From assembly GCA_965206595.1 (NCBI GenBank), contig OZ242214.1, positions 2,368,001 through 2,432,000 of the forward strand: a stretch of DNA of 64,000 nucleotides, written 5' to 3'. This DNA is from Candidatus Latescibacterota bacterium. GTDB taxonomy: Bacteria > Latescibacterota > UBA2968 > UBA8231. Every line of letters starts with the position of its first letter. Within the stretch, counting starts at the first letter, position 1. The notes beneath the pieces are model-generated. The model was given only the letters and a program-made list of their open reading frames with translations, did not search any database and was not told the origin of the DNA. Positions 1-64,000 of the stretch are shown here, in pieces. The position numbers were made by a program, and so were the translations under genes.

Positions 1-780
1 CTTCACCTCGCAGGAGAGCGGCGACTGGTTGTATATCTCGCCGCCCTGCAGGAAACCGACGAAGAAGCTGTCGCAGCCGGTGTACCTGTGCGTGATCTCG
101 CCAAGGCGCTCGTTCTCGCGGTGGAAGCGGGTCACCAGCTCGGCGCCGGCGGCGACGACGTCCGGCAGCCCCTGCGGCCGCAGCACCTCGTGCACCGGCT
201 CCCCGTCCCGGGTGATCGAGATCTCGAAGATGAACATGCCACGTCCGGCCACCGGGAGGAAGTCGGCGAGGTACTCCGGCAGCATGACCCCGTCCCCGAG
301 GTAGCCGGCGGCGATCAGGGCCTTCATCTGCCTGCCGTCCCCCCAGGGCCCCTCGTGCTGGTCGTGGGCGGTCAGCAGCATCCCCCCCGACTGCGGGGCT
401 CCGCATTCCCGCAGCACCCGCATCGCCTCCACGGCCGCGGCGATGCCCCCTTTCATGTCGGAGCAGCCGGAGCCGTAGAGCACGCCGTCCTCGAGACGCG
501 GGGGCACGAAAGGCAGGTGCACGGTGTCGAGGTGGCCGTCCACCTGCAGGACGCGCCCGCCCTCTCCGAAACCCAGGCGCGCCACCACCGCCGGGGACTC
601 CGGCCAGTCGCAGACCGGGCGCTCGACGTCGAAACCGTCGGCCCGCAGCAGCTCGTCCAGGCGGCCGGCGACGTCCGCGGCGCTCAAGGTCGGGCTGGGA
701 ACCTCGATGAGGGCCGTGGCCGTCTCCAGCAGGCGGTCGCCGTTCACCGCGGCCTTGATCTTTTCTCGCAATTCATTCAC
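1..780 (-). CDS. M20 family metallopeptidase/deacylase (ArgE/DapE-like), 3' end beyond window
   Basis: Manual translation from GTG at 780: MNELREKIKAAVNGDRLLETATALIEVPSPT...VDGHLDTV...LYGSGCSDMKGG...HDQHEG; the GHLDTV and DMKGG metal motifs are typical of M20. Confidence 0.85.
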   Translation of the reverse strand, partial: MNELREKIKAAVNGDRLLETATALIEVPSPTLSAADVAGRLDELLRADGFDVERPVCDWPESPAVVARLGFGEGGRVLQVDGHLDTVHLPFVPPRLEDGVLYGSGCSDMKGGIAAAVEAMRVLRECGAPQSGGMLLTAHDQHEGPWGDGRQMKALIAAGYLGDGVMLPEYLADFLPVAGRGMFIFEISITRDGEPVHEVLRPQGLPDVVAAGAELVTRFHRENERLGEITHRYTGCDSFFVGFLQGGEIYNQSPLSCEVK

Positions 781-910
781 AGGTCGGTCCGTGGCTATTC
801 GAGGTTGGGATGGTCGTGTGTGCAGCATCCAGGTTCCGCAAAACTTTTTGGGAGAAACCAAGCCCGGACCTTCGACCTTCTCTTGCTTTCGCTTTTCCCA
901 ATAGAATAGA

Positions 911-1000
911 GAGATTGAAGAATTCCTGGGCGATTTCCCCAGCGTCGAGCGCTGGCAGATCGAATGGTACCTCGATCTCTGGTTGGAAGGGTCGGAATAA
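911..1000 (+). pseudogene. Possible C-terminal remnant of a DUF433 (antitoxin-like) protein
   Basis: EIEEFLGDFPSVERWQIEWYLDL resembles the DUF433 C-terminus (xxEEFLxDFPxV); in-frame TAG at 902, no start codon. Confidence 0.4.
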
Positions 1001-1006
1001 CCCCGG

Positions 1007-2047
1007 TCATCCCGCGCGCACGTCGAGCAGCAGCTTGACCCCTTCCTGGCGCTCGAACAGGGAGAACGCCTCGCGCCATTCGGTCAGGGGAAGCCGGTGG
1101 GAGATCAGCGCTTCCGTGTCCACCCTGCCCCTGCGCATCAGCTCGAGGGCGCGGCTCCAGGAGGTGGGCTGCTGGCCGAACGACCCGGTGAAGCGCAGCT
1201 CCTTGACCGCCACCGCCTCGAGATCGATCTCGACCGGAGCGCCGAACAGGCCGACCTGGGTGTACTTCCCCTGCTTGCGCACCAGCTTCAGGGCCAGGGC
1301 GGCGCCGGACGGATGCCCCGAGCACTCGAGAACGACATCGGCGCCGTACCCCCCCGAGAGCCCGGCGACGACCTCCTCGGCCTCTTCTTCTTCCACCACG
1401 ACGGCGCGCTCCGCCCCCAGCCGCAGCGCCAGGTCGAGCCGCTTGCGGTCCCGCCGCCGGCCGAAAATCACCGCCCTACCTCCTTCGGCGAGCGCCACCT
1501 GCAGGCAGAGCAGGCCGATGCTGCCCGGCCCGACCACGGCGACGAGGTCGCCTGCCGACACCCGGGTGAGCTCGATGACCGCATGCACGGCACAGGCCAG
1601 GGGCTCGCTCAGGGCCGCGGCGCGAAAGCCGACGTTTGCCGGCAGCTCGCGGATGCAGCGCTCGGGCGCCACACACAGGGGCGCGAACGAGCCGTCGTGC
1701 CAGTACCCCATCGACTCGCGGCGCAGACAGAGATTGATCGCGCCGCGGCGGCAGTAGCGGCAGTCCCCGCAGATGCGCACGCTCGGCAGGGCGGTGACGC
1801 GCATCCCCGGGGCGACCGACCCCACCCCTTCTCCGACCGCGGCCACCACCCCGCTGAACTCGTGGCCGACGACGACGGGCACGCGGATCGGGATCGCTAT
1901 CGCGTCCTCGTACACGTGCAGGTCGGAGCCGCAGATGCCCGCGGCCTCGACCTCGACCAGCACTTCCCCGGGCCCCGGGACCGGTTCGGCCACCTCGCGA
2001 ACCTCCATGTTTCCCGGTCCGCGCGCGTATTTGACGAGTCCTTTCAC
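1007..2047 (-). CDS. Zn-dependent alcohol/polyol dehydrogenase (MDR family, sorbitol/threonine DH-like)
   Basis: GICGSDLH, GHEFSG, CGDCRYC..C structural Zn site, GPGSIG; GTG start taken at 2047. Confidence 0.92.
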   Translation of the reverse strand: MKGLVKYARGPGNMEVREVAEPVPGPGEVLVEVEAAGICGSDLHVYEDAIAIPIRVPVVVGHEFSGVVAAVGEGVGSVAPGMRVTALPSVRICGDCRYCRRGAINLCLRRESMGYWHDGSFAPLCVAPERCIRELPANVGFRAAALSEPLACAVHAVIELTRVSAGDLVAVVGPGSIGLLCLQVALAEGGRAVIFGRRRDRKRLDLALRLGAERAVVVEEEEAEEVVAGLSGGYGADVVLECSGHPSGAALALKLVRKQGKYTQVGLFGAPVEIDLEAVAVKELRFTGSFGQQPTSWSRALELMRRGRVDTEALISHRLPLTEWREAFSLFERQEGVKLLLDVRAG

Positions 2048-2141
2048 GCCGTTTAGTCTCTCCAACCCGCTTTGGCAGGATACCCTTGCCTCTCAAGAAG
2101 TAGCCCATTCCCACAGCTCCGGCAACCGGGAGTCACCACCC

Positions 2142-3224
2142 ATGAGCGACAGCAGATACAAGGCCGCCATCATCGGCTGCGGCCGCCTCGGGCAGCATTA
2201 CGGCTGGTGCTATCACACCTTCCCCGACACCGAGATCGTCGCCATCGCCGAGCACAACCCGGAGCGCCGGCGGCGCGTCGGCGAGGTGTTCGGGGTCGAC
2301 GCCCTCTTCCCCGACGCCGACAGCCTGCTGAAGGAGATCGTCCCCGACGTCGTCTCGGTGGTGACGCCTACCAAGTACATGAAGGATGCGGTCATCGCCT
2401 GCGCCGAAGCCGGCGTCAAGGGGGTCACCACGGACAAGCCGATAGCGGCGCGGCTGTCCGACGCCGACGAGATGATCGCCGCCTGCGAATCGCGCGGGGT
2501 CGTGTACGGAGGGGGCAACCTGCAGCGGGCCATGTACGAAGTGCAGGAGGCGAGCCGCCGGTTTCTCCGCAGCGGCGAGCTCGGGGAGCTTCTCGGCGCC
2601 TCGGTGCATTCCTTCGGAGGCGAGATCTCCGGGGGCGGCTGCCAGCACATCTGCGTGCTCACCCTGTTCGCCGACGCCCTCGTCGAGGAGGTGACCGCCT
2701 GGGTTTCCCCGCCGGAGGCGCTCGCCCGGGAAGACGACGGGCTGGTCGTCAACGGGCGCTTCCGCCTCTCCTCCGGTCTCGAATGCCAGGTCTTCGGCCA
2801 GACCACTCCCTCGAGGGGGGTCGACGTCTTGACCGAGGAGGGCCTGGTGCGCTGGGACTGGAACCGACCGGAGGTGTACCAGGGGTTCGAGGCCGGGGGC
2901 GAGCGCCGCAGGCTCGAGTTCGAGTACGAGAAGCACGACTGGCCCCAGTTCTACTACATGGCCAGCTCCCTGCGTTCCTTCCTGGCGACCGTGGCCGGCG
3001 AGGGGGAGCTCTACATCTCCGGCGACAACCTGCGCCACGCCCTCGAGGTCGCCATCGCCTGCAAGCAGTCGGCCCTGTTGGGGAACGTCCCGGTATCGCT
3101 GCCGCTCGAGGACCGCTCCCTGGAGCTGAAGCCGCGGACCTACCGCTGGCTGGGCGGGGATGCCGAGGGCAGACCGCAGGCAGTGTCGGAGATCCTCACC
3201 GAAGCCCCGGACCAACGCCGGTGA
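2142..3224 (+). CDS. Gfo/Idh/MocA family oxidoreductase
   Basis: N-terminal IIGCGRLG Rossmann motif, DKP (EKP-like) motif, GCQH. Confidence 0.88.
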   Translation: MSDSRYKAAIIGCGRLGQHYGWCYHTFPDTEIVAIAEHNPERRRRVGEVFGVDALFPDADSLLKEIVPDVVSVVTPTKYMKDAVIACAEAGVKGVTTDKPIAARLSDADEMIAACESRGVVYGGGNLQRAMYEVQEASRRFLRSGELGELLGASVHSFGGEISGGGCQHICVLTLFADALVEEVTAWVSPPEALAREDDGLVVNGRFRLSSGLECQVFGQTTPSRGVDVLTEEGLVRWDWNRPEVYQGFEAGGERRRLEFEYEKHDWPQFYYMASSLRSFLATVAGEGELYISGDNLRHALEVAIACKQSALLGNVPVSLPLEDRSLELKPRTYRWLGGDAEGRPQAVSEILTEAPDQRR

Positions 3225-4939
3225 GAAGCGACCTCGACATCGCCCGGGCGACGACCCCCAAGCACATAACCGGCATCGCCGCGGACCTCGGCCTGTCCCC
3301 TGACGACCTCGACCTGTACGGCCGCTACAAGGCCAAGATCCACCTCGACGTCCTGGGGCGGCGGGAGCGCCGGGAGGGAGCGAAGTACGTCGTCGTCACG
3401 GCGATGACCCCGACGACGCACGGCGAGGGCAAGACCACGGCAACCGTCGGTCTCAGCCAGGCGCTGAACGCCCTCGGGGAACGCTCGATCGCCACCATCC
3501 GGCAGCCCTCGATGGGACCGACCTTCGGCATCAAGGGCGGAGCCGCGGGAGGCGGCCACGCGCAGGTGATCCCGATGGAGGAGCTCAACCTGCACCTGAC
3601 CGGCGACATCCACGCCGTCACCTCCGCGCACAGCCTGCTCGCCGCCGCGGTCGACGCCCGCCTCTACCACGAGGAGCGCCTCGACGACAGGCGGTTGCGG
3701 CGGCGCGGCTTGAAGCGGCTCGACATCGATCCGGAAGCCGTCACCTGGAAGCGGGTCGTCGACATGGGGGACCGCGCCCTGCGCGACATCGTCGTCAGCG
3801 ACGGCGGCGAGGGGGTGCGCCGCAACAGCGGCTACGACATCAGCGCCGCCTCCGAGGTGATGGCGATCCTGGCGCTGGCTTCCGGGCTCGGGGACCTGCG
3901 GCGGCGGCTGGGACGCATCGTCGTCGGCTTCGACCGGACCGGCAGGCCGGTGACCGCCGAAGACCTCGGGGCCGCCGGCGCCATGGCGGTCCTGCTCAAG
4001 GACGCGATGATGCCCAACCTGCTGCAGACGCTGGAGAACAGCCCGGTGCTCGTCCACGCCGGTCCGTTCGCCAACATCGCCCACGGCAACAGCTCCATCG
4101 TCGCCGACGAGATCGCCCTGCGCCTTCTGGGAACAGGGTATCTCGTCACCGAAAGCGGCTTCGGCGCCGACTGCGGTTTCGAGAAGTTCTGCCACGTCAA
4201 GTGCCGCTACTCCGGCCTCGACCCGGACTGCGCCGTCATCGTCGCCACCGTGCGCGCCATCAAGTCGCACGGCGGGGCTCCTGCCAAGGCCCGTAACCCT
4301 GGGGAAGCCCAGGAGAGGGAATGGCTGGAGCAAGGGCTCGGCAACCTCGCTGCCAACATCGGCATCGTGCGCCGGTTCGGGGTCCCCGCGGTCGTCGCCG
4401 TCAACCGCTTCAGCGGCGACACCGACGCCGAGGTCGACCGCGTCATCGCGGCGGCCCTCGCCCACGGGGCCGAAGCAGCGTGTTCCTGCGAGGTCTGGGA
4501 TCGCGGGGGCGCCGGGGGCGCCGACCTCGCCCGTGCGGTGATCGATTGCTGCGCGTCCGGATCGAGCTTCCGGCCCCTCTACGGGGAGGAGACGCCGCTG
4601 CGCGAGAAGATGGAAACCGTGGCCACCCAGGTGTACGGAGCGTCCGGAATCGCCCTTGCCCCGGAAGCGGAGAAGAGCATCGAGCGCTACGAGCAGCTCG
4701 GTTTCGGAGCCCTTCCCGTCAACATGGCCAAAACCCACCTTTCGCTTTCCCACAACCCGGAGCTGAGGGGGGTCCCCTCCGGCTTCGAGCTTCCGGTTAG
4801 GGACGTCGCGCTCTCCGCGGGCGCCGGTTTCCTCGTCCCCCTGTGCGGGGAGATCCGCCGCATGCCGGGGCTGCCTTCGCGGCCTGCCTTCATGAACCTC
4901 GACCTCGACGAAGAGGGACAGGTGGTCGGGCTGGCGTGA
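3221..4939 (+). CDS. fhs: Formate--tetrahydrofolate ligase
   Basis: TPTTHGEGKTT, RQPSMGPTFGIKGGAAGGG, VHAGPFANIAHG, AKTHLSLS, MPGLP; GTG overlaps the upstream TGA. Confidence 0.96.
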   Translation: MRSDLDIARATTPKHITGIAADLGLSPDDLDLYGRYKAKIHLDVLGRRERREGAKYVVVTAMTPTTHGEGKTTATVGLSQALNALGERSIATIRQPSMGPTFGIKGGAAGGGHAQVIPMEELNLHLTGDIHAVTSAHSLLAAAVDARLYHEERLDDRRLRRRGLKRLDIDPEAVTWKRVVDMGDRALRDIVVSDGGEGVRRNSGYDISAASEVMAILALASGLGDLRRRLGRIVVGFDRTGRPVTAEDLGAAGAMAVLLKDAMMPNLLQTLENSPVLVHAGPFANIAHGNSSIVADEIALRLLGTGYLVTESGFGADCGFEKFCHVKCRYSGLDPDCAVIVATVRAIKSHGGAPAKARNPGEAQEREWLEQGLGNLAANIGIVRRFGVPAVVAVNRFSGDTDAEVDRVIAAALAHGAEAACSCEVWDRGGAGGADLARAVIDCCASGSSFRPLYGEETPLREKMETVATQVYGASGIALAPEAEKSIERYEQLGFGALPVNMAKTHLSLSHNPELRGVPSGFELPVRDVALSAGAGFLVPLCGEIRRMPGLPSRPAFMNLDLDEEGQVVGLA

Positions 4940-5445
4940 CCCCGGAACAGCGATACCTCTTCGACATCCAGGAATTCCTCCACCTCGAGAAAGCCCTCCC
5001 CGGTTCCGAGTTGGAGGCCGCGCAACAAGGGCGGGTACAGCAACGGTTTTTCCTTCGACCCGGCATTCGAGCGCCTCGCCCTGCACCGGTCGATCTGGCC
5101 CCTGGTCGTCGAGCTCACCGCTGGCAAGCCGCGGCTGGCGAGCGGCACCCTGCGGGTCAACACGCACGAGGACGACCGCTTCGGCCCCCTGCACAGCGCC
5201 CGCGAAAGCTGGGGAGACGTCGAGACACCCCGTTACTTCACCCGCGACGGCAGGATCTACTGCGACTTCACCGTCGCCTTCTTCTACCTGAGCGACGTGC
5301 ATCCGGGAGACGGGGGTCTGGTGCTGATACCCGGCTCGCAGAGGAAGTCACCTCGTGGCTGCTGCCCGAGGTCCGGGAGCTGGTCGAGTTTCAGCCCCGC
5401 AACAAGGTCAAGAAGATCGTCGAGAGCGACCGGCCACTGGGTTGA
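4936..5445 (+). pseudogene. PhyH (2OG-Fe(II) dioxygenase) pseudogene with internal deletions/frameshifts
   Basis: MTPEQRYLFDIQEFLHLEKAL; frame change at ~5030 to YSNGFSFDPAFERLALH...FFYLSDVHPGDGGLVLIPGS; frame change at ~5342 to EEVTSWLLPEVRELVEF; region holding the distal His is missing. Confidence 0.75.
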
Positions 5446-5698
5446 TGGTGCCGGAGACCTGGCAGCCCCCGGTGGGTGCCTTGTCCTCGACCGTCATGAC
5501 GCACCAACAGATCAACTATGGCAACGGGCTGTCAGACAGCCCCGGGAATGGATCCGAGAAAGAGGGTGGGAAGGGGCCCGGAATCTGCGCTGAGCTTCAG
5601 GGATTCCGGGGTACAGCGGTGGGATGCACAGGTGGGGCTGCGGGCGGACGCGACGCCCGGAAACAGGAGCCAGCGCCCGCCCGTGAGACCGGTTCCCG

Positions 5699-6214
5699 TC
5701 AGGAATTCTCCGCGGCCGCCAACAGCTCGGCGACCTCGTACACCACTCCATCCACGGACACCGTTCCCCCGTACTCCTGGTTCGCCAAATCGATGGTCAT
5801 GTCGACACCGATGTCCACCGGTGTTTCATAGGCTTCGCCGCTTCCCACGAGGTCCCCCTTGAGGGTGGGCGGCTCTGCCGTTCCGTCGAAGGTCAACTCG
5901 CCGTCGAGGACGAGCTCTCCGTCCTGCGAAAACTCCTCCAGCGTCATCTTGTTGTCCGCGACCGTTATCGTTCCTCCCGCCTCCCCTTCGATGGTGCCGC
6001 CCCCCAGGGCCAGTTTCAGGAACGCCTCCTGCATAACCGGCTGGAGCGTTCCGAACAGCTCCATTGCCTGCGCCTGGGCGACTTCGGGGTCCCCGTTACC
6101 GTTTTCCGGCTCCGTCGGACCGGTCTCCTCCTCGTCGCCGCACGCCAGGAACAGGGGCAGAATTCCGATCAGCATCCAGGTATGGCGGCGGCGGTTCGCA
6201 AGCCGTAGTCTCAT
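5699..6214 (-). CDS. Acidic lipoprotein, unknown function
   Basis: AAGGAGG RBS before ATG 6214; signal peptide with lipobox LFLA-C followed by an acidic linker. Confidence 0.75.
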   Translation of the reverse strand: MRLRLANRRRHTWMLIGILPLFLACGDEEETGPTEPENGNGDPEVAQAQAMELFGTLQPVMQEAFLKLALGGGTIEGEAGGTITVADNKMTLEEFSQDGELVLDGELTFDGTAEPPTLKGDLVGSGEAYETPVDIGVDMTIDLANQEYGGTVSVDGVVYEVAELLAAAENS

Positions 6215-6347
6215 GAGATCCTCCTTTGTCAGTGCGAAATTATCGCGGTTCGGTGGTGGAATATCCGCCACCATAATAGCGCATAAACCGACCGATGCGA
6301 GCCCTGCGATCCATACCCGCCCTGCCGCGGCAGGGCGACCCCGAATA

Positions 6348-7181
6348 ATGAACCCTTTCCGCATCGACGCCCCTTCCGTCGATCACCTCGCCGGTTTCGA
6401 CGAAGAGGGATTCATCTCCTTCGAGGACGCGATGAGGGACGGGTTTCGCGACGCCCTCATCGATGAGGTCCTCGCCCGCGGTCCGGTGAGGGAATTCCTT
6501 TCCGGCGCCGATCGCGACCGGCTCGCCGACCCGACCCGCTATTTCGAGCGACCCTGGAACGACCGCGGACCGTTCTCGGACGCCCTGATCGACGCGCCCC
6601 TGATCACCGCCCTGCTCGAGAGAACCGTCGGCCGGGACTACCACTTCTGCCACTCGGCGATGAACCTCGCCCTGCCCGGAGCCGGGCGGCAGCCGCTCCA
6701 CCAGGACCACCACCACTGGAAGCACGACAACCCGGTCAACCTCGCCGAACGGGGCCGCTACTACATCCAGGTTCTCTACTACCCCAACGGCTTCACGCGT
6801 AGCGACCGCAGCCTCTGCGTCGTTCCCGGCAGCCACCGCATCGACCCCACGCCCGAGGTAACCCCCGAGCGCCTGCTCTCCGGTGAGCTCGACGAGGAAG
6901 CGGGCTGCAGGCTCGAGCTCGTGCAGCTCGAGCTGCCCCCGGGCAGCTTCGTGTGCCTCAACGCCCGCATGTTCCACGGGGTCGATCCCAAGCCGCCGGC
7001 ATCCCCGCAGCCGTACCGCATCTTCCTGATCGACATCTTCAAGCAGGCCGGGCCGCCCCACCGCTTCACGCAGGAGATCCCCCAAGAGTGGATGGCCCGG
7101 GCGAACCCGCACCGCCGTCGCCTGTTCGCACGCGAGCCCTACACCGAGGGCTGCTGGCTGCGGCAGGAGCGCGCGTGGTAG
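6348..7181 (+). CDS. Phytanoyl-CoA dioxygenase (PhyH) family protein
   Basis: FDEEGF N-terminus, LHQD, VVPGSH, MFHG facial triad. Confidence 0.88.
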   Translation: MNPFRIDAPSVDHLAGFDEEGFISFEDAMRDGFRDALIDEVLARGPVREFLSGADRDRLADPTRYFERPWNDRGPFSDALIDAPLITALLERTVGRDYHFCHSAMNLALPGAGRQPLHQDHHHWKHDNPVNLAERGRYYIQVLYYPNGFTRSDRSLCVVPGSHRIDPTPEVTPERLLSGELDEEAGCRLELVQLELPPGSFVCLNARMFHGVDPKPPASPQPYRIFLIDIFKQAGPPHRFTQEIPQEWMARANPHRRRLFAREPYTEGCWLRQERAW

Positions 7182-8097
7182 CGATCACCGTGGTCGGCAG
7201 CTTCGTCGTCGGCATCACCGTCAGGGTGCCGCGCATGCCGGTGCCCGGGGAAGGGCTGATCGGCGATCTCTTCGACCTGGGGCCCGGCGGCAAGGGGACC
7301 AACCAGGCGGTCGGGGCCGCCCGCCTCGGCGCCGGCGTCAGCCTCGTCGCCTGCACCGGCGACGACCTGTTCGCCCCGGTCGCCGACGAGCTCTTCGAGC
7401 AGGAGGGGATCTCCCGCGAGCACATCCACCGCATCCCGGGCGTCAACACCGCGGTCGGCATGGTTACCGTCCTGCCCTCGGGGGAGAACGCCATCGTCGG
7501 GCATCTCGGGGCCAACATGGAAATGCGTCCCGAACACGTCGAGGCGGCCGCGGACCTGATCGCCGCCAGCGACATCGTCATGACCCAGTTCGAGGTGCCC
7601 CCCGAGGCGGTCGAGCGGGCCATGGAGCTGGGCGGCAGGCACGGGGCCCTGACCCTGCTCAACCCGGCGCCGGCGCGGGCGGTCGAGCCGCGGCAGCTCC
7701 GAAACGTCGACTTGATGACCCCTAACGAGACCGAGACCCGCATCCTGCTGGGGCTGGCCCCGGACGATCCCACGCCGACCGAAGAGCTGGCGCGCCGGCT
7801 CCTCGATCTCGGGGTCGGGCGCATCGTCGTCACCCGGGGGAAGCGCGGCTCCCTGATCGTCACGGCCGGGGGAATCGTCGAAATCCCGGCGCCGCGGATC
7901 GACGCGGTCGACGCCACCGGGGCGGGCGACAGCTTCAACGCCGCCCTGGCCACCGGCCTGGGAGAGGGGCTGCCGCTGCCCGATGCGGTGGCGCAGGCCA
8001 ACTGCGCCGGGGCCTTCTGCGCCACCGCATCGGGGTCGTCGACGGCCTCCCGACCCGCGCCGAGCTCGAGGGGTTCATCGCCGCGAACCCGGCCTGA
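7175..8097 (+). CDS. rbsK: Ribokinase (PfkB family); 1-nt frameshift near 8025
   Basis: GPGGKGTNQAVGAARLG, NPAPA, TPNETE, DATGAGDSF; expected C-terminus IGVVDGLPTRAELEGFIAANPA* lies in another frame ending at TGA 8097. Confidence 0.85.
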
Positions 8098-8108
8098 CAG
8101 GAGAAGAG

Positions 8109-9392
8109 ATGGGTATCGAATACCAGTACGCCGGCCTGAGAAACCCCCGGTCCCCCGGGCTTCCGGTCGAGGCCTGCAGCGCCCGCCTGCACCGGTTCGC
8201 CTGTGCCGAGTCCCGCCTGATGTTCCTAGAAGCGGCCCACATCATCAGTACCCCTGAGCGGGACGTGAAGGCCCTGCTGTCCCGCTGCCAGTACGAGGAC
8301 GGCCAACACGCCGACCGCCTCCGCCACAGGCTCACCGAGCTGCGGGCTTCCCGGAGGCGGGCGTTCGCGGAGCCGGACCCCGACCTCGAGGTCCTCTTCG
8401 ACGAGGCAATGCACTCGCGCGGAACCCCGGAACTGCTGGCCGCCCTCACTCTGGTCGTCAAGCCGGCCATGGTCGAGGCGTACCGCCGCTACGAGCGGGA
8501 GACCAACGGGCTCGCCGACTACGCCAGCCTGCGCGCCCTGCGGGAGATCGTCGCCGAGGAGGAGGAGGGGCTCGCCCTGCTGCGAGCCGCGTACGCCGAC
8601 GCCGTCGGGTCATCCTCCCGGGCGCGGAGCCAGGCCGATGAATGGTCCGCCCATCTCGGTCAGCTTCTCGAGGCAGCCGGTGGGATCGACGGCAGCGGCA
8701 AGAAGCGGCCTGATGCGCTACGCACCAGCCGCGGCCGCTCCCCCTACCGGATTCCGCGGCGCAAGGCCTGGGACGACACCTTCCCGAAGGTGTGGGACAT
8801 CGAGCACGTCGGCGGCGAGGAGGTGCCGCCGCGACTCGCCCAGATGATCTGCACCCGCCTCGGGGAGCTCACTATAGCCGAAGCGCTCTCGTTCGTGCTC
8901 TGCGAGACCGGGGAGCAGCCTTGGCAGTTCTACATCGACGTCTCGCGCCACATGTGGGACGAGATGCGCCACTCCCTGTTCGGCGAGGCCGCCATCGAGG
9001 ACCTGCTCGGGGACCGCGCCGCCCTGCCGCTGCGGGAGTGGGAGACGGAGTACCTCTACCAGCTCGAGCCGCTGCCCCTCTACGCCATGCTCTGCGACGT
9101 CGAGTCCGGCCTCATGAAATACCCGCCCGGCAAGCGCTTCGAGTACGAGTTCTGCCGCGACCGGTCACGCCACCCGCTGATGACGACGTTGCAGGACTTC
9201 GACTGGGCCGACGAGGTGCTGCACGTCAACATCGCTCGCCGCCGGCTCAAGGCCTGGTACCCGGGCTCCCAGCAGGAGCTGGCCGCCCTGGCCGCGGACG
9301 GCATCGAGGCCCGCACCCGCGCCCGCGACAAGCATCCGCCGGCGCCCCTGCCCGACATCGAAACCGCCCTGGCCAAAAGGAGACAGCCATGA
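8109..9392 (+). CDS. Tandem ferritin-like (diiron ExxH motifs, DUF455-like) protein
   Basis: EDGQH in the N-half; DEMRH and DEVLH in the C-half; helical composition; RBS GGAGA. Confidence 0.6.
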   Translation: MGIEYQYAGLRNPRSPGLPVEACSARLHRFACAESRLMFLEAAHIISTPERDVKALLSRCQYEDGQHADRLRHRLTELRASRRRAFAEPDPDLEVLFDEAMHSRGTPELLAALTLVVKPAMVEAYRRYERETNGLADYASLRALREIVAEEEEGLALLRAAYADAVGSSSRARSQADEWSAHLGQLLEAAGGIDGSGKKRPDALRTSRGRSPYRIPRRKAWDDTFPKVWDIEHVGGEEVPPRLAQMICTRLGELTIAEALSFVLCETGEQPWQFYIDVSRHMWDEMRHSLFGEAAIEDLLGDRAALPLREWETEYLYQLEPLPLYAMLCDVESGLMKYPPGKRFEYEFCRDRSRHPLMTTLQDFDWADEVLHVNIARRRLKAWYPGSQQELAALAADGIEARTRARDKHPPAPLPDIETALAKRRQP

Positions 9393-10204
9393 TCGCGACG
9401 ACGATCGCAGTCAGCGAAGATCAGGTGGCGTTCTTCCGCGAGCACGGCTACCTCGTGCTCGAGGCGATCACGACGCCGGAGGAGGTGGCGGAGCTGCGCG
9501 CCATCTGCGACCGGCTGTTCGCCGAGCAGGCCGGCAGGAAGGAAGGGAACCAGTACGACCTCGCCGGCACCGACGAGGAGGACCTGCCCGCCCGCCTGCC
9601 GCAGATCGTCAACCCCGTCAACTACGACCCCGGGCTCCGGGACACCCTGTTCCGCGCCAACGCCGCCGCGGTCGGCAGGGGCCTGCTCGGGGAGGATGCC
9701 GGGTTCCAGGGAGAGCACGCCATCGTCAAGCCGCCCGGGATCGGCGGCCCCGCCCCGTGGCACCAGGACGAGGCGTACTGGAAGGAGGAGCTGGAGTACG
9801 ACAGTCTCAGCGTCTGGCTCGCCCTGCAGGACACGACGGTGGAAAACGGCTGCATGCAGTTCATACCCGGCAGCCACGAGCTGGAGGTCCTCCCCCACCA
9901 CACCATCGGCCGCGACCCGAGGATCCACGGCCTCGAGGTGGACGAGGTCGATCCCTCCGCCGCGGTCCCCTGCCCGGTTCCGGCCGGCGGGGCGACCATC
10001 CACCACTGCCGCACCCTGCATTTCTCCGGCCCCAACCGCACCGGCGATACGCGGCGGGCCTACATCCACACCTGGGCCGCCCCGTACAGGAAGCGGGAGG
10101 CGCCGCGCGACTTCTACTGGCAGCGGAGCCGCAGGACCGCCCGCGATGAGCGGCGCCGCCAGACGGGAACCGTATCGGTCTCTTCAGGGCGGGTCACGGA
10201 CTGA
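9389..10204 (+). CDS. PhyH family dioxygenase
   Basis: FFREHGYLV, PWHQD, ENGCMQFIPGSH, TLHFSGPN, RRA. Confidence 0.92.
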   Translation: MIATTIAVSEDQVAFFREHGYLVLEAITTPEEVAELRAICDRLFAEQAGRKEGNQYDLAGTDEEDLPARLPQIVNPVNYDPGLRDTLFRANAAAVGRGLLGEDAGFQGEHAIVKPPGIGGPAPWHQDEAYWKEELEYDSLSVWLALQDTTVENGCMQFIPGSHELEVLPHHTIGRDPRIHGLEVDEVDPSAAVPCPVPAGGATIHHCRTLHFSGPNRTGDTRRAYIHTWAAPYRKREAPRDFYWQRSRRTARDERRRQTGTVSVSSGRVTD

Positions 10205-10217
10205 AGGGGCCGCGCCC

Positions 10218-11033
10218 TCAGTTGGCGCGGAAGGCGATCTCCTCCCGTTCCTTCCCGGCCCCCGGCGCGGCCATGAAACCCCAGCGCTCGAGCTGCTCGA
10301 GCCAGCCGGCGCGCTTCCCGCTGTTGCCGGGATTCGACGCCCAGTGCGGGTTGACGAACGGCTTCGGGGCCAGGGCCTCAAGGCAGTTCCCGGCCCGCCA
10401 GCGCATCCCCTTCTCCTCTTCCGGGGTTTCCGGGCTCTTGTAGTAGACGACCGTGCACATGCGCCGGCCCGCGGCGCCGCCGCAGCTGGCGTGCCACAGG
10501 CGCACGTCGAACCCGACCAGGTCCCCCGGCTGCGACGCGCAGACGTGGCTGGGCACCTCGCGGATCTCCGCCTCGCGGGTGTTGGCGTTGTCGACCGCGG
10601 TCCAGAACGGGTTCCGGTGGGAACCGGGGATCACCCGCAGGGCTCCCGACTCGGGCCCGACCGCATCGAGGTAGTAGGCGAACTTGATGCCGTAGCAGTC
10701 CTTCTCGACGTCGATGTAGTGGTCCGGGTGCCAGCGCGAGTCGCCGACGTAGCGGTTGGCGTCGCTGGTGATCGGGAAGCAGTCCCCGTAGAGCTGCTCG
10801 GCGATCCCGTACAGCCGCGGGTTCTCGGGGAGGCCGGCGAAGAATGGGGTCTCCTCCCCGGTCAGTATGGCGGAGTGCCGCTTGCTGCCGTCGAACGGGT
10901 CGTCGGCGTACAGGGCGTCGAGGGCGGTCTCGAACTCGTTGCTTGCCGTCTCCAGCTCGGCCGGCGAGAAGAACTGCCGCAGTACGATGAAACCGAAGGT
11001 CTCGAAGTGCCGGTGCTGTTCCTGGGTGAGCAT
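10218..11033 (-). CDS. PhyH family dioxygenase
   Basis: MLTQEQHRHFETFGFIVLR, WHPD, GALRVIPGSH, LWHAS. Confidence 0.9.
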   Translation of the reverse strand: MLTQEQHRHFETFGFIVLRQFFSPAELETASNEFETALDALYADDPFDGSKRHSAILTGEETPFFAGLPENPRLYGIAEQLYGDCFPITSDANRYVGDSRWHPDHYIDVEKDCYGIKFAYYLDAVGPESGALRVIPGSHRNPFWTAVDNANTREAEIREVPSHVCASQPGDLVGFDVRLWHASCGGAAGRRMCTVVYYKSPETPEEEKGMRWRAGNCLEALAPKPFVNPHWASNPGNSGKRAGWLEQLERWGFMAAPGAGKEREEIAFRAN

Positions 11034-11301
11034 CTCCCTGCTCCTTTCGACGCTGGTAATTCCTGACGTTCCTTGTATGCCGGGGGGGGAAAAGGAAACG
11101 GCTCGGGCGCGGAAAGTCACTGAGGAGAAGCCATCCGACTGCGGAAGCCCCCGGAGGGGCCTGAAGGCCTGACAGTTCCCGGTAGTCCCTTGTGCAACAG
11201 AGTCCGATTCAGGCAACGGCGGCTGCTTGTCGCGGCCTGCTCCCCTGCCCACTATTGGCCGCCGTGCCAACTCGACGAGAGCCGTAGAAAGGGGGAGAAC
11301 C

Positions 11302-12765
11302 GTGACCAGCATCCGCGAGCAGTTCGCCGGCGACCGCCACCGACCGGTCTACCACTTCGTCCCTCCCAGAAACTGGACCAACGACCCGACCGGCACCTTC
11401 CAGGCCGACGGGCTGTTCCACCTCTTCTACCAGTACCGTGACGCCCCCTCCCCCGAGGGCCCGGGCGGCTGGGGCACCTGGTGCCATGCCGCGACCGAGG
11501 ATTTCATCCACTGGATCGACTACCCGGTGGCGCTCGAACACGAGGAGGGAGGGCCCGACCACGTCGGCTGCTGGAGCGGCGGCGCCTTCGAGCGCGACGG
11601 CTCCCACACCCTGATCTACTGGGGCAATCCGGGCGGCATCTGCCTGGCCACCAGCGACGACGGGTACCGCACCTGGGGCAAGCACCCGCGCAACCCCGTG
11701 ATCGAGCTGCCGGAGGAGCCGGTAGAGTGGAGGCTCCACGACCCCTGCGCCTGGCGGGATGGGGAGTGGTTCTACATGGCCAGCGGCTCCCAGATCGGCA
11801 AGCCGCGCGCCATCGGCACCTCGCGGGACGCCGGTTTCCTGTTCCGCTCGCGCGACGCCGTCGACTGGGAGTACGCCGGCCTGCTCTACGAACCGGGCGG
11901 GGAGAGCGACCTCGCCGTGCCCAGCTTCTTCCCGTTCGGCGACGAGCACATGCTGCTGTTCGCCAGCCACAGCCGCGGGGCACAGTACTACCTCGGCCCC
12001 TACGCGAACGGCCGCTTCGAGCGCCGGGTGCACGGCCGCTTCAACTACACCAGCTGGGAGCCGGGGCAGGCCATGCACGTCTGCGGCGACTCGATCGCCC
12101 CCAGCTCCTGGCTGGCCCCGGACGGGCGCCGCATCGCCATCGCCTGGATCGCCGAGGGCCGCACTCCCGAGGCGATGGCGAAGGCAGGCTGGGCGGGCAT
12201 CATGTCGCTTCCGTGGGAGATGAGGCCGGGTCCGGACGGCACCGTGCGCGTGGCGCCGGTGCAGGAGCTGGAGGGGTTGAGGGGGATGCACCGCAGCCTG
12301 GAGGGAGCCTTCGCCGACGACGGCGAGCAGATCCTTCCCGGGATCGCCGGGGACACCATCGAGCTGAGGGCGGAGATCGATCCGGGCAGCGCCGAGCAGG
12401 TCGGTCTCAAGCTGCGCTGCGATCTCGACGGCCAGGAGGAGACGGTGGTGACCTGGGACCGCGGTTCGTCGCGGATAGAACTGGACGTTTCCCGTTCGAG
12501 CACCGACCCCGGGTTCGTCGGCCGCGACCCGCAGGTCGCCGGCCTCGACCACGACCCGGAGCAGCCGCTGCTGCTGCGGATCTTCCTCGACCGCTCGGTG
12601 GTCGAGGTCTTCGCCGGGGACCGCGTGCTGCTGACCAAGCGGATCTACCCGCAGCGGGCCGACAGCATCGGCACCCGCTTCTTCGCCCGGGGGGGGAGGG
12701 CGAGCCTGCGGACGCTCTACTCCTGGCAGCTCAGGCCCTGCCGCTACTCCAGCCTCGAAACTTAG
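11302..12765 (+). CDS. Glycoside hydrolase family 32 protein (non-canonical active site)
   Basis: YHF..WTNDPTG, FYQY, WSGGA, HDP, C-terminal LDRSVVEVF beta-sandwich; ECP motif appears as AVP. Confidence 0.88.
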   Translation: MTSIREQFAGDRHRPVYHFVPPRNWTNDPTGTFQADGLFHLFYQYRDAPSPEGPGGWGTWCHAATEDFIHWIDYPVALEHEEGGPDHVGCWSGGAFERDGSHTLIYWGNPGGICLATSDDGYRTWGKHPRNPVIELPEEPVEWRLHDPCAWRDGEWFYMASGSQIGKPRAIGTSRDAGFLFRSRDAVDWEYAGLLYEPGGESDLAVPSFFPFGDEHMLLFASHSRGAQYYLGPYANGRFERRVHGRFNYTSWEPGQAMHVCGDSIAPSSWLAPDGRRIAIAWIAEGRTPEAMAKAGWAGIMSLPWEMRPGPDGTVRVAPVQELEGLRGMHRSLEGAFADDGEQILPGIAGDTIELRAEIDPGSAEQVGLKLRCDLDGQEETVVTWDRGSSRIELDVSRSSTDPGFVGRDPQVAGLDHDPEQPLLLRIFLDRSVVEVFAGDRVLLTKRIYPQRADSIGTRFFARGGRASLRTLYSWQLRPCRYSSLET

Positions 12766-12833
12766 CCTGCCTCTCCCGCCCGCAGAACCGGCTCGGCCAG
12801 GTCCATGCGGGGGATGGCGCCGGTAGCGGCGGT

Positions 12834-13667
12834 TCAGTAGACGGGGAACCCCAGGACCTTGCGCTGCTCCAAGGTCAGGGCGGCCAGCTCGCCGCTGTCG
12901 AGCGCCTTGACCTCGGAGTAGTCTGGCGGCGCCGGCATGATCCCGACCAGCCGCTTCGCCTCGTCCGACATGCTCGCTACCGCTTCCGGGGGCAGCAGGC
13001 GCACGCTGTCCGTCTTCCCCTTCAGCCACGGCCGCAGGTAGTAGGCGATCATCGACCAGCGCGGCCGATCGCTGCGGTTGATCCCGCCCTGGTGCCACAG
13101 GGCCGCGTCCCAGACGATGGCGGAACCGGACGGCGCTTCGATCCGCACGGTTTCCCCCGCATCGAGATCGGGGTCGGGGACCTCGCAGGACCGATGTGAC
13201 CCCGGCCACAGCCGCGTGCTGCCGTTCTCCGGAGTGAAGTCGACCAGGCACCAGACGACGTTCAGGGCCATCGGAAAGTGGGTGCCGCCGGCGAACGGCA
13301 GGACCGTGTACTCCTCGCGGTCGACGTGCACCTGGAACCCCTTGGCCGCGTCCCGCCGGCCTGTCGGCATGGGGACGCGGATGTTGCCGTCGTAGAGCAT
13401 CGCCTGCTCCCCGAGGACGGCGCGCACGATCCGCATCACCGGGGGGTTGAGGTAGAACTCGTGGAAGTGAGGGTGCTTGCCGACGATGGCGTGGGCGTTG
13501 CGCAGGTTGTCGGTCTGCGTTCCCGTGGTGCGCGCGACCTCCTCCTCCGCGTCGAGCAGCTCGGTCACGGCCTGGCGCGTCGCCTCGACCTCCGGTCCGG
13601 AAAGGGCATCGCTGACGATGGTGTACCCCTTCCCCGCCAGTTCCTCCAAACTCGCTTCCAGGTTCAC
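12834..13667 (-). CDS. PhyH family dioxygenase
   Basis: KGYTIV, HVD, DFTPENGSTRLWPGSH, LWHQGGIN..R. Confidence 0.9.
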   Translation of the reverse strand: MNLEASLEELAGKGYTIVSDALSGPEVEATRQAVTELLDAEEEVARTTGTQTDNLRNAHAIVGKHPHFHEFYLNPPVMRIVRAVLGEQAMLYDGNIRVPMPTGRRDAAKGFQVHVDREEYTVLPFAGGTHFPMALNVVWCLVDFTPENGSTRLWPGSHRSCEVPDPDLDAGETVRIEAPSGSAIVWDAALWHQGGINRSDRPRWSMIAYYLRPWLKGKTDSVRLLPPEAVASMSDEAKRLVGIMPAPPDYSEVKALDSGELAALTLEQRKVLGFPVY

Positions 13668-14632
13668 GGGGCTCCTCCCAGCTCCCGCGCCAGCTCGCGG
13701 GCGCGCTCCAGAGTGGTGCTCCGCTCCTCCAGCATGCGCCGGCGAATCTCGCCGATCAGCTCCGGTTCCGCCCGGGTCGTGACCCAGAGCGCCCGGCCTG
13801 AGAGTACCTCGTCGATCTGCTGCGCCGTGCGCCGCACTTCGGGCCCGGGGGTGTGCGCCAGCCAGCTGGCGCTGTCCTCGGCGGGCTGATAGCGGAAGTC
13901 GCAGGAGAGCCGGATCCGGTCGGAGCGGTTGGGCAGACCGCGATGGGCGGTGCGGCAGTGGAAGAGGACGGCGCTGCCGGGAACGAAGTCCCCCGTCGCC
14001 CAGGACAGCTCAGAGGGATCGAGGCCGTACCCGGCTTCCCGGCCCTGCTGTCCGGAGGAGGAGGCGACGGTGCCGGCGCTCTGCAGCAGCCCGAGCCGGT
14101 GCGATCCCGGGGCGATCGCGAGCCCTCCAACCGCAGCGTCGATCTCCATCAGCGAGATCCAGCAGGTGTAGAAGCGGCCGGCCCGGTACCCCAGCTTCGG
14201 GTCGCCGTCTTGGTGGGCGCCGACCCCCTGGGCAGCTTCGGCTTCCGGGTCGGGGTAAACCAGGCGGATCAGCTGCTGCTCCCAGACCTGGACCGGCCCC
14301 GCGCACACCGCCTCGAGGAGGGCGACGACTTCCGGGGATGTGGCCAGCTCGCGGAACGACTCGAGGCGGACGATGCGGCCGTACACGGCCATGTACTCCG
14401 CTTCCGTCGGCTGCGGTCCCCCGCTCCACACCGGGTCGGGGGCGCCGTCCTCCTCGATGATGAACCGCTCCCGCAGGATGGCCATGATGTCCCGCTTGAC
14501 CGCGGTGGCCCGGTCCGCGTCGACCAACCGTGGAAAGAACAGGTAGCCGTCGCTCTCCATGCGCTCGCGCAGCCGCGCGGCATCGCGCAGAAGCTCCGTC
14601 GAATCGACCATCTTGGCAGGATCACCGGGCAT
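13664..14632 (-). CDS. PhyH family dioxygenase
   Basis: DGYLFF, AHQD, GGLAIAPGSH, TAHRGLPN, RLSCDFRYQ; GGAGG RBS before ATG 14632. Confidence 0.9.
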   Translation of the reverse strand: MPGDPAKMVDSTELLRDAARLRERMESDGYLFFPRLVDADRATAVKRDIMAILRERFIIEEDGAPDPVWSGGPQPTEAEYMAVYGRIVRLESFRELATSPEVVALLEAVCAGPVQVWEQQLIRLVYPDPEAEAAQGVGAHQDGDPKLGYRAGRFYTCWISLMEIDAAVGGLAIAPGSHRLGLLQSAGTVASSSGQQGREAGYGLDPSELSWATGDFVPGSAVLFHCRTAHRGLPNRSDRIRLSCDFRYQPAEDSASWLAHTPGPEVRRTAQQIDEVLSGRALWVTTRAEPELIGEIRRRMLEERSTTLERARELARELGGAP

Positions 14633-14653
14633 CGGTCGCGGCCTCCGCAAAGC

Positions 14654-15607
14654 TCAGTTGCGCCAGCCGCCCGCCTCGTAGAACTCGCGCGACTGGTCGA
14701 CGGTGCGCTCCGTTTCCTTGAGGAACCCGAGCAGGCCCCTGAGAACCTCGGCCAGGTCGGGACGCCCCCCATCACCTGCCGAAGCTCCTTCCGGCAGGTA
14801 GGGATTTCCCGGGGCGCTCTGCAGGATCGCCTGGGTGGTCTTGGGCATGTAGGTGCACAGGTATCCCTCGTAGCCGATCCCCTTGAGGATGCGGAAGATC
14901 TCCCGGTAGTCGGCGTGGCCGGTCCCGTGCTGGCAGTGGTTGGTCTCGTTGAGGTGGAAGTGCCGGATGCGCGAGCCGGCGTAGCGCAGCGCGTCGGGGA
15001 TCGAGCCCTCCTCGACGTTCATGTGATAGACGTCGGGCTGCACCCCGAGATCGAGCCCCAGCTCGTCGACGTAGTTGACCGCCTCGTAGATCGTCGTCAG
15101 CACCCCGGGGAGGCCCTCGTAGGTGTTCAGCGGCTCCAGCAGGATGGTGATGCCGCGGCCCGCGGCGTGCTCGCAGACCGCGCGGATCGACTGCCGGAAG
15201 TTGTCGCGCAGCCTCTCCACCGGCTCCAGGGGAAACGGCAGCTGCGGGACCGCGGGCTGGGCCGCGCACAGCTGGGTGAAGCTCGCCCCGGCATCCACCG
15301 CCAGGTCTACAGTGTCCCGTGCGTACTGCACGGCGCGGCCCCTGATCTCCGGGTCGGAGCTGGCGAGGTTGCGCTCCTCGCCGGCGTGGTAGTAGCCCCA
15401 GGCCGCCAGGACCTCCGGGACGACGAGGCCGGCCTCCTCCACCCGCCGGCGCCAGGCGCGGCCGTCCATCTTCTCCGGGTTGCCCGGCAGGTCGACGCCG
15501 TCGTACCCGGCCTCCGCGGCGGCCTGCAGAACCACATCCGGTTCCTCGAGGAGGTTGTACCCGACCCAGGGAAGGGTGTCGCACTGCAAGCTGTATTTGA
15601 AAGCCAT
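14654..15607 (-). CDS. Sugar phosphate isomerase/epimerase (AP_endonuc_2 TIM barrel, D-psicose/tagatose epimerase-like)
   Basis: LEPLN, DVYHMNVEE, HFHLNE, GTGH.DY motifs. Confidence 0.88.
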   Translation of the reverse strand: MAFKYSLQCDTLPWVGYNLLEEPDVVLQAAAEAGYDGVDLPGNPEKMDGRAWRRRVEEAGLVVPEVLAAWGYYHAGEERNLASSDPEIRGRAVQYARDTVDLAVDAGASFTQLCAAQPAVPQLPFPLEPVERLRDNFRQSIRAVCEHAAGRGITILLEPLNTYEGLPGVLTTIYEAVNYVDELGLDLGVQPDVYHMNVEEGSIPDALRYAGSRIRHFHLNETNHCQHGTGHADYREIFRILKGIGYEGYLCTYMPKTTQAILQSAPGNPYLPEGASAGDGGRPDLAEVLRGLLGFLKETERTVDQSREFYEAGGWRN

Positions 15608-15736
15608 GTCGTCAGGAATCTCCTTTGGTTTTGGAGCGGTCGTCGATCAAACGGCTGGAGCCGCTTCCGCGCGACCGCCGCTGCGGGCACGCGGCAAAAG
15701 CTCCCGGGTTGGAAGAAAAACCTGAGTTCGTGATGA

Positions 15737-15948
15737 AATAAGACAAAATGGGACAGAATAAGACAGAACATTCATAACTGATTGATTTCTCATTGTTTAT
15801 ATCGTCATCCAAAAACCCGGGAAGCCGGAATAGGACAGAATAAGACAGAATAAGACATGTGAGGCATAACTGATTGATTTTACTTTGCTTATATCGTTCT
15901 CAAAGAATCCGGTTCCGGAATGGGACGGAATAAGACAGAATGAGCCGA
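15737..15948. repeat. AT-rich nested repeat: three triplets of 10-mers (AATRRGACAG consensus) with ~91-bp period
   Basis: 10-mer triplets start at 15737, 15829 and 15919; linkers share CATAACTGATTGATTT...TTATATCGT (15773, 15865). Confidence 0.85.
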
Positions 15949-15966
15949 ATCCATGGCGGAAAGGGA

Positions 15967-17366
15967 CTATTGGCGCTTCCACCGCGCACCTCGGCCATGG
16001 CCCTCACACATCGCCAGGCCGAGTGTCCGCAAGATCCGCAAGTCGTCGCGCACCTGCCGCTCGGTAGGTGAATTCTCCAGTTGGGGGATGATCTCGCGCA
16101 AAGCGTATCCGGTGCGCGCTCCCGCAAGCAGGGACAGAATGGCCCTCTGGCGTTCGGTCACCTCCCGTTCGACACGCCTCGGCACGTAGGACTCCGGCCT
16201 GAACCGAACGGTGACGCATCCGCCGGCGTCCTCGATCTCCGGCGCCGGCAGTCCGGCGTTCGTCGTCAGTTCCCGCATCTTGATCGTCCCCCGCCCCCAC
16301 TGCTCGATGATTCCGCAACGGTAGAAGGCTTGCGCGATAAGGGGATTCCAGGGCAGGGACTCATGAGGCTCGAACAACGATTCCGCGGTGAGCCCGAAGT
16401 GCAGGGTTCCCGACGAGGTCACTTCGAGGCGGTCGTCGTAAATCGCCGCGGCAACCGACCCTCCTCCAATCGAGTAGTCCCGGTGACAGATGGCGTTCGC
16501 AAGGGCCTCCCGCAACGCTTCGGGAGGATAGAGCGGATCGTCCACCCGTTCGAACAGGCCCGGCTCGATACGTCCTGCTATGGGCAGATTCTCACGGAAG
16601 AAACGCTCCGCCCTGTTCAGCAGTTCGAAGGCATTGCCGTGAAACTGCCGGTTGTCCAGAAACTCGGTACGGTCCGTACCGCGGAACTTCGCCACCCGCA
16701 GCATGCACTGCGTGTACTCCCTCTCAACACGGTCCGGCCGGCCGAACAGTACGACCGCCGCTCGCAACAGGCGGTCTCCACGGATCAGGCCGAACCCACG
16801 CAGCAGCGCCGCCGGATCACGGGTTCCAGGATCGCCCGCGCGCCCGCGCCGGATCGCTTCCTCGAGGGTTCGAACGATCTCGTCGCGGTCGAGATCGTCG
16901 ACTCCCCATCCCGGGGCAGGTTCGTTCTCCCAACGTCGTTCTCCGTGCAGGCGTTCGAGGAGGACCTGGTTGTACTGGTCCCGCGACATGGCCTGATTGG
17001 TGTTGGCCACCCTGCGCCAAGCCCTCCCACGGTGACTGTACGGCTGGTTCTGTCCTTTCGAGACGGTAACCACCACGACCTCCCTTCCACCGCGCACGGT
17101 CACGCGCTCGACGGAAGGGGAGGCCGGGGGTTCGATGTTTTGCAGCTCTGCTGCCACCTCCTCAAGTGTATTGTCGCTGACAAACTGACCGATTACCCGG
17201 CCATCCGGTTGCACGCCGAACAGGACCGTGCCGCCGCGATTGTTCAGCATGGCGCATGCAGTTCTCACCCCGGTACGCAACTCGCCGGTACTGCGCTTCA
17301 GTTCCAGCGTCTCCGATTCGCCGTCAGCGGAGGGAGCTCGCCGATCAGGGAGGAGGAGGAATTCAA
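15967..17366 (-). CDS. AlbA_2 (Schlafen) + HATPase_c_4 + C-terminal wHTH protein; start uncertain
   Basis: GESETLELKRS..CAMLNNRGGTVLFGV (AlbA_2); ALREALANAICHRDY, NPLIA, EQWGRG (HATPase_c_4); C-terminal HTH; TTG at 17366 needs a 1-nt shift near 17330. Confidence 0.85.
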
Positions 17367-17776
17367 GTTGAAGCGCTCTTCTCCGTCGCTTCCAGCGTAT
17401 GGACAACCTCTCGGGCCGCGTCCTCGGGGCTGTCCATAAAGATGTAGCGCATTGCCCTGAGCGGACCTGGAAGATCGCCGGCCTTCAATTCCTTGGCCAC
17501 GATGGGGATTACCTTCTTGCCCATGCCCAGGGAGGCACCCAGCTCAAAGTTGAACCAGGACGAATTAATGCTCCCCGGGCTGACGACGAGTACTATGTAT
17601 TCGCTGCTCCGCAGACCATTCTCAACCTTGTCTGCCCACGGCTCGCCCACAGCGACTTCTCGTTCAAAACACCAGACATTCTCTTGTCCGGCACTGAGTA
17701 GCTGATCGACGAAGCTGCGGACCCAATCGCTGTCGGAATGGATATGCGATATGAAGACTCGTGGCGATTCGCTCAT
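17363..17776 (-). CDS. Stand-alone TIR domain protein (TIR_2)
   Basis: VFISH.HSD..WV, VLVVSP.S..SSWFNFEL (catalytic Glu retained), KVIPI. Confidence 0.9.
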   Translation of the reverse strand: MSESPRVFISHIHSDSDWVRSFVDQLLSAGQENVWCFEREVAVGEPWADKVENGLRSSEYIVLVVSPGSINSSWFNFELGASLGMGKKVIPIVAKELKAGDLPGPLRAMRYIFMDSPEDAAREVVHTLEATEKSAST

Positions 17777-17914
17777 TGTTCCACCACCTTTTGTGCGGGT
17801 GCCTGGCTGACGAACACAAAATCTGGACTGGACTCCGACATCTCTCTCCTACTCGGGTAGAAACAGGTCTATGGTACAGGAGCACCGGGGGGGAGTTCAA
17901 GTTAGACCTGACGC

Positions 17915-18079
17915 ATGGCAATCAAGACTACCGTTCGTCTGACCGCGGCGGTCGAGCATTATTTCGCCGACCTTCAGAGGGGCAGCGCCAAGGGGAAGCG
18001 CTCCTGCTCCCTGCCGCAGGCCAACCAGCTGTTCCGGCCCGAAGGCGAGATGACCCCGAGCATGAGGCATCCAGGATGA
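17915..18079 (+). pseudogene. Diverged duplicate of the 5' end of the R-M gene at 18805 (54-aa ORF)
   Basis: MAIKTTVRLTAAVEHYFADLQR-GSAKGKRS versus MATTTARLTAAVEHYLTDLQRIRASGSATGERS; its TGA overlaps the PIN ATG (ATGA 18076-18079). Confidence 0.75.
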
Positions 18080-18569
18080 ACCCCATCGCATACATCGAAA
18101 CATCGGTCCTGAGCTATCTCACTTCGCGGCCTTCCCGGACGTCATGGTCACGGCGTATCAGCAAGTGACCCGCGAGTGGTGGCGTGACGCTCGGGACAAG
18201 TTTCAGCTGATGGCGTCAGAGCTTGTTGTCGCCGAGGCCAGCGCCGGCGATGAAACCGTTGCCCGTGCCCGTCTGGCCGCGCTCGAAGCGGTCACCCTTC
18301 TCGATGCGACCGAGGATGCGGCCAACCTCACAGAGAAGTTGCTCCATCTGGGGGCGGTGCCCCGCACGGCGGCGGAAGATGCCGCTCACATTGCCATCGC
18401 GGTTACGAACGGCGCCCACTACCTTGTAACGTGGAACTTCCGGCACATCGCAAATGCCGCCATGCGCTCTCGGATCGAACGGGTGTGTCGTCAGTCCGGT
18501 TACGAGCCTCCGATCATCTGCACGCCCAACGAACTGATGGAACCCGACCATGAAACCGCCGCAGTCTGA
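18076..18569 (+). CDS. PIN-domain (VapC-like) protein; 1-nt frameshift at ~18138
   Basis: AYIETSVLSYL..RPSR / VMVTAYQQVTREWW, EDAAHIAIA, LVTWNFRHIAN, ICTPNEL. Confidence 0.85.
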
Positions 18570-18744
18570 CCCCGTCATCGCCGAAGTCCGGGCAGTACGA
18601 GAGCAACACGCGGCCCGGTTTGACTACGACGTCAGGGCGATCTTCAGAGACATCCGAGCCAGACAAGAGGCTTCCGGCCGCAAGTACGTCCGCTATCCTT
18701 CCCGCCGCACAGTTCCCGAGTCCCAAGTTCAGACGACGGGTTGA
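18550..18744 (+). CDS. Small PIN-associated protein (putative antitoxin)
   Basis: DPVIAEVRAVREQHAARFDYD, typical of short partners downstream of this PIN subfamily; overlaps the PIN stop. Confidence 0.7.
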   Translation: MKPPQSDPVIAEVRAVREQHAARFDYDVRAIFRDIRARQEASGRKYVRYPSRRTVPESQVQTTG

Positions 18745-18804
18745 CGCGGCCTCGGCCGCTGGCAACAACAGCGGAATCGCGGCCATTCTGAGAGATCCTC
18801 CATC

Positions 18805-21800
18805 ATGGCCACCACGACGGCCCGCCTGACGGCAGCGGTCGAGCACTACCTCACCGACCTGCAGCGGATCCGCGCCTCGGGCAGCGCCACGGGGGAGCGC
18901 TCCAGCTACGGGCCGCTGGCCAACCTGCTCAACGCCGCCGGCGCCGCCCTCAAGCCCAAGGTGTTCTGTGTCGGCGAGCTGGCCGACCAGGGGGCAGGCC
19001 ACCCTGACTTCGGGCTCTATTCGTCGCGGCAGGTGCAGAAGGGGCAGCCGCGGGCCGGGCAGGTGCCGGAGCGAGGCGTGGTCGAGGTGAAGTCCGCGGA
19101 CGACGACGCCTGGCTGACCGCGGAGGGCGACCAGGTCAGCCGCTACTGGAACCGCTATGGACTCGTTCTGGTGACCAATACACGCGACTTCGTCCTGGTG
19201 GGCGAGGACGCGGAGGGACGCCCGGCCAAACTCGAAACCTTGCGGCTGGCTGCAAGCGCCGGGGAATTCGAGCAACGCCTGGAGACGCCACGCACCTTCG
19301 CTCGCGAGGTCGGCGCGGGCCTGGGCGAGTATCTGGGCCGGGCGCTGGCGCACCGTGCGGCCCTGTCCGAGCCGAGAGACCTGGCCTGGCTCCTGGCCTC
19401 GTACGCCCGCGACGGGCTGGCGCGGGTCGGAGCCGCGGGCGACACCCCGCTTCTGAAGACGGTGCGCTCCGCCTTGGAGGAGGCTCTTGGTGTCCGCTTC
19501 GAAGGCGCGCGCGGCGAGGCGTTCTTCCGCTCGACCCTGGTGCAGACCCTGTTCTACGGCCTCTTCTCCGCCTGGGTACTGTGGGCCCGGCAGGCCAGGC
19601 AGACCGAGCGCTTCGACTGGCGCACCGCGGTCTGGCATCTGCGCGCGCCGGTGCTGCGGGCCCTCTTCCACCAGCTCTCGGGCCCTGGCCGCCTGCGGCG
19701 GCTGGATCTGGTGGAGGTGCTGGACTGGACCGCGGCGGCCCTCGACCGGGTGGACCGGCCCGCCTTCTTCTCCCGCTTCAACGAGGGCGAGGCGGTGCCC
19801 TACTTCTACGAGCCCTTCCTCCAAGCCTTCGATCCCGATCTGCGCAAGCAGCTCGGCGTCTGGTACACCCCGGCCGAAGTGGTGCGCTACATGGTCGCCC
19901 GCGTCGACAAGGCGTTGCGCGACGACCTCGGCATCGCCGACGGGCTGGCCGCCGACAACGTCTACGTCCTCGACCCGTGCTGCGGCACCGGGGCTTATCT
20001 GGCCGAAGTGCTCCGCCGCATCGCCGCCAACCTCGAAGGACGCGGCCTCGGCGCCCTCGCCGGCGCGCGGGTGAAGCAGGCGGCCCTGGATCGGGTCTTC
20101 GGCTTCGAGATCATGCCCGCTCCTTTCGTGGTAGCCCATTTGCAGGTGGGCCTCACCATGCAGGACCTGGACGCAACCCTGGACGACGAAACCGAGCGCG
20201 CCCAGGTCTTCCTCACCAACGCCCTCACCGGCTGGGAGCCGAAGAGCGACAAGCCCCTGCCCTTCCCGGAGCTGGAGGAAGAACGGGACCGCGCCGAGCG
20301 GGTGAAGCGGGACACGCCGATTCTCGTGATCCTCGGCAACCCGCCCTACAATGGATTTGCGGGTATGGCAGTGGACGAGGAACGGGAGCTTTCGCAAGCC
20401 TACCGCACGACGAGGCGCGTGCGCCGGCCCGAGGGCCAGGGGCTGAACGATCTCTACGTGCGATTCTTCCGCATGGCGGAACGGCGCATCGCCGAGAGGA
20501 CGGGCCAGGGAGTGGTCTGCTTCATCTCCAACTACTCCTGGCTTGACGGGCTCTCCTTCACCGGCATGCGGGAGCGCTACCTCGAAGCCTTCGACGCGAT
20601 CCGCATCGATTGCCTGAACGGCGACAAGTACAAGACCGGCAAGGTGGCGCCCGACGGTTCGCCGGACCCGAGCATCTTTTCCACCGAAGGCGATCCAGTA
20701 GGTATCCAACTGGGAACAGCGATTACGACGCTGGTACGCAAAGCGGACCATGCCCCGGTCACCGAGATCGGCTTCCGCCATCTGTGGGGACAGGCCAAGC
20801 CCGCGGAACTGACGGCGACCGCGGAGACGGAACCGGACATGCTCTATGACCCCATCGAGCCGGTCTTGCCGCTCGGCTTGCCGTTCGCACAAACGGCAGT
20901 GAGCAAGGATTGGTTCGAGTGCCCGGCACTGCCCGAACTGTTTCCGGTTTCCTTTCCGGGAGTACAAACCAAACGGGACTCGTTCCTGATCGATGTTGAT
21001 CTCGACAGGCTCAAGACGCGGCTTGCCGACTACTTCGATGCGGCTCTGAGCCATGTAGAAATCGCACGACGCTATCCAGCCGCAATGAAGAGTTCATCGG
21101 GATTCGTAGTACGGGGCGCTAGGGCGGTCCGCGATGCACTGCTCGCTCGTGGCGGCCCGATTGATGCAGGGTTCGTCCGACATGCCTATCGGCCGTTCGA
21201 CAATCGCTGGCTCTATTGGGAAGCAGGTCACGGCTTGCTCGGGCGTCCGGTCCCCGACTACCGACCACATGTGTTTGCGGGAAACATGTGGTTGGTTACC
21301 CAGCAGAAGCCACGGCGCGAATGGTCTGCAGCTCAGGCCATCACGAATATGGGTTGCCTTGACCTTATGGACCGTGGCGCGACTTGCATTCCGGCCTATC
21401 TCCTCGAGGACGGCCTCCAAATCAGCGGCCAGGAAATACATTCCCGCCCTAATTTACCAAGTGCAGCACAACGCTATCTCCAACGTCTGGGTGCCAACGT
21501 GGAGGATCTGTTCCATCACGTCCTCGCCACACTTCACGATCCCGCCTACCGTGAGGCCAACGCCGGGGCGCTCCGCATGGAATGGCCGCGCATCCCGCTG
21601 CCGGGCTGGCCGGACGGCGATACCGCCGGCGCTGCTGAGTGGCTCGCTGCATCGGCGGCCAGAGGCCGCGAACTTGCCCGGCTCCTCGACCCCGATACCC
21701 CGGTACCCGGCGTCACCCATGGTGAGTTGCGCCCGGAGACCGCCGCCATCGCCGTCCCCGCAACCACCTCAGGCGGCAACATGACCGGCGACGATTTTTG

Positions 21801-22152
21801 CCTCACCACAGGGTGGGGCCACTTCGGAACAGGAGACGCCGTAATGCCGGGACAAGGCCGCGTCGTCGAGCGCGAGTACACCCCGGAGGAACGCTCCGCA
21901 TTCGGTGATTCAATAACCACACTCGGCCCCGACACGCTGGACGTCTATCTGAACGATCGCGCTTTCTGGCGCAACGTCCCGGTCGCCATCTGGCAGTACA
22001 AACTCGGCGGCTACCAGGTCCTCAAGAAGTGGCTGTCCTACCGGGAACGCGATGTCCTCGGGAGGTCCCTGACACCGGAGGAAGTGCTGTACTTTGCGGA
22101 GACCGCGAGGAGGATAGGGGTGGTGTTGCAGATTACAGTCAAGCCCATCTGA
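18805..22152 (+). CDS. Single-chain restriction-modification enzyme (type IIG / type ISP-like C-terminus): PD-(D/E)xK + N6-adenine MTase + specificity domain
   Basis: HPDFG..VEVK nuclease; GVWYTP, DPCCGTG, GNPPY MTase; YRPFD and W.YKLGGYQVLKKWLSYR LlaBIII-like C-terminus; no helicase motifs seen. Confidence 0.9.
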   Translation: MATTTARLTAAVEHYLTDLQRIRASGSATGERSSYGPLANLLNAAGAALKPKVFCVGELADQGAGHPDFGLYSSRQVQKGQPRAGQVPERGVVEVKSADDDAWLTAEGDQVSRYWNRYGLVLVTNTRDFVLVGEDAEGRPAKLETLRLAASAGEFEQRLETPRTFAREVGAGLGEYLGRALAHRAALSEPRDLAWLLASYARDGLARVGAAGDTPLLKTVRSALEEALGVRFEGARGEAFFRSTLVQTLFYGLFSAWVLWARQARQTERFDWRTAVWHLRAPVLRALFHQLSGPGRLRRLDLVEVLDWTAAALDRVDRPAFFSRFNEGEAVPYFYEPFLQAFDPDLRKQLGVWYTPAEVVRYMVARVDKALRDDLGIADGLAADNVYVLDPCCGTGAYLAEVLRRIAANLEGRGLGALAGARVKQAALDRVFGFEIMPAPFVVAHLQVGLTMQDLDATLDDETERAQVFLTNALTGWEPKSDKPLPFPELEEERDRAERVKRDTPILVILGNPPYNGFAGMAVDEERELSQAYRTTRRVRRPEGQGLNDLYVRFFRMAERRIAERTGQGVVCFISNYSWLDGLSFTGMRERYLEAFDAIRIDCLNGDKYKTGKVAPDGSPDPSIFSTEGDPVGIQLGTAITTLVRKADHAPVTEIGFRHLWGQAKPAELTATAETEPDMLYDPIEPVLPLGLPFAQTAVSKDWFECPALPELFPVSFPGVQTKRDSFLIDVDLDRLKTRLADYFDAALSHVEIARRYPAAMKSSSGFVVRGARAVRDALLARGGPIDAGFVRHAYRPFDNRWLYWEAGHGLLGRPVPDYRPHVFAGNMWLVTQQKPRREWSAAQAITNMGCLDLMDRGATCIPAYLLEDGLQISGQEIHSRPNLPSAAQRYLQRLGANVEDLFHHVLATLHDPAYREANAGALRMEWPRIPLPGWPDGDTAGAAEWLAASAARGRELARLLDPDTPVPGVTHGELRPETAAIAVPATTSGGNMTGDDFCLTTGWGHFGTGDAVMPGQGRVVEREYTPEERSAFGDSITTLGPDTLDVYLNDRAFWRNVPVAIWQYKLGGYQVLKKWLSYRERDVLGRSLTPEEVLYFAETARRIGVVLQITVKPI

Positions 22153-22275
22153 TTTCGGAACTCAGCGCAGGCGCGACCATTCGGGAAACAGTAGGGTACC
22201 AGAAGGTGCAATCAGGTCTGTAGGCCTGATTCGTTTTGAACAGACCCCGCGTCAACCTGAACGAAGGATGAAATC

Positions 22276-22482
22276 ATGAGACAAGCCGTCGTTTTCCCCG
22301 GCGAAGATGGTTGCTGGGTTGCAGAGTGTCCCAGCCTGCCCGGCTGCATCAGTCAGGGAAGAACAAGGCAGCAAGCCATTGCCAACATCAAGGAAGCAAT
22401 TGAAGGATATATCGCGTCTTTCGAGGAAAACGGATTGACCGTTCCTGAAGAACAGTTCGAGGCGATGGTGGTAGCGGTATGA
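22276..22482 (+). CDS. hicB: HicB family antitoxin
   Basis: WVAECPSLPGCISQGRTRQQAIANIKEAIEGY. Confidence 0.9.
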   Translation: MRQAVVFPGEDGCWVAECPSLPGCISQGRTRQQAIANIKEAIEGYIASFEENGLTVPEEQFEAMVVAV

Positions 22483-22541
22483 GTGGTCTGCCGAGGATTT
22501 CGGAGACAACATGCGCCAAAGCGCGCGGCAAGGTTGGATGA
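22479..22541 (+). pseudogene. hicA: Truncated HicA toxin (first 20 aa)
   Basis: MSGLPRISETTCAKARGKVG* overlapping the hicB stop; GSH active-site region absent. Confidence 0.6.
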
Positions 22542-24985
22542 ATTCCCCCTCCCCGACAACGGACTATTCCATTCCTGTGTCCCCCCCACCCCACTTTCGC
22601 TTCCTGGTTCTCCTCCTCGGCTTCGCCTGCGGCGCCGGAGCGCAAGGAGCCCCCAAGCACACCCTCAGCGGCTACGTCGAGGACGCCGCCAGCGGCGAGA
22701 AGCTGATCGGGGCGGTCCTGCACGAGCCCGACCTGCAGCAGGGCACGACGACCAACCGCTTCGGCTTCTTCAGCCTGACCCTGCCGGCCGGTTCGCTCCG
22801 GGTGGTGGTCTCCCACATCGGCTATCGCAGCGACACCCTCGCCACCGACCTCGGCCGCGACCTGCAGCTCAACATCGCCCTCGAGCCGACGCCCCTGGAA
22901 ATGGAGGCGGTGGAGACCAAAGCCGAGCGGCTCGACCCGATCCAGGAGCAGACGCGGATGAGCGTCGTGCAGGTGCCGATCCGGCAGATCGAGAGCGCCC
23001 CCGCCCTCATGGGGGAGGTCGACGTGCTCAAGACCCTGCAGCTGCTGCCCGGGGTGCAGTCGGGGACCGAGGGGATGAGCGGCCTGTACGTGCGCGGCGG
23101 CAGCCCGGACCAGAACCTGATCCTGCTCGACGACGCCCCGGTCTACAACGCCTCCCACCTGTTCGGCTTCTTCTCCGTCTTCAACGCCAACGCCATCAAG
23201 AACGTGCAGCTGACCAAGGCCGGTTTCCCGGCCCGCTACGGCGGCCGCCTCTCGTCGGTGCTGGAGATCGACATGAAGGACGGCAACATGAAGGAGTTCG
23301 AGGCGGAAGGCTCGGTCGGGCTGATCGCCTCCCAGGTGACCCTGCAGGGGCCGCTGAGCAAGGACCGAACCTCCTTCATTATCTCGGGGCGGCGCACCTA
23401 CATCGACATGCTGGTCCGCCCCTTCCTGCCCGGCGACGAGAAGGGGGGCTACCACTTCTACGACCTCAACGCCAAGCTCAACCACATCTTCTCCCCGAGC
23501 AGCCGCGTCTACCTGAGCCTGTACAGCGGCGACGACCGCTTCTGGAGCGATGTCAGCGATGAGTACGGCGCCGGAGACTACCGCGAGGAAGACAGCATCG
23601 AGGCGAACTTCGGCTGGGGGAACGTCACCTCCACCCTGCGCTGGAACTACCTGGTCAGCAACCGGCTCTTCGCCAACCTCACGGCGATCTTCAGCCGCTA
23701 CCAGTTCTCGACCAACGTCGACCAGCGCTCCATTGAGGTCATCGACGGGGAACGGGAGAGCGAGACCCTCAGGCTGCGCTACCTGTCCGGCATCCGCGAC
23801 TGGGGACTGAAGCTCGACCTCGACTACATCCCCGATCCGGCCCATTACATCCGCTTCGGGGGCAGCGGCACCCTGCACACCTATCGCCCCGGCGCGGCGC
23901 AGATCAAGTACAACCCCCTCGACGGCACCCCCGAGGACACGACCCTGACCGCCCGGGTCACCGACGCCCTGGAGTACAGCCTGTACGCCGAGGACGACGT
24001 GCGTCTCACGAGCCGCCTGAAAGCCAACCTCGGTCTGCACACCTCCGGCTTCCTCGTCGACGACGAGCTCTACACCTCCCTGCAGCCCCGGGTTTCGATG
24101 CGCTACCTGCTGACTTCGGACTGGGCTCTGAAAACCTCCTATGCGCAGATGCGCCAGTACATCCACCTGCTCTCCAACAGCTCCGTGGGCCTGCCGACCG
24201 ACCTGTGGCTGCCGGCCACCGGGCGGGTGCGCCCCCAGAGGTCGCGGCAGGTGGGGCTCGGTCTGGCGCGGCAGCTCGAGGAGCAGTACGAGCTCAGCAT
24301 CGAGGGGTACTACAAGACCATGACCGAGCTGATCGAGTACCGGGAAGGGGCGAGCTTTCTCGTCGGCTTCGGCGAGAGCGACGACTGGCAGGACAAGGTG
24401 GAGACCGGGCGGGGCTGGTCGTACGGGGCGGAGTTTTTCCTGCAGAAGAAGCGCGGCCGCACCACCGGCTGGGCGGGCTACACCCTTTCCTGGACGCGGC
24501 GGCGTTTCGAGGAGCTGAACGAAGGGCGCACTTTTCCCTACCGCTACGACCGCCGGCACGACGTCGCCGTCGTCCTCTCCCGGCAGCTGAGGGGGTCGCT
24601 CAGCTTCTCCCTGACCTGGGTGTACGGAACCGGCAATGCCGCCACCCTGCCGGTCGCGCGGTATTTCAGCGACCACGACGGGCTCGGGTCCCTCCGGTTA
24701 CACAGGCTCTCCTACCTGCCGTATGAGACCGTGGTCTACGGAGACCGCAACGGCTACCGCATGGCGGCCTTCCACCACCTCGACTTCTCCTTCAACTTCC
24801 GCCCGGCCGACAGCGACCGGCACGGGTTCAGCCTCGGGGTGTACAACGCCTACAACCGCAAGAACCCGTTTTTCATCTACTTCGAGGACCGCTACAACAG
24901 CACTACCCGCGGCAGACAGTTCCGCGCCAAGCAGGTGAGCCTCTTTCCCCTTCTTCCCTGGATCAACTACCGGTTCAAGTTTTGA
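22538..24985 (+). CDS. TonB-dependent receptor (CarboxypepD_reg-like + plug + barrel)
   Basis: SGYVEDAASGEKLIGA, LQLLPGVQ..YVRGG.PDQNLILLD, GGRLSSV, YNAYNRKN, terminal F. Confidence 0.92.
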   Translation: MNSPSPTTDYSIPVSPPPHFRFLVLLLGFACGAGAQGAPKHTLSGYVEDAASGEKLIGAVLHEPDLQQGTTTNRFGFFSLTLPAGSLRVVVSHIGYRSDTLATDLGRDLQLNIALEPTPLEMEAVETKAERLDPIQEQTRMSVVQVPIRQIESAPALMGEVDVLKTLQLLPGVQSGTEGMSGLYVRGGSPDQNLILLDDAPVYNASHLFGFFSVFNANAIKNVQLTKAGFPARYGGRLSSVLEIDMKDGNMKEFEAEGSVGLIASQVTLQGPLSKDRTSFIISGRRTYIDMLVRPFLPGDEKGGYHFYDLNAKLNHIFSPSSRVYLSLYSGDDRFWSDVSDEYGAGDYREEDSIEANFGWGNVTSTLRWNYLVSNRLFANLTAIFSRYQFSTNVDQRSIEVIDGERESETLRLRYLSGIRDWGLKLDLDYIPDPAHYIRFGGSGTLHTYRPGAAQIKYNPLDGTPEDTTLTARVTDALEYSLYAEDDVRLTSRLKANLGLHTSGFLVDDELYTSLQPRVSMRYLLTSDWALKTSYAQMRQYIHLLSNSSVGLPTDLWLPATGRVRPQRSRQVGLGLARQLEEQYELSIEGYYKTMTELIEYREGASFLVGFGESDDWQDKVETGRGWSYGAEFFLQKKRGRTTGWAGYTLSWTRRRFEELNEGRTFPYRYDRRHDVAVVLSRQLRGSLSFSLTWVYGTGNAATLPVARYFSDHDGLGSLRLHRLSYLPYETVVYGDRNGYRMAAFHHLDFSFNFRPADSDRHGFSLGVYNAYNRKNPFFIYFEDRYNSTTRGRQFRAKQVSLFPLLPWINYRFKF

Positions 24986-25002
24986 ATTCCACGGCCCGCG
25001 CG

Positions 25003-25908
25003 ATGAAAGCCGCCCTGCGCCTCCTTCCGCTCCTGATCGCCCTGTCGGCCTGCACGCAGGTGATCGAGCCCGACCTGCCGGAGCATCCCCCGCGGCTGGT
25101 GGTGCATGCCTTCTTCACCTCCGACGGCGTCTGGACCGCCCATGTCGGCAGCTCTTCCTGGATTCTCCAGCCGGTGCCTGCCCCGGACAGGCGGGCGGTA
25201 GCCGATGCGAAGGTGGAGCTGCTGGCGGGAGACCGGGTCGTCGGCGAGCTGGAGTTCAACGACGCGGCGCAGGTGTACGTTTTTGGAGACAGCACCCTGC
25301 AAGCGGGAGAAACCTACTCCCTGCAGGTATCGGCCCCCGGCTTCGCGCCGATCCGGGCCACCGACGCCGTACCGAGGCCCGTGCAGACCTCCATTCTTTC
25401 GTATCGGACCTCCTCCCGCCCCGGCTCCGAAACCACCCGCGATTACTCGATCAAGCTGGAGATTCAGGATCCCCCCGGCGAGGCGAACTACTACCAGATC
25501 AGCATGTATCGCATTTACACGGGAAGGGGTGCGAGCAGATCCGAAGTGTATCTCTCGACCAAGGACCCCTCGATCATGGCGGACAACAACGTCGACGGGT
25601 CGCCGCTCGAAGGGGGGGGATTCGAAGGGGATGCGCCGTACTTCAGGGACACCCTTTTCGACGGCAAGACCCACGAAATCGAGCTGTCCAGGGACTTGGA
25701 TGGCGACCCGGACCCGTCGGGGACGTATCTCCAGGTTCTGTACATCAGCGAGGCGTATTACGAGTATCTCAAGAGCGCCAGGCTCCACGATTTCACCCGG
25801 GACAACCCGTTTGCCGAGCCGTTGAACGTGTACGGCAACGTCGAGAACGGGTACGGCATCTTCGCCGGGTACAGCTCGCAGACCTTCGAGCTCACCCTCG
25901 AGGAGTGA
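25003..25908 (+). CDS. DUF4249 family lipoprotein
   Basis: Lipobox LSA-C; DPPGEANYY; NVENGYGIF; usual partner of this receptor type. Confidence 0.82.
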   Translation: MKAALRLLPLLIALSACTQVIEPDLPEHPPRLVVHAFFTSDGVWTAHVGSSSWILQPVPAPDRRAVADAKVELLAGDRVVGELEFNDAAQVYVFGDSTLQAGETYSLQVSAPGFAPIRATDAVPRPVQTSILSYRTSSRPGSETTRDYSIKLEIQDPPGEANYYQISMYRIYTGRGASRSEVYLSTKDPSIMADNNVDGSPLEGGGFEGDAPYFRDTLFDGKTHEIELSRDLDGDPDPSGTYLQVLYISEAYYEYLKSARLHDFTRDNPFAEPLNVYGNVENGYGIFAGYSSQTFELTLEE

Positions 25909-25947
25909 AGGCGGCGGCCTGCGGGTTAACCGTTACGGAAGGGAAAG

Positions 25948-26940
25948 ATGAAAGTCGCACTGGCAAGGAAGGAGATTCAGAAAACCCCGGGCTGGGTGCC
26001 GCCCGAGCTCGAGGCGGCCGGTTTCGATCTCGTAGAGCGCGTCTGCTCCGGGCCGCAGGAGGTGGTCGAGATCGCCGCGGACGCCGACATCCTCTGGGAC
26101 ATGGGGGGCGTCAGGGCGATCACCGCGGAGATCCTGCCGGAGCTGCGCCGCTGCGGCGCCATCATCCGCGGCGGCAGCGGCACCGACAACATCCCGGTCG
26201 CCGAGGCGACGGCGCGCGGCATCATCGTCGCCAACACCCCGGACGCCACCGCGGTCCCGGTGGCCGAGCACACCGTCGGCCTGATCCTGTCGATGACGCG
26301 CAGGATCCCGGCGCACGAGGGCGCGGTTCGCCGCGGCGCCTGGGACCCGCTGAACCCCCTTCCGGAGCTGCTTGACGGCAAGACCGTGGGCCTCGTCGGA
26401 TTCGGCCGCATCGCCCGCGCCGTGGCGGCGCGGCTGCAGGCGTTCGGCACCCGGCTGCTGGCCTGCGACCCGCTGGTCGACCCGGCCCTGATGGCGGAGC
26501 ACCGGGTCGAAGGGATGAGCCTGGAGGAGATGCTGCCGGCATCCGACATCGTCTCGGTGCACACCCCCCTGCTGCCGGCCACCCGGCACCTGATCGGCCG
26601 GCGGGAGCTCGGACTGATGAAACCGACCGCGATCCTGATCAACACCTCGCGCGGCGGAGTGGTCGACTCCGAGGCGCTCGCCGAAGCGCTCGAAAACGGG
26701 GGAATTGCCGCCGCGGGCCTGGACGTCCTCGAGCAGGAGCCGCCGCAGGACGACCCGCTGATCGGCCTGCCGAACACGCTGGTCACCCCGCACAGCGCCG
26801 GCTATCACCCGGCGCAGCTGGACCGGTTCTGCCGGCTGGCGGTCGCTTCCATCATCGACATATCGCAGAAGCGGTGGCCGGTCTCGTACGTCAACCCCGG
26901 GGTCGAGCCGCGCTGGGAGATGGAGCCGGAGCCGAGGTGA
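25948..26940 (+). CDS. D-isomer-specific 2-hydroxyacid dehydrogenase (CtBP/SerA-like)
   Basis: GLVGFGRI, HTPL, LINTSRG, GLDVLEQEP, TPHSA. Confidence 0.92.
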   Translation: MKVALARKEIQKTPGWVPPELEAAGFDLVERVCSGPQEVVEIAADADILWDMGGVRAITAEILPELRRCGAIIRGGSGTDNIPVAEATARGIIVANTPDATAVPVAEHTVGLILSMTRRIPAHEGAVRRGAWDPLNPLPELLDGKTVGLVGFGRIARAVAARLQAFGTRLLACDPLVDPALMAEHRVEGMSLEEMLPASDIVSVHTPLLPATRHLIGRRELGLMKPTAILINTSRGGVVDSEALAEALENGGIAAAGLDVLEQEPPQDDPLIGLPNTLVTPHSAGYHPAQLDRFCRLAVASIIDISQKRWPVSYVNPGVEPRWEMEPEPR

Positions 26941-27074
26941 ACCTCGCGCTGTTCCCCGGCGAGCACCGGTTCCTCGACGATTACCGCATCGAGGAGCTCA
27001 CCGCGGCAAGACGGGTGCTCGTGAAGGACAACCCGCCGAGCAAGGTCCGCGAGTCGCCATCCGGCGCCCTCTGA
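26937..27074 (+). pseudogene. Short 5' gene fragment (possibly N-terminus of a beta-propeller hydrolase)
   Basis: GTG overlaps the upstream TGA; MNLALFPGEHRFLDDYRIEEL reads like an FLDD-type N-terminus but ends after 45 aa. Confidence 0.35.
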
Positions 27075-27127
27075 CGAAGCGAGACGGCCACCGCCGCCCT
27101 ATCGGCAGGAGATGGTCTCGGCTCGTT

Positions 27128-28426
27128 TCAGAAGCGGATGGTAAACCGGGTAGGTCCGGACGGCGGGCTCTCGAGGGAGAAGGCGAAACCGTGCCGGCCC
27201 AGGATCTCCTGGACCAGGGTCAGGCCGAGGCCCTGCCGGTTCTCCCTGGTGCTGAAGAACGGGGTGAACAGATTGCCCGCCGCTTCGGGGTCGATTCCCG
27301 GCCCGGTATCCTCGACCACGGCGAAAGGCCGGTCCCCGGTCTGCCCGAGGCGGACCGTTATCCTGCCCTTCTCGCCGATCGCCTCCACCGCATTCTTCAG
27401 GATATTGACGAACACCTGCTCCATCTGGCTCTCGTCCATCGGCACCGGGTCGAGGTCAGCCTGAACATCCCACTCCCACTCGATTCCGAGGCGCTCGCAC
27501 TCGGCCCGCATCAGCAGGGCGATGCCGCGCACAAGGGCCTCCAGGTCGACCGGCTGCGGGCGCGGCGCCGGCAGCTGCACCACCTCGGCGAAGCTGCGCA
27601 TGAAAGCGCTGAGACGGTCGATGCGGCCGCTGGCCACCTGCAGGGCGTTCTCGAAATCGCCGCGGTCGGCTTCCCGCAGCTGACCCTTGTAGTTGAGGCA
27701 GGAGTTGAGGAGGGAATTGACCGCCCCCGTTGAATTGTTGACCTCGTGTGCGAGCAGGCGGATGACCTTCTCGTAGGCCGCCTTCTCGGAGAGGCGCAGC
27801 TCCTCGGTCAGCTCCTCCATCAGGATGAAGGCGCGCGGGAACCCCTTGTCGAGGAACTGCAACTTGCGGCAGCGCACCCGCTGGCCCGACAGGGACAGCA
27901 CCTGCGACTCGCCGACCGACAGCTCCTGCAGGGAGCGGGCGAACGCCGTTCCCAGCTCTTCCAGGCACCGGCCGCGCGCCTCGCTTTCGGCCACCCCCAG
28001 CAGGCGGGCGGCGCTGGGATTGGCCAGGGCGACCTTGCCGTCGAAGTCGAGGGTCAGGATCCCCGACGGCGAGGCCGCCAGGATCTTCTCCAGGAAGAAA
28101 TGCTGTTCCTGCAGCCGCGTGCGCTCTTCCCGCAGCTGGTCGATCATGCGGTTGTACACGCCCACCAGCCCGTCCATCTCCGGCTGGCCCACCTCGATGA
28201 ACTTGCTGGTGAAGTCGCGCTCGCCGATGAGCTCGGCGCCGGTGTGGATCAGGTCGAACGGCACCCGGAACCGCCGGATCAGGCGCGCGCCAACCAGGAG
28301 GGACGCCAGGAGGAGCAGGTCGAACCCCAGCAGGTACTGCCAACCTTCTATCAACAGATGTCCGGCCACCGCGCATACAAGGTGAATGCAGACGAGGTAG
28401 CCGACGAGCTTGAAGCGCAGACTCAA
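27128..28426 (-). CDS. Sensor histidine kinase (2 TM, PAS, HisKA, HATPase; NtrY-like)
   Basis: LAHEVNN, NILKNAVEA, EDTGPG, LFTPFFST, GLGL; TTG start at 28426. Confidence 0.9.
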   Translation of the reverse strand: MSLRFKLVGYLVCIHLVCAVAGHLLIEGWQYLLGFDLLLLASLLVGARLIRRFRVPFDLIHTGAELIGERDFTSKFIEVGQPEMDGLVGVYNRMIDQLREERTRLQEQHFFLEKILAASPSGILTLDFDGKVALANPSAARLLGVAESEARGRCLEELGTAFARSLQELSVGESQVLSLSGQRVRCRKLQFLDKGFPRAFILMEELTEELRLSEKAAYEKVIRLLAHEVNNSTGAVNSLLNSCLNYKGQLREADRGDFENALQVASGRIDRLSAFMRSFAEVVQLPAPRPQPVDLEALVRGIALLMRAECERLGIEWEWDVQADLDPVPMDESQMEQVFVNILKNAVEAIGEKGRITVRLGQTGDRPFAVVEDTGPGIDPEAAGNLFTPFFSTRENRQGLGLTLVQEILGRHGFAFSLESPPSGPTRFTIRF

Positions 28427-28506
28427 GGGGTGAGCCCATGTTTCTCGAAGCGGCGGTAGAGCGCCGCCCGGCTCAGGCCCAGGGCCTGGGCAACCCTGCT
28501 GATGTT
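28406..28506. repeat. Direct repeat copy A (regulator 3' end + kinase start)
   Basis: Matches 31703-31803; the 91-bp core 28416-28506 has 3 mismatches. Confidence 0.92.
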
Positions 28507-28557
28507 GGAGGGCTCGAAAAAAGAGAGACAGGCGCTTCGGGGAGCCAATTACGAATT

Positions 28558-28977
28558 TTAAATTTTGTCTTTGTTGAGCAGGACCAGGACAAAGGGATTG
28601 GCAATTGTAGTTTTCCCGAAACGCTTTAGAAGTTGAGCCTCGTTGCGTTTGTCGAGATCCTCCCTTTGGATCACGCGCTGGACAGCCGGTTGACTTAGGC
28701 CAGGTATGCGAACAGCGAAAAACGGCCACAATGCTTCAGATTCGTAGTGCTTGTCGAGATCCGGAAAGTCGGTGAGCGGAGGAACACCCTTCTGACTTCG
28801 GAAGTCATCGGTGTATTCGAAATGCCACTTCCCGTCCTGGAGTGATAGAAGCCCAACTTCCAGATCGCGGTATTGCAACCGGAAGTCGGCGGTCTCCTGT
28901 TCCGGAGTCAGAAGCTGCTCGCGGCCGTCTTGCCGCGACAGAATCTTCTTCAGGGTAGAAATAGAGATCATGGGCAT
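28558..28977 (-). CDS. HipA N-terminal-like (Couple_hipA/HipS-like) protein
   Basis: VGLLS..DGKWHFEYT, LWPFFAVRIP, LLKRFG. Confidence 0.75.
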   Translation of the reverse strand: MPMISISTLKKILSRQDGREQLLTPEQETADFRLQYRDLEVGLLSLQDGKWHFEYTDDFRSQKGVPPLTDFPDLDKHYESEALWPFFAVRIPGLSQPAVQRVIQREDLDKRNEAQLLKRFGKTTIANPFVLVLLNKDKI

Positions 28978-29879
28978 CCTCAGTCAGGTAATCAGATATC
29001 AATATCAGCTTGAACCGATGTTTGAAATCGATACAATCGCCGTTCCATGCATTCCACAATCATCTCCCGGCGCAAGGGGCTCATTAGTGGCTGGAACTCA
29101 CTGTCAAGCATTTCTTTGAACTGTCGTAGGAATTGAGGTCGGTATAGACCTGAGAGCACTGCACGGAGATCGGGATAGGAATGGTGGATTTTCTGAATGA
29201 GGGAAAAATGATCGGGGTCGTCTTCTCCATTCCAGCCAGTTTTTGGTTTCGAGTTTTTGACATACCGCTCGAAGAAGGCATGCAACCGTTGCGGATCAGG
29301 ATTCTGTTTTACAGCTTGAAGTTTCGACTCTGAATCGTTCCAGAAAAGTGCACGTGCGCTGTCGTAAATGGGAGCAAAAAAAGACTCATGGCGTGCGTGG
29401 GTGTGAACCACGACTCCCCAATTGTAATGATGCCGATCATTATTCCCTACGATGGCATCGAAAGCGAGCATTCGAGTGTACGCCCCAAGAATGGAACTCG
29501 CCTGACCGGGAAACTGAACTTTAATAGCTTCCTCGATGAACTGGAAAGTAAACAAATCCCGGGTTGCTCCAGCCCGCTCTACTTCTTCTACAAAATCCTT
29601 GTCTTCCAGGTAGCCTGCAAATATCTCAGCCTCGTGAACAAGGCTTTGATTGGGTCCGAGGAAATACCGGCTTAGGAATCGGACCTGACCATGCGCTGAA
29701 ACGAGCAAAGACGCGGCCATTTTCAGACCGAGCAGTTGCCCCACCCTCGTAAGCAAATGCTCCGTAACAGACTCGTTAGGGTACCATTTATGCCCAACCT
29801 TGGCAATATACGCGGGCCATTTTCGAGGATTGGACCGCTTGGCTTTTCCATAGGTGTAGACGCGTATGAAGTTCTTTGG

Positions 29880-31500
29880 GTAACCGTTCAGTCCCCCCTG
29901 CAGTAGTTTGAGCATATAAAGAAATACCTAAGCGGGTTTTCGGGTTCGTCGGTATTTTCGGGATCGGTTGTGTGTTGCAGATTTCCCTGGATACGGCGAC
30001 CCCATGAAGAGACCTCCTGAGAGTACGATTTCCGAAGGCGACCTGCGCCAGCGCATTGTCCAGCTTGAGCAGATCGTGGAACAACAGACGGCGCGCATCG
30101 GGGAGCTGGAGCGGGAATTGGCCCGCCGCAAGGGGCGCTCCCGCCGCGGTGCCCGGGCCGCCTCGTCGCAATCGGGCGCTTCCTCCTCGCCGCGCACCGA
30201 CACCTCCCGACGCCGATCCTCGGGGCGCTCGCCGGGCGGACAGCCCGGGCACGAAGGACCCGGCCGCTCGTGGGTATCGGTGGAGCAGGTGGACGAACGG
30301 ATCCCGGTCAAGCCGAGTACGTGCCACGGATGCGGGCACCCGTTGACGGGAGACGATCCTCATCCGCAGCGTCACCAGGAAGTCGTCCTCCCGCCGCTGC
30401 GGGCCGAGGTCATCGAGTATCAGTTGCACACCCTGCGCTGCGGTCACTGCGACCGCCTGACCGCAGCCGGTTTGGCCCGAGGGCGTGTCGCGCCACACCT
30501 TCGGTCCCAGCGTGCAAGCCTGGGTCGGCCTGCTGGCCGGGGCCTACCGGCTGAGCAAGCGCAACATCCGGGCGTTGTTGTCCGACGCCTTCGGCCTCGA
30601 GGTGTCGCTGGGTACGGTCAGCCGACTGGAACGGGAGGTGGCCGCGGCCCTGGCGGCTCCGGTCGAGGAGGCGCGCGCCTTCGTTCGCCGACAGGGCCTC
30701 GTCAACGTCGACGAGACCGGCTGGCGCCAGCGCCGCGCCAAGGCCTGGTTGTGGACCGCGGTGACGGCCGGCGTCACCGTGTTCGCCATTCGCCCAAGCC
30801 GGGGACGGGACGGGGTCGATGAGGTGCTGGGTGCGGACAACCGGGCGGTGGTCGGCTCCGATCGCTATTCGGCCTACGCGCATCTGCCGCTACGACGCCG
30901 GCACGTGTGCTGGGCTCATCTGCGGCGCGCCTTCGAGGAGTTCGTGGCCCGGGGCGGAGAGGCCGGGCGCGTCGGTCAACACCTGTTGGACCGCAGCGAG
31001 CAGCTGTTTACCTGGTGGCATCAAGTCCGCGACGGCACCCTGTCCCGCGCCCGCTTCCAGGACTATATCGACGATTTGTGTCTGCGCTTTCGTTTTCATT
31101 TGTGCTATGGTCAGCAGTTCGCCGACGCCAAGACGGCGGCCACCTGCGCCAATCTCCTCGACCTCGGGCCGGCCCTGTGGACCTGCGCACGCCGGCCCGG
31201 CGTCGAGCCGACCAACAACGAAGCCGAACGAGCCCTTCGCCATGGCGTGTTGTGGCGTCACACCAGCTTCGGTACCCACAGTGCCGAAGGCAGCCGTTTC
31301 GTAGAGCGCCTGCTCACGGTACGCGATACCCTGCGCCAGCAGCAGCGCAACGTCCTCGACTATCTCAGGATGGCCTGTGACGCGGCCGTGTCTCAGCAGC
31401 CGGCGCCCTCGCTGCTGCCTTCAACCCACTCCGCCATTCGCTAATATTCTGCTACCATTCCGCCCCCGGCCCCAACCTGCCAGGGGAACTGAACGGTTAC
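29880..31500 (+). mobile_element. IS66 family element (single-ORF, ISBst12-like), 1621 bp
   Basis: Terminal IRs GTAACCGTTCAGT at both ends; 8-bp TSD TTCTTTGG at 29872-29879 and 31501-31508. Confidence 0.95.
30004..31444 (+). CDS. IS66 transposase; 1-nt frameshift at ~30475
   Basis: GGQPGH, CxxC zinc finger, VDETGW, SDRYSAY, CWAHL, TNNEAERALR. Confidence 0.9.
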
Positions 31501-31702
31501 TTCTTTGGAGCCTCGCCGGCAATGGTTTGGTCCACTATGGTGTAATACCCCTTGCGAAGAGGAGGCAACACGCCTTGGCTGCTGATCTCGAATCCAGACC
31601 AATTGATCACTTGCTCCTGCGACAGCTGTTGCTCCAATAGCCCAGAGCGGTATGGCACAGTGGTTTCGAATCTCCCATCAAAATCAAGTAACTTCGACAA
31701 AT

Positions 31703-31803
31703 GAGCTTGGTACGCAGACTCAAGGGGTGAGCCCGTGTTTCTCGAAGCGGCGGTAGAGCGCCGCCCGGCTCAGGCCCAGGGCCTGGGCCACCCGGCTGAT
31801 GTT
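31703..31803. repeat. Direct repeat copy B
   Basis: Matches 28406-28506. Confidence 0.92.
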
Positions 31804-33087
31804 CCCCTTGTAGTGCTCCATGCAGCGGACGATCATCGAGCGCTCCAGCTCGTCGAGGGTCATGGTTCCCGGGGCCGGCAGGCCGGCCTGCCCACCCTGC
31901 CCTTCCACGGGCTGCATCGCCAGGGCGGCTTCGAAATCGCCGGTCCCGAGGACCTGGCCGGAGCTCATCAGGGCGGTCCGCTCCACCAGCTGCTTGAGCT
32001 GGCGGATGTTGCCCGGCCAGGGCAGGGCCTGCAGCCAGCCGAGGGCGGCGGCCTCGATCTCCAGGTCGCGGCGGTATACATGGGCGGCTCCCAGAGCGAA
32101 GTGGCGCGCCAGCTGCGGTATGTCCCCCGGCCTCTGGCGCAGGGGTGGCAGGTGCAGGACGATGAGGTTGAGGCGGTAGAGCAGGTCCTCGCGGAAGGCC
32201 CCCGACTCGACCAGCTCCAGCAGGTTGCGGTTGGTCGCCGAGATCACCCGCACGTCGACGGAACGGGTCCTGCTCGACCCCAGCACTTCGTAGGTGCGGT
32301 CCTGCAGCACGCGCAGGAGCTTGACCTGGCAGCCCGGGGCGAGGTCGCCGATCTCGTCGAGGAAAATGGTCCCTCCGTCGGCCAGGGCGAAGCGGCCGGC
32401 GCGATCCTGCCGCGCGTCGGTGAAGGCCCCCCTGACGTGCCCGAACATCTCGCTTTCGAACAGGGTCGTGGAGATGCCGCCGAGGTTGACCTTGACGAAC
32501 GGCTGCTCGCCGCGGCTGCTGTTGCGGTAGAGGGCCTGGGCGATCTCGTCCTTTCCGGTGCCGCTCTCCCCAGTGATCAGCACCGATGCCTCGGTGGGGG
32601 CGACGCGGCGGACGGCCTCGAGCAGCTTGAGGAGCTCGGGGTCGGAGCCGATGATGTTGGTGAAGTCCCCCCGGCGGTCCAGCTCCTCGCGGGTCACGGT
32701 TTTGGTCGCCGGTGTTGCCGCGGCGAGGCCGAGGGCGGTCTTCACCGCCTGCTGGATCTGGCTGTTGTTCCAGGGCTTGGTGACGAAGTCCGCGGCCCCG
32801 GCCTTGATCCCCTGCACCGCCAGCTCGATGGAGCCCCAGGCGGTAATCAGGATGACCGGCAGGCGCGGCCACCGCTGCTTGATCTCCCGCAGCAGCTCCA
32901 TCCCCTCCTCGCCGCTAGTCCTGCGCGAGAAGTTCATGTCCTGCAGGACCAGCTCGCACGGACCGCGAGCCAGCGATTCGAGGGCCTCCTGCGGAGAGGC
33001 CGCGGTCGCTGTCCGGTACCCCGCCTGCTTGAGCAGCAGGGACAGGGATGCAGTCACCGAGCTGTCGTCGTCCACTACCAGGATCAT
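31720..33087 (-). CDS. Sigma54-dependent response regulator (NtrC family)
   Basis: Receiver VVDDD, GESGTGK, GAFTDA, FLDEIG, Fis HTH. Confidence 0.95.
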   Translation of the reverse strand: MILVVDDDSSVTASLSLLLKQAGYRTATAASPQEALESLARGPCELVLQDMNFSRRTSGEEGMELLREIKQRWPRLPVILITAWGSIELAVQGIKAGAADFVTKPWNNSQIQQAVKTALGLAAATPATKTVTREELDRRGDFTNIIGSDPELLKLLEAVRRVAPTEASVLITGESGTGKDEIAQALYRNSSRGEQPFVKVNLGGISTTLFESEMFGHVRGAFTDARQDRAGRFALADGGTIFLDEIGDLAPGCQVKLLRVLQDRTYEVLGSSRTRSVDVRVISATNRNLLELVESGAFREDLLYRLNLIVLHLPPLRQRPGDIPQLARHFALGAAHVYRRDLEIEAAALGWLQALPWPGNIRQLKQLVERTALMSSGQVLGTGDFEAALAMQPVEGQGGQAGLPAPGTMTLDELERSMIVRCMEHYKGNISRVAQALGLSRAALYRRFEKHGLTP

Positions 33088-33176
33088 CGCGGGATGTCCT
33101 TTATCGGGAAGATCGAATCTACCGGAACAGTTCGCGCCTGGAGGCTCGGCAGGAATTGGACTTGCTCCCAGGCGGA

Positions 33177-33485
33177 CTATCCGGCTGCCCTTCGCAATCC
33201 CTTCCAGGGCTCGATTTTCGCCAGGTCCGCGGCGAGGATCTCTTCCGCCACTTCGGTGTCATAAGCAGCCTGCGCTCTCAGCCAATACCCCTTGGAAAGA
33301 CCGAAAAAGCGGCACAAGCGCAGGTCCGTGTCGGCGGTTATGGTCCGCTTGCCGGACACGATCTCACTGATGCGCTGGGCGGGAACATCTATTTCCTTGG
33401 CGAGGCGGTACTGCGAGAGCCCCATGGGCAACAAGAACTCCTCTCGCAACAGTTCCCCGGGGGTCACAGGTTTGAGCTTGGGCAT
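33177..33485 (-). CDS. higA: HigA family antitoxin
   Basis: PGELLREEFL.PMGLSQYRLAKEI..QRISEIV.GKR.ITADT.LRL..WL..Q..YD; AGGAG RBS. Confidence 0.92.
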   Translation of the reverse strand: MPKLKPVTPGELLREEFLLPMGLSQYRLAKEIDVPAQRISEIVSGKRTITADTDLRLCRFFGLSKGYWLRAQAAYDTEVAEEILAADLAKIEPWKGLRRAAG

Positions 33486-33494
33486 TTCCATCTC

Positions 33495-33605
33495 CTAATG
33501 GTAGTCGACGATCTCGACATCTGCCGCCCCGGCAGCCGTCCATCGGAAGTACAACCGAAACTGGTCGTTCAGCCGGATGCTGTACTGCCCGGCCCGATAC
33601 CCGAC
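33495..33605 (-). pseudogene. higB: HigB toxin C-terminal remnant
   Basis: RAGQYSIRLNDQFRLYFRW...DVEIVDYH*; N-terminal part replaced by the permease 3' end. Confidence 0.85.
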
Positions 33606-34880
33606 TCAGTCGTGATGCAACGCCTCGGCCGGGCGCACGCGCGCCGCCAGCCAACTGGGGTATAGCCCGCACAGAATCACAAGCAGATAGAGCACCACGG
33701 CACCCGCGGCCAGGCCGGCGACGAGGACATGAGTCGGTATCCAGCTGTCCAGCAGCAATTGTGGCAGATCAAATTGGAGGATGGGCACGCAGCCCAGGAC
33801 GATGGCCGTAGTCGCCAGCACGGCCAGCTCGCCGAGGAAGAGGCCGTAGACGTTGCCGGCGGCGGCCCCCACCGCCCGGCGGACCCCGATCTCCCGGGTG
33901 CGGCGGCGCACGTTCTGCCACATTATTCCGGTCAGACCCAGGGTCACCATGAGCATCAGCAGGCTGGTGAGCAGGGCGGTATTTTTCAGATTCCCGACCT
34001 GCCGGGCTTGGTTACTGTCCTGCATCTCCGCAAGAGAGCGCACGTTGAAGCGTATGGCCTGATCCGCCGGAACGACCGCCCGAACTTTACTTCTGAGCTT
34101 TTCGCCAAAGTCAGGTCCGGTCCCCAAGGGGGTTTTTGCGAGTAGATGGACGCCGGTGTGTGACTCGAGCGTATTGACATTCGCGTTGGAAAAAAAGAAA
34201 AAGAGCGTACCCGGCACCTCCTTCTGTGAGGACCCGTACTTTCCGTAATAGAAACAATTTTCCACGACGCCCACTACGAGTAACTTGGTGAACCGAAAAT
34301 GAAACATCATGTTTATGTAACGATACCTATCCTGTCCGGACTTCTGTCTTAATTCATCCGCGTCGATGATCTTTCCCAGCGGGTCCTGGTCGCCAAAGAG
34401 GACGCGGCTGAGCCTCAGGTCTATGACGACCGGATGCCGGTTCCCCGAGAGGGCCTCGTCCTCCGGCTCGAACCAGCGCCCGCTGTGCATCCGCAGCCCC
34501 AGCGTTTCCAACCCCTCCCTGGAGATGTAGACCGCGGTAATCCCGTTCCACACGCCGGGACTTCCGAACGGCGACTGCTCCGCAAGTGCGACGGATTCGA
34601 CCGGACCGAGTGCCTCAATTTCTCGCCAGACCAGTTTGACAGTGTGCCCCAAGGCGGACGACTGCTCTTCGCCTGGATCCGGCTTCCAATCGTGCCTGCC
34701 CAGGTTGACCGCCCACACATCCTCGTACTCGAAACCCAGCCGCTCCAGACTTTCGACGGCCCACAACACCCAGCCGACGCCCATGAGGGCAACGATCAAA
34801 AACACCAGGGTCAGTTCGCCGACCAGCAACAGGTTGGTCCGCCGCCGGTTCCACGCCAGGCGGCACAGGTGGAGGATCAT
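33606..34880 (-). CDS. MacB/FtsX-family ABC transporter permease
   Basis: GRWF, RTREIGVRRAVGA, YPSWLAARVRPAEALHHD. Confidence 0.9.
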   Translation of the reverse strand: MILHLCRLAWNRRRTNLLLVGELTLVFLIVALMGVGWVLWAVESLERLGFEYEDVWAVNLGRHDWKPDPGEEQSSALGHTVKLVWREIEALGPVESVALAEQSPFGSPGVWNGITAVYISREGLETLGLRMHSGRWFEPEDEALSGNRHPVVIDLRLSRVLFGDQDPLGKIIDADELRQKSGQDRYRYINMMFHFRFTKLLVVGVVENCFYYGKYGSSQKEVPGTLFFFFSNANVNTLESHTGVHLLAKTPLGTGPDFGEKLRSKVRAVVPADQAIRFNVRSLAEMQDSNQARQVGNLKNTALLTSLLMLMVTLGLTGIMWQNVRRRTREIGVRRAVGAAAGNVYGLFLGELAVLATTAIVLGCVPILQFDLPQLLLDSWIPTHVLVAGLAAGAVVLYLLVILCGLYPSWLAARVRPAEALHHD

Positions 34881-35041
34881 ATTCTCTTCCCGGTCAGGGC
34901 CTGCACGGGGTGCAGGCGCGCCATTTTCCAGGCCGGGTAGGCGCCGGACAGCGCGCCGAAAAGCACGGCGCACAGGGTGCCGTAAGCGAAGGTGCGAAGC
35001 AGGAGCAGGATGTTGAGGGCTCCCGGTTCGAGGTATGTCAA
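34877..35041 (-). pseudogene. 3' remnant of a second FtsX-type permease cut by IS1380
   Basis: LFGALSGAYPAWKMARLHPVQAL..*, stop overlapping the next ATG; abuts the IS end. Confidence 0.8.
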
Positions 35042-36901
35042 CCTTTGTTATTCATTCAACCCGCGCATAAGCGGACATAGGCGCTTCCGAGACCCCTTTG
35101 CTTAGCCTCAGAGGCTTGCGTCCCTTCTATAGTCGGCTTTTTGGGTAGAGCCGTCTCCTTATCTCTACCGACCTTGTTGAAATTGTACGCGCCTTCTCGA
35201 AGACGCTTGCCTTTGCGAGCCCATCATCCCGACCGACCCGGCCTGCGCTTACGCCATCGCCGCGTCCACCGGTTTGAGCGTGGCCAGAAATCTCCACAGA
35301 CGATCCCAGGCAGCCGCCGTCCCTTGGGTCAGGATGACGCCCACCCTGCGCCCATGCAAGGTGACGCGGGACGGCAGGCGCAGGTAGCGCCGTCGAAAAC
35401 TGTCCAGGCTCAGGGCCGTCGTCGAGCGTCCGTATGTGCGGGGCCGCCCGCGTCGGGCCTCGGCGCGTTCGGCGGCCTGGCGGCCCAGGTGAAGCAGGTT
35501 GTAGGCCAGCAGGTTCAAGGTCAGAAGCGCCTGGTTGGCAGCGAAGGCATCCCGGGACGGGGTGCGCTGACGCGGCTCTCGACCCCGGTAGTGTTGCTTG
35601 CGACGGGTGGTAGAGGAGAGCTGAGGCTGGAGGGTGGAGCTCAACTCGCCGAGCATGCGCTCGAAAAGGCCGCGCTGACGATAAAAGGCGACCAGGTCGC
35701 GGCCGCTCATCGTCTGGGGACTCTGGTCGGTGATCAGGAAGAAGTGGCGGGCGATGGGCAGCTCTTCCGTCTCGGAAGGGACCAGGACCAACACCACCCG
35801 CCGGGGCTGCGCCCAGGACCTGGCTTGATAGCGCAGCTCGCGACAGCGAAAACCCTCTTCCCGCAGCTCTTCCGGGTGCTGCGCCAGCTCCTGCTGATAG
35901 CCTTCCACCCAGGCACGAGCCAGCTCCTCCAGGCGCGCATTCTTCTTGATGCGCGCCACGTACGAGGTGTCGGCCCGCGCTTCCAGCTCACTCAGGAAAG
36001 ACCCGCTCACCGAGGCCGCGTCGAAGCGCAGGATGAGGCGCCGGGCCAGATGCGACTGAATCCAGTCCAAGCGCTTGCCGAGAGCCTCTGAGGCGCCCTC
36101 ATGGGCGTGCACGTTGCCCGGCCGCAGCACGGCACCGAAGAAATCGCCCGTCTGCGCCGAGCCGAGGAGCAGGGGATGGTACCCCGAGGCGTGGAAGTAG
36201 CCGTTGTATTCGACCCCCGCCTGGTGCCCGTGCGCCGGCATCGGCAGGGCATCCATGTCGACGGCCAACTCCTCGTATTTCATCCGTCCTTCCAGCAGCC
36301 GGCAACGAGACCGGGCGCTGCGCAGGACGGCTTCCTCCAACACCTCGCGGTTATAGGCAGTCGAGGCTTGCTCGAGCAGGCGCGACAGCGTCGGCTGACT
36401 GGCCAGTCCCTGCGGCCGGTCTTCGTCGCCGCTGCGCAACGGCGCCTGCCCTTTGCGATCGCTGACCGCCAGACGCAGGATCGGATCTTGGCGCAACGCG
36501 TCGGCGTCGGCGGCGTGGGTCCAGCCCTGTGCCAGCAGCACGATCTGTGTGCGCAGCAGCTCCGGCAGCGGGTGCGTGATCTGGTCTTGGGTACGGAGAT
36601 CCTCGAAGTGGGCGTCGACCCAATCCAGAACCCGGCTGTGTTCGAGCAGTTGACGCAACATCAGCGCACCGGTGTCGCTGCCAAGGTGGGTGGGGCGGGC
36701 TTCGATGTGGATGGAGCGGTTGAAAGACGGCTGAATCGGCCCGGCTTGCTCGGACTCGGTGTGTGACGGTAATTCACCCATTGGGTGTCCTACTGTGTGA
36801 TGGGTTCAAAGGGCGATACTGCCTTGTGTTTCCCTCTGAAATCTAAGCATGGGAGGCACCCAGTACAGCCCTCTCCACTAAAATTCCATGAATAACAAGG
36901 G
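35042..36901 (-). mobile_element. IS1380 family element
   Basis: 14-bp IRs CCTTTGTTATTCAT / CCCTTGTTATTCAT; no TSD. Confidence 0.85.
35249..36781 (-). CDS. IS1380 transposase (DDE_Tnp_1_4)
   Basis: SDTGAL, LRQDP, LASQPTLSRL, HGHQAG..YNGYF, LRPGN, YRQRG..E. Confidence 0.9.
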   Translation of the reverse strand: MGELPSHTESEQAGPIQPSFNRSIHIEARPTHLGSDTGALMLRQLLEHSRVLDWVDAHFEDLRTQDQITHPLPELLRTQIVLLAQGWTHAADADALRQDPILRLAVSDRKGQAPLRSGDEDRPQGLASQPTLSRLLEQASTAYNREVLEEAVLRSARSRCRLLEGRMKYEELAVDMDALPMPAHGHQAGVEYNGYFHASGYHPLLLGSAQTGDFFGAVLRPGNVHAHEGASEALGKRLDWIQSHLARRLILRFDAASVSGSFLSELEARADTSYVARIKKNARLEELARAWVEGYQQELAQHPEELREEGFRCRELRYQARSWAQPRRVVLVLVPSETEELPIARHFFLITDQSPQTMSGRDLVAFYRQRGLFERMLGELSSTLQPQLSSTTRRKQHYRGREPRQRTPSRDAFAANQALLTLNLLAYNLLHLGRQAAERAEARRGRPRTYGRSTTALSLDSFRRRYLRLPSRVTLHGRRVGVILTQGTAAAWDRLWRFLATLKPVDAAMA

Positions 36902-38321
36902 CTTAGAGCAGCTCACCTATCTGATCTTCCTCAAGATGGCCGATGAATACGCCAAACCACCGTACAACCGCGATGTCGGCATCCCAGCCGAATTCAACTG
37001 GCAGAGCCTGAAATCGAAGAACGGTGCGGAACTCGAAAACCACTACTTAGCCTTGCTTCGCGCGCTTGGTACCAAGACGGACATGCTGGGCCAGATCTTT
37101 ACCAAAGCCCAGAACAAGATCCAAGACCCGGCGAAACTGTATCGTCTCATCGACATGGTGGACGACACCGAATGGGTGAGAATGGGTGCCGACGTAAAAG
37201 GAGATATTTACGAAGGACTTCTTGAGAAGAACGCCGAAGACCGGCGTACCAAGTCAGGCGCGGGCCAGTATTTCACGCCGCGCGCCCTCATCCGTGCCAT
37301 GGTAGAATGCGTACGGCCCGAGCCTGGCGCACTCATCGCCGACCCGGCCTGCGGTACCGGCGGTTTCTTTCTCGCCGCCTACGACTTCATCACCAATCCA
37401 GACAACTTCAACCTGGACAGGAATCAGAAGGCATTCCTGAAGCACGAGGCGTTTCACGGCAACGAGATCGTCGCCAATACACGCCGTCTGTGCCTGATGA
37501 ACATGTTCCTGCACAACATCGGCGAGATCGACAGCGGCGTGTCCATATCACCCAATGACTCGCTGGTGGCCGATGGCGGAGAGCGCTTTGATTATGTCCT
37601 CGCAAATCCGCCCTTCGGCAAGAAAAGCTCCATGAGCTTCACAAACGAGGAGGGCGAACAGGAGAAAGACGACCTCACCTACAACCGGCAGGACTTCTGG
37701 GCGACGACCTCGAACAAGCAACTCAACTTCGTGCAGCACATCCGCACGATGCTCAAGACCACTGGCCGTGCTGCCGTAGTCGTTCCCGACAACGTGCTGT
37801 TTGAAGGCGGTGCCGGTGAGACGATCCGCAAGAAGCTGCTGGACAACACCGACCTGCACACCATCCTGCGCTTGCCGACCGGCGTGTTCTACGCGCAAGG
37901 CGTCAAGGCCAATGTGATCTTCTTCGACAATCACGAGGCCAGCCCGAATCCCTGGACGAAGCAGGTCTGGTACTACGACTACCGCACCAACATTCACCAC
38001 ACTCTGAAGAAGAACCCGATGCGCTTCGAGGATCTGTCGGACTTCATCAACTGCTATAACCCGCAGAACCGGTATCAGCGCAAGGCGACTTGGGACGAAA
38101 ACGACGCACCGGAAGGCCGTTGGCGCAGTTACAGCTACGAAGAAATCAGCGCACGCGACAAGACCAGTCTCGACATCTTCTGGCTCAAGGACAAAAACCT
38201 GACGGACTTGGACAACCTGCCAGATCCCGACGACCTCGCCGAAGAGATCATCGAGAACATAGAGGCAGGTCTCAACAGCTTCCGCGAGGTGCTCGCAGGT
38301 TTGCGGGTGGTAGGTTCTTGA
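36888..38321 (+). CDS. hsdM: Type I R-M methyltransferase subunit, N-terminally truncated by IS1380
   Basis: EQLTYLIFLKM, GAGQYFTPR, DPACGTGGF, NPPF, LRLPTG; first codons MNNKG come from the IS end. Confidence 0.9.
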   Translation: MNNKGLEQLTYLIFLKMADEYAKPPYNRDVGIPAEFNWQSLKSKNGAELENHYLALLRALGTKTDMLGQIFTKAQNKIQDPAKLYRLIDMVDDTEWVRMGADVKGDIYEGLLEKNAEDRRTKSGAGQYFTPRALIRAMVECVRPEPGALIADPACGTGGFFLAAYDFITNPDNFNLDRNQKAFLKHEAFHGNEIVANTRRLCLMNMFLHNIGEIDSGVSISPNDSLVADGGERFDYVLANPPFGKKSSMSFTNEEGEQEKDDLTYNRQDFWATTSNKQLNFVQHIRTMLKTTGRAAVVVPDNVLFEGGAGETIRKKLLDNTDLHTILRLPTGVFYAQGVKANVIFFDNHEASPNPWTKQVWYYDYRTNIHHTLKKNPMRFEDLSDFINCYNPQNRYQRKATWDENDAPEGRWRSYSYEEISARDKTSLDIFWLKDKNLTDLDNLPDPDDLAEEIIENIEAGLNSFREVLAGLRVVGS

Positions 38322-38842
38322 ACGTACTAACCGGGTACCTCGAACCACGTTGCGCGTACGGGTAGAGCCCTACGGCCTCGTCGGTTAACCGGCATGTCGC
38401 TGTGCGCCAAGGCCAAGCCTGTCGCGCCTGATTCATGAGGGGAACAGCCAGCGCCACAGTTCTCAGATTTACGTGCCCCACCTGCTGCGCTACACCGACC
38501 AAGCCGACATCGTCGCCGGCTTTATTGCCCTCGTGCCGTTCATGGCGGTCGCGTCCCTCCAAGACGTCGACATGCGGGGGGCCGCGGCCGACGATTTTGT
38601 CCTCGCGGTCGCGCCAGCATTTCGAGCTGGGCACATGAGGCCGGATGGTCATAAGGGGATTCCTTGGGAGGGGCCGCCATCGCGACTTGCTGGTCGGAAA
38701 TCGAGGGCAATGTGTCCGTCTGCCCGGGGCGGGGTCGAATTGTGGAGAGCACTGACAGGGCCTTCAGACGGCTTTCTTTGCGGACCTTCCCCCGTGGGGA
38801 GAGGTAATTCGCTGGCCCAGTAACAGGAACGAGAGATGTTCT

Positions 38843-40389
38843 ATGGCGAACTCTGAACACATACAGTGGCTGCTCGAGGGCGTGGGCGCGTGGAATGAAC
38901 GACGCAAACGCGAGCACTTTAAGCCCGACCTGCGAGGGGCCCATATTCCAGGAGAGTTCGGAGAGGGCGGCTTGGATGAGAGCGCAGAGCCAGAAATCCG
39001 GCGAATGGTCTTCCGAACAGAAGACGCTGGCGTCGATCTTTCGGGCATCGATCTGAGTGAGGCTGAACTTCAAGATGCAATTCTCACGAATGTCAATCTC
39101 TCCAACGCAAATCTTCGGGGCGCTGACCTCAAGGGATGCGACTTCGACGGAGCCATCCTCAATGAGGCGGACCTTGATTTCGCGGACCTCCGCCGCTGCA
39201 CGTTCCATAGCGGGAGACTTCAAGGCGCGAAAATGTTTGGCGGAAACCGGGTATCTGGCAGCCATAACAGCATCTCGCTGTGCCATGCGGAGTTTTCGGG
39301 GCAGATCTCAGGGGAGCGATTCTCGCCAATCGTGAACTTTCTGGTGCCGACCTTCGTTACGCAAAGCTCGAAGGCACGAATTTATTTCGTACTCAGCCTT
39401 GGAAAGCGATTCTTTTTTCAGGAGGAAATGCTGACGAAGGAACTTCGACCGGCGTTAGGTCTGGCGAGACAATAGAGAGTGTCCGGTGCGTGCTCCAAGA
39501 GTGTTCCAATATCAGATACGACTTTCCTGATCGCGTCCTGTATTTTCGCGGCGAAGCTAAGGTGTTCCCCGAACTGCGTCCCTCGCTAATGCGAAAGAAG
39601 AATGGAACATTCATGCATCTCAAGTCGGAAGCCGAAATGATGGTCGACCTGATGTCACGTCGGCCAGTGGAATTTGACAATCTGAAGTCAGCGCTGGCAC
39701 AATGGGTCCTTGCGCAGCACCACAGGCTCCCGACCCGGCTACTCGACATCACCCAAAACCCCCTCGTTGCTTTGTTCCACGCCTGCCAAGAACCGAAAGA
39801 AGGTTCCGGCGAAGGGCCCGGACGCTTGCATGTCTTCGCGGTGCCAGAGGACCTGATAAAACCGTTCAACAGCGACTCGATTAGCGTCATTGCCAATTTT
39901 GCTAAGCTCTCATTCAAGGAACAAAAGCGGCTGCTTGGGAAGAGGAAGGAGGATACTCCGGATGACGTTGATCCGGGTGGCCCCGAATGGGCAGGCGCTT
40001 ATGAGCAGGCCATGGGCCGCCTCTATCACTTCATCCGTCAGGAGAAGCCGCACTTCCAAGAGAAAATCAACCCCAGAGATCTCTTTCACGTCTTCGTCGT
40101 TGAACCCCAGAGATCATTCGAGCGCATCCGGGCACAATCAGGGGCTTTTCTCATTTCGGCGTTTCATGACCGATTCGAACGCAGTGAGATTCTAAAGCAA
40201 AACATCGGCATTCCGGTGTACGATCATTATACTCTGGAAGTGTCGGAAGAAAAGAAACCATGCATTTTAGATGAACTACGCTTGGTGAACATCACTCCCG
40301 AGACCCTTTTTCCTGGTCTCGACGAAGCGGCGAAAGCAGTAACGCAACGTCATTCTGAACAACCTGCACAGGGAGCCGCGGAAGGGTGA
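38843..40389 (+). CDS. Pentapeptide-repeat + FRG domain protein; 1-nt frameshift at ~39300
   Basis: AWNE..PDLRGA, A(D/N)L repeats; YFRGE, LRPSL, AQHHRLPTRLLDITQNPLVALFHAC, RIRAQSGAF, LFPGLD. Confidence 0.85.
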
Positions 40390-40692
40390 AGAAGCCGGAC
40401 AACAGACCCGAACGCTTCTCGAAGTAGTACGCGGTTTTTCGGTCAATTGCCTCCCCGTTGAGCGGGTAGCATGCAGACACAGGAGGTTCTGGAGTGTTTG
40501 TCCACGAAGAGTCAGAACTCCCACTACCATCAGCAGTCTGGCTGCTCTTGAGCCGTGGTATTGATTTGCTTCGTCGAGAGGCAGATAAGCGCATGTCTTG
40601 AGCTTGTCAGGGTCAGGCAATCCTGTTTTCGGCTGTCGTCGCAAGATTGAGCCGTTAACGCAGATGCCCAGCTCCGACGTTCGCACGCCTTC

Positions 40693-41724
40693 TTACGCCC
40701 GCAGGCTCTCCTCCGGCACTTCCACGATCTCCCACAGGCACTGCTTGAACACCCCGGGGTCCCCCCAGACCCCGTCGTCCAAGCGGTTGCTGAAGGCGAG
40801 CTTCGGGGCCCCGGGCTCGAACGGCGTCCACAGGGGGCACATGTCCGCGGCCCCGTGCTGGGGCCGGTCGCTCGTTGTCGCCAGCACCTCGTCGTTCACC
40901 AGCTCCCAGTGCAGGGGGTCCTTCCCGCGGAAGTGCCCGTAGCGCCGCGGTTTGGCGTCCCCGGGAAGGCTGTACTGCAGGGCGAACATCTGCCACTCGC
41001 CGCCGGCGCGGAACACGCGGGGGGACTCCACCCCGCGGTCGGTGCGCAGTATCGGCTCGGGGTGGATGCGGTAGGGTCCCTCAGGCCGGTCGATTGGAGT
41101 GCGGGCTACTCCGAAAACGCGGTTGGCGTGGGTCTGGCCCGGGCCTATCCCCTTGAAGAACAGCAGCACCTCCTCGTCGGTGACCACGGCGTTGGGATCG
41201 TCGTGGCGGATCGAACGCCAGCCGGCATCGTAGTCGGTGACCGGCCCCCTCTTCTCGAACGGCCCCGCGGGAGCCCCGTTTTCGTCCGCAGGCGCGACGG
41301 CAAGGTGAATGAGGCCGGGCAGGTCCTCCCGGTTGGTGGTGCGCGCGAACGGCCTGGCGGGGTTGGCCGGCCCCTTGCCGGCGTAGAACAGCAGCACCTT
41401 TCCGGCGGCCACCGCGACCCCGGGACTTGCCACCCCGATGCAGTCTCTGTCCGAGCGCGCGACGTCCCCCCGCCAGCGGCCCCGGGTGAGGGCGAAGCCG
41501 TGATCCTCCCAACTCTCGAAATCGGTTGTGGTGAGGTAGCGGGGCTCGGCTTCCCACGAATCGAGGGGATCGTCGAAAGCGGTCTCCCTGCGCGGGTCGT
41601 AAGCGTCGGTGAACAGGTGGACGGTACCGGCGCGGTCCCGGTAGGCCGCCACCATGCGGGTGCACAGCGGAGCGAGGCTGAGAACGGGCAGGTCCCGCGC
41701 CGGTTCGAAGCGATAGCTGTTCAT
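40693..41724 (-). CDS. Five-bladed beta-propeller glycosidase-like protein (GH43/GH117-like)
   Basis: SPGV..LLFYAG, GPFEKRGPV, HDDP, EGPY..HPEPIL, ESP blade motifs. Confidence 0.6.
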   Translation of the reverse strand: MNSYRFEPARDLPVLSLAPLCTRMVAAYRDRAGTVHLFTDAYDPRRETAFDDPLDSWEAEPRYLTTTDFESWEDHGFALTRGRWRGDVARSDRDCIGVASPGVAVAAGKVLLFYAGKGPANPARPFARTTNREDLPGLIHLAVAPADENGAPAGPFEKRGPVTDYDAGWRSIRHDDPNAVVTDEEVLLFFKGIGPGQTHANRVFGVARTPIDRPEGPYRIHPEPILRTDRGVESPRVFRAGGEWQMFALQYSLPGDAKPRRYGHFRGKDPLHWELVNDEVLATTSDRPQHGAADMCPLWTPFEPGAPKLAFSNRLDDGVWGDPGVFKQCLWEIVEVPEESLRA

Positions 41725-41803
41725 CTCATCCTTCCTTGAACTGGATCTCCCTGCGGCCTCGGCAGGGTGCAGACAGGCAGGACCCGGCTTAGGTTATGCC
41801 GCC

Positions 41804-42724
41804 ATGACCGCCGGGACTCCACGCATACTGAGCATCGAAAAGATCTGGGACCGGGCCCCGCACAACGCCTTCACCGACCTGCTGCGCCACCGCGGCCGCT
41901 GGTGGTGCGCGTTCCGCGAGGCGGACGACCACGGCGCCAGCATCGGCGGCCTGCGGGTGCTGGTGTCCGACGACGGCGACCGCTGGTCTAGCGGAGGACA
42001 CGTGACCGAGGAGGGGGTCGACCTCCGCGACCCCAAACTCTCCGTCATGCCGGACGGCCGCATGCTGCTGCTAGCGGGCGGCACGATCATCGACGATGAC
42101 GGCAGGTACCTCACCCGCTCTCCGCGGGTAGCGTTCTCCGACGACGGAACCTCCTGGACCTCCCCGGTCCGCTGCCTCGCCGAAGACCACTGGCTGTGGC
42201 GGGTGACCTGGCACGGCGGCACCGGCTACTCCGTCTCCAAGCTCGGCGAGGGGAGCAATCCCCGCCGCGGCCTGCTCTACAGAACGACCGACGCCCTCGA
42301 CTGGCAGTGGGTCACCGAGTTCCACCTGCCCGACAACATCTGGACCGCCAGCGAAACCACCTTGCGCCTCATGCCTGACGAGATGATGGTCGCCCTGATC
42401 CGCCCGGACTGGATCGGCCGCAGCTGGCCGCCCTACACCGACTGGTCGTACACCCGCATCGAGGCCAGGCTGGGCGGCCCCAACTTCATCCGCGTGCCGG
42501 ACGGCACCCTGTGGGCGGGCTCGCGCGGCACCCACGACGGCGAGCGCCGCACCGTCCTCGCCCGCATGACGGCAACCCGGTACGAGACCGTGGCGCGCCT
42601 GCCCAGCGGCGGCGACTGCTCCTACCCCGGGATGGTCTGGCACGACGGCCTGCTCTGGATCAGCTACTACTCCAGCCACGAAGAGAAGACGAGCATCTAC
42701 CTGGCGAAGGTCGACGTCTCCTGA
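41804..42724 (+). CDS. Sialidase/BNR-repeat family protein
   Basis: HNAFTDL, Asp-boxes SDDGDRW and SDDGTSW, GDCSYPG, YYSSHE..IYLA. Confidence 0.8.
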   Translation: MTAGTPRILSIEKIWDRAPHNAFTDLLRHRGRWWCAFREADDHGASIGGLRVLVSDDGDRWSSGGHVTEEGVDLRDPKLSVMPDGRMLLLAGGTIIDDDGRYLTRSPRVAFSDDGTSWTSPVRCLAEDHWLWRVTWHGGTGYSVSKLGEGSNPRRGLLYRTTDALDWQWVTEFHLPDNIWTASETTLRLMPDEMMVALIRPDWIGRSWPPYTDWSYTRIEARLGGPNFIRVPDGTLWAGSRGTHDGERRTVLARMTATRYETVARLPSGGDCSYPGMVWHDGLLWISYYSSHEEKTSIYLAKVDVS

Positions 42725-42784
42725 TCCGAAGCGCGGGCCGGCTCCGCATCCCGCATCAGCTGTTCCACCCGTTACCCGGCCGCC

Positions 42785-43876
42785 TCACTGCGGCAGGTAC
42801 GAGGTGTAGAACCGGTGCCAGTTCCCGTACATGACGTTGGCGACGTCCCCGCTGCCGTAACCGCGGCGCTCGAGGATCGGGGCCAGCTTCTGGTAGTCGG
42901 CGATGCTGTCGACTTCGAACGGAGCCCCGTCGATTCCGCCCTGGCCGTCGGTGTCGCCGCCGATTCCGGCGTGCAGGGAGTTGCCGGCCAGCTGGCAGAC
43001 GTGGTCGACGTGGTTGGCGATATGCTCCAGGGTCACCTCTTCGCGGGCGTAGTACTCCCGCCGCGGGTAATCTTCGGTGTGGGACCACTCGATCTCCTGC
43101 TTCTCTCGCAGCATCCAGGTGTCCATCGAGGCCCCGACCACGCCGTCCCGCTCGATCACCGCCCTGACCTGCCCGTCGCTGAACTGGCGCTCTCCCGGGG
43201 CCAGGGCGCGGCAGTTCTGATGGCTCGCCAGGATCGGGCCGGAGTAATGGTCGAGGGCTTCCCAGAAACTGCGGTCGGCGATGTGCGTGGTGTCGAGCAG
43301 CATGCCGCAGGCCTCCATCTCCCGCAGCAGCTCCGGTCCCGGGGGCAGCAGCCCTCCCTCGGTCCCGGTGCCGGTGCCGTGGGCGTAGCGGCTGCGCCCG
43401 TAGTGGGTGAGGCTGACCACGCGCACCCCGTCTTCCCACCACTCCCCCACCTGCCCCGGCGTCAGGATCGGGTCGGCCCCCTCCATGCCGATCAGGCAGC
43501 CGACTGGCAGCCGGGAGTCCCCTTCCTGCTGCTCCCACTGTTCGGCGAGGGCGCGCAACTGTCCGGCGGTGGTGACGACGACCGCCTCCCCGGTGCTCTC
43601 CAGGCCGCGGTAGAGGGCGAGCTGCCCCTTGGCCACGGCGTACGTCACCTCCTTGCCGCGATACCCCGGCAGGATGCTGTCCTTGCGCAATCGCCGCGCC
43701 GCGATCTTCATCAGCGCACAGTACACCCCCCCTCTGCGCATCTCGGGAAGGCAGGCGAAGGGAATGTTGGACGGGTTGGCGTCCGCGGCGCGCAGCTCGT
43801 CGAGCGAAAGCGTCAGGTCCCTGTTGAGGTCGAGGGCGCCGTGCGCCATCGGGTAGTCGCCGTCGAAAATCAGCAC
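42785..43876 (-). CDS. Membrane dipeptidase (M19) family amidohydrolase
   Basis: MEGAD, LTHYG, DTTH, ASHQN, RQFSD, GGDTDG, GNW.RF; AAGGAG RBS. Confidence 0.87.
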   Translation of the reverse strand: MLIFDGDYPMAHGALDLNRDLTLSLDELRAADANPSNIPFACLPEMRRGGVYCALMKIAARRLRKDSILPGYRGKEVTYAVAKGQLALYRGLESTGEAVVVTTAGQLRALAEQWEQQEGDSRLPVGCLIGMEGADPILTPGQVGEWWEDGVRVVSLTHYGRSRYAHGTGTGTEGGLLPPGPELLREMEACGMLLDTTHIADRSFWEALDHYSGPILASHQNCRALAPGERQFSDGQVRAVIERDGVVGASMDTWMLREKQEIEWSHTEDYPRREYYAREEVTLEHIANHVDHVCQLAGNSLHAGIGGDTDGQGGIDGAPFEVDSIADYQKLAPILERRGYGSGDVANVMYGNWHRFYTSYLPQ

Positions 43877-44432
43877 GGCTTGTCTCCTTTCGTTGTCGGC
43901 AGCTGTTTCTGGAAGATTTGGCGGTCCCGGGTTGCCAGGGCGGGTGGCACTCCGGGCTGACGGAGCGGTTTCGGCAACCGCCCCTGACCGCGGGGGAAAG
44001 GTCGCTTTGAAGGGAGGGCCGGGCAATCGCCGGCGTCGCTTTCCGGCAGCGATCGCGCGACCGACGAACCCACGTCCCCGCCCATTGCAGTCCCCTCATC
44101 GCCGGCTCCCACACATGCGGGCATCGGGCCCGCCTCCGCCTGCAGATACGGCGACACTGATGGCCCCGGCCCCTTTTCCGGCACGCTTGCTTCGCGAGAG
44201 CCCCCGGGACCGCTCCCCGGTTGGCCCCGCCTTCACCGCATTGGATATGTTTGGGCGGCACCGGACGGAAGGAGCGCCGCAGAACCCCGGGCCCTGAGCT
44301 GCCGGAAGATCCGGCCGCTGCCCTGTCCCGCCGCGGCCGGAGCCGCTGAAAACCTTCATCACCCCAGGCGCCCTGCGAGCTCCCGCGGCAAAAGCAGAAT
44401 TGCCAGCCACCCCCCTTTTCCCGACCTGCCCA

Positions 44433-45911
44433 ATGAAAGCCGCCATCGCCCAGTTCATCTTCGAAAGCAACACCTTCACCCCCGGTCTGGCCGAGATCGA
44501 CCTCTTCAGGAAAGGAGGAGTCTTCCTCAAAGACGAAGCCGAGGTGCGCGCCTGGGCGGACGGGACCGACTCGCAGATGCACGGCAGCCTGGAGGTGCTC
44601 GCCGCCGCCGGCTGGGAGACCGCCCCCTGTTTCACCGCTCTCTGCGGCTCTTCCGCCGGACTCATGAGCGCTGCCTGCTTCCGCGAGATCGGCAGCACCC
44701 TGCTCGACCGGGTCGCCGCCGCGGCGCCGTTCGACGTCCTCATCCTCCACCTGCACGGAGCCGCAGCCGCGGAAGGGGAGGACGATCCCGAGGGCTACCT
44801 CCTCGAGAAGGTGCGCACCGACCTCGGGTACCGCGGCCGGGTCGTGCTCTCCCTCGACCTGCACGCCAACTTCACCCGCCGCATGCTGCGGCACGCCGAC
44901 GCGGTCACCGCGTACCGCACCTTTCCCCACATGGACTTCAGCGCCACCGGCGAGCGCGCCGCGCGCCTGGCCCTGCACCCGGGCCCCTTCACCCGCGCCG
45001 CGGCCAAGGTGTCCGTCCTGATGTCGCCGGCGGACAGCACCCATTTCGAGGGGCACCTGTGCGACCTGCTGACCCGCGCCCGCGAGCTCGAGCGACGCCA
45101 CGGCGACGTCCTCGACGTCTGCATCCTGCCGGTGCAGCCCTGGATGGACATCGACGAAATGGGCTCTTCCGTGGTCGTCACCGCTGCCGGTGGTGGGGTC
45201 CCGCTCGACGAGCTGCAGAAACTGGCCGGCGAGTGGTACGCCCAGCGGCACGGCTGGAAAAACCGGCTCACCCCCTGGCCCGAGATTCTGGAGAAGCTCC
45301 GGCGCAAGGGGCCGGAGCCCTGGGTGCTGGTCGACACTTCGGACGCGACCGCGGGAGGCTCCCCCGGTCACAGCGCCGAGGCCCTGCGGCGGCTGCTGCC
45401 GCTCCGGGAGGATCTGCCCGGCAAGGTGCTGCTCTGGGTGGTCGACCCGGGCACCGTGGCCGCCGCCCGCCGCGGGGCGACACGCTTCGCCACCGGCGAC
45501 CCCCCGGTCTCCTGGGAAGGGCGCGTGACCTGGACGGGAGAGGGGAACTACAAGGCGCGCGGAGGGGCCTACACAGGGCAGGCCTTCTCGATGGGGGACG
45601 CCGCGGTGATCGAGTCCGGGCAGATTCAGCTCGTAGCCTGCTCGTACCCGGCGCTGACCCCGGATCCGGCCTTCTACGAGTGCGCCGGGCTGCAGCCGGA
45701 CGCCGCCCTCGCGGTCATGGCCAAGAGCATGACCGGCTGGATGGCCGCCTTCGGAGCCGGCTGGGAGCGCGGCATGCTGTTCGACGGCCCGGGGATCTGC
45801 ACCCTGGACTTCGCCTCCGTCCCGTTCACGGGGAGCGGCCGCGGACTCTGGCCTGTCGATCCGGACCCGGCGAGTCCGGTAGCGATCTGGGAACCGGGTG
45901 CCGCGGGTTGA
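44433..45911 (+). CDS. M81 family metallopeptidase (MlrC-like)
   Basis: ESNTF, LHGA, DLHAN, YRTFPHMD, D..D..GG. Confidence 0.9.
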   Translation: MKAAIAQFIFESNTFTPGLAEIDLFRKGGVFLKDEAEVRAWADGTDSQMHGSLEVLAAAGWETAPCFTALCGSSAGLMSAACFREIGSTLLDRVAAAAPFDVLILHLHGAAAAEGEDDPEGYLLEKVRTDLGYRGRVVLSLDLHANFTRRMLRHADAVTAYRTFPHMDFSATGERAARLALHPGPFTRAAAKVSVLMSPADSTHFEGHLCDLLTRARELERRHGDVLDVCILPVQPWMDIDEMGSSVVVTAAGGGVPLDELQKLAGEWYAQRHGWKNRLTPWPEILEKLRRKGPEPWVLVDTSDATAGGSPGHSAEALRRLLPLREDLPGKVLLWVVDPGTVAAARRGATRFATGDPPVSWEGRVTWTGEGNYKARGGAYTGQAFSMGDAAVIESGQIQLVACSYPALTPDPAFYECAGLQPDAALAVMAKSMTGWMAAFGAGWERGMLFDGPGICTLDFASVPFTGSGRGLWPVDPDPASPVAIWEPGAAG

Positions 45912-45924
45912 TCCGGGCCCTGCT
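45763..45924. repeat. 162-bp direct repeat copy A (3' end of the MlrC-like gene + 13 nt)
   Basis: Matches 47870-48031 with 2 mismatches. Confidence 0.95.
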
Positions 45925-46108
45925 CGCGTTGTGCTGTCTGGAAGAACGCGGCGAGCGTGCGGCTGCGGTGCTCGATGCCTTCCATTGTCCCGAGCCGTCG
46001 TGTACAGTGGGCAACTCGAAAAAATCGACTGGCTGCTTCAGGTCGGACGTGTACATTCACTTATCCACATGCGGTTCTTCAATCTCAGAAAAATTGGCCT
46101 CCGCCCTG

Positions 46109-46537
46109 ATGAAATACGCAGGGAATAATTCAACGCGACGGATCGCGAAACCGGGTCACTTCACCCAAGTCGAGCTCGACAACTTCGCGGAGAATGCCCG
46201 GTATGAAGGAAGCGCCCTCCACAAGAGCAAGCCGGCCGACTACGGCTTCCATCCGCAGACCAACCCAAGAGCCTCAAAGTCCCTTTGCGACGACATCCGT
46301 GTGATACTTCTATCCGAGGCGAGGCAGTTGTTGAGTTCAGGATTTGAACGCGGCATGGTCAGCACACGTATATCTGGTGACCTGCCAAAGTATGTTTGGG
46401 CGATTGATTGTAATGGCGAAGCGTACGAGGCGAAGCTCGGGGGGGACGGACGGAGCTACCACGGCTACCGGTTGAACCACGACGACAAAAAGATGCGCCA
46501 ATGGGTGATCGAAGAATGGAAACGGCGGAACGACTGA
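46109..46537 (+). CDS. Uncharacterised 142-aa protein (putative toxin/nuclease)
   Basis: ATG 46109; YEGSALHK, PKYVWA, YHGY motifs; lower GC; overlaps the next gene. Confidence 0.7.
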   Translation: MKYAGNNSTRRIAKPGHFTQVELDNFAENARYEGSALHKSKPADYGFHPQTNPRASKSLCDDIRVILLSEARQLLSSGFERGMVSTRISGDLPKYVWAIDCNGEAYEAKLGGDGRSYHGYRLNHDDKKMRQWVIEEWKRRND

Positions 46538-47832
46538 AGTTTTCGCTTGTTCCCGAAAAGTTGCAGGCCGGCTCTCCGGAGGAGCGGGCGGCCTTCGGCA
46601 CCATTGCCGTCATCGCAAACGGCATGGTGCTCACCGAAGGGGTAGGCATCGACGGCAACGAGCTTCGAAACGGCCCGCGGGTTTCCGGCTACTACCTGGC
46701 GGAATGGCTGGTATGGAACTGGTGGCGGCTGCGCTGGGAACCGCGACGTTTTTACGCTGAAACCGAGTCGTCGTGGGAGTGGGGTTTTGCACACCATATG
46801 TCATCCCTCGGCGAAGGGTACGTTTGGCCCAACATCGAGATCGTGTCTGATGGACTCTTGATGCAGCTCGCTTCCTCACCTTCTACCGACCCGCACGCAA
46901 AGGCATTCCGTTACGTTGGGGCGCCGGGAATTGAGACCGTCGCGGTCGAGGCGTTCGAGGATGCGGTTCAGGAGTTTGTCCGGATCGTTATTGACCGTCT
47001 CGACGATTCTGGCATCTGCGACACCAACCTGCATCGGCTGTGGCGAGACCTGAAACGGGAGCAGGGTGCGGAAACCTCTCCTTTTCGGCGTATTGAGGCG
47101 ATGCTAGGGTACGACCCAGACGAGGGAAACGAGACCGAGATACGAGAGCAACTCACCGATGCGGCCAGCTTGGGAGAGAATGCGGTGGCCGAGTTGGCGG
47201 CCGATGCAGGGCAACTCAACGAGAATCCGGTACGAGCTGCCGAGGTGAGGGAATGCGCCCGGAAATTCGGCTTCGACGTGCGTGTTGAAGATGCTGCGCA
47301 GCTTGATGACACCAGCGCCACCCTGGCTTGGGGCGAGGAAAAAGCCTGGCGTGTTGGTTATGCCATGGCGCAAGCTTTGCGAGCGGCGGAAGTCCTGAAC
47401 GGCAAGCCCGTCGTCAACGCCGTATTGTGCGAACTCGCTGGAACTACTGAGAATGTGATTCAGGATCGCAGTCGGACCGCTGACCGTATTTCATTCGCTT
47501 TGGACGACGACGGCGGGCGTTCGCGCATTGCACTGCGGCCGGAGCAGGATAAATTGCGGCGTTTCGACTTGGCACGGTTGATGGCGGACAGGCTGTTCCT
47601 GAATAACAGGTGCGAGCCGTTGCTTCCTGCCACGCGGTCATATACCTATCGGCAGAAGGCCCAACGCGCGTTCGCCGCGGAGTTCTTGGCGCCGATCAGG
47701 GCGGTGGAGGAGTTCCTGAATGGCGACGTATCAGAGGAAACGCAAAATGACGCCGCCGAATACTTCAACGTCTCGCCGCTCGCGATCCATTGGCAGCTTG
47801 TCAACAACAATCGCATCAGCCGATCAGACTGA
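46516..47832 (+). CDS. Uncharacterised protein with a degenerate ImmA/IrrE (M78)-like C-terminus
   Basis: RRFDLARLMAD (HExxH lost), QRAFAAEFLAP, AEYFNVS....QL.N. Confidence 0.72.
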   Translation: METAERLKFSLVPEKLQAGSPEERAAFGTIAVIANGMVLTEGVGIDGNELRNGPRVSGYYLAEWLVWNWWRLRWEPRRFYAETESSWEWGFAHHMSSLGEGYVWPNIEIVSDGLLMQLASSPSTDPHAKAFRYVGAPGIETVAVEAFEDAVQEFVRIVIDRLDDSGICDTNLHRLWRDLKREQGAETSPFRRIEAMLGYDPDEGNETEIREQLTDAASLGENAVAELAADAGQLNENPVRAAEVRECARKFGFDVRVEDAAQLDDTSATLAWGEEKAWRVGYAMAQALRAAEVLNGKPVVNAVLCELAGTTENVIQDRSRTADRISFALDDDGGRSRIALRPEQDKLRRFDLARLMADRLFLNNRCEPLLPATRSYTYRQKAQRAFAAEFLAPIRAVEEFLNGDVSEETQNDAAEYFNVSPLAIHWQLVNNNRISRSD

Positions 47833-47869
47833 ACTGAAATCAACCTGCGTTCTGACCACCGGGATTTCC

Positions 47870-48031
47870 GGGAGCGCGGCATGCTGTTCGACGGCCCGGG
47901 GATCTGCACCCTGGATTTCGCCTCCGTCCCGTTCACGGGGAGCGGCCGCGGACTCTGGCCTGTCGATCCGGACCCGGCGAGTCCGGTAGCGATCCGGGAA
48001 CCGGGTGCCGCGGGTTGATCCGGGCCCTGCT
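47870..48031. repeat. 162-bp direct repeat copy B
   Basis: Matches 45763-45924. Confidence 0.95.
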
Positions 48032-48037
48032 AAACGT

Positions 48038-49651
48038 ATGACGCTTGCCGACCGCCACGCGGCCGCCGCCGCCCGGCAGCGCCGCATCATCTTCCAGGAC
48101 GACATCCTCGCCAACGATGCCTTCCGCTGCGGCGAAGTCAGCACCTCCCGCCTCGACAGGCTGATCGATTTCTACATGAGCCGCCTCGAGGCTCCCAACC
48201 AGATCGACAGCGTCTGGCACGAATGGGGCGAGGGCAACACCGCGGTCTGGCCGAGCGAGGTGCTGCCGCGCACGGAGAACGTCTTCCCCGGCTGGTGGGA
48301 GGCGGGCATCGACCCGGTCAAAGTGCTCCTCGACGAGACCCGGAAACGCCGGCGAGAGGTCTTCTTCTCCTACCGCATCAACGGCTCCGACAACGACGAC
48401 CTCTTCGATCCCCCGCACCCTCTCGAAGGCCCCACCCCGCTGAAGGCCCGGCATCCGGACCGGCTCATCCACAAGTGGCACGTGTACTGGGATTTCCGCT
48501 GCGAAGGGGTGCGCGACCTCAAGCTGGCGGTCCTGCGCGAAGTCGCTTCGATGTACGACTACGACGGCATCTCCATCGACTTCGCGAGGGTCCCGGTGCT
48601 GTTTCCCGAGGGGGAGCAGTGGCAACACCGCGACCTGCTGACCGGATTCATGCGCGAGGTCCGTTCGGCCCTGCAGGAGATCGCCGGCCGCCGCGGCAGG
48701 CCGTACCTGCTGGCCGCCAGGATCCCCGAAGACATCCCGGGGTGCCGCTTCGACGGCATCGACATCGAGACCTGGGTCGCCGGGGGGATGGTCGACATCC
48801 TCGTTATCGGCACGCGCACCGCGGCCGCGGACGTGGCCGGCTTTCGCGCCCTGGCCCGCGGGACCCCGGTCAGGCTGTACCCGAGCTGGGACGACCACCA
48901 CTCCTCGGACGGGTACCGGCATCCGACGATCGAGGTCTGGCGCGGGGTCTGCGCCCACTGGTGGCGCCAGAAAGCGGACGGCATGCACACCTTCAACCTG
49001 ATGTTCCCCTCGCCGGAATCGGAGGCCGGCCTCGGAATCGAAGCGGCGCCGGAGTATCGCCGCGGGGGTCTCGACATAGGAGCGCTGCTGTCCGACTGGG
49101 AGACGCAGTGCCGGGTCTTCGCGGAAATCGGCAGCCCCGAAACCCTCGAGGGCCGCGACAAGATCTTCCTCGTCGAGCGCCGGGGCGGCGGTCACGGCAG
49201 GGACTTCGTACCCGCGCCCGACGATTGGTACACGCCGCGGCACAGCTATTTCCAGACCAACATGCGGGCGCAGCTGCCCGCGGAGCTGGGGGCCGGCGGC
49301 TCCCCGGATACGCTGCTTGCGCTCGACGTCGCCGACGATCTCAACTCGGCCGCGGACTCCCTCGACAGCCTGACGCTGAATCTCGCCCTCACCGCCGATC
49401 CCCCGGAGGCCGCGGGTGACCTGCGGGTCGAGGTCAGGATCAACAACCTGCTTCTGGAAGCCCCGGTCCGGGAAACGGGAATCGCGACCCGGCTGAACGC
49501 CGCCTTCGGCCACTGGCTGGTCTTTGCCGTCCCGCCGCGGTACCTCGCCGCGGGGGCGAACCTCGTCGGGGTCTGCCGTACCGACCGGACGGCCGCGGCG
49601 GTACGGGTCGAGAAGCTCGAGCTGCACGTCCGCTACGCGACAACCCGTTGA
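48038..49651 (+). CDS. Putative glycoside hydrolase (GHL10-like TIM barrel) with C-terminal beta domain
   Basis: FFSYRING, WDF..EGVR, YDYDGISIDFAR, DIETW, ADG..TFN. Confidence 0.62.
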   Translation: MTLADRHAAAAARQRRIIFQDDILANDAFRCGEVSTSRLDRLIDFYMSRLEAPNQIDSVWHEWGEGNTAVWPSEVLPRTENVFPGWWEAGIDPVKVLLDETRKRRREVFFSYRINGSDNDDLFDPPHPLEGPTPLKARHPDRLIHKWHVYWDFRCEGVRDLKLAVLREVASMYDYDGISIDFARVPVLFPEGEQWQHRDLLTGFMREVRSALQEIAGRRGRPYLLAARIPEDIPGCRFDGIDIETWVAGGMVDILVIGTRTAAADVAGFRALARGTPVRLYPSWDDHHSSDGYRHPTIEVWRGVCAHWWRQKADGMHTFNLMFPSPESEAGLGIEAAPEYRRGGLDIGALLSDWETQCRVFAEIGSPETLEGRDKIFLVERRGGGHGRDFVPAPDDWYTPRHSYFQTNMRAQLPAELGAGGSPDTLLALDVADDLNSAADSLDSLTLNLALTADPPEAAGDLRVEVRINNLLLEAPVRETGIATRLNAAFGHWLVFAVPPRYLAAGANLVGVCRTDRTAAAVRVEKLELHVRYATTR

Positions 49652-49844
49652 CAATGTTGTTCTGCAGGCGAGGCCGAGTCATGGCGGTCGAAGACCGGGC
49701 GCGCGACCGAGTCGGATCGCAGGGGGTTCGGGAAGGGAGCGCAACGACTGTCTGCGGAACGCACTTTCGAGGGTTCCGACCCGAAGGGTTCGCGGCCGCC
49801 AGGGCCGGCCGCAGCCCGGATGGACTTTTTCAGCGGGATGCTGA

Positions 49845-50933
49845 ATGCGAATCACCGAGGTAGTCACCCACCGGCTGGCCTGCCCGGTCGAGCGTCCCTT
49901 CCGGGCCTGCCGCACCGGATGGATTCGCGAACGGTCGGCGACGATCGTGGAGGTCAGGACCGACGACGGGCTCACCGGATGGGGGGAAGGGGATGGGGCG
50001 CTGACGCGGGAATCGACCGACTCCCTGCTGATCGGGAAGAGCCCGTTCGACCGTCAGGAGATCTGGGACAGCCTGACGGTCCGCGGGAAGGACATCCCCG
50101 CCGCCTGCGGAATCGAGACGGCCCTCTGGGACCTCGCGGGGAAGTCGGAAGGCAAACCGGTCTGCGAGCTGCTCACGGGTACCCCGCGGGACAAAGTGAC
50201 CGCGTACGCCAGCGGATTCTTCCAGCCGCAGGGGGAGGATCACCTGCGCCTCGCCGCCGAAGAAGGCCGCCGCTGCCGGGACCGGTTCGCCGCGGTGAAA
50301 GTCCGCATCGGCTTCGGCCCCGATCAGGATGAGCGCATCGTCGCCGCGGTGCGGAACGGGATCGGCAGCGAGGTGAAGCTCGCCGTCGACGCCACCCAGG
50401 GGTACGACCTGCCGGCGGCCATCGAGGCGGGTAACCGGCTTGCCCCCTACGACGTCCTGTGGTTCGAGGAGCCGATCCCCGGCGAAGATCTCGACGGGTA
50501 CCGCGAGCTCCGGCAGGCCCTGCCGATGCCGGTAGCCGGCGCGGAGGGCCGCAGCGGACTCGGTGCCTTTCGCGAGGTCGTCGAGGGGGGCGCCATGGAT
50601 ATCATCCAGCCCGACATCAGCCGCGCCGGCGGGTTCACCGAGGGCATGCGGATCTGCGAGCTCGCCGAGGCGAACCGGGTGCAGGTGATCCCGCACATGT
50701 TCGGATCGGTGGTCAGGCTGGCGGCGACCCTGCACTGGCTGGCCGCGGTCCCGGAGGACCCGCGCCGGCAGCTTCCCCCCTATCTGGAGCTGGACGTGAC
50801 CGAGAACGGGCTCCGCACCCGGCTTTCGCCGACCCGGTTCGAGGTCGAGGACGGAGCCGTCCGCATACCGGACCGTCCCGGGCTCGGGGTCGAGATCGAT
50901 TCCGAGGCGCTGCGGAGATACAGCGTTACATGA
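49845..50933 (+). CDS. Mandelate racemase/muconate lactonizing enzyme family
   Basis: GWGE, ALWDLAGK, VDA/WFEEP/GAE metal ligands, QPD, PGLG. Confidence 0.9.
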   Translation: MRITEVVTHRLACPVERPFRACRTGWIRERSATIVEVRTDDGLTGWGEGDGALTRESTDSLLIGKSPFDRQEIWDSLTVRGKDIPAACGIETALWDLAGKSEGKPVCELLTGTPRDKVTAYASGFFQPQGEDHLRLAAEEGRRCRDRFAAVKVRIGFGPDQDERIVAAVRNGIGSEVKLAVDATQGYDLPAAIEAGNRLAPYDVLWFEEPIPGEDLDGYRELRQALPMPVAGAEGRSGLGAFREVVEGGAMDIIQPDISRAGGFTEGMRICELAEANRVQVIPHMFGSVVRLAATLHWLAAVPEDPRRQLPPYLELDVTENGLRTRLSPTRFEVEDGAVRIPDRPGLGVEIDSEALRRYSVT

Positions 50934-52222
50934 CTCCCGGCGAAGCCTCCAGGCCGATTCCCCTGCGCGTCAACGACCGCTTCTTCTACGGCTGGCTGAT
51001 GCTCGGGGCCGGAGCCCTCGGCCTCTTCGCCAGCGGCCCCGGCCAGTCCCACGCCTTCAGCGTCTTCATCACCCCGATCGGCGAGGACCTCGGGGTTTCG
51101 CGCACCGCAGTCTCCGCCGCCTACGCCGCGGCGACCCTGGCGGCCGCCTGCGGCCTGCCCTGGGTGGGGCGCCTCGTCGACCGCTACGGGGTCCGCGCCG
51201 TACTGGTTTCGGTGGGAGTTTTGTTCGGGGCCTGCACCGCGGCCTTCGGGCGAGTCCCCGACCTGTGGCTGCTGGCCGTCGGATTCGCCGCTCTGCGCTT
51301 CCTCGGGCAGGGATCGCTGATGCTCTGCTCCTACAACCTGGTGGCGCAGTGGTTCAGCCGGAAACGCGGCTTCGCCATGGGCCTGGCGAGCCTCGGGTTT
51401 TCTCTCAGCCTGGCAGTGCATCCCCCCCTGGCCCAATGGCTGATCGACGAGGCCGGCTGGCGCCAGGCCTGGCTCTGGCTCGGGATCTCGACCTGGGTGC
51501 TGCTGGTGCCGTGCGCCGCCCTGATGGTCAGGAACAGACCGGAGGATCTCGGTCTGACGCCGGACGGCGACCCAGGCGGCAGCGGTGCCGGGAAAGCAGA
51601 CACTTCGGCGGATGCCGCCGAAGCGGGCCTGACCCTGGGGGAGGCGATGCGGACCTCGACCTTCTGGATCTGCGCCGGCGCCGTCGCCACCATGTCCCTC
51701 CTGGTCACGGCCGTCTTCTTCCACCAGGTCTCCATCCTCGAGTCGCGCGGGTTGAGCCCTGGCGAGGCCTCCCGCGTGTTCGCGGTATCCGCCCTGACCA
51801 TGGTTGCCTTCATGCCGGTCTTCGGCCGCCTCCTCGACCGCCTGCGGACGCGGACGGTCTTCGCCGGGGGTCTGCTGCTGATGTCCTGCTCCCTGGCCGC
51901 GCTGGCCGCGGTCTCCGGCCCCCTGTCCGTAGTCTTCTTCGGCATCGTGTTCGGAGCCGCCAACGCCGGCAGCCACAACCTGCTCGCGTACATCTGGCCG
52001 CGCTTCTTCGGGCGCCGGCATCTCGGCAGCATCCAGGGGGCCTCGCAGATGATCAGCGTTCTCGGCGCTTCCATCGGACCGATCCCCTTCGGGCTGGCCT
52101 GGGATCTGTACGGAAGCTATACCGGCGCCCTGTTCGCCTTCGCCCTGCTGCCGCTGCTGTGCGCCGCGGCGGTCTGGTTCATCAGGGAGCCTGACGGGAG
52201 GAGTCAGAATGGCCTTCAGTAA
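50930..52222 (+). CDS. MFS transporter
   Basis: About 12 hydrophobic segments, GRLVDRYGVR, WFSRKRG, FFGRRHLGSIQG. Confidence 0.9.
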   Translation: MTPGEASRPIPLRVNDRFFYGWLMLGAGALGLFASGPGQSHAFSVFITPIGEDLGVSRTAVSAAYAAATLAAACGLPWVGRLVDRYGVRAVLVSVGVLFGACTAAFGRVPDLWLLAVGFAALRFLGQGSLMLCSYNLVAQWFSRKRGFAMGLASLGFSLSLAVHPPLAQWLIDEAGWRQAWLWLGISTWVLLVPCAALMVRNRPEDLGLTPDGDPGGSGAGKADTSADAAEAGLTLGEAMRTSTFWICAGAVATMSLLVTAVFFHQVSILESRGLSPGEASRVFAVSALTMVAFMPVFGRLLDRLRTRTVFAGGLLLMSCSLAALAAVSGPLSVVFFGIVFGAANAGSHNLLAYIWPRFFGRRHLGSIQGASQMISVLGASIGPIPFGLAWDLYGSYTGALFAFALLPLLCAAAVWFIREPDGRSQNGLQ

Positions 52223-54792
52223 ACCACCCGCACCCATCGCGTCAGCCGGGTCCGTTCGGCGCGATCGGATTCGGTTTCCACGGATATTCTGGCAAGGTAG
52301 ATCCCTGGCGGCACCTTCCGCCCCGAATCCCCCACCCCGTCCCAGACGATCTCATACCTCCCCCGGGGATCGGTGCGGCGCTCCCCGAGCTTGCGCACCA
52401 GCCTGCCGCCGAGATCGTACACCGATACACCCACCGACCCCTCCCCTGTCAGCCGGTTCAGGCTGAAGGAAAAGGTCGCGGCGTCGTTGAACCCGTCCCC
52501 GTTCGGCGTGAAAATGGGGGGCACGACTTCGAGACCGGTCAGCACCGCGTTGTCCGCCAGCGCCAGCGCCACGTTCGTCCGGCCCGGAGCCAGGTCGGTG
52601 GCGTCCCCGGCATCGACCTCCTGCCAGGCACCTTCCAGACCGCTGGCCTTGACCTCGGCCTCGAACGTGGCGCTCTGCGAGTAGGTCACCGGCTCCATGC
52701 GCACCTCCACCAGGTCGACCCCGCTACGGATCGGGGACGGCAGGCGGAACTGCAGGGTATCTCCGAGGCTGCGCGCCATCTCCAGCTGATCCGGCGAATA
52801 CCGTTGCTCGCGCCCGTTGGCGAATTCCTCCCGGCTGCCGGTCAGCACCTCCAGCAGCTTCAGGGTCGTGGCCGCGGTCGCCGTGATCCGCACCTCGTCG
52901 AACCACTGCTCGCCGCTGCCGAATACCGGCCGGATGAAGAAGGAGCGCTCTTCAGGAAGTCCGATCTCCGCAATCGCGGCGGGCCAGACCTCTCCCAGCA
53001 GTTCGTCCGCGTAGATGTCGGTCAAATGAACCCGTATGCTGTGCAACTCCGCGGGACGGCCGTACCTGCTCGAGGTGTCCGCCAGCACCCGGGCGCGCAT
53101 CTGCAGGTACCGGCGCACCCGAGGCGAACGGATCTCCTCTCCCGGCTTCAGGTACGAACCGCTCCACGGGCTCCACGTGCCGTCCGGGATCAGCCGGGTG
53201 AGCACCTCTCCCTGTTTCGGGCGGGGGAGACGGCGTTTGTACTGTACTTCCGATACGACGATTCCGTCGCTGTTGTGGTAGACGTGTTCCTCCCTCAGGG
53301 AATTGCCGGTGCGCGTCGCCAGCTCCACCCCGGTACCCGGCGGGGTGTCCGCTTCCCATTCGATCGAAACCAGACTCTTGCGCGGCCCCAGCTCGATGAC
53401 CTTCGAAGTCAAGGCGACTTCGGCGACGTATCCTTCCCCGTACAACATCACCTCCTGAATACTGGCGGAAAATTGGGCGGAAAATCGCGACCGCAGAAAG
53501 CGGACCTTGGTTGGCTCCATATCAAGAATCCGCCAGTCGCCCTTTGCATCGGAGTTGAATTCCGTCCAGAGAATACTGCCGTCGGGTGCAAGCCTGCCGT
53601 CGGAAATCTCAAGGGTCTGTTTTCCAATTCCGCCATGCGTAAGGAAATGCACGGTATCCAACCAGAAGAGGGTGCCCAGGTCCTCGAAAAAGGTATTGAG
53701 CCTGTTTCCAAAAGCTGAAAAATTGGCGGCCGTGGAATAGTCGCCGTCGGTGACCACATCTGCCAACGAAAAGACCCGGCCCGAACCCTGGGGATTCTGC
53801 TTGTCGGCATTGGCTCGCAGCCTGGTCTCGCCGCCCTGAGCCACCCGCTGGTAGTTGAGGTTGTCGCCGATCGTCCATACTTCCAATTCCGCCAGACGGG
53901 GGCGTTCCCGCTGGAAATAGCGAATCCGCCCCTGCTTTTCCGGAGCCAGCCGCTCGTAGTTTTCCTTCGTCGTCAGGGTCTGACGGCCGCCGCCGCTGCG
54001 ATAATACTCCACCCTCCCCTTCGTCTCCGCGGGAAACTCGACGTAGGTATCCGGAGCCACTTCCCTCATGCGGTCAACATCGCTGTCCGTCACCAGCACG
54101 TGGACGAAATCCAACGGCTCGCCGACGAACTCTTCGCTGGCCGCCTCGGTCGTTTCCGGCACTATTTCAAACAGACGTTGCGATTTGTTGGGACGGTCCG
54201 ACTTGAAGAGGGTCCAGAATTTCGAGACATCCGTGCCGAGCAGCGTGTACTTGGCGACCCGTCCCGTCGGCGGGATCTGGCGCCATCCCAACAGGTCGAA
54301 CTGAAGAAACGGGTCCCCGGTTTCTTCTCCCACGAACTTCAGAACAACCTTCTCGACCACGACCAGTCGGCCCAGCCGGATCTGAACCCACCATTCTTCG
54401 GGAGGGGCGTCGAGATCGGGCTCCCAGAAGGTGTGCGGGTCCCCGTCCATCAGGTTGGCCGCAAGATGCGGGTTGGAGCCGGCATCCGCACCGCCTTGCA
54501 CCTTGGCCGCATACTCGGTGGCGTCCAGGGCCGCGTTGATCCGTTTGCGAACGAAACGGGGGGCGACGGAGCCGTCGGGACGGATGTCGGAGATGCCGGC
54601 GTTGACCGTCCAGGCTTCCCAGTGGGAGGGTCGGTCAACAAGGATCTGGTTGCCGTGGAATGTGTAACCGGGTTGCGCCTCGACGCTGTCCGCGGTTGCC
54701 GCGCAGATGATCAGCAGCGCAGGTAAATGATACCTTGCTCGAACCCGGCGCCCGGTGCCTGCTTCAACTCCCTGTCCAGAATCAGTTGTCAC
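52216..54792 (-). CDS. Large secreted protein with discoidin-like modules and a C-terminal FlgD Ig-like domain
   Basis: Signal-like N-terminus; DGD..T.W; FTPNGDGFND, YDLGGRLVR, WDG...G..VPPGIY. Confidence 0.82.
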   Translation of the reverse strand: MTTDSGQGVEAGTGRRVRARYHLPALLIICAATADSVEAQPGYTFHGNQILVDRPSHWEAWTVNAGISDIRPDGSVAPRFVRKRINAALDATEYAAKVQGGADAGSNPHLAANLMDGDPHTFWEPDLDAPPEEWWVQIRLGRLVVVEKVVLKFVGEETGDPFLQFDLLGWRQIPPTGRVAKYTLLGTDVSKFWTLFKSDRPNKSQRLFEIVPETTEAASEEFVGEPLDFVHVLVTDSDVDRMREVAPDTYVEFPAETKGRVEYYRSGGGRQTLTTKENYERLAPEKQGRIRYFQRERPRLAELEVWTIGDNLNYQRVAQGGETRLRANADKQNPQGSGRVFSLADVVTDGDYSTAANFSAFGNRLNTFFEDLGTLFWLDTVHFLTHGGIGKQTLEISDGRLAPDGSILWTEFNSDAKGDWRILDMEPTKVRFLRSRFSAQFSASIQEVMLYGEGYVAEVALTSKVIELGPRKSLVSIEWEADTPPGTGVELATRTGNSLREEHVYHNSDGIVVSEVQYKRRLPRPKQGEVLTRLIPDGTWSPWSGSYLKPGEEIRSPRVRRYLQMRARVLADTSSRYGRPAELHSIRVHLTDIYADELLGEVWPAAIAEIGLPEERSFFIRPVFGSGEQWFDEVRITATAATTLKLLEVLTGSREEFANGREQRYSPDQLEMARSLGDTLQFRLPSPIRSGVDLVEVRMEPVTYSQSATFEAEVKASGLEGAWQEVDAGDATDLAPGRTNVALALADNAVLTGLEVVPPIFTPNGDGFNDAATFSFSLNRLTGEGSVGVSVYDLGGRLVRKLGERRTDPRGRYEIVWDGVGDSGRKVPPGIYLARISVETESDRAERTRLTRWVRVVY

Positions 54793-54876
54793 TTCTTTAA
54801 AACCAGGACTCGATTGAAACGGCGTTCACGATGGATGGGGCCATTCCCTGGGATACGCATTCCGACCATCCCCGCC

Positions 54877-56769
54877 TCAATAGGAAACGCACAGGATCCC
54901 GGTCCGCGCCGCGCTTCCGCGCTCCAGTTCGCCGGAAATCCTCCAGATGTAAATCCCTGGAGGAACCGTCTCTCCCTCGCCGTTCCTGCCGTCCCACACC
55001 CGCTCGTAGTGGCCGATCCGGTCCGCGCCGCTGTAGATCCTGCGCACCTTCCGCCCGAACAGATCCAATATCTCCACTTCGACCGGTACGCCTCCGGTCG
55101 TTTCGACGAGGTCGTAGAAGATCCGGACCTCGTCGTTGATGCCGTCCCCGTTCGGCGTCAGCACCGCCGGCAGCACCTGCGCCTCGAGCACGGACCGCAC
55201 CGCCACCGAGGTCTCGATCCATACCCGGTCGCTGAACACCTCGTCGATGACGTCGCCGGCGACCACCGGCTGCGGCACGTCGAACGGCCGCTCGCTGTCG
55301 ATCAGGTGGGCCCTGAAGGCGGCCCCGTAGCGCAACACCTGGGCGTCGAAAACCACCTCGACAATCGCATCCGACAGCATCTGATCGATTCTCGGCAAAC
55401 CGACCACCAGGCGCCTGTCTTCCTGAGAAACCGCTTCGAAGGGAACGACGGACGTGTCGATGCGGACCTCGCGCAGCCGGTTGAACCGGGCGGCGACGGA
55501 CTGGATTTCCACCCGGTCGAAGCCGGCGTCCCCGTCCTGGAGGCGCGCCTTGAGGGCGTAGGTGAACCGGGTAGGCGGACCGGCCCTCACCTCTACGGGG
55601 GCAAGCTCCCCGACAACTTGGGAAACGGCGGCATCCGAGGCCCGAAACTCTAAAAACTCCAGGCGAGTACCCGCGTTTTCCTGGGAGATGAAGTCCAGGC
55701 TGAACTGAAAGGAGCGGCGCGGACCGGGATAAATTGGAGGCTCCCCTTGTTCCCGGGTGACGTTGAAACGCGGAGTCCAGTTGTTCCAGCTGTCGTAGTT
55801 GTACGTCGGCGGAGCCCGCTGGCTGCGCCGGAGCTGGTCGTACTCTTCCCTGGTCACCCCGACCTTCTGGTCACCGATCCCGGTGTATTTCCAGTACTTG
55901 AGGAGATCGGCATCCTCGCCGTTCCGGGTCTGCAGGAAGATGGAGGAAGCCGGCGCTTCATCGAACTTCCACTTGAGGCTTCCCCATACCGCGGGCCTGC
56001 CGAAATCGATGATGTCGGCGACATAGGAAGCCAGGCGAGAAACCCCGCGGGCGTAGATCTCTATTTCGGTGATCTCCCGTTCCGTGGCGTGGGCACCGAG
56101 GGCGAGCTGCATGCCGGCCACAGGCTGCTCGTTCGTCATTTCCACGTCCAGAAGCGGTGCCCTGTTTTCGTTGACCTCCACCTGGAACGGATGCAGCAGG
56201 GTCTCGGCTTCCGGTAGCTGCAACAGGAAGGAGGAGACCCCGAGGTTACGTACGACCTTGGTCGTATTGACAGGGCTCAACGGTTCTATGATCCCACCGG
56301 AGATCAACCGAATGCGTTCGACGAACACCCGATCGGCGAACTCGATGTTGAGGACGCCGGGAAGGGCGTAGCGGTCGGTGCACCTCGTGCCAACGGACAT
56401 TCCGCATTCGTAGGAGACGCTCCGCCAAAAAGTATTTTCGTCCCCATCGAATAGAGCATGAAGTCCGGATTGCGGTTTCCACAACATCGAGGCGCTGTTG
56501 ACCTGCGGGTCGTACACCCAGGGAGAGAGTACCTGCTCGTCCATGTAGACCCGCGCTGCCTCTCCTCCCTTCAGGGCATCGAATTCCGCCCAGCGCATCT
56601 GCCGGAAGCGCACTCCCGCCCGGTTGGCATCCGCGGGCGGCGGCAGATCCGCGCCCCCGAACCGGTAGATCGTCGTCTCCGCACCGGACAGGGCGGGAAA
56701 CACCGCCAGGAACACCCCTGCCCTCAAGGAAGAAGCTTTTGGCAGCATGGGTATCGCAAACCGAGGCAT
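54877..56769 (-). CDS. Secreted protein with C-terminal FlgD Ig-like domain
   Basis: LFDGDENT; TPNGDGIND, DLFGRKVR, WDGRN..G..VPPGIY. Confidence 0.82.
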   Translation of the reverse strand: MPRFAIPMLPKASSLRAGVFLAVFPALSGAETTIYRFGGADLPPPADANRAGVRFRQMRWAEFDALKGGEAARVYMDEQVLSPWVYDPQVNSASMLWKPQSGLHALFDGDENTFWRSVSYECGMSVGTRCTDRYALPGVLNIEFADRVFVERIRLISGGIIEPLSPVNTTKVVRNLGVSSFLLQLPEAETLLHPFQVEVNENRAPLLDVEMTNEQPVAGMQLALGAHATEREITEIEIYARGVSRLASYVADIIDFGRPAVWGSLKWKFDEAPASSIFLQTRNGEDADLLKYWKYTGIGDQKVGVTREEYDQLRRSQRAPPTYNYDSWNNWTPRFNVTREQGEPPIYPGPRRSFQFSLDFISQENAGTRLEFLEFRASDAAVSQVVGELAPVEVRAGPPTRFTYALKARLQDGDAGFDRVEIQSVAARFNRLREVRIDTSVVPFEAVSQEDRRLVVGLPRIDQMLSDAIVEVVFDAQVLRYGAAFRAHLIDSERPFDVPQPVVAGDVIDEVFSDRVWIETSVAVRSVLEAQVLPAVLTPNGDGINDEVRIFYDLVETTGGVPVEVEILDLFGRKVRRIYSGADRIGHYERVWDGRNGEGETVPPGIYIWRISGELERGSAARTGILCVSY

Positions 56770-56786
56770 AGGGTTTTTCAGGGTTT

Positions 56787-58552
56787 TCAGTAAACCACCC
56801 GCACCCATCGCGTAATCCGGGTCTGTTCGGCGCGATCGGATTCGGCTTCCACGGATATTCTGGCAAGGTAGACCCCCGGCGGCACCTTCCGCCCCGAATC
56901 CCCCTCCCCGTCCCAGACGATCTCGTACCTCCCCCGGGGATCGGTGCGGCGCTCCCCGAGCTTGCGCACCAGCCTGCCGCCGAGATCGTACACCGATACA
57001 CCCACCGACCTCTCCCCTGTCAGCCGGTTCAGGCTGAAGGAAAACGTCGCCGCGTCGTTGAACCCGTCCCCGTTCGGCGTGAAAAGCGGAGGCTCGACCT
57101 CGAGACCGGTAAGCACCGCGTTGTCCGCGAAGGCCAGCGCCACATTGGTTCGGCCGGGTGCCAAGTCGGTGGCGTCCCCGGCATCGACCTCCTGCCAGGC
57201 CCCGTCCAACCCGCTGGCCTTGACCTCCGCTTCGAACGTTACGCTCTGGGTGTAGGTCACCGGCTCCATGCGCACCTCTACCAGGTCGACCCCGCTACGG
57301 ATCGGTGACGGCAGGCGGAACTGCAGGGTATCTCCGAGGCTGCGCGCCATCTCCAGCTGATCCGGCGAATACCGCTGCTCGTGCCCGTTGGCGAAGTCTT
57401 CCAGGCTCCCGGTCAGCACCTCCAGCAGCTTCAGAGTCGTGGCCGCAGTCGCCGTGATCCGCACCTCGTCGAACCACTGCTCGCCGCGGTAGAGTAATCG
57501 CCGTCCGTGACCACTTCTGCTAACGGCAACACACGGCCCGTCCCCTGGGGGGTCTGCATGTCGGCATTGACTCGCAGCCTGGTCTCACCCCCTTGAGCCA
57601 CCCGCTGGTAATTCAGGTTGTCGCCGATCGTCCATACTTCCACTTCCGCAAGGCGGGGACGCTCCCGCTGGAAATAGCGAATACGCCCTTTCTTTTCCGG
57701 AGCCAGCCGCTCGTAGTTCTCCTTCGTCGTCAGGGTCTGACGCCCGCCCCCGCTGCGATAGTACTCCACCCTCCCCTTCGCCTCCGCCGGAAGCTCGGCG
57801 TAGGTATCGGGGGCCACCTCTCTCATGCGGTCAACATCGCTGTCCGTTACGAGGACGTGGATGAAATCCAACGGCTCGCCGACGAACTCTTCGCTGGCCG
57901 CCTCGGTCGTTTCCGGCACTATTTCAAACAGACGTTGCGATTTGTTGGGACGGTCCGACTTGAAGAGGGACCAGAATTTCGAGACATCCGTGCCGAGCAG
58001 CGTGTACTTGGCGACCCGTCCCGTCGGCGGGATCTGGCGCCATCCCAACAGGTCGAACTGAAGAAACGGGTCCCCGGTTTCTTCTCCCACGAACTTCAGA
58101 ACAACCTTCTCGACCACGACCAGCCGCCCCAGCCGGATCTGAACCCACCAGTCTTCGGGCGGGGCGTCGAGGTCGGGCTCCCAGAAGGTGTGCGGGTCGC
58201 CGTCGATCAGGTGGGCCGCAAGATGCGGGTTGGAGCCGGCATCCACGCCGCCGCGCGCCTGTACCGCATACTCGGTAGCATCCAAGGCGGCGTTGATTCC
58301 TTTGCGCACGAAACGAGGGGCGACCGTGCCGTCGGGACGGATGTCGGAGATGCCTGCGTTGACCGTCCAGGCTCGCCAGTGGGAGGGCCGGTCGACGACG
58401 ATCTGGTTGCCCTGGAGTGTGTAACCGGGTTGCGCCTCGACGCTGTCCGCGGTTGCCGCGCAGGTGATCAGCAGCGCCAGACCATGACATCGGAACCGCA
58501 ATCCATCCCGGAACGATGGTACTCGCATCCGGATTGTCGTGCGCTCCATCAT
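56787..58552 (-). pseudogene. Paralog of 52216-54792 with an ~814-bp internal deletion (frameshift at ~57487)
   Basis: Collinear with the paralog on both sides of the junction TDGDYSTA|EQWFDEVR. Confidence 0.85.
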
Positions 58553-58859
58553 TCGCTTCTCTGCGGATGCGGCGATATACGCCGATATATGATATATACT
58601 TATGTGTATTACATCGAGCGTCCGGGATCCAAAAAAACCAGGAAGACCAACCCCTTGAGACAGGGTACGGACTACTTAACGACACTCCTATCTTTAATTT
58701 TTGGCAGGAATGGCTCGCCAGCGAGGATAACCTGAATCCGGAGCCTTCAATTCATCCAGGCCAATTCCCAGTCCCTGTCCAAGGAGAATTGCAGACTCGC
58801 CGCAACCCACTCAAGATTCTCCTGTTCGTGGCTTATATTCCGGGCTTGGAGATCCAACA

Positions 58860-59306
58860 GTGAATCGCCCCACGCACACAACGGAAAGCAGAAAACCCGA
58901 GAGCGCCTTGCGCGAGTTCTTCCACCGGGTGCGGCCGGTCGGAGTGGCCTCGGTCTACCTCTACGGAAGCGCCGCCCGCGGCCGGACGCATGCCGATAGC
59001 GACGTCGACGTCGCGGTGTTGTTGGACCGTGCCTGCTTCCCTTTGCGCGAACAACGTGCCGAGGAACGGGTCCGGCTCACCGCCGAACTGATCCACGTCC
59101 TGGGTAACAACGAAGTCGACCTCGTCATTCTCAACGACGTACCTCCCGGTCTCGGACGCCATGCAATTACGGAGGGGGTCCGGGTGTACGTGGCCGACCC
59201 CGAACCGGATCACGCCTTCTGCCGGGACGTCCAACTGCGCGCCGCGGATCTCGACCTGTTCCTGCGCCGAATGCGGCTGATAAAGCTCAGGGCTCTTTCC
59301 TCGTGA
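58860..59306 (+). CDS. Minimal nucleotidyltransferase (MntA-like antitoxin)
   Basis: YLYGSAARG..SDVDVAV, VDLVILN. Confidence 0.88.
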   Translation: MNRPTHTTESRKPESALREFFHRVRPVGVASVYLYGSAARGRTHADSDVDVAVLLDRACFPLREQRAEERVRLTAELIHVLGNNEVDLVILNDVPPGLGRHAITEGVRVYVADPEPDHAFCRDVQLRAADLDLFLRRMRLIKLRALSS

Positions 59307-59428
59307 CCTACCTGGTCGAGCTGCGCAAACACCTCGACTACGAGCAAGTTGTCGGGGCGATCCGGGATCTCGAGCCCATCGTCGAGTTTGCCCGTCTTGC
59401 AGCCTCCCTCGAACAGAAAGAGCAATAG
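59303..59428 (+). pseudogene. HEPN (DUF86/HepT) toxin remnant with in-frame internal deletion
   Basis: MTYLVELRKHL|DYEQVVGAIRDLEPIVEFAR; RxxxxH active site missing; GTG overlaps the MNT stop. Confidence 0.7.
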
Positions 59429-59552
59429 CCGGATTGACTGGCCGCCCCGCCTGACCGGCCCCGGGCAGCCCGTTGCGATATCAGGATACCCAGCCGATGA
59501 TGGCCATAAACAACTGGCATTCGGTTAAACAGCAGATCGCAGAGGACTCGTA

Positions 59553-60734
59553 ATGAAGATCACCGGCATCAGGACCTACAAGTTCACCCACGTCGGCGAA
59601 GGCCAGACCATCACCGACGACCGGGACGAGCTGCTTCCCGCCACGCCCGCCAAGGACTGGCTCTTCTTCAAGATCGAGACTGACGCGGGAATCTGCGGCT
59701 GGGGGGAAGGCTCCGGGGAATGGCTCACCTCACCGGTCGCGGCCATGCTGCGCGACTGGGAACCGCTGCTGGTCGGCCGGGACCCTCTCGGTATTACCGC
59801 GATCACCGACGACCTGCAGAACCGCAGTCCCTGGAAAGGAGGGGCCGTCCTCGGCACCGCCATAGCCGCGGTCGACATCGCCCTCCACGACCTCGCCGGC
59901 AAGGCCTGGGGTGTCCCCGTCCACACCCTTCTCGGAGGGGCCCGCCGCGACCGCATCCGCGTGTACAGCGGCGGCGACTTCAGCACCCCGGAAGCCGCGG
60001 CCGCCTCGGCGCTGAAAGTGCAGGCCGCCGGGTACGCCGGGGTCAAGGGCAACCCGCTGGAAGAGCGGGTCTGGCCGATGGACGAGCAGGCCCTGGCCAA
60101 CAGCACCGCAGCGGTCGCCGCCATGCGCGAGGCGGCAGGTCCCGGGTTCGACATCATGCTCGACACCCACGGCAGCCCGCACCCGGAGCTGTCGATCGAG
60201 TACGCCCGCCGCGTCGCCCCGTACCGCCCGCTCTTCCTCGAGGAACCCTGCAAGGTCGGCTCGCTCGAGGCCCTCCTCGACGTCTCGCGCAACAGCCCGG
60301 TGCCGATCGCCACGGGGGAGAAGATCTTCGACCTGCCCGGCTTCGAGCCGCTCATCCGGGAGCGGGCCGTCTCCTTCCTGCAACCCGACATCGGACACAG
60401 CTTCGGCCTGGCAAGCTACATGGAGATCGCCCGCCGGGCGGAGCAGCAGCAGATCCTGATGGCCCCCCACCTCGGGGTCGGGGGACTGCTGTACGTCGCC
60501 TCCCTCCACGCCGACGCGGCGACCCCCAACTTCCTGATCCAGGAGTCCCACCAGTTGCAGCACTTCGACAGGTACATGGAGCACGACCTGCGCATCGAAG
60601 GGGGGTATGTCAACACCCCAGGAAGGCCCGGGCTCGGGGTCGAGGTAAAAGAAGCGGATATCGCCAAGATGCCTCACGTGCCCATGGAGTACCGCCAGTA
60701 CCGGCACGAAGACGGGAGCTGGAAAGGCTGGTAG
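59553..60734 (+). CDS. Enolase-superfamily acid-sugar dehydratase (galactonate dehydratase-like)
   Basis: GWGE, DLAGKA.GVPV..LLGG, LDTHG, FLEEP, ATGEK, QPD, NFLIQE. Confidence 0.88.
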   Translation: MKITGIRTYKFTHVGEGQTITDDRDELLPATPAKDWLFFKIETDAGICGWGEGSGEWLTSPVAAMLRDWEPLLVGRDPLGITAITDDLQNRSPWKGGAVLGTAIAAVDIALHDLAGKAWGVPVHTLLGGARRDRIRVYSGGDFSTPEAAAASALKVQAAGYAGVKGNPLEERVWPMDEQALANSTAAVAAMREAAGPGFDIMLDTHGSPHPELSIEYARRVAPYRPLFLEEPCKVGSLEALLDVSRNSPVPIATGEKIFDLPGFEPLIRERAVSFLQPDIGHSFGLASYMEIARRAEQQQILMAPHLGVGGLLYVASLHADAATPNFLIQESHQLQHFDRYMEHDLRIEGGYVNTPGRPGLGVEVKEADIAKMPHVPMEYRQYRHEDGSWKGW

Positions 60735-60793
60735 TGATTCGGATGCCCAAGAGCTGTTCTGCGACCACATCCGGCAAAAAAAGGATCGCCCTC

Positions 60794-61741
60794 ATGAATC
60801 GATTTTTAGTGGTCCTGATTTTGACAGGGCTAGCTGAAGCGCACAGCGGAAATCGCCTGTACCCCTTCTACGAGCTTACGGATGAGATGCTGGAGAAGAT
60901 CGATATACACGACGGGTTGATCGACGAGTGGTACGAGGTCGGCGAACCCAGTATGACCCTGCTGGATTTCAAAGTCATCTTCGACCTGGAACCCCTTGAT
61001 CCGGCCAATCTCGACTTCCGCATCTGGCTGGCCTGGCATGACGAACCGGATCGCATCTACGCCGCCTTCATCATCGCTGATGACGAATACCGAAACGAGC
61101 ATGACTATACGGATACGGAAAGGTGGCGAAACGAGATGTTCAACTACGATAGCGTCGTCTTCCAACTCGACGCCGATCACAGTGGAGGCTCAGGAAGAGA
61201 GAAAGGCTGGTGGGATGATCCTTCCAGTGAGAGGTCTATCTGGCTATTTGGAGAAACGCAGAGGTATTCGGCTGTTGCTCGAACAGCAACCGGTCCGCTT
61301 TTGGAAAACGAAATCAGAGCGAATCCGGGAAGATGGAGATTTTGTGGTGGAATACCCGATTCCTGGAAGGTTCGTCCTCCCTACGGAGACGCGGGTGGTA
61401 TGGTCGCGGGAGAAAACCCTGTTGTCATTGTGATCGAGATGTATGTCACGCCATATGACTGGTGGGATGCATGGGACGACGTCGAAAAAACCGGATTCAG
61501 CGAGCTGTCCGCGCACCAGGTCATCGGCTTCTCCACCGAAATCATCGAAAAGGATTACGACCCCGATTGCCTCGACTGTTCTGGTTATTCCTGGTATCCG
61601 ACAGAAATACATGATTACGGCAGTTCGCGGGATTTCCATCGCGTCGCAGCCGATTTCTTCCTCGATGGACTGTTGCTTCCCGCTCAGGATACAGCAGTCG
61701 AGTCCGTTACATGGGGACGGATCAAGGCGTCTTTGAAGTAG
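60794..61741 (+). CDS. Secreted protein, CBM9/DOMON-like, with C-terminal TAVESVTWGRIK signal
   Basis: Signal peptide; DG.IDEW, WLAW..IY...DD, DADHSGG; C-terminal motif. Confidence 0.7.
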   Translation: MNRFLVVLILTGLAEAHSGNRLYPFYELTDEMLEKIDIHDGLIDEWYEVGEPSMTLLDFKVIFDLEPLDPANLDFRIWLAWHDEPDRIYAAFIIADDEYRNEHDYTDTERWRNEMFNYDSVVFQLDADHSGGSGREKGWWDDPSSERSIWLFGETQRYSAVARTATGPLLENEIRANPGRWRFCGGIPDSWKVRPPYGDAGGMVAGENPVVIVIEMYVTPYDWWDAWDDVEKTGFSELSAHQVIGFSTEIIEKDYDPDCLDCSGYSWYPTEIHDYGSSRDFHRVAADFFLDGLLLPAQDTAVESVTWGRIKASLK

Positions 61742-61906
61742 GCCTCTTTCCTCCTGCCCTTGCCCGCTCAAGCGGATGCGCACGATCTGAGCGGGGGCGA
61801 ATTACTGCACACAGAACGGTCAGGCTCGACGGCTCTCTGATTTTGGAGCCTGACCCGATGGTCTCTGAATCCGCCGCTGTTTACCCGGCGGCAGTGACTT
61901 ACCCAT

Positions 61907-62626
61907 TCAGCCTCGCTCGGCCCGGTGCCGGGCCACAAGTTCCGCCATGCTGTCGAAACGGAAATCCGGGGCCACCTCCTCCTGGACCGGTGCCCTCGCC
62001 CCGCCGCCGCGGCCGGCGCGCCGGTCGATCCAGGCGGTCGCCAGTCCCATCCTCTTGGCGGGCACGTGGTCGTGGAAGAGGCTCTGCGCGACATGCAGAA
62101 CCCCTGCGGGACCGCAGCCATAGTCGGCTTTCACCCGATTGAGCAGGTATTCGAAGTTGGCCGCCGCGGGCTTGTACGAACCGATCTCCTCGGCGGTGAG
62201 CACCGCATCCCAGGGATTCCCGAGGCGGGCGGCGCTGCCCCGGTAGCTGGCGCGGTCGCAGTTGGTCAGGGTGACCAGCCGGTGGCGGCGCTTCAGATAG
62301 GCCAGCGAATCGGCGGCGTCCTCGAAGGCCGGCCAGTCACCGACCGACCGGCCGAAGCGGATGCTCTCGGCATCGTCCGGTTGGCAGCCCCAGTCCCGGG
62401 CCAGGATGCGGTGGCTGGCCGCAAGGATATCGGCGTAAAGCATTCCGGGCGCCTCCTCCTGGCAGGCGGATTCCGCGCGGGCGAATGCTGCCAGGGCTTC
62501 GTCCCGGGCCGGTGGGTCGGCCAGACGCGAGCGGAGCGGCTGCAGCGCCTCCCAGATGCCCCTCTCCCAGTCGATCAGGGTTCCATAGGTGTCGAAGGTC
62601 AGTACGGGGAAATCCGACAAGCGCAT
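61907..62626 (-). CDS. HAD-family hydrolase (haloacid dehalogenase type II-like)
   Basis: FDTYGTLIDWE, LTN, YKP, HVAQSLFHDH.PA. Confidence 0.88.
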   Translation of the reverse strand: MRLSDFPVLTFDTYGTLIDWERGIWEALQPLRSRLADPPARDEALAAFARAESACQEEAPGMLYADILAASHRILARDWGCQPDDAESIRFGRSVGDWPAFEDAADSLAYLKRRHRLVTLTNCDRASYRGSAARLGNPWDAVLTAEEIGSYKPAAANFEYLLNRVKADYGCGPAGVLHVAQSLFHDHVPAKRMGLATAWIDRRAGRGGGARAPVQEEVAPDFRFDSMAELVARHRAERG

Positions 62627-63026
62627 GGGGCTTCTCCAGGTGCGGGGGTTCGGAACGGTGTCCACAACCGGTTGGGGTTTCATCCGGCAATCGCGTGCGT
62701 CCTCCCCTGCCCGGGAGAACCCCAAAATTCCCTTGATGGGCGCCCGAAAATACCGTACCTCTCCCACATATCCATTCCACCATTTCCATCAGAGTTCGCC
62801 GGTCGGGGAAACGATCACGGAAGCCGGGCAATGGCCCGGATATCTGAAAGAGTTGTCGACAGGCACGAGGCCGCCGATTGCGGCCGGATGCAAAACAGCA
62901 TGAAATCCGATTTCTGAGGAAGTTTTTTCCCCACTGGTGGCACCATTCCCGCCGCCCATATCCTTCCGTGACCGCCACGGGAGGTCGGGCGCTGGAAAGT
63001 GACACCATCAATCGCAGGAGGAAGAA

Positions 63027-63359
63027 ATGGTAGTCAGAATCATCATTGGCCTGATCACCCTGCTGGCCATAATCCAGGGCTTGTTAGGCGACCCCATCGC
63101 AGGGGGCATCCTGACCCTCGCGCTGGTCGTTCTGGGCCTGGTGTACGGGGCAGTGGGGGTCGATGCCGAGGACGCGACCGCCTACTTGGTCGTCACCCTT
63201 GCCGCCGGAGGTGCAGCGGGAATGAACGTGCTGGACCAGGAGATTCTCGCGATGGTTGGCGACCGCTTGGACGCCATCCTCGATCAGGCGGTCATCGCTC
63301 TGTTCGCCGGCGCCGTAACCGTACTCGTCACGAGGACGATCAACCGGCTCAAGGGCTGA
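63027..63359 (+). CDS. Small multi-TM membrane protein
   Basis: AGGAGG RBS; three to four hydrophobic helices. Confidence 0.7.
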   Translation: MVVRIIIGLITLLAIIQGLLGDPIAGGILTLALVVLGLVYGAVGVDAEDATAYLVVTLAAGGAAGMNVLDQEILAMVGDRLDAILDQAVIALFAGAVTVLVTRTINRLKG

Positions 63360-63918
63360 AGCCGAAGCATCCGTACCCAAGGTACTTTGCGTCGATACGC
63401 TGCGGTCTCGCAGACTCGTCGGAAATGCCTTGATTCCGTACCGCTTCCTGTGTCGGCACATCCTTCCTGCCGGCGCAGGAGGCGTTCGCAAGAATCTCAG
63501 GTAGAAGTTCCAACTCCTGAGGTCGCGTCTGGCCTTCGGCCGGGGGGGCGCGCCTTCCATAACTGCGCCGCGGTCGAACACGCCCTCCCGAAAGATGGAA
63601 AAGCGCCAAGGTAGCTCCCCCTGCTGCCTCCCCCCTCGCTGATATCCGCCCCCAAGCGCTTCCTTCTCCACGAGCCCGACCCGAGCCCTCGGTCTACCCC
63701 CTGCCTCCGCGGCATGGAAAAACATCCCCGCGACATTGTGGGGGCGATGGTTGGGCTCATATGTGTCCGGCAAACCGGGGCGACTTCTGCCCGGAGACCT
63801 CCCCTGACCCGGGCGTGCCGGTCCCTTGACAGAGAAATCGAACATGGTGCCTTTCTCTACCTGTGAACCGCACAGGGTGCGGAAACCCATGCCTCTCGCC
63901 AGAAAGGGGTGATTCAGG

Positions 63919-64000
63919 ATGGATGAGGAACAGCGCTTCGCCTTCGACACCTGGGGATTCCTCACGGTGGAAAACGCGATTACCTCCGGGCAGGTTGCGG
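63919..64000 (+). CDS. PhyH family dioxygenase, 5' part only
   Basis: MDEEQRFAFDTWGFLTVENAI, same N-terminal pattern as the other PhyH genes. Confidence 0.7.
   Translation, partial: MDEEQRFAFDTWGFLTVENAITSGQVA

Follow-up and report, generated by a model that had tools for sequence, protein, structure and literature searches.

Within the window, the 64,000-nt stretch of DNA analysed here, two cassettes lie at host gene junctions between long direct repeats (Table 1). Both repeat pairs were found exactly where the preliminary description had placed them. The copies of pair 1 are 101 nt long and 94% identical (6 mismatches), those of pair 2 are 162 nt long and 99% identical (2 mismatches), and whole-genome self-BLAST showed that each pair is unique in the genome (E = 1.7e-33 and 4.4e-74). 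On the minus strand, pair 1 takes in the 3′-terminal 84 nt of a gene for an NtrC-type response regulator together with its TGA stop codon and, in addition, the overlapping TTG start and 17 nt of a histidine kinase gene. The kinase start is probably the TTG at 28426, which overlaps the regulator stop (TTGA). Pair 2 extends over the 3′-terminal 149 nt of a gene for an M81/MlrC peptidase and 13 nt past the stop codon; the next host gene presumably starts with the ATG at 48038. At both sites, each repeat therefore covers a host stop codon and the gene junction, as had been proposed.

The inserts measure 3.2 kb (cassette 1) and 1.9 kb (cassette 2). GC content was 0.48-0.51 at cargo 1 (28500-29999) and 0.54-0.62 at cargo 2 (46000-47999) compared with 0.66-0.72 in the flanks, which confirmed a lower-GC two-gene cargo between each pair. 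None of the cargo ORFs in either cassette matched a recombinase domain in Pfam searches, and the window contained neither a tRNA gene nor a match to Phage_integrase (PF00589), in agreement with the claim of integrase-free cassettes away from tRNA genes. The cassette ends adjoin the 101-nt and 162-nt direct repeats, lengths too great for a transposase target duplication, and display no terminal inverted repeats or short fixed target duplication, in contrast to a DDE transposon or IS. The four junction sequences of each locus are mutually dissimilar; inverted ends and an 8-bp duplication were present only in a nested IS.

Table 1. Features of the third case, cassette 1 and cassette 2 (window coordinates)
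Feature	Position	Strand	Remarks
Left copy, third case: diverged 5′ fragment of methyltransferase gene	17927..18030	+	Repeat families D4, D5
PIN-like ORF between the copies	18144..18569	+	Pfam PIN_3 0.0032, under cut-off
Type ISP-like methyltransferase/specificity gene	18805..22152	+	Type_ISP_C 2e-39, N6_Mtase; right copy 18814-18929
Host histidine kinase	27128..28426	-	Pfam HATPase_c, PAS, HAMP; start position putative
Repeat copy B, pair 1	28406..28506	-	Non-working regulator 3′ fragment and working kinase start
Second cargo-1 gene, HipA N-terminal-like domain (PDC-M03B)	28558..28977	-	Pfam, PADLOC, TIGR03071
C-terminal part of HipA-like kinase (PDC-M03A)	28992..29915	-	First codons of listed ORF (29879-29915) inside IS
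IS66-family insertion sequence, 1622 bp	29879..31500	+	Pfam zf-IS66, DDE_Tnp_IS66
N-terminal piece of HipA-like kinase, about 66 codons	31501..31700	-	Severed by IS
Repeat copy A, pair 1	31703..31803	-	Working regulator end, then non-working kinase-start fragment
Host NtrC-type sigma-54 response regulator	31720..33087	-	Pfam Response_reg, Sigma54_activat, HTH_8; 3′ end within repeat copy A
Host M81/MlrC-type peptidase gene	44400..45911	+	Pfam DUF1485, MlrC_C; 3′ end within repeat copy A
Repeat copy A, pair 2	45763..45924	+	Working gene end
Small cargo-2 ORF, 142 aa, 'SYHGY' motif	46109..46537	+	No family match
443-aa cargo-2 protein	46501..47832	+	C-terminal CapP/IrrE-like fold without HExxH
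Repeat copy B, pair 2	47870..48031	+	Non-working 3′ fragment, then native downstream junction
Downstream host gene, weak GHL10 match	48038..49651	+	Orthologs in G001, G002; start position putative

Cargo of the cassettes

Cassette 1 carries the HipA-like pair of the preliminary description, which had missed a nested IS66-family element splitting the kinase gene. This element, a later and separate insertion, has terminal inverted repeats, an 8-bp target duplication and a transposase frame split in two, and at least 8 further copies with 94-100% identity are present in the same genome (G000). The C-terminal part of the kinase matched Pfam HipA_C (7.3e-9; 36.0 bits, cut-off 30.5) and PADLOC PDC-M03A (2.4e-27), and the second gene matched Couple_hipA (3.4e-8; 34.3 bits, cut-off 22.5), PDC-M03B (9.6e-15) and TIGR03071 (5e-8). 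The severed N-terminal piece aligned with the uninterrupted genes present in five genomes belonging to genus g18. Thus, the reading frames of cargo 1 are not intact, the kinase being split after about 66 codons compared with an intact 345-aa gene in G021, a genome of another family. The term 'defence' has its only firm basis in the match of cargo 1 to a PADLOC candidate system, and even there the IS disrupts the kinase gene.

In the protein atlas, the small ORF of cassette 2 fell into unnamed clusters only. For the 443-aa protein at least 1615 homologs were found, none with a Pfam domain. In its structure model (pLDDT 88), residues 274-443 matched the fold of CapP (7t5t; Z 12.0, rmsd 2.9 over 152 residues) and of IrrE/PprI (Z 9.3-9.7), and the predicted N-terminal domain weakly resembles CdiI or Whirly folds. 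ImmA/IrrE metalloproteases possess a conserved zinc-binding motif, HExxH. In 37 aligned family members no invariant or nearly invariant histidine was detected within residues 274-443, where the consensus reads RRFDLARLxGDRLF, and Peptidase_M78 (PF06114) scored below the cut-off (E = 0.049; 13.9 bits, cut-off 22) over profile positions 71-118 only. The label 'ImmA-like' consequently stands for the fold of the protease domain but not for its motif or a Pfam assignment.

A decayed third case had been suspected near 17915/18805. Diverged copies with 74-84% identity indeed flank a PIN-like ORF at this position, but no clean empty site was found among the relatives.

Empty sites in relatives and recurrence in the genome

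Comparison with related genomes revealed one-copy alleles at both sites. Site 1 is empty with a single repeat copy in the sister species G001 and G002 and in G012, all of which possess the regulator ortholog, and site 2 is empty with a single copy in G001 and G002. The cassettes are therefore insertions specific to this genome or lineage, and their flanking repeats are duplicates of the sequence native to each target. Two loci elsewhere in G000 (c2 and c21) are empty in G002. Different cargo at the same junction, also predicted, was found at one locus outside the window (c33), in a sister species.

A scan of the genome for nearby direct repeats, as had been suggested, showed that the pattern recurs. 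It yielded 38 unique pairs with lengths of 46-360 nt, 13 of which, apart from the window cassettes, were chosen for their lower-GC interior; the family scan covered 11 loci, namely the two window cassettes and 9 of these 13. Matches to toxin-antitoxin or defence-type families were obtained in 7 of the 11 (PDC-M03; Phd/YoeB; DUF4258 with an MqsA-like partner; MazE with a weak PIN; DUF433; Schlafen with PLD; DUF5131 with HD), window cassette 2 matched at fold level only, and a recombinase domain was present in none of the 11 cargos. Elsewhere in the genome there are four clean cases, and about six further loci either proved complex (among them c0, c9 and c24) or were not compared. Altogether, the pattern occurs at about a dozen loci, most of them with toxin-antitoxin or defence-like genes. 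In G021, repeats of 156 nt (98% identity) flank a Gp49/HTH_37 toxin-antitoxin pair and extend across the stop codon of the PDC-M03B gene of this genome.

Origin of the duplications

We regard a homology-dependent route as the best explanation and give it an even chance of being correct. A donor fragment carrying the cargo beside a gene-end segment would recombine homologously with the resident gene, the donor being either a closed circle, as in a Campbell-type single crossover, or a fragment held at only one of its ends. This event would duplicate the shared segment, and 50-300 bp of target would end up on both sides of the cargo, so that both host genes would remain whole. Since such a cassette could easily be lost later through recombination between the flanking repeats, the cassettes that persist would be biased towards addictive modules (toxin-antitoxin, restriction-modification) and beneficial defence genes. 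Two considerations speak against this route. With donors that have both flanks in common with the target, an ordinary double crossover would leave no duplication, and the donor of site 1 would need its cargo to lie 17 nt into the kinase coding sequence, or a duplication of its own.

The position of the cargo relative to the host genes is asymmetric. Of nine loci with a repeat over a 3′ end, eight have the stop codon 0-29 nt from the cargo-side repeat end, and in all three loci with a repeat over a 5′ end, the start codon is 0-18 nt away from the cargo. Such a pattern would arise if the cargo had long ago been inserted cleanly between genes at one junction, and the other junction marked a fragment end of arbitrary position. 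That a cargo junction falls at a start or stop codon in 11 of 12 loci is left unexplained by a somewhat unlikely alternative, duplication on the spot in break repair or replication, for which the incoming DNA would need no homology. Two breaks 50-300 bp apart, or a template switch over that distance, for instance on sister chromosomes, would be joined via a captured foreign fragment and the intervening stretch copied to both sides. This resembles the double-strand-break idea for restriction-modification systems; Furuta et al. suggest that double-strand breakage is what all restriction-modification types have in common (PMC2853133). On-the-spot duplication accords with the widely variable repeat lengths (46-360 nt) and with the presence of neither recombinase nor motif.

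The differences between repeat copies bear on both routes. Host-frame mismatches at 12 loci comprised 41 synonymous and 36 non-synonymous changes, counts for which some gene starts (c2, c32) are first-start guesses, and c21, c7, the first cassette and c33 together had 24 synonymous and 6 non-synonymous mismatches. Speaking against a duplication on the spot, the pseudo-copy and the working copy of c21 differ at 19 positions (14 of them synonymous), more than the 15 that separate the working copy from the sister species. Three sites in c21 join the working copy to G001 and the pseudo-copy to G002, one site unites both copies, and another joins the working copy to G002. Likewise, the copies at site 1, with 6 differences between them and 4-7 between each copy and the sister species, bear variants that occur as natural alleles in G001 and G002. 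At site 2, by contrast, the copies have 11 derived sites in common relative to both sister species and only two differences, which fits duplication on the spot just as well. Shared derived sites, five in c7 and six in c33, point in the same direction.

Quite improbable is a reading of the repeats as attL and attR of small integrative elements mobilised in trans by a tyrosine or serine recombinase (satellite or CIME-like), or of island remnants without integrase, the element supplying a replacement gene end. Integrative elements that target 3′ ends do leave slightly diverged direct repeats restoring the gene, and the 13 Phage_integrase matches that the PF00589 search detected genome-wide, all at least 14 kb from these loci, might act in trans. 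However, none of the scanned cargos encodes a recombinase, no tRNA target is present, the target differs at each locus, and repeats also cover 5′ gene ends (c21, c2, c32). No 7-10-mer was shared among 11 repeat families beyond chance, as 96-100% of random controls did equally well, which argues against a single site-specific recombinase. Relatives of cargo 1 in five genomes of another family have the two genes in common but not the ends. The c15 cargo is 8 kb larger in G001 than in G000, as might be expected of an integrative element, but the extra DNA contains ISL3 and IS4-like transposases and no integrase. Tests for a site-specific integrative element thus found neither an adjacent recombinase (nearest PF00589 match at 14 kb) nor an att-like common core, the two features that would have contradicted the preliminary description.

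Assemblers can be misled by repeats, but an assembly artefact can practically be dismissed, because the copies differ (94% and 99% identity) and so are not a single graph node used twice, because contigs that three other studies built from short reads run across the junctions from kinase through copy B into cargo 1 (X5, X8), from copy A into cargo 2 (X8) and from cargo 2 into copy B (X3, X5, X6), and because the c33, c2 and c15 insertions are also present in independently assembled sister species.

Start- and stop-codon junctions together with allele-like pseudo-copies mildly favour homology-dependent, Campbell-type insertion. The single crossover with a circle suggested in the preliminary description would fit the junction asymmetry, the missing motif and the allele-like differences, but later homologous transfer of a formed locus, or gene conversion, could produce such signals too, the allele-like differences included; the c33 copies are 99.2% alike in G001 and 96.8% in G000. 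Its 'switchable' population-level slots found no counterpart in the contigs of four public runs: neither circles nor empty sites nor amplified forms came to light in them, and the 15 joints listed, besides which there are 37 others, include no empty site or circle. It is possible, if rather doubtful, that long target duplication is a general recombinase-free route by which addictive and defence modules enter gene junctions, and the main mode of toxin-antitoxin gain here. If this were true, a circle of 'gene end plus cargo' could enter any relative by one homologous crossover, the repeats would let cargo exit, amplify or be replaced, and gene junctions would be exchangeable slots.

Comparison with known systems

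Cargo 1 matches both components of the PADLOC candidate system PDC-M03 as well as Pfam HipA_C and Couple_hipA. Compared with HipA-family kinase systems, the kinase is followed by a separate N-domain-like protein, a HipB-like gene is absent from the cargo, and the kinase is broken by the IS.

Phage 21 and e14 at icd, and genomic islands at the 3′ ends of protein genes, replace the 3′ end of their target gene. As in these elements, slightly diverged direct repeats include the gene 3′ end, which is restored by element-borne sequence. Unlike them, the loci described here lack a common core and carry no integrase within or beside the cargo, the target varies per locus, and the cargo comprises only 0.4-3 kb.

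Type VI secretion (T6SS) modules of Vibrio cholerae reportedly enter by one-sided homology, leaving gene fragments behind. The third case appears to resemble this displacement, which concerns one dedicated locus type, whereas many unrelated host junctions are involved here. In V. cholerae, effector-immunity modules are described as being displaced sequentially, with new modules at a fixed gene junction (PMC5361080).

Two laboratory phenomena of transformable bacteria are also close, namely insertion-duplication, in which circular DNA integrates by a single crossover, and homology-facilitated illegitimate recombination (a related study is PMC3240628). In insertion-duplication, as in the favoured route, one stretch of homology suffices and a Campbell-type event leaves it duplicated around the insert. 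Both phenomena are known from experiments, whereas the favoured route is read from sequence patterns only.

The overall pattern is 'insertion with long target duplication', already described for restriction-modification systems. Nobusato et al. (2000, Gene 259:99) reportedly dealt with this mode of insertion for such systems. It was named and tabulated for them by Furuta, Abe & Kobayashi (2010), with repeats of 46-423 bp in the published tables (PMC2853133). According to the passages of that paper on its search, inserts were flanked by unique direct repeats of more than 30 bp (101 and 162 nt here), a relative had an empty site with one aligned copy and continuous flanks (found here at both sites), and the insert was below 20 kb without integrase, transposase or phage genes to explain it, as is true here, the IS66 element being nested separately. 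That search also asked for restriction and modification genes in the cargo, which is not a mechanistic requirement. The present cargos lack these genes, and the cassettes are therefore assigned to long-target-duplication insertions with another cargo class. Relevant passages of a review from the same school ascribe this insertion mode to restriction-modification systems only (PMC3874152). The cases described in these sources and those reported here have in common a small unit without mobility genes, an addictive or defence cargo of foreign composition, and repeats that often lie across a start or stop codon and keep the target gene intact. They differ in cargo, which here consists of toxin-antitoxin pairs and other defence-like genes, in the host, an uncultured lineage as opposed to the Helicobacter, Haemophilus, Neisseria and similar bacteria of those accounts, and in the occurrence of about a dozen candidate loci within one genome. 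What our analysis contributes beyond the restriction-modification literature is the asymmetry of the junctions, the co-orientation, and allele-like differences between repeat copies.

Two cassettes bracketed by unique direct repeats

A repeat finder recovered both repeat pairs of the preliminary description at the same positions, and self-BLAST of the whole genome (G000), which is closed in a single contig of 7.05 Mb, returned each of them as a unique pair (E = 1.7e-33 for site 1 and 4.4e-74 for site 2). Base composition falls within both repeat-bracketed intervals. The statement that no tRNA lies nearby held as well, a tRNA search of the window being empty. Contigs from short-read runs of three studies cross the repeat-cargo junctions, and the repeats are therefore not assembly artefacts. 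The joint of kinase, copy B and cargo 1 was crossed by contigs of the public runs X5 and X8, the joint of copy A with cargo 2 by an X8 contig and that of cargo 2 with copy B by contigs of X3, X5 and X6.

Coordinates of the features discussed (window positions)
Feature	Position	Strand	Remarks
Direct copies ahead of the defence island	15737-15912		two of 84 nt, 77% alike
Defence island	15967-22152		includes the third case
Schlafen AlbA_2 + HATPase_c_4 protein	15967-17406	minus
TIR_2 protein	17363-17776	minus
Third-case copies	17927-18030 / 18814-18929		74-84% identical at the DNA level
Site 1 repeats	28406-28506 / 31703-31803		101 nt, 94% identity
Site 1 cargo			two co-oriented genes between the copies: HipA_C kinase and Couple_hipA-like protein
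IS66-family element	29879-31500		1622 bp, inside the HipA-like kinase gene; inverted ends, 8-bp duplication
Severed N-terminal kinase codons	31501-31700		about 66 codons
NtrC-type response regulator	31720-33087	minus	ends in TGA
Variable DNA between the cassettes	35249-40389
IS4-like transposase	35249-36781	minus
HsdM-like N6 methyltransferase	36888-38321
FRG/pentapeptide protein	39280-40389
Site 2 repeats	45763-45924 / 47870-48031		162 nt, 99% identity
Cargo 2, small ORF	46109-46537	plus	142 aa, overlaps the 443-aa ORF
Cargo 2, large ORF	46501-47832	plus	443 aa

The site 1 repeat takes in the final 84 nt of the regulator gene and the first 17 nt beyond its stop codon; this stop and the TTG start of a histidine kinase gene share the sequence TTGA. 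Copy A completes the regulator, while the kinase start lies on copy B. In PADLOC the cargo matches the candidate system PDC-M03 in both of its components (2.4e-27 for the kinase, 9.6e-15 for the second protein). Its kinase gene is severed by the IS66-family element, as revealed by comparison with the uninterrupted PDC-M03-like modules of five genomes from another family. The similarity of these five genomes to cargo 1 is confined to the two genes (identity of 73-76% across the main coding part) and leaves out the flanks, so that the moving unit is the operon itself. The IS66-family element has at least eight further copies in G000 with 94-100% identity (at least nine in all) and is also present in many copies in the sister species G001. 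Its transposase frame consists of two overlapping ORFs, zf-IS66 and DDE_Tnp_IS66, a split that could reflect a programmed frameshift or decay.

At site 2, on the plus strand, the final 149 nt of an M81/MlrC peptidase gene and 13 nt past its stop codon make up the repeat. Neither ORF of cargo 2 had a match in PADLOC or NCBIfam, and the only Pfam result was Peptidase_M78 (E = 0.049). The 443-aa protein is a member of a large unannotated family of at least 1615 homologs, and Pfam domains were found in none of the 120 listed; Foldseek gave no match in the PDB at E <= 0.001. A structural model (37 input sequences, pLDDT 88) aligns over residues 274-443 with CapP (Z 12.0) and IrrE/PprI (Z 9.3-9.7); its residues 9-163 bear a weak likeness to CdiI immunity proteins (Z 6.2) and also to Whirly/PUR folds. 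Because the family alignment contains no conserved histidine in the C-terminal domain, this modelled domain looks like a protease fold without the catalytic, metal-binding motif. A toxin-antitoxin-like or defence role for cargo 2 is our guess.

Empty and differently filled alleles

In G001 and a second sister species, G002, both of the same genus as G000, the matches to the site 1 regulator and kinase overlap by 101 nt, corresponding to one repeat copy with the cargo absent, and in G012, from another genus, by 92 nt, again a single repeat copy and no cargo. At site 2 the two flank matches have 157 nt in common in G001 and 153 nt in G002, and the DNA of cargo 2 had no match in the 30 relatives searched. 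Empty alleles with one repeat copy, anticipated in the preliminary description, thus exist at both sites. Since the flanks of the sister species overlap by one repeat copy without cargo, both window cassettes are insertions. Different cargo at the same junction, likewise anticipated, was seen outside the window at the repeat-pair locus c33, where in G002 a lone repeat copy precedes another cargo of 2 kb (AAA_21 and DUF4276); a relative of the c33 cargo sits elsewhere in G002.

The 15 joints listed, of 52 in Logan contigs of the public runs, include no empty site, no circle and no amplified form. In X3, X5 and X6 the cargo-2 contig begins and ends precisely at repeat ends (45895-48031). Alternative junctions may exist in these populations, because the two repeat mismatches should block such contig ends in a pure population. 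Contig depths of cargo and flank differ from run to run and mix strains. The 'switchable slots' put forward earlier are hypothetical.

Recurrence of the pattern

Self-BLAST filtered for unique direct repeats (45-450 nt, identity at least 85%, 0.5-80 kb apart) yielded 38 repeat pairs in G000. Fifteen were inspected: both window cassettes, plus 13 picked for their lower-GC interior. The protein-family scan took in 11 of the 15; c20, c23 and c25 stood outside both the scan and the comparison with relatives. Toxin-antitoxin or defence-type families were matched in seven of the scanned loci, namely site 1 (PDC-M03), c2 (Phd/YoeB), c15 (DUF4258 and an MqsA-like partner), c33 (MazE and a weak PIN match), c7 (DUF433), c0 (Schlafen AlbA_2 and a PLD-like ATPase) and c24 (DUF5131, PDC-M41B/M30B, 7e-100, and an HD protein). 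Cargo 2 displayed a defence-type likeness at the fold level only, and c8, c21 and c32 had no match to such families. A recombinase domain was found in none of the 11 scanned cargos, so that the reported lack of an integrase applies to both window cassettes and beyond them.

Clean cases in G000 comprise the two window sites and four further loci (c21, c2, c33 and c15), about six others being complex or uncompared; a scan of the kind proposed in the preliminary description thus revealed genome-wide recurrence. The c21 locus is empty in G002, c2 is empty in G002 and filled in G001, c33 is filled in G001, and c15 is filled in all three species of the genus. A Gp49/HTH_37 toxin-antitoxin pair was located between 156-nt repeats (98%) in G021, from another family of the same class, and the PDC-M03B gene of G021 itself has its stop codon within these repeats.

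The c15 cargo of G001 is 8 kb larger than that of G000 and contains ISL3 and IS4-like transposases and no integrase. Nested within it (L043, G001:C1:1636500-1647500) are direct repeats of about 130 nt (1558-1686 and 6551-6680, 95-97%, 5 kb apart) spanning the 3′ end of an IS4-like transposase gene, and this pair looks like a further case of the same pattern.

Rejected as clean cases were c0, where G002 has the cargo but without the left repeat; c9, whose right copy is native on both sides; c24, where part of the 'cargo' is common to G002 and an IS lies to the right; and c8, with a repeat of only 46 nt and ordinary-looking cargo (WD40, TonB receptor).

The third case and neighbouring variable DNA

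A third, more decayed case had been suspected in the window. Its diverged repeat derives from the 5′ part of a gene for a Type ISP-like methyltransferase; the differences look mostly synonymous by eye, and a PIN-like ORF lies between the copies. Relatives have different, untidy boundaries and offer no clean empty site. The surrounding defence island lies left of the two cassettes; its Type ISP-like methyltransferase/specificity protein has 1115 aa and no recognised nuclease or helicase part, and G001 and G002 differ at the island by several insertions and deletions. The 84-nt copies in the low-GC gap (GC 0.52) directly ahead of the island begin with AATAAGACAG-like units. In the variable DNA between the cassettes, the methyltransferase stretch reached a summed contig depth of 1400-3100x in public runs versus about 20x nearby, probably reflecting conserved sequence from many organisms.

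Origin of the insertions

We give about an even chance to a homology-dependent route, in which a donor gene-end segment enters together with the cargo by homologous recombination. Junction positions, read off tables rather than with a dedicated script, place the stop codon 0-29 nt from the cargo-side repeat end in eight of nine loci with repeats covering a 3′ end (exception c0, 116 nt) and the start codon 0-18 nt from the cargo in all three loci with repeats covering a 5′ end. One cargo junction is thus 'clean', lying between genes, and the other falls at an arbitrary point inside a gene. A single homologous crossover with a fragment consisting of a gene end and adjacent cargo would produce this asymmetry. 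On-the-spot duplication during break repair, which we regard as less likely, is strained by it, as a random pair of breaks should place the gene boundary anywhere in the repeat. At c2 (L024, G000:C1:1372500-1378500, around 3580-3590) the ATG of the downstream host gene belongs to the cargo end, after a GAAGAGG stretch, and the native start in the empty G002 allele is GTG. Of the 11 loci whose cargo ORFs could be called, 10 have cargo and host genes pointing the same way; only c8 departs from this.

Repeat mismatches in the host frame amounted to 41 synonymous and 36 non-synonymous over 12 loci, some of the underlying gene starts, notably at c2 and c32, being guesses; c21, c7, site 1 and c33 alone gave 24 and 6. 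The c21 locus, polarised with G001 and G002, also strains on-the-spot duplication. Here the non-working fragment (pseudo-copy) has 24 differences from G001 and the working copy, which completes the host gene, has 15; three sites pair the working copy and G001 against the pseudo-copy and G002, one pairs both copies together and one pairs the working copy with G002. The site 1 copies have no derived sites in common and are about as distant from each other (6 differences) as from the sister species (4-7); at the kinase start copy A reads ACC like G001, and copy B CGC TTC like G002. Such allele-like differences can also stem from later homologous transfer of the finished locus or from gene conversion, and the c33 copies are 99.2% identical in G001 versus 96.8% in G000. 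The site 2 copies have 11 derived sites in common, and it is the pseudo-copy that has changed at each of the two mismatches. This pattern fits on-the-spot duplication; judged from the repeats, a very close donor would suit it equally well. No microhomology was evident by eye at the cargo junctions. The homology-dependent route would accommodate all loci.

We consider a trans-acting recombinase or an origin from decayed islands improbable. The 11 repeat families shared no 7-10-mer beyond chance, random genomic segments doing equally well in 96-100% of 200 trials, and none of the 13 Phage_integrase matches in the genome comes closer than 14 kb to these loci or falls within the window. The absent motif and distant integrases are evidence against a single recombinase. 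What is left of the probability falls to routes outside those considered.

Flanking direct repeats would invite deletion of the cargo, so that addictive cargo would be over-represented among surviving insertions, an idea that derives from the known behaviour of addictive modules and not from the present results.

Significance and relation to known insertions

To our knowledge, the movement of toxin-antitoxin and defence genes outside recognisable mobile elements is poorly understood. The window sites and the other loci, with empty, filled and differently filled sister alleles, provide a compact data set for testing homologous single crossover, break repair and a recombinase in trans against each other. 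If the homology route were true, any gene end would be a possible landing pad and cargo would last only where it is addictive or useful. The scattering of such modules through operons would then be easier to understand.

Restriction-modification genes have reportedly been known to show the pattern since 2000, with no mechanism to account for it, and Nobusato et al. 2000 is said to be the founding paper. Within the reach of our search, which lay outside subscription journals and supplements, we found no published report of long target duplication with toxin-antitoxin cargo. The pattern itself is the 'insertion with long target duplication' known for restriction-modification genes. In its passages on the subject, a later review ascribes long target duplication to restriction-modification systems only (PMC3874152), and one further review likewise mentions it for these systems alone. 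The sections on these insertions in Furuta, Abe & Kobayashi 2010 leave the mechanism open, suggesting double-strand breakage, and describe repeats of 46-423 bp and no mobility genes (PMC2853133).
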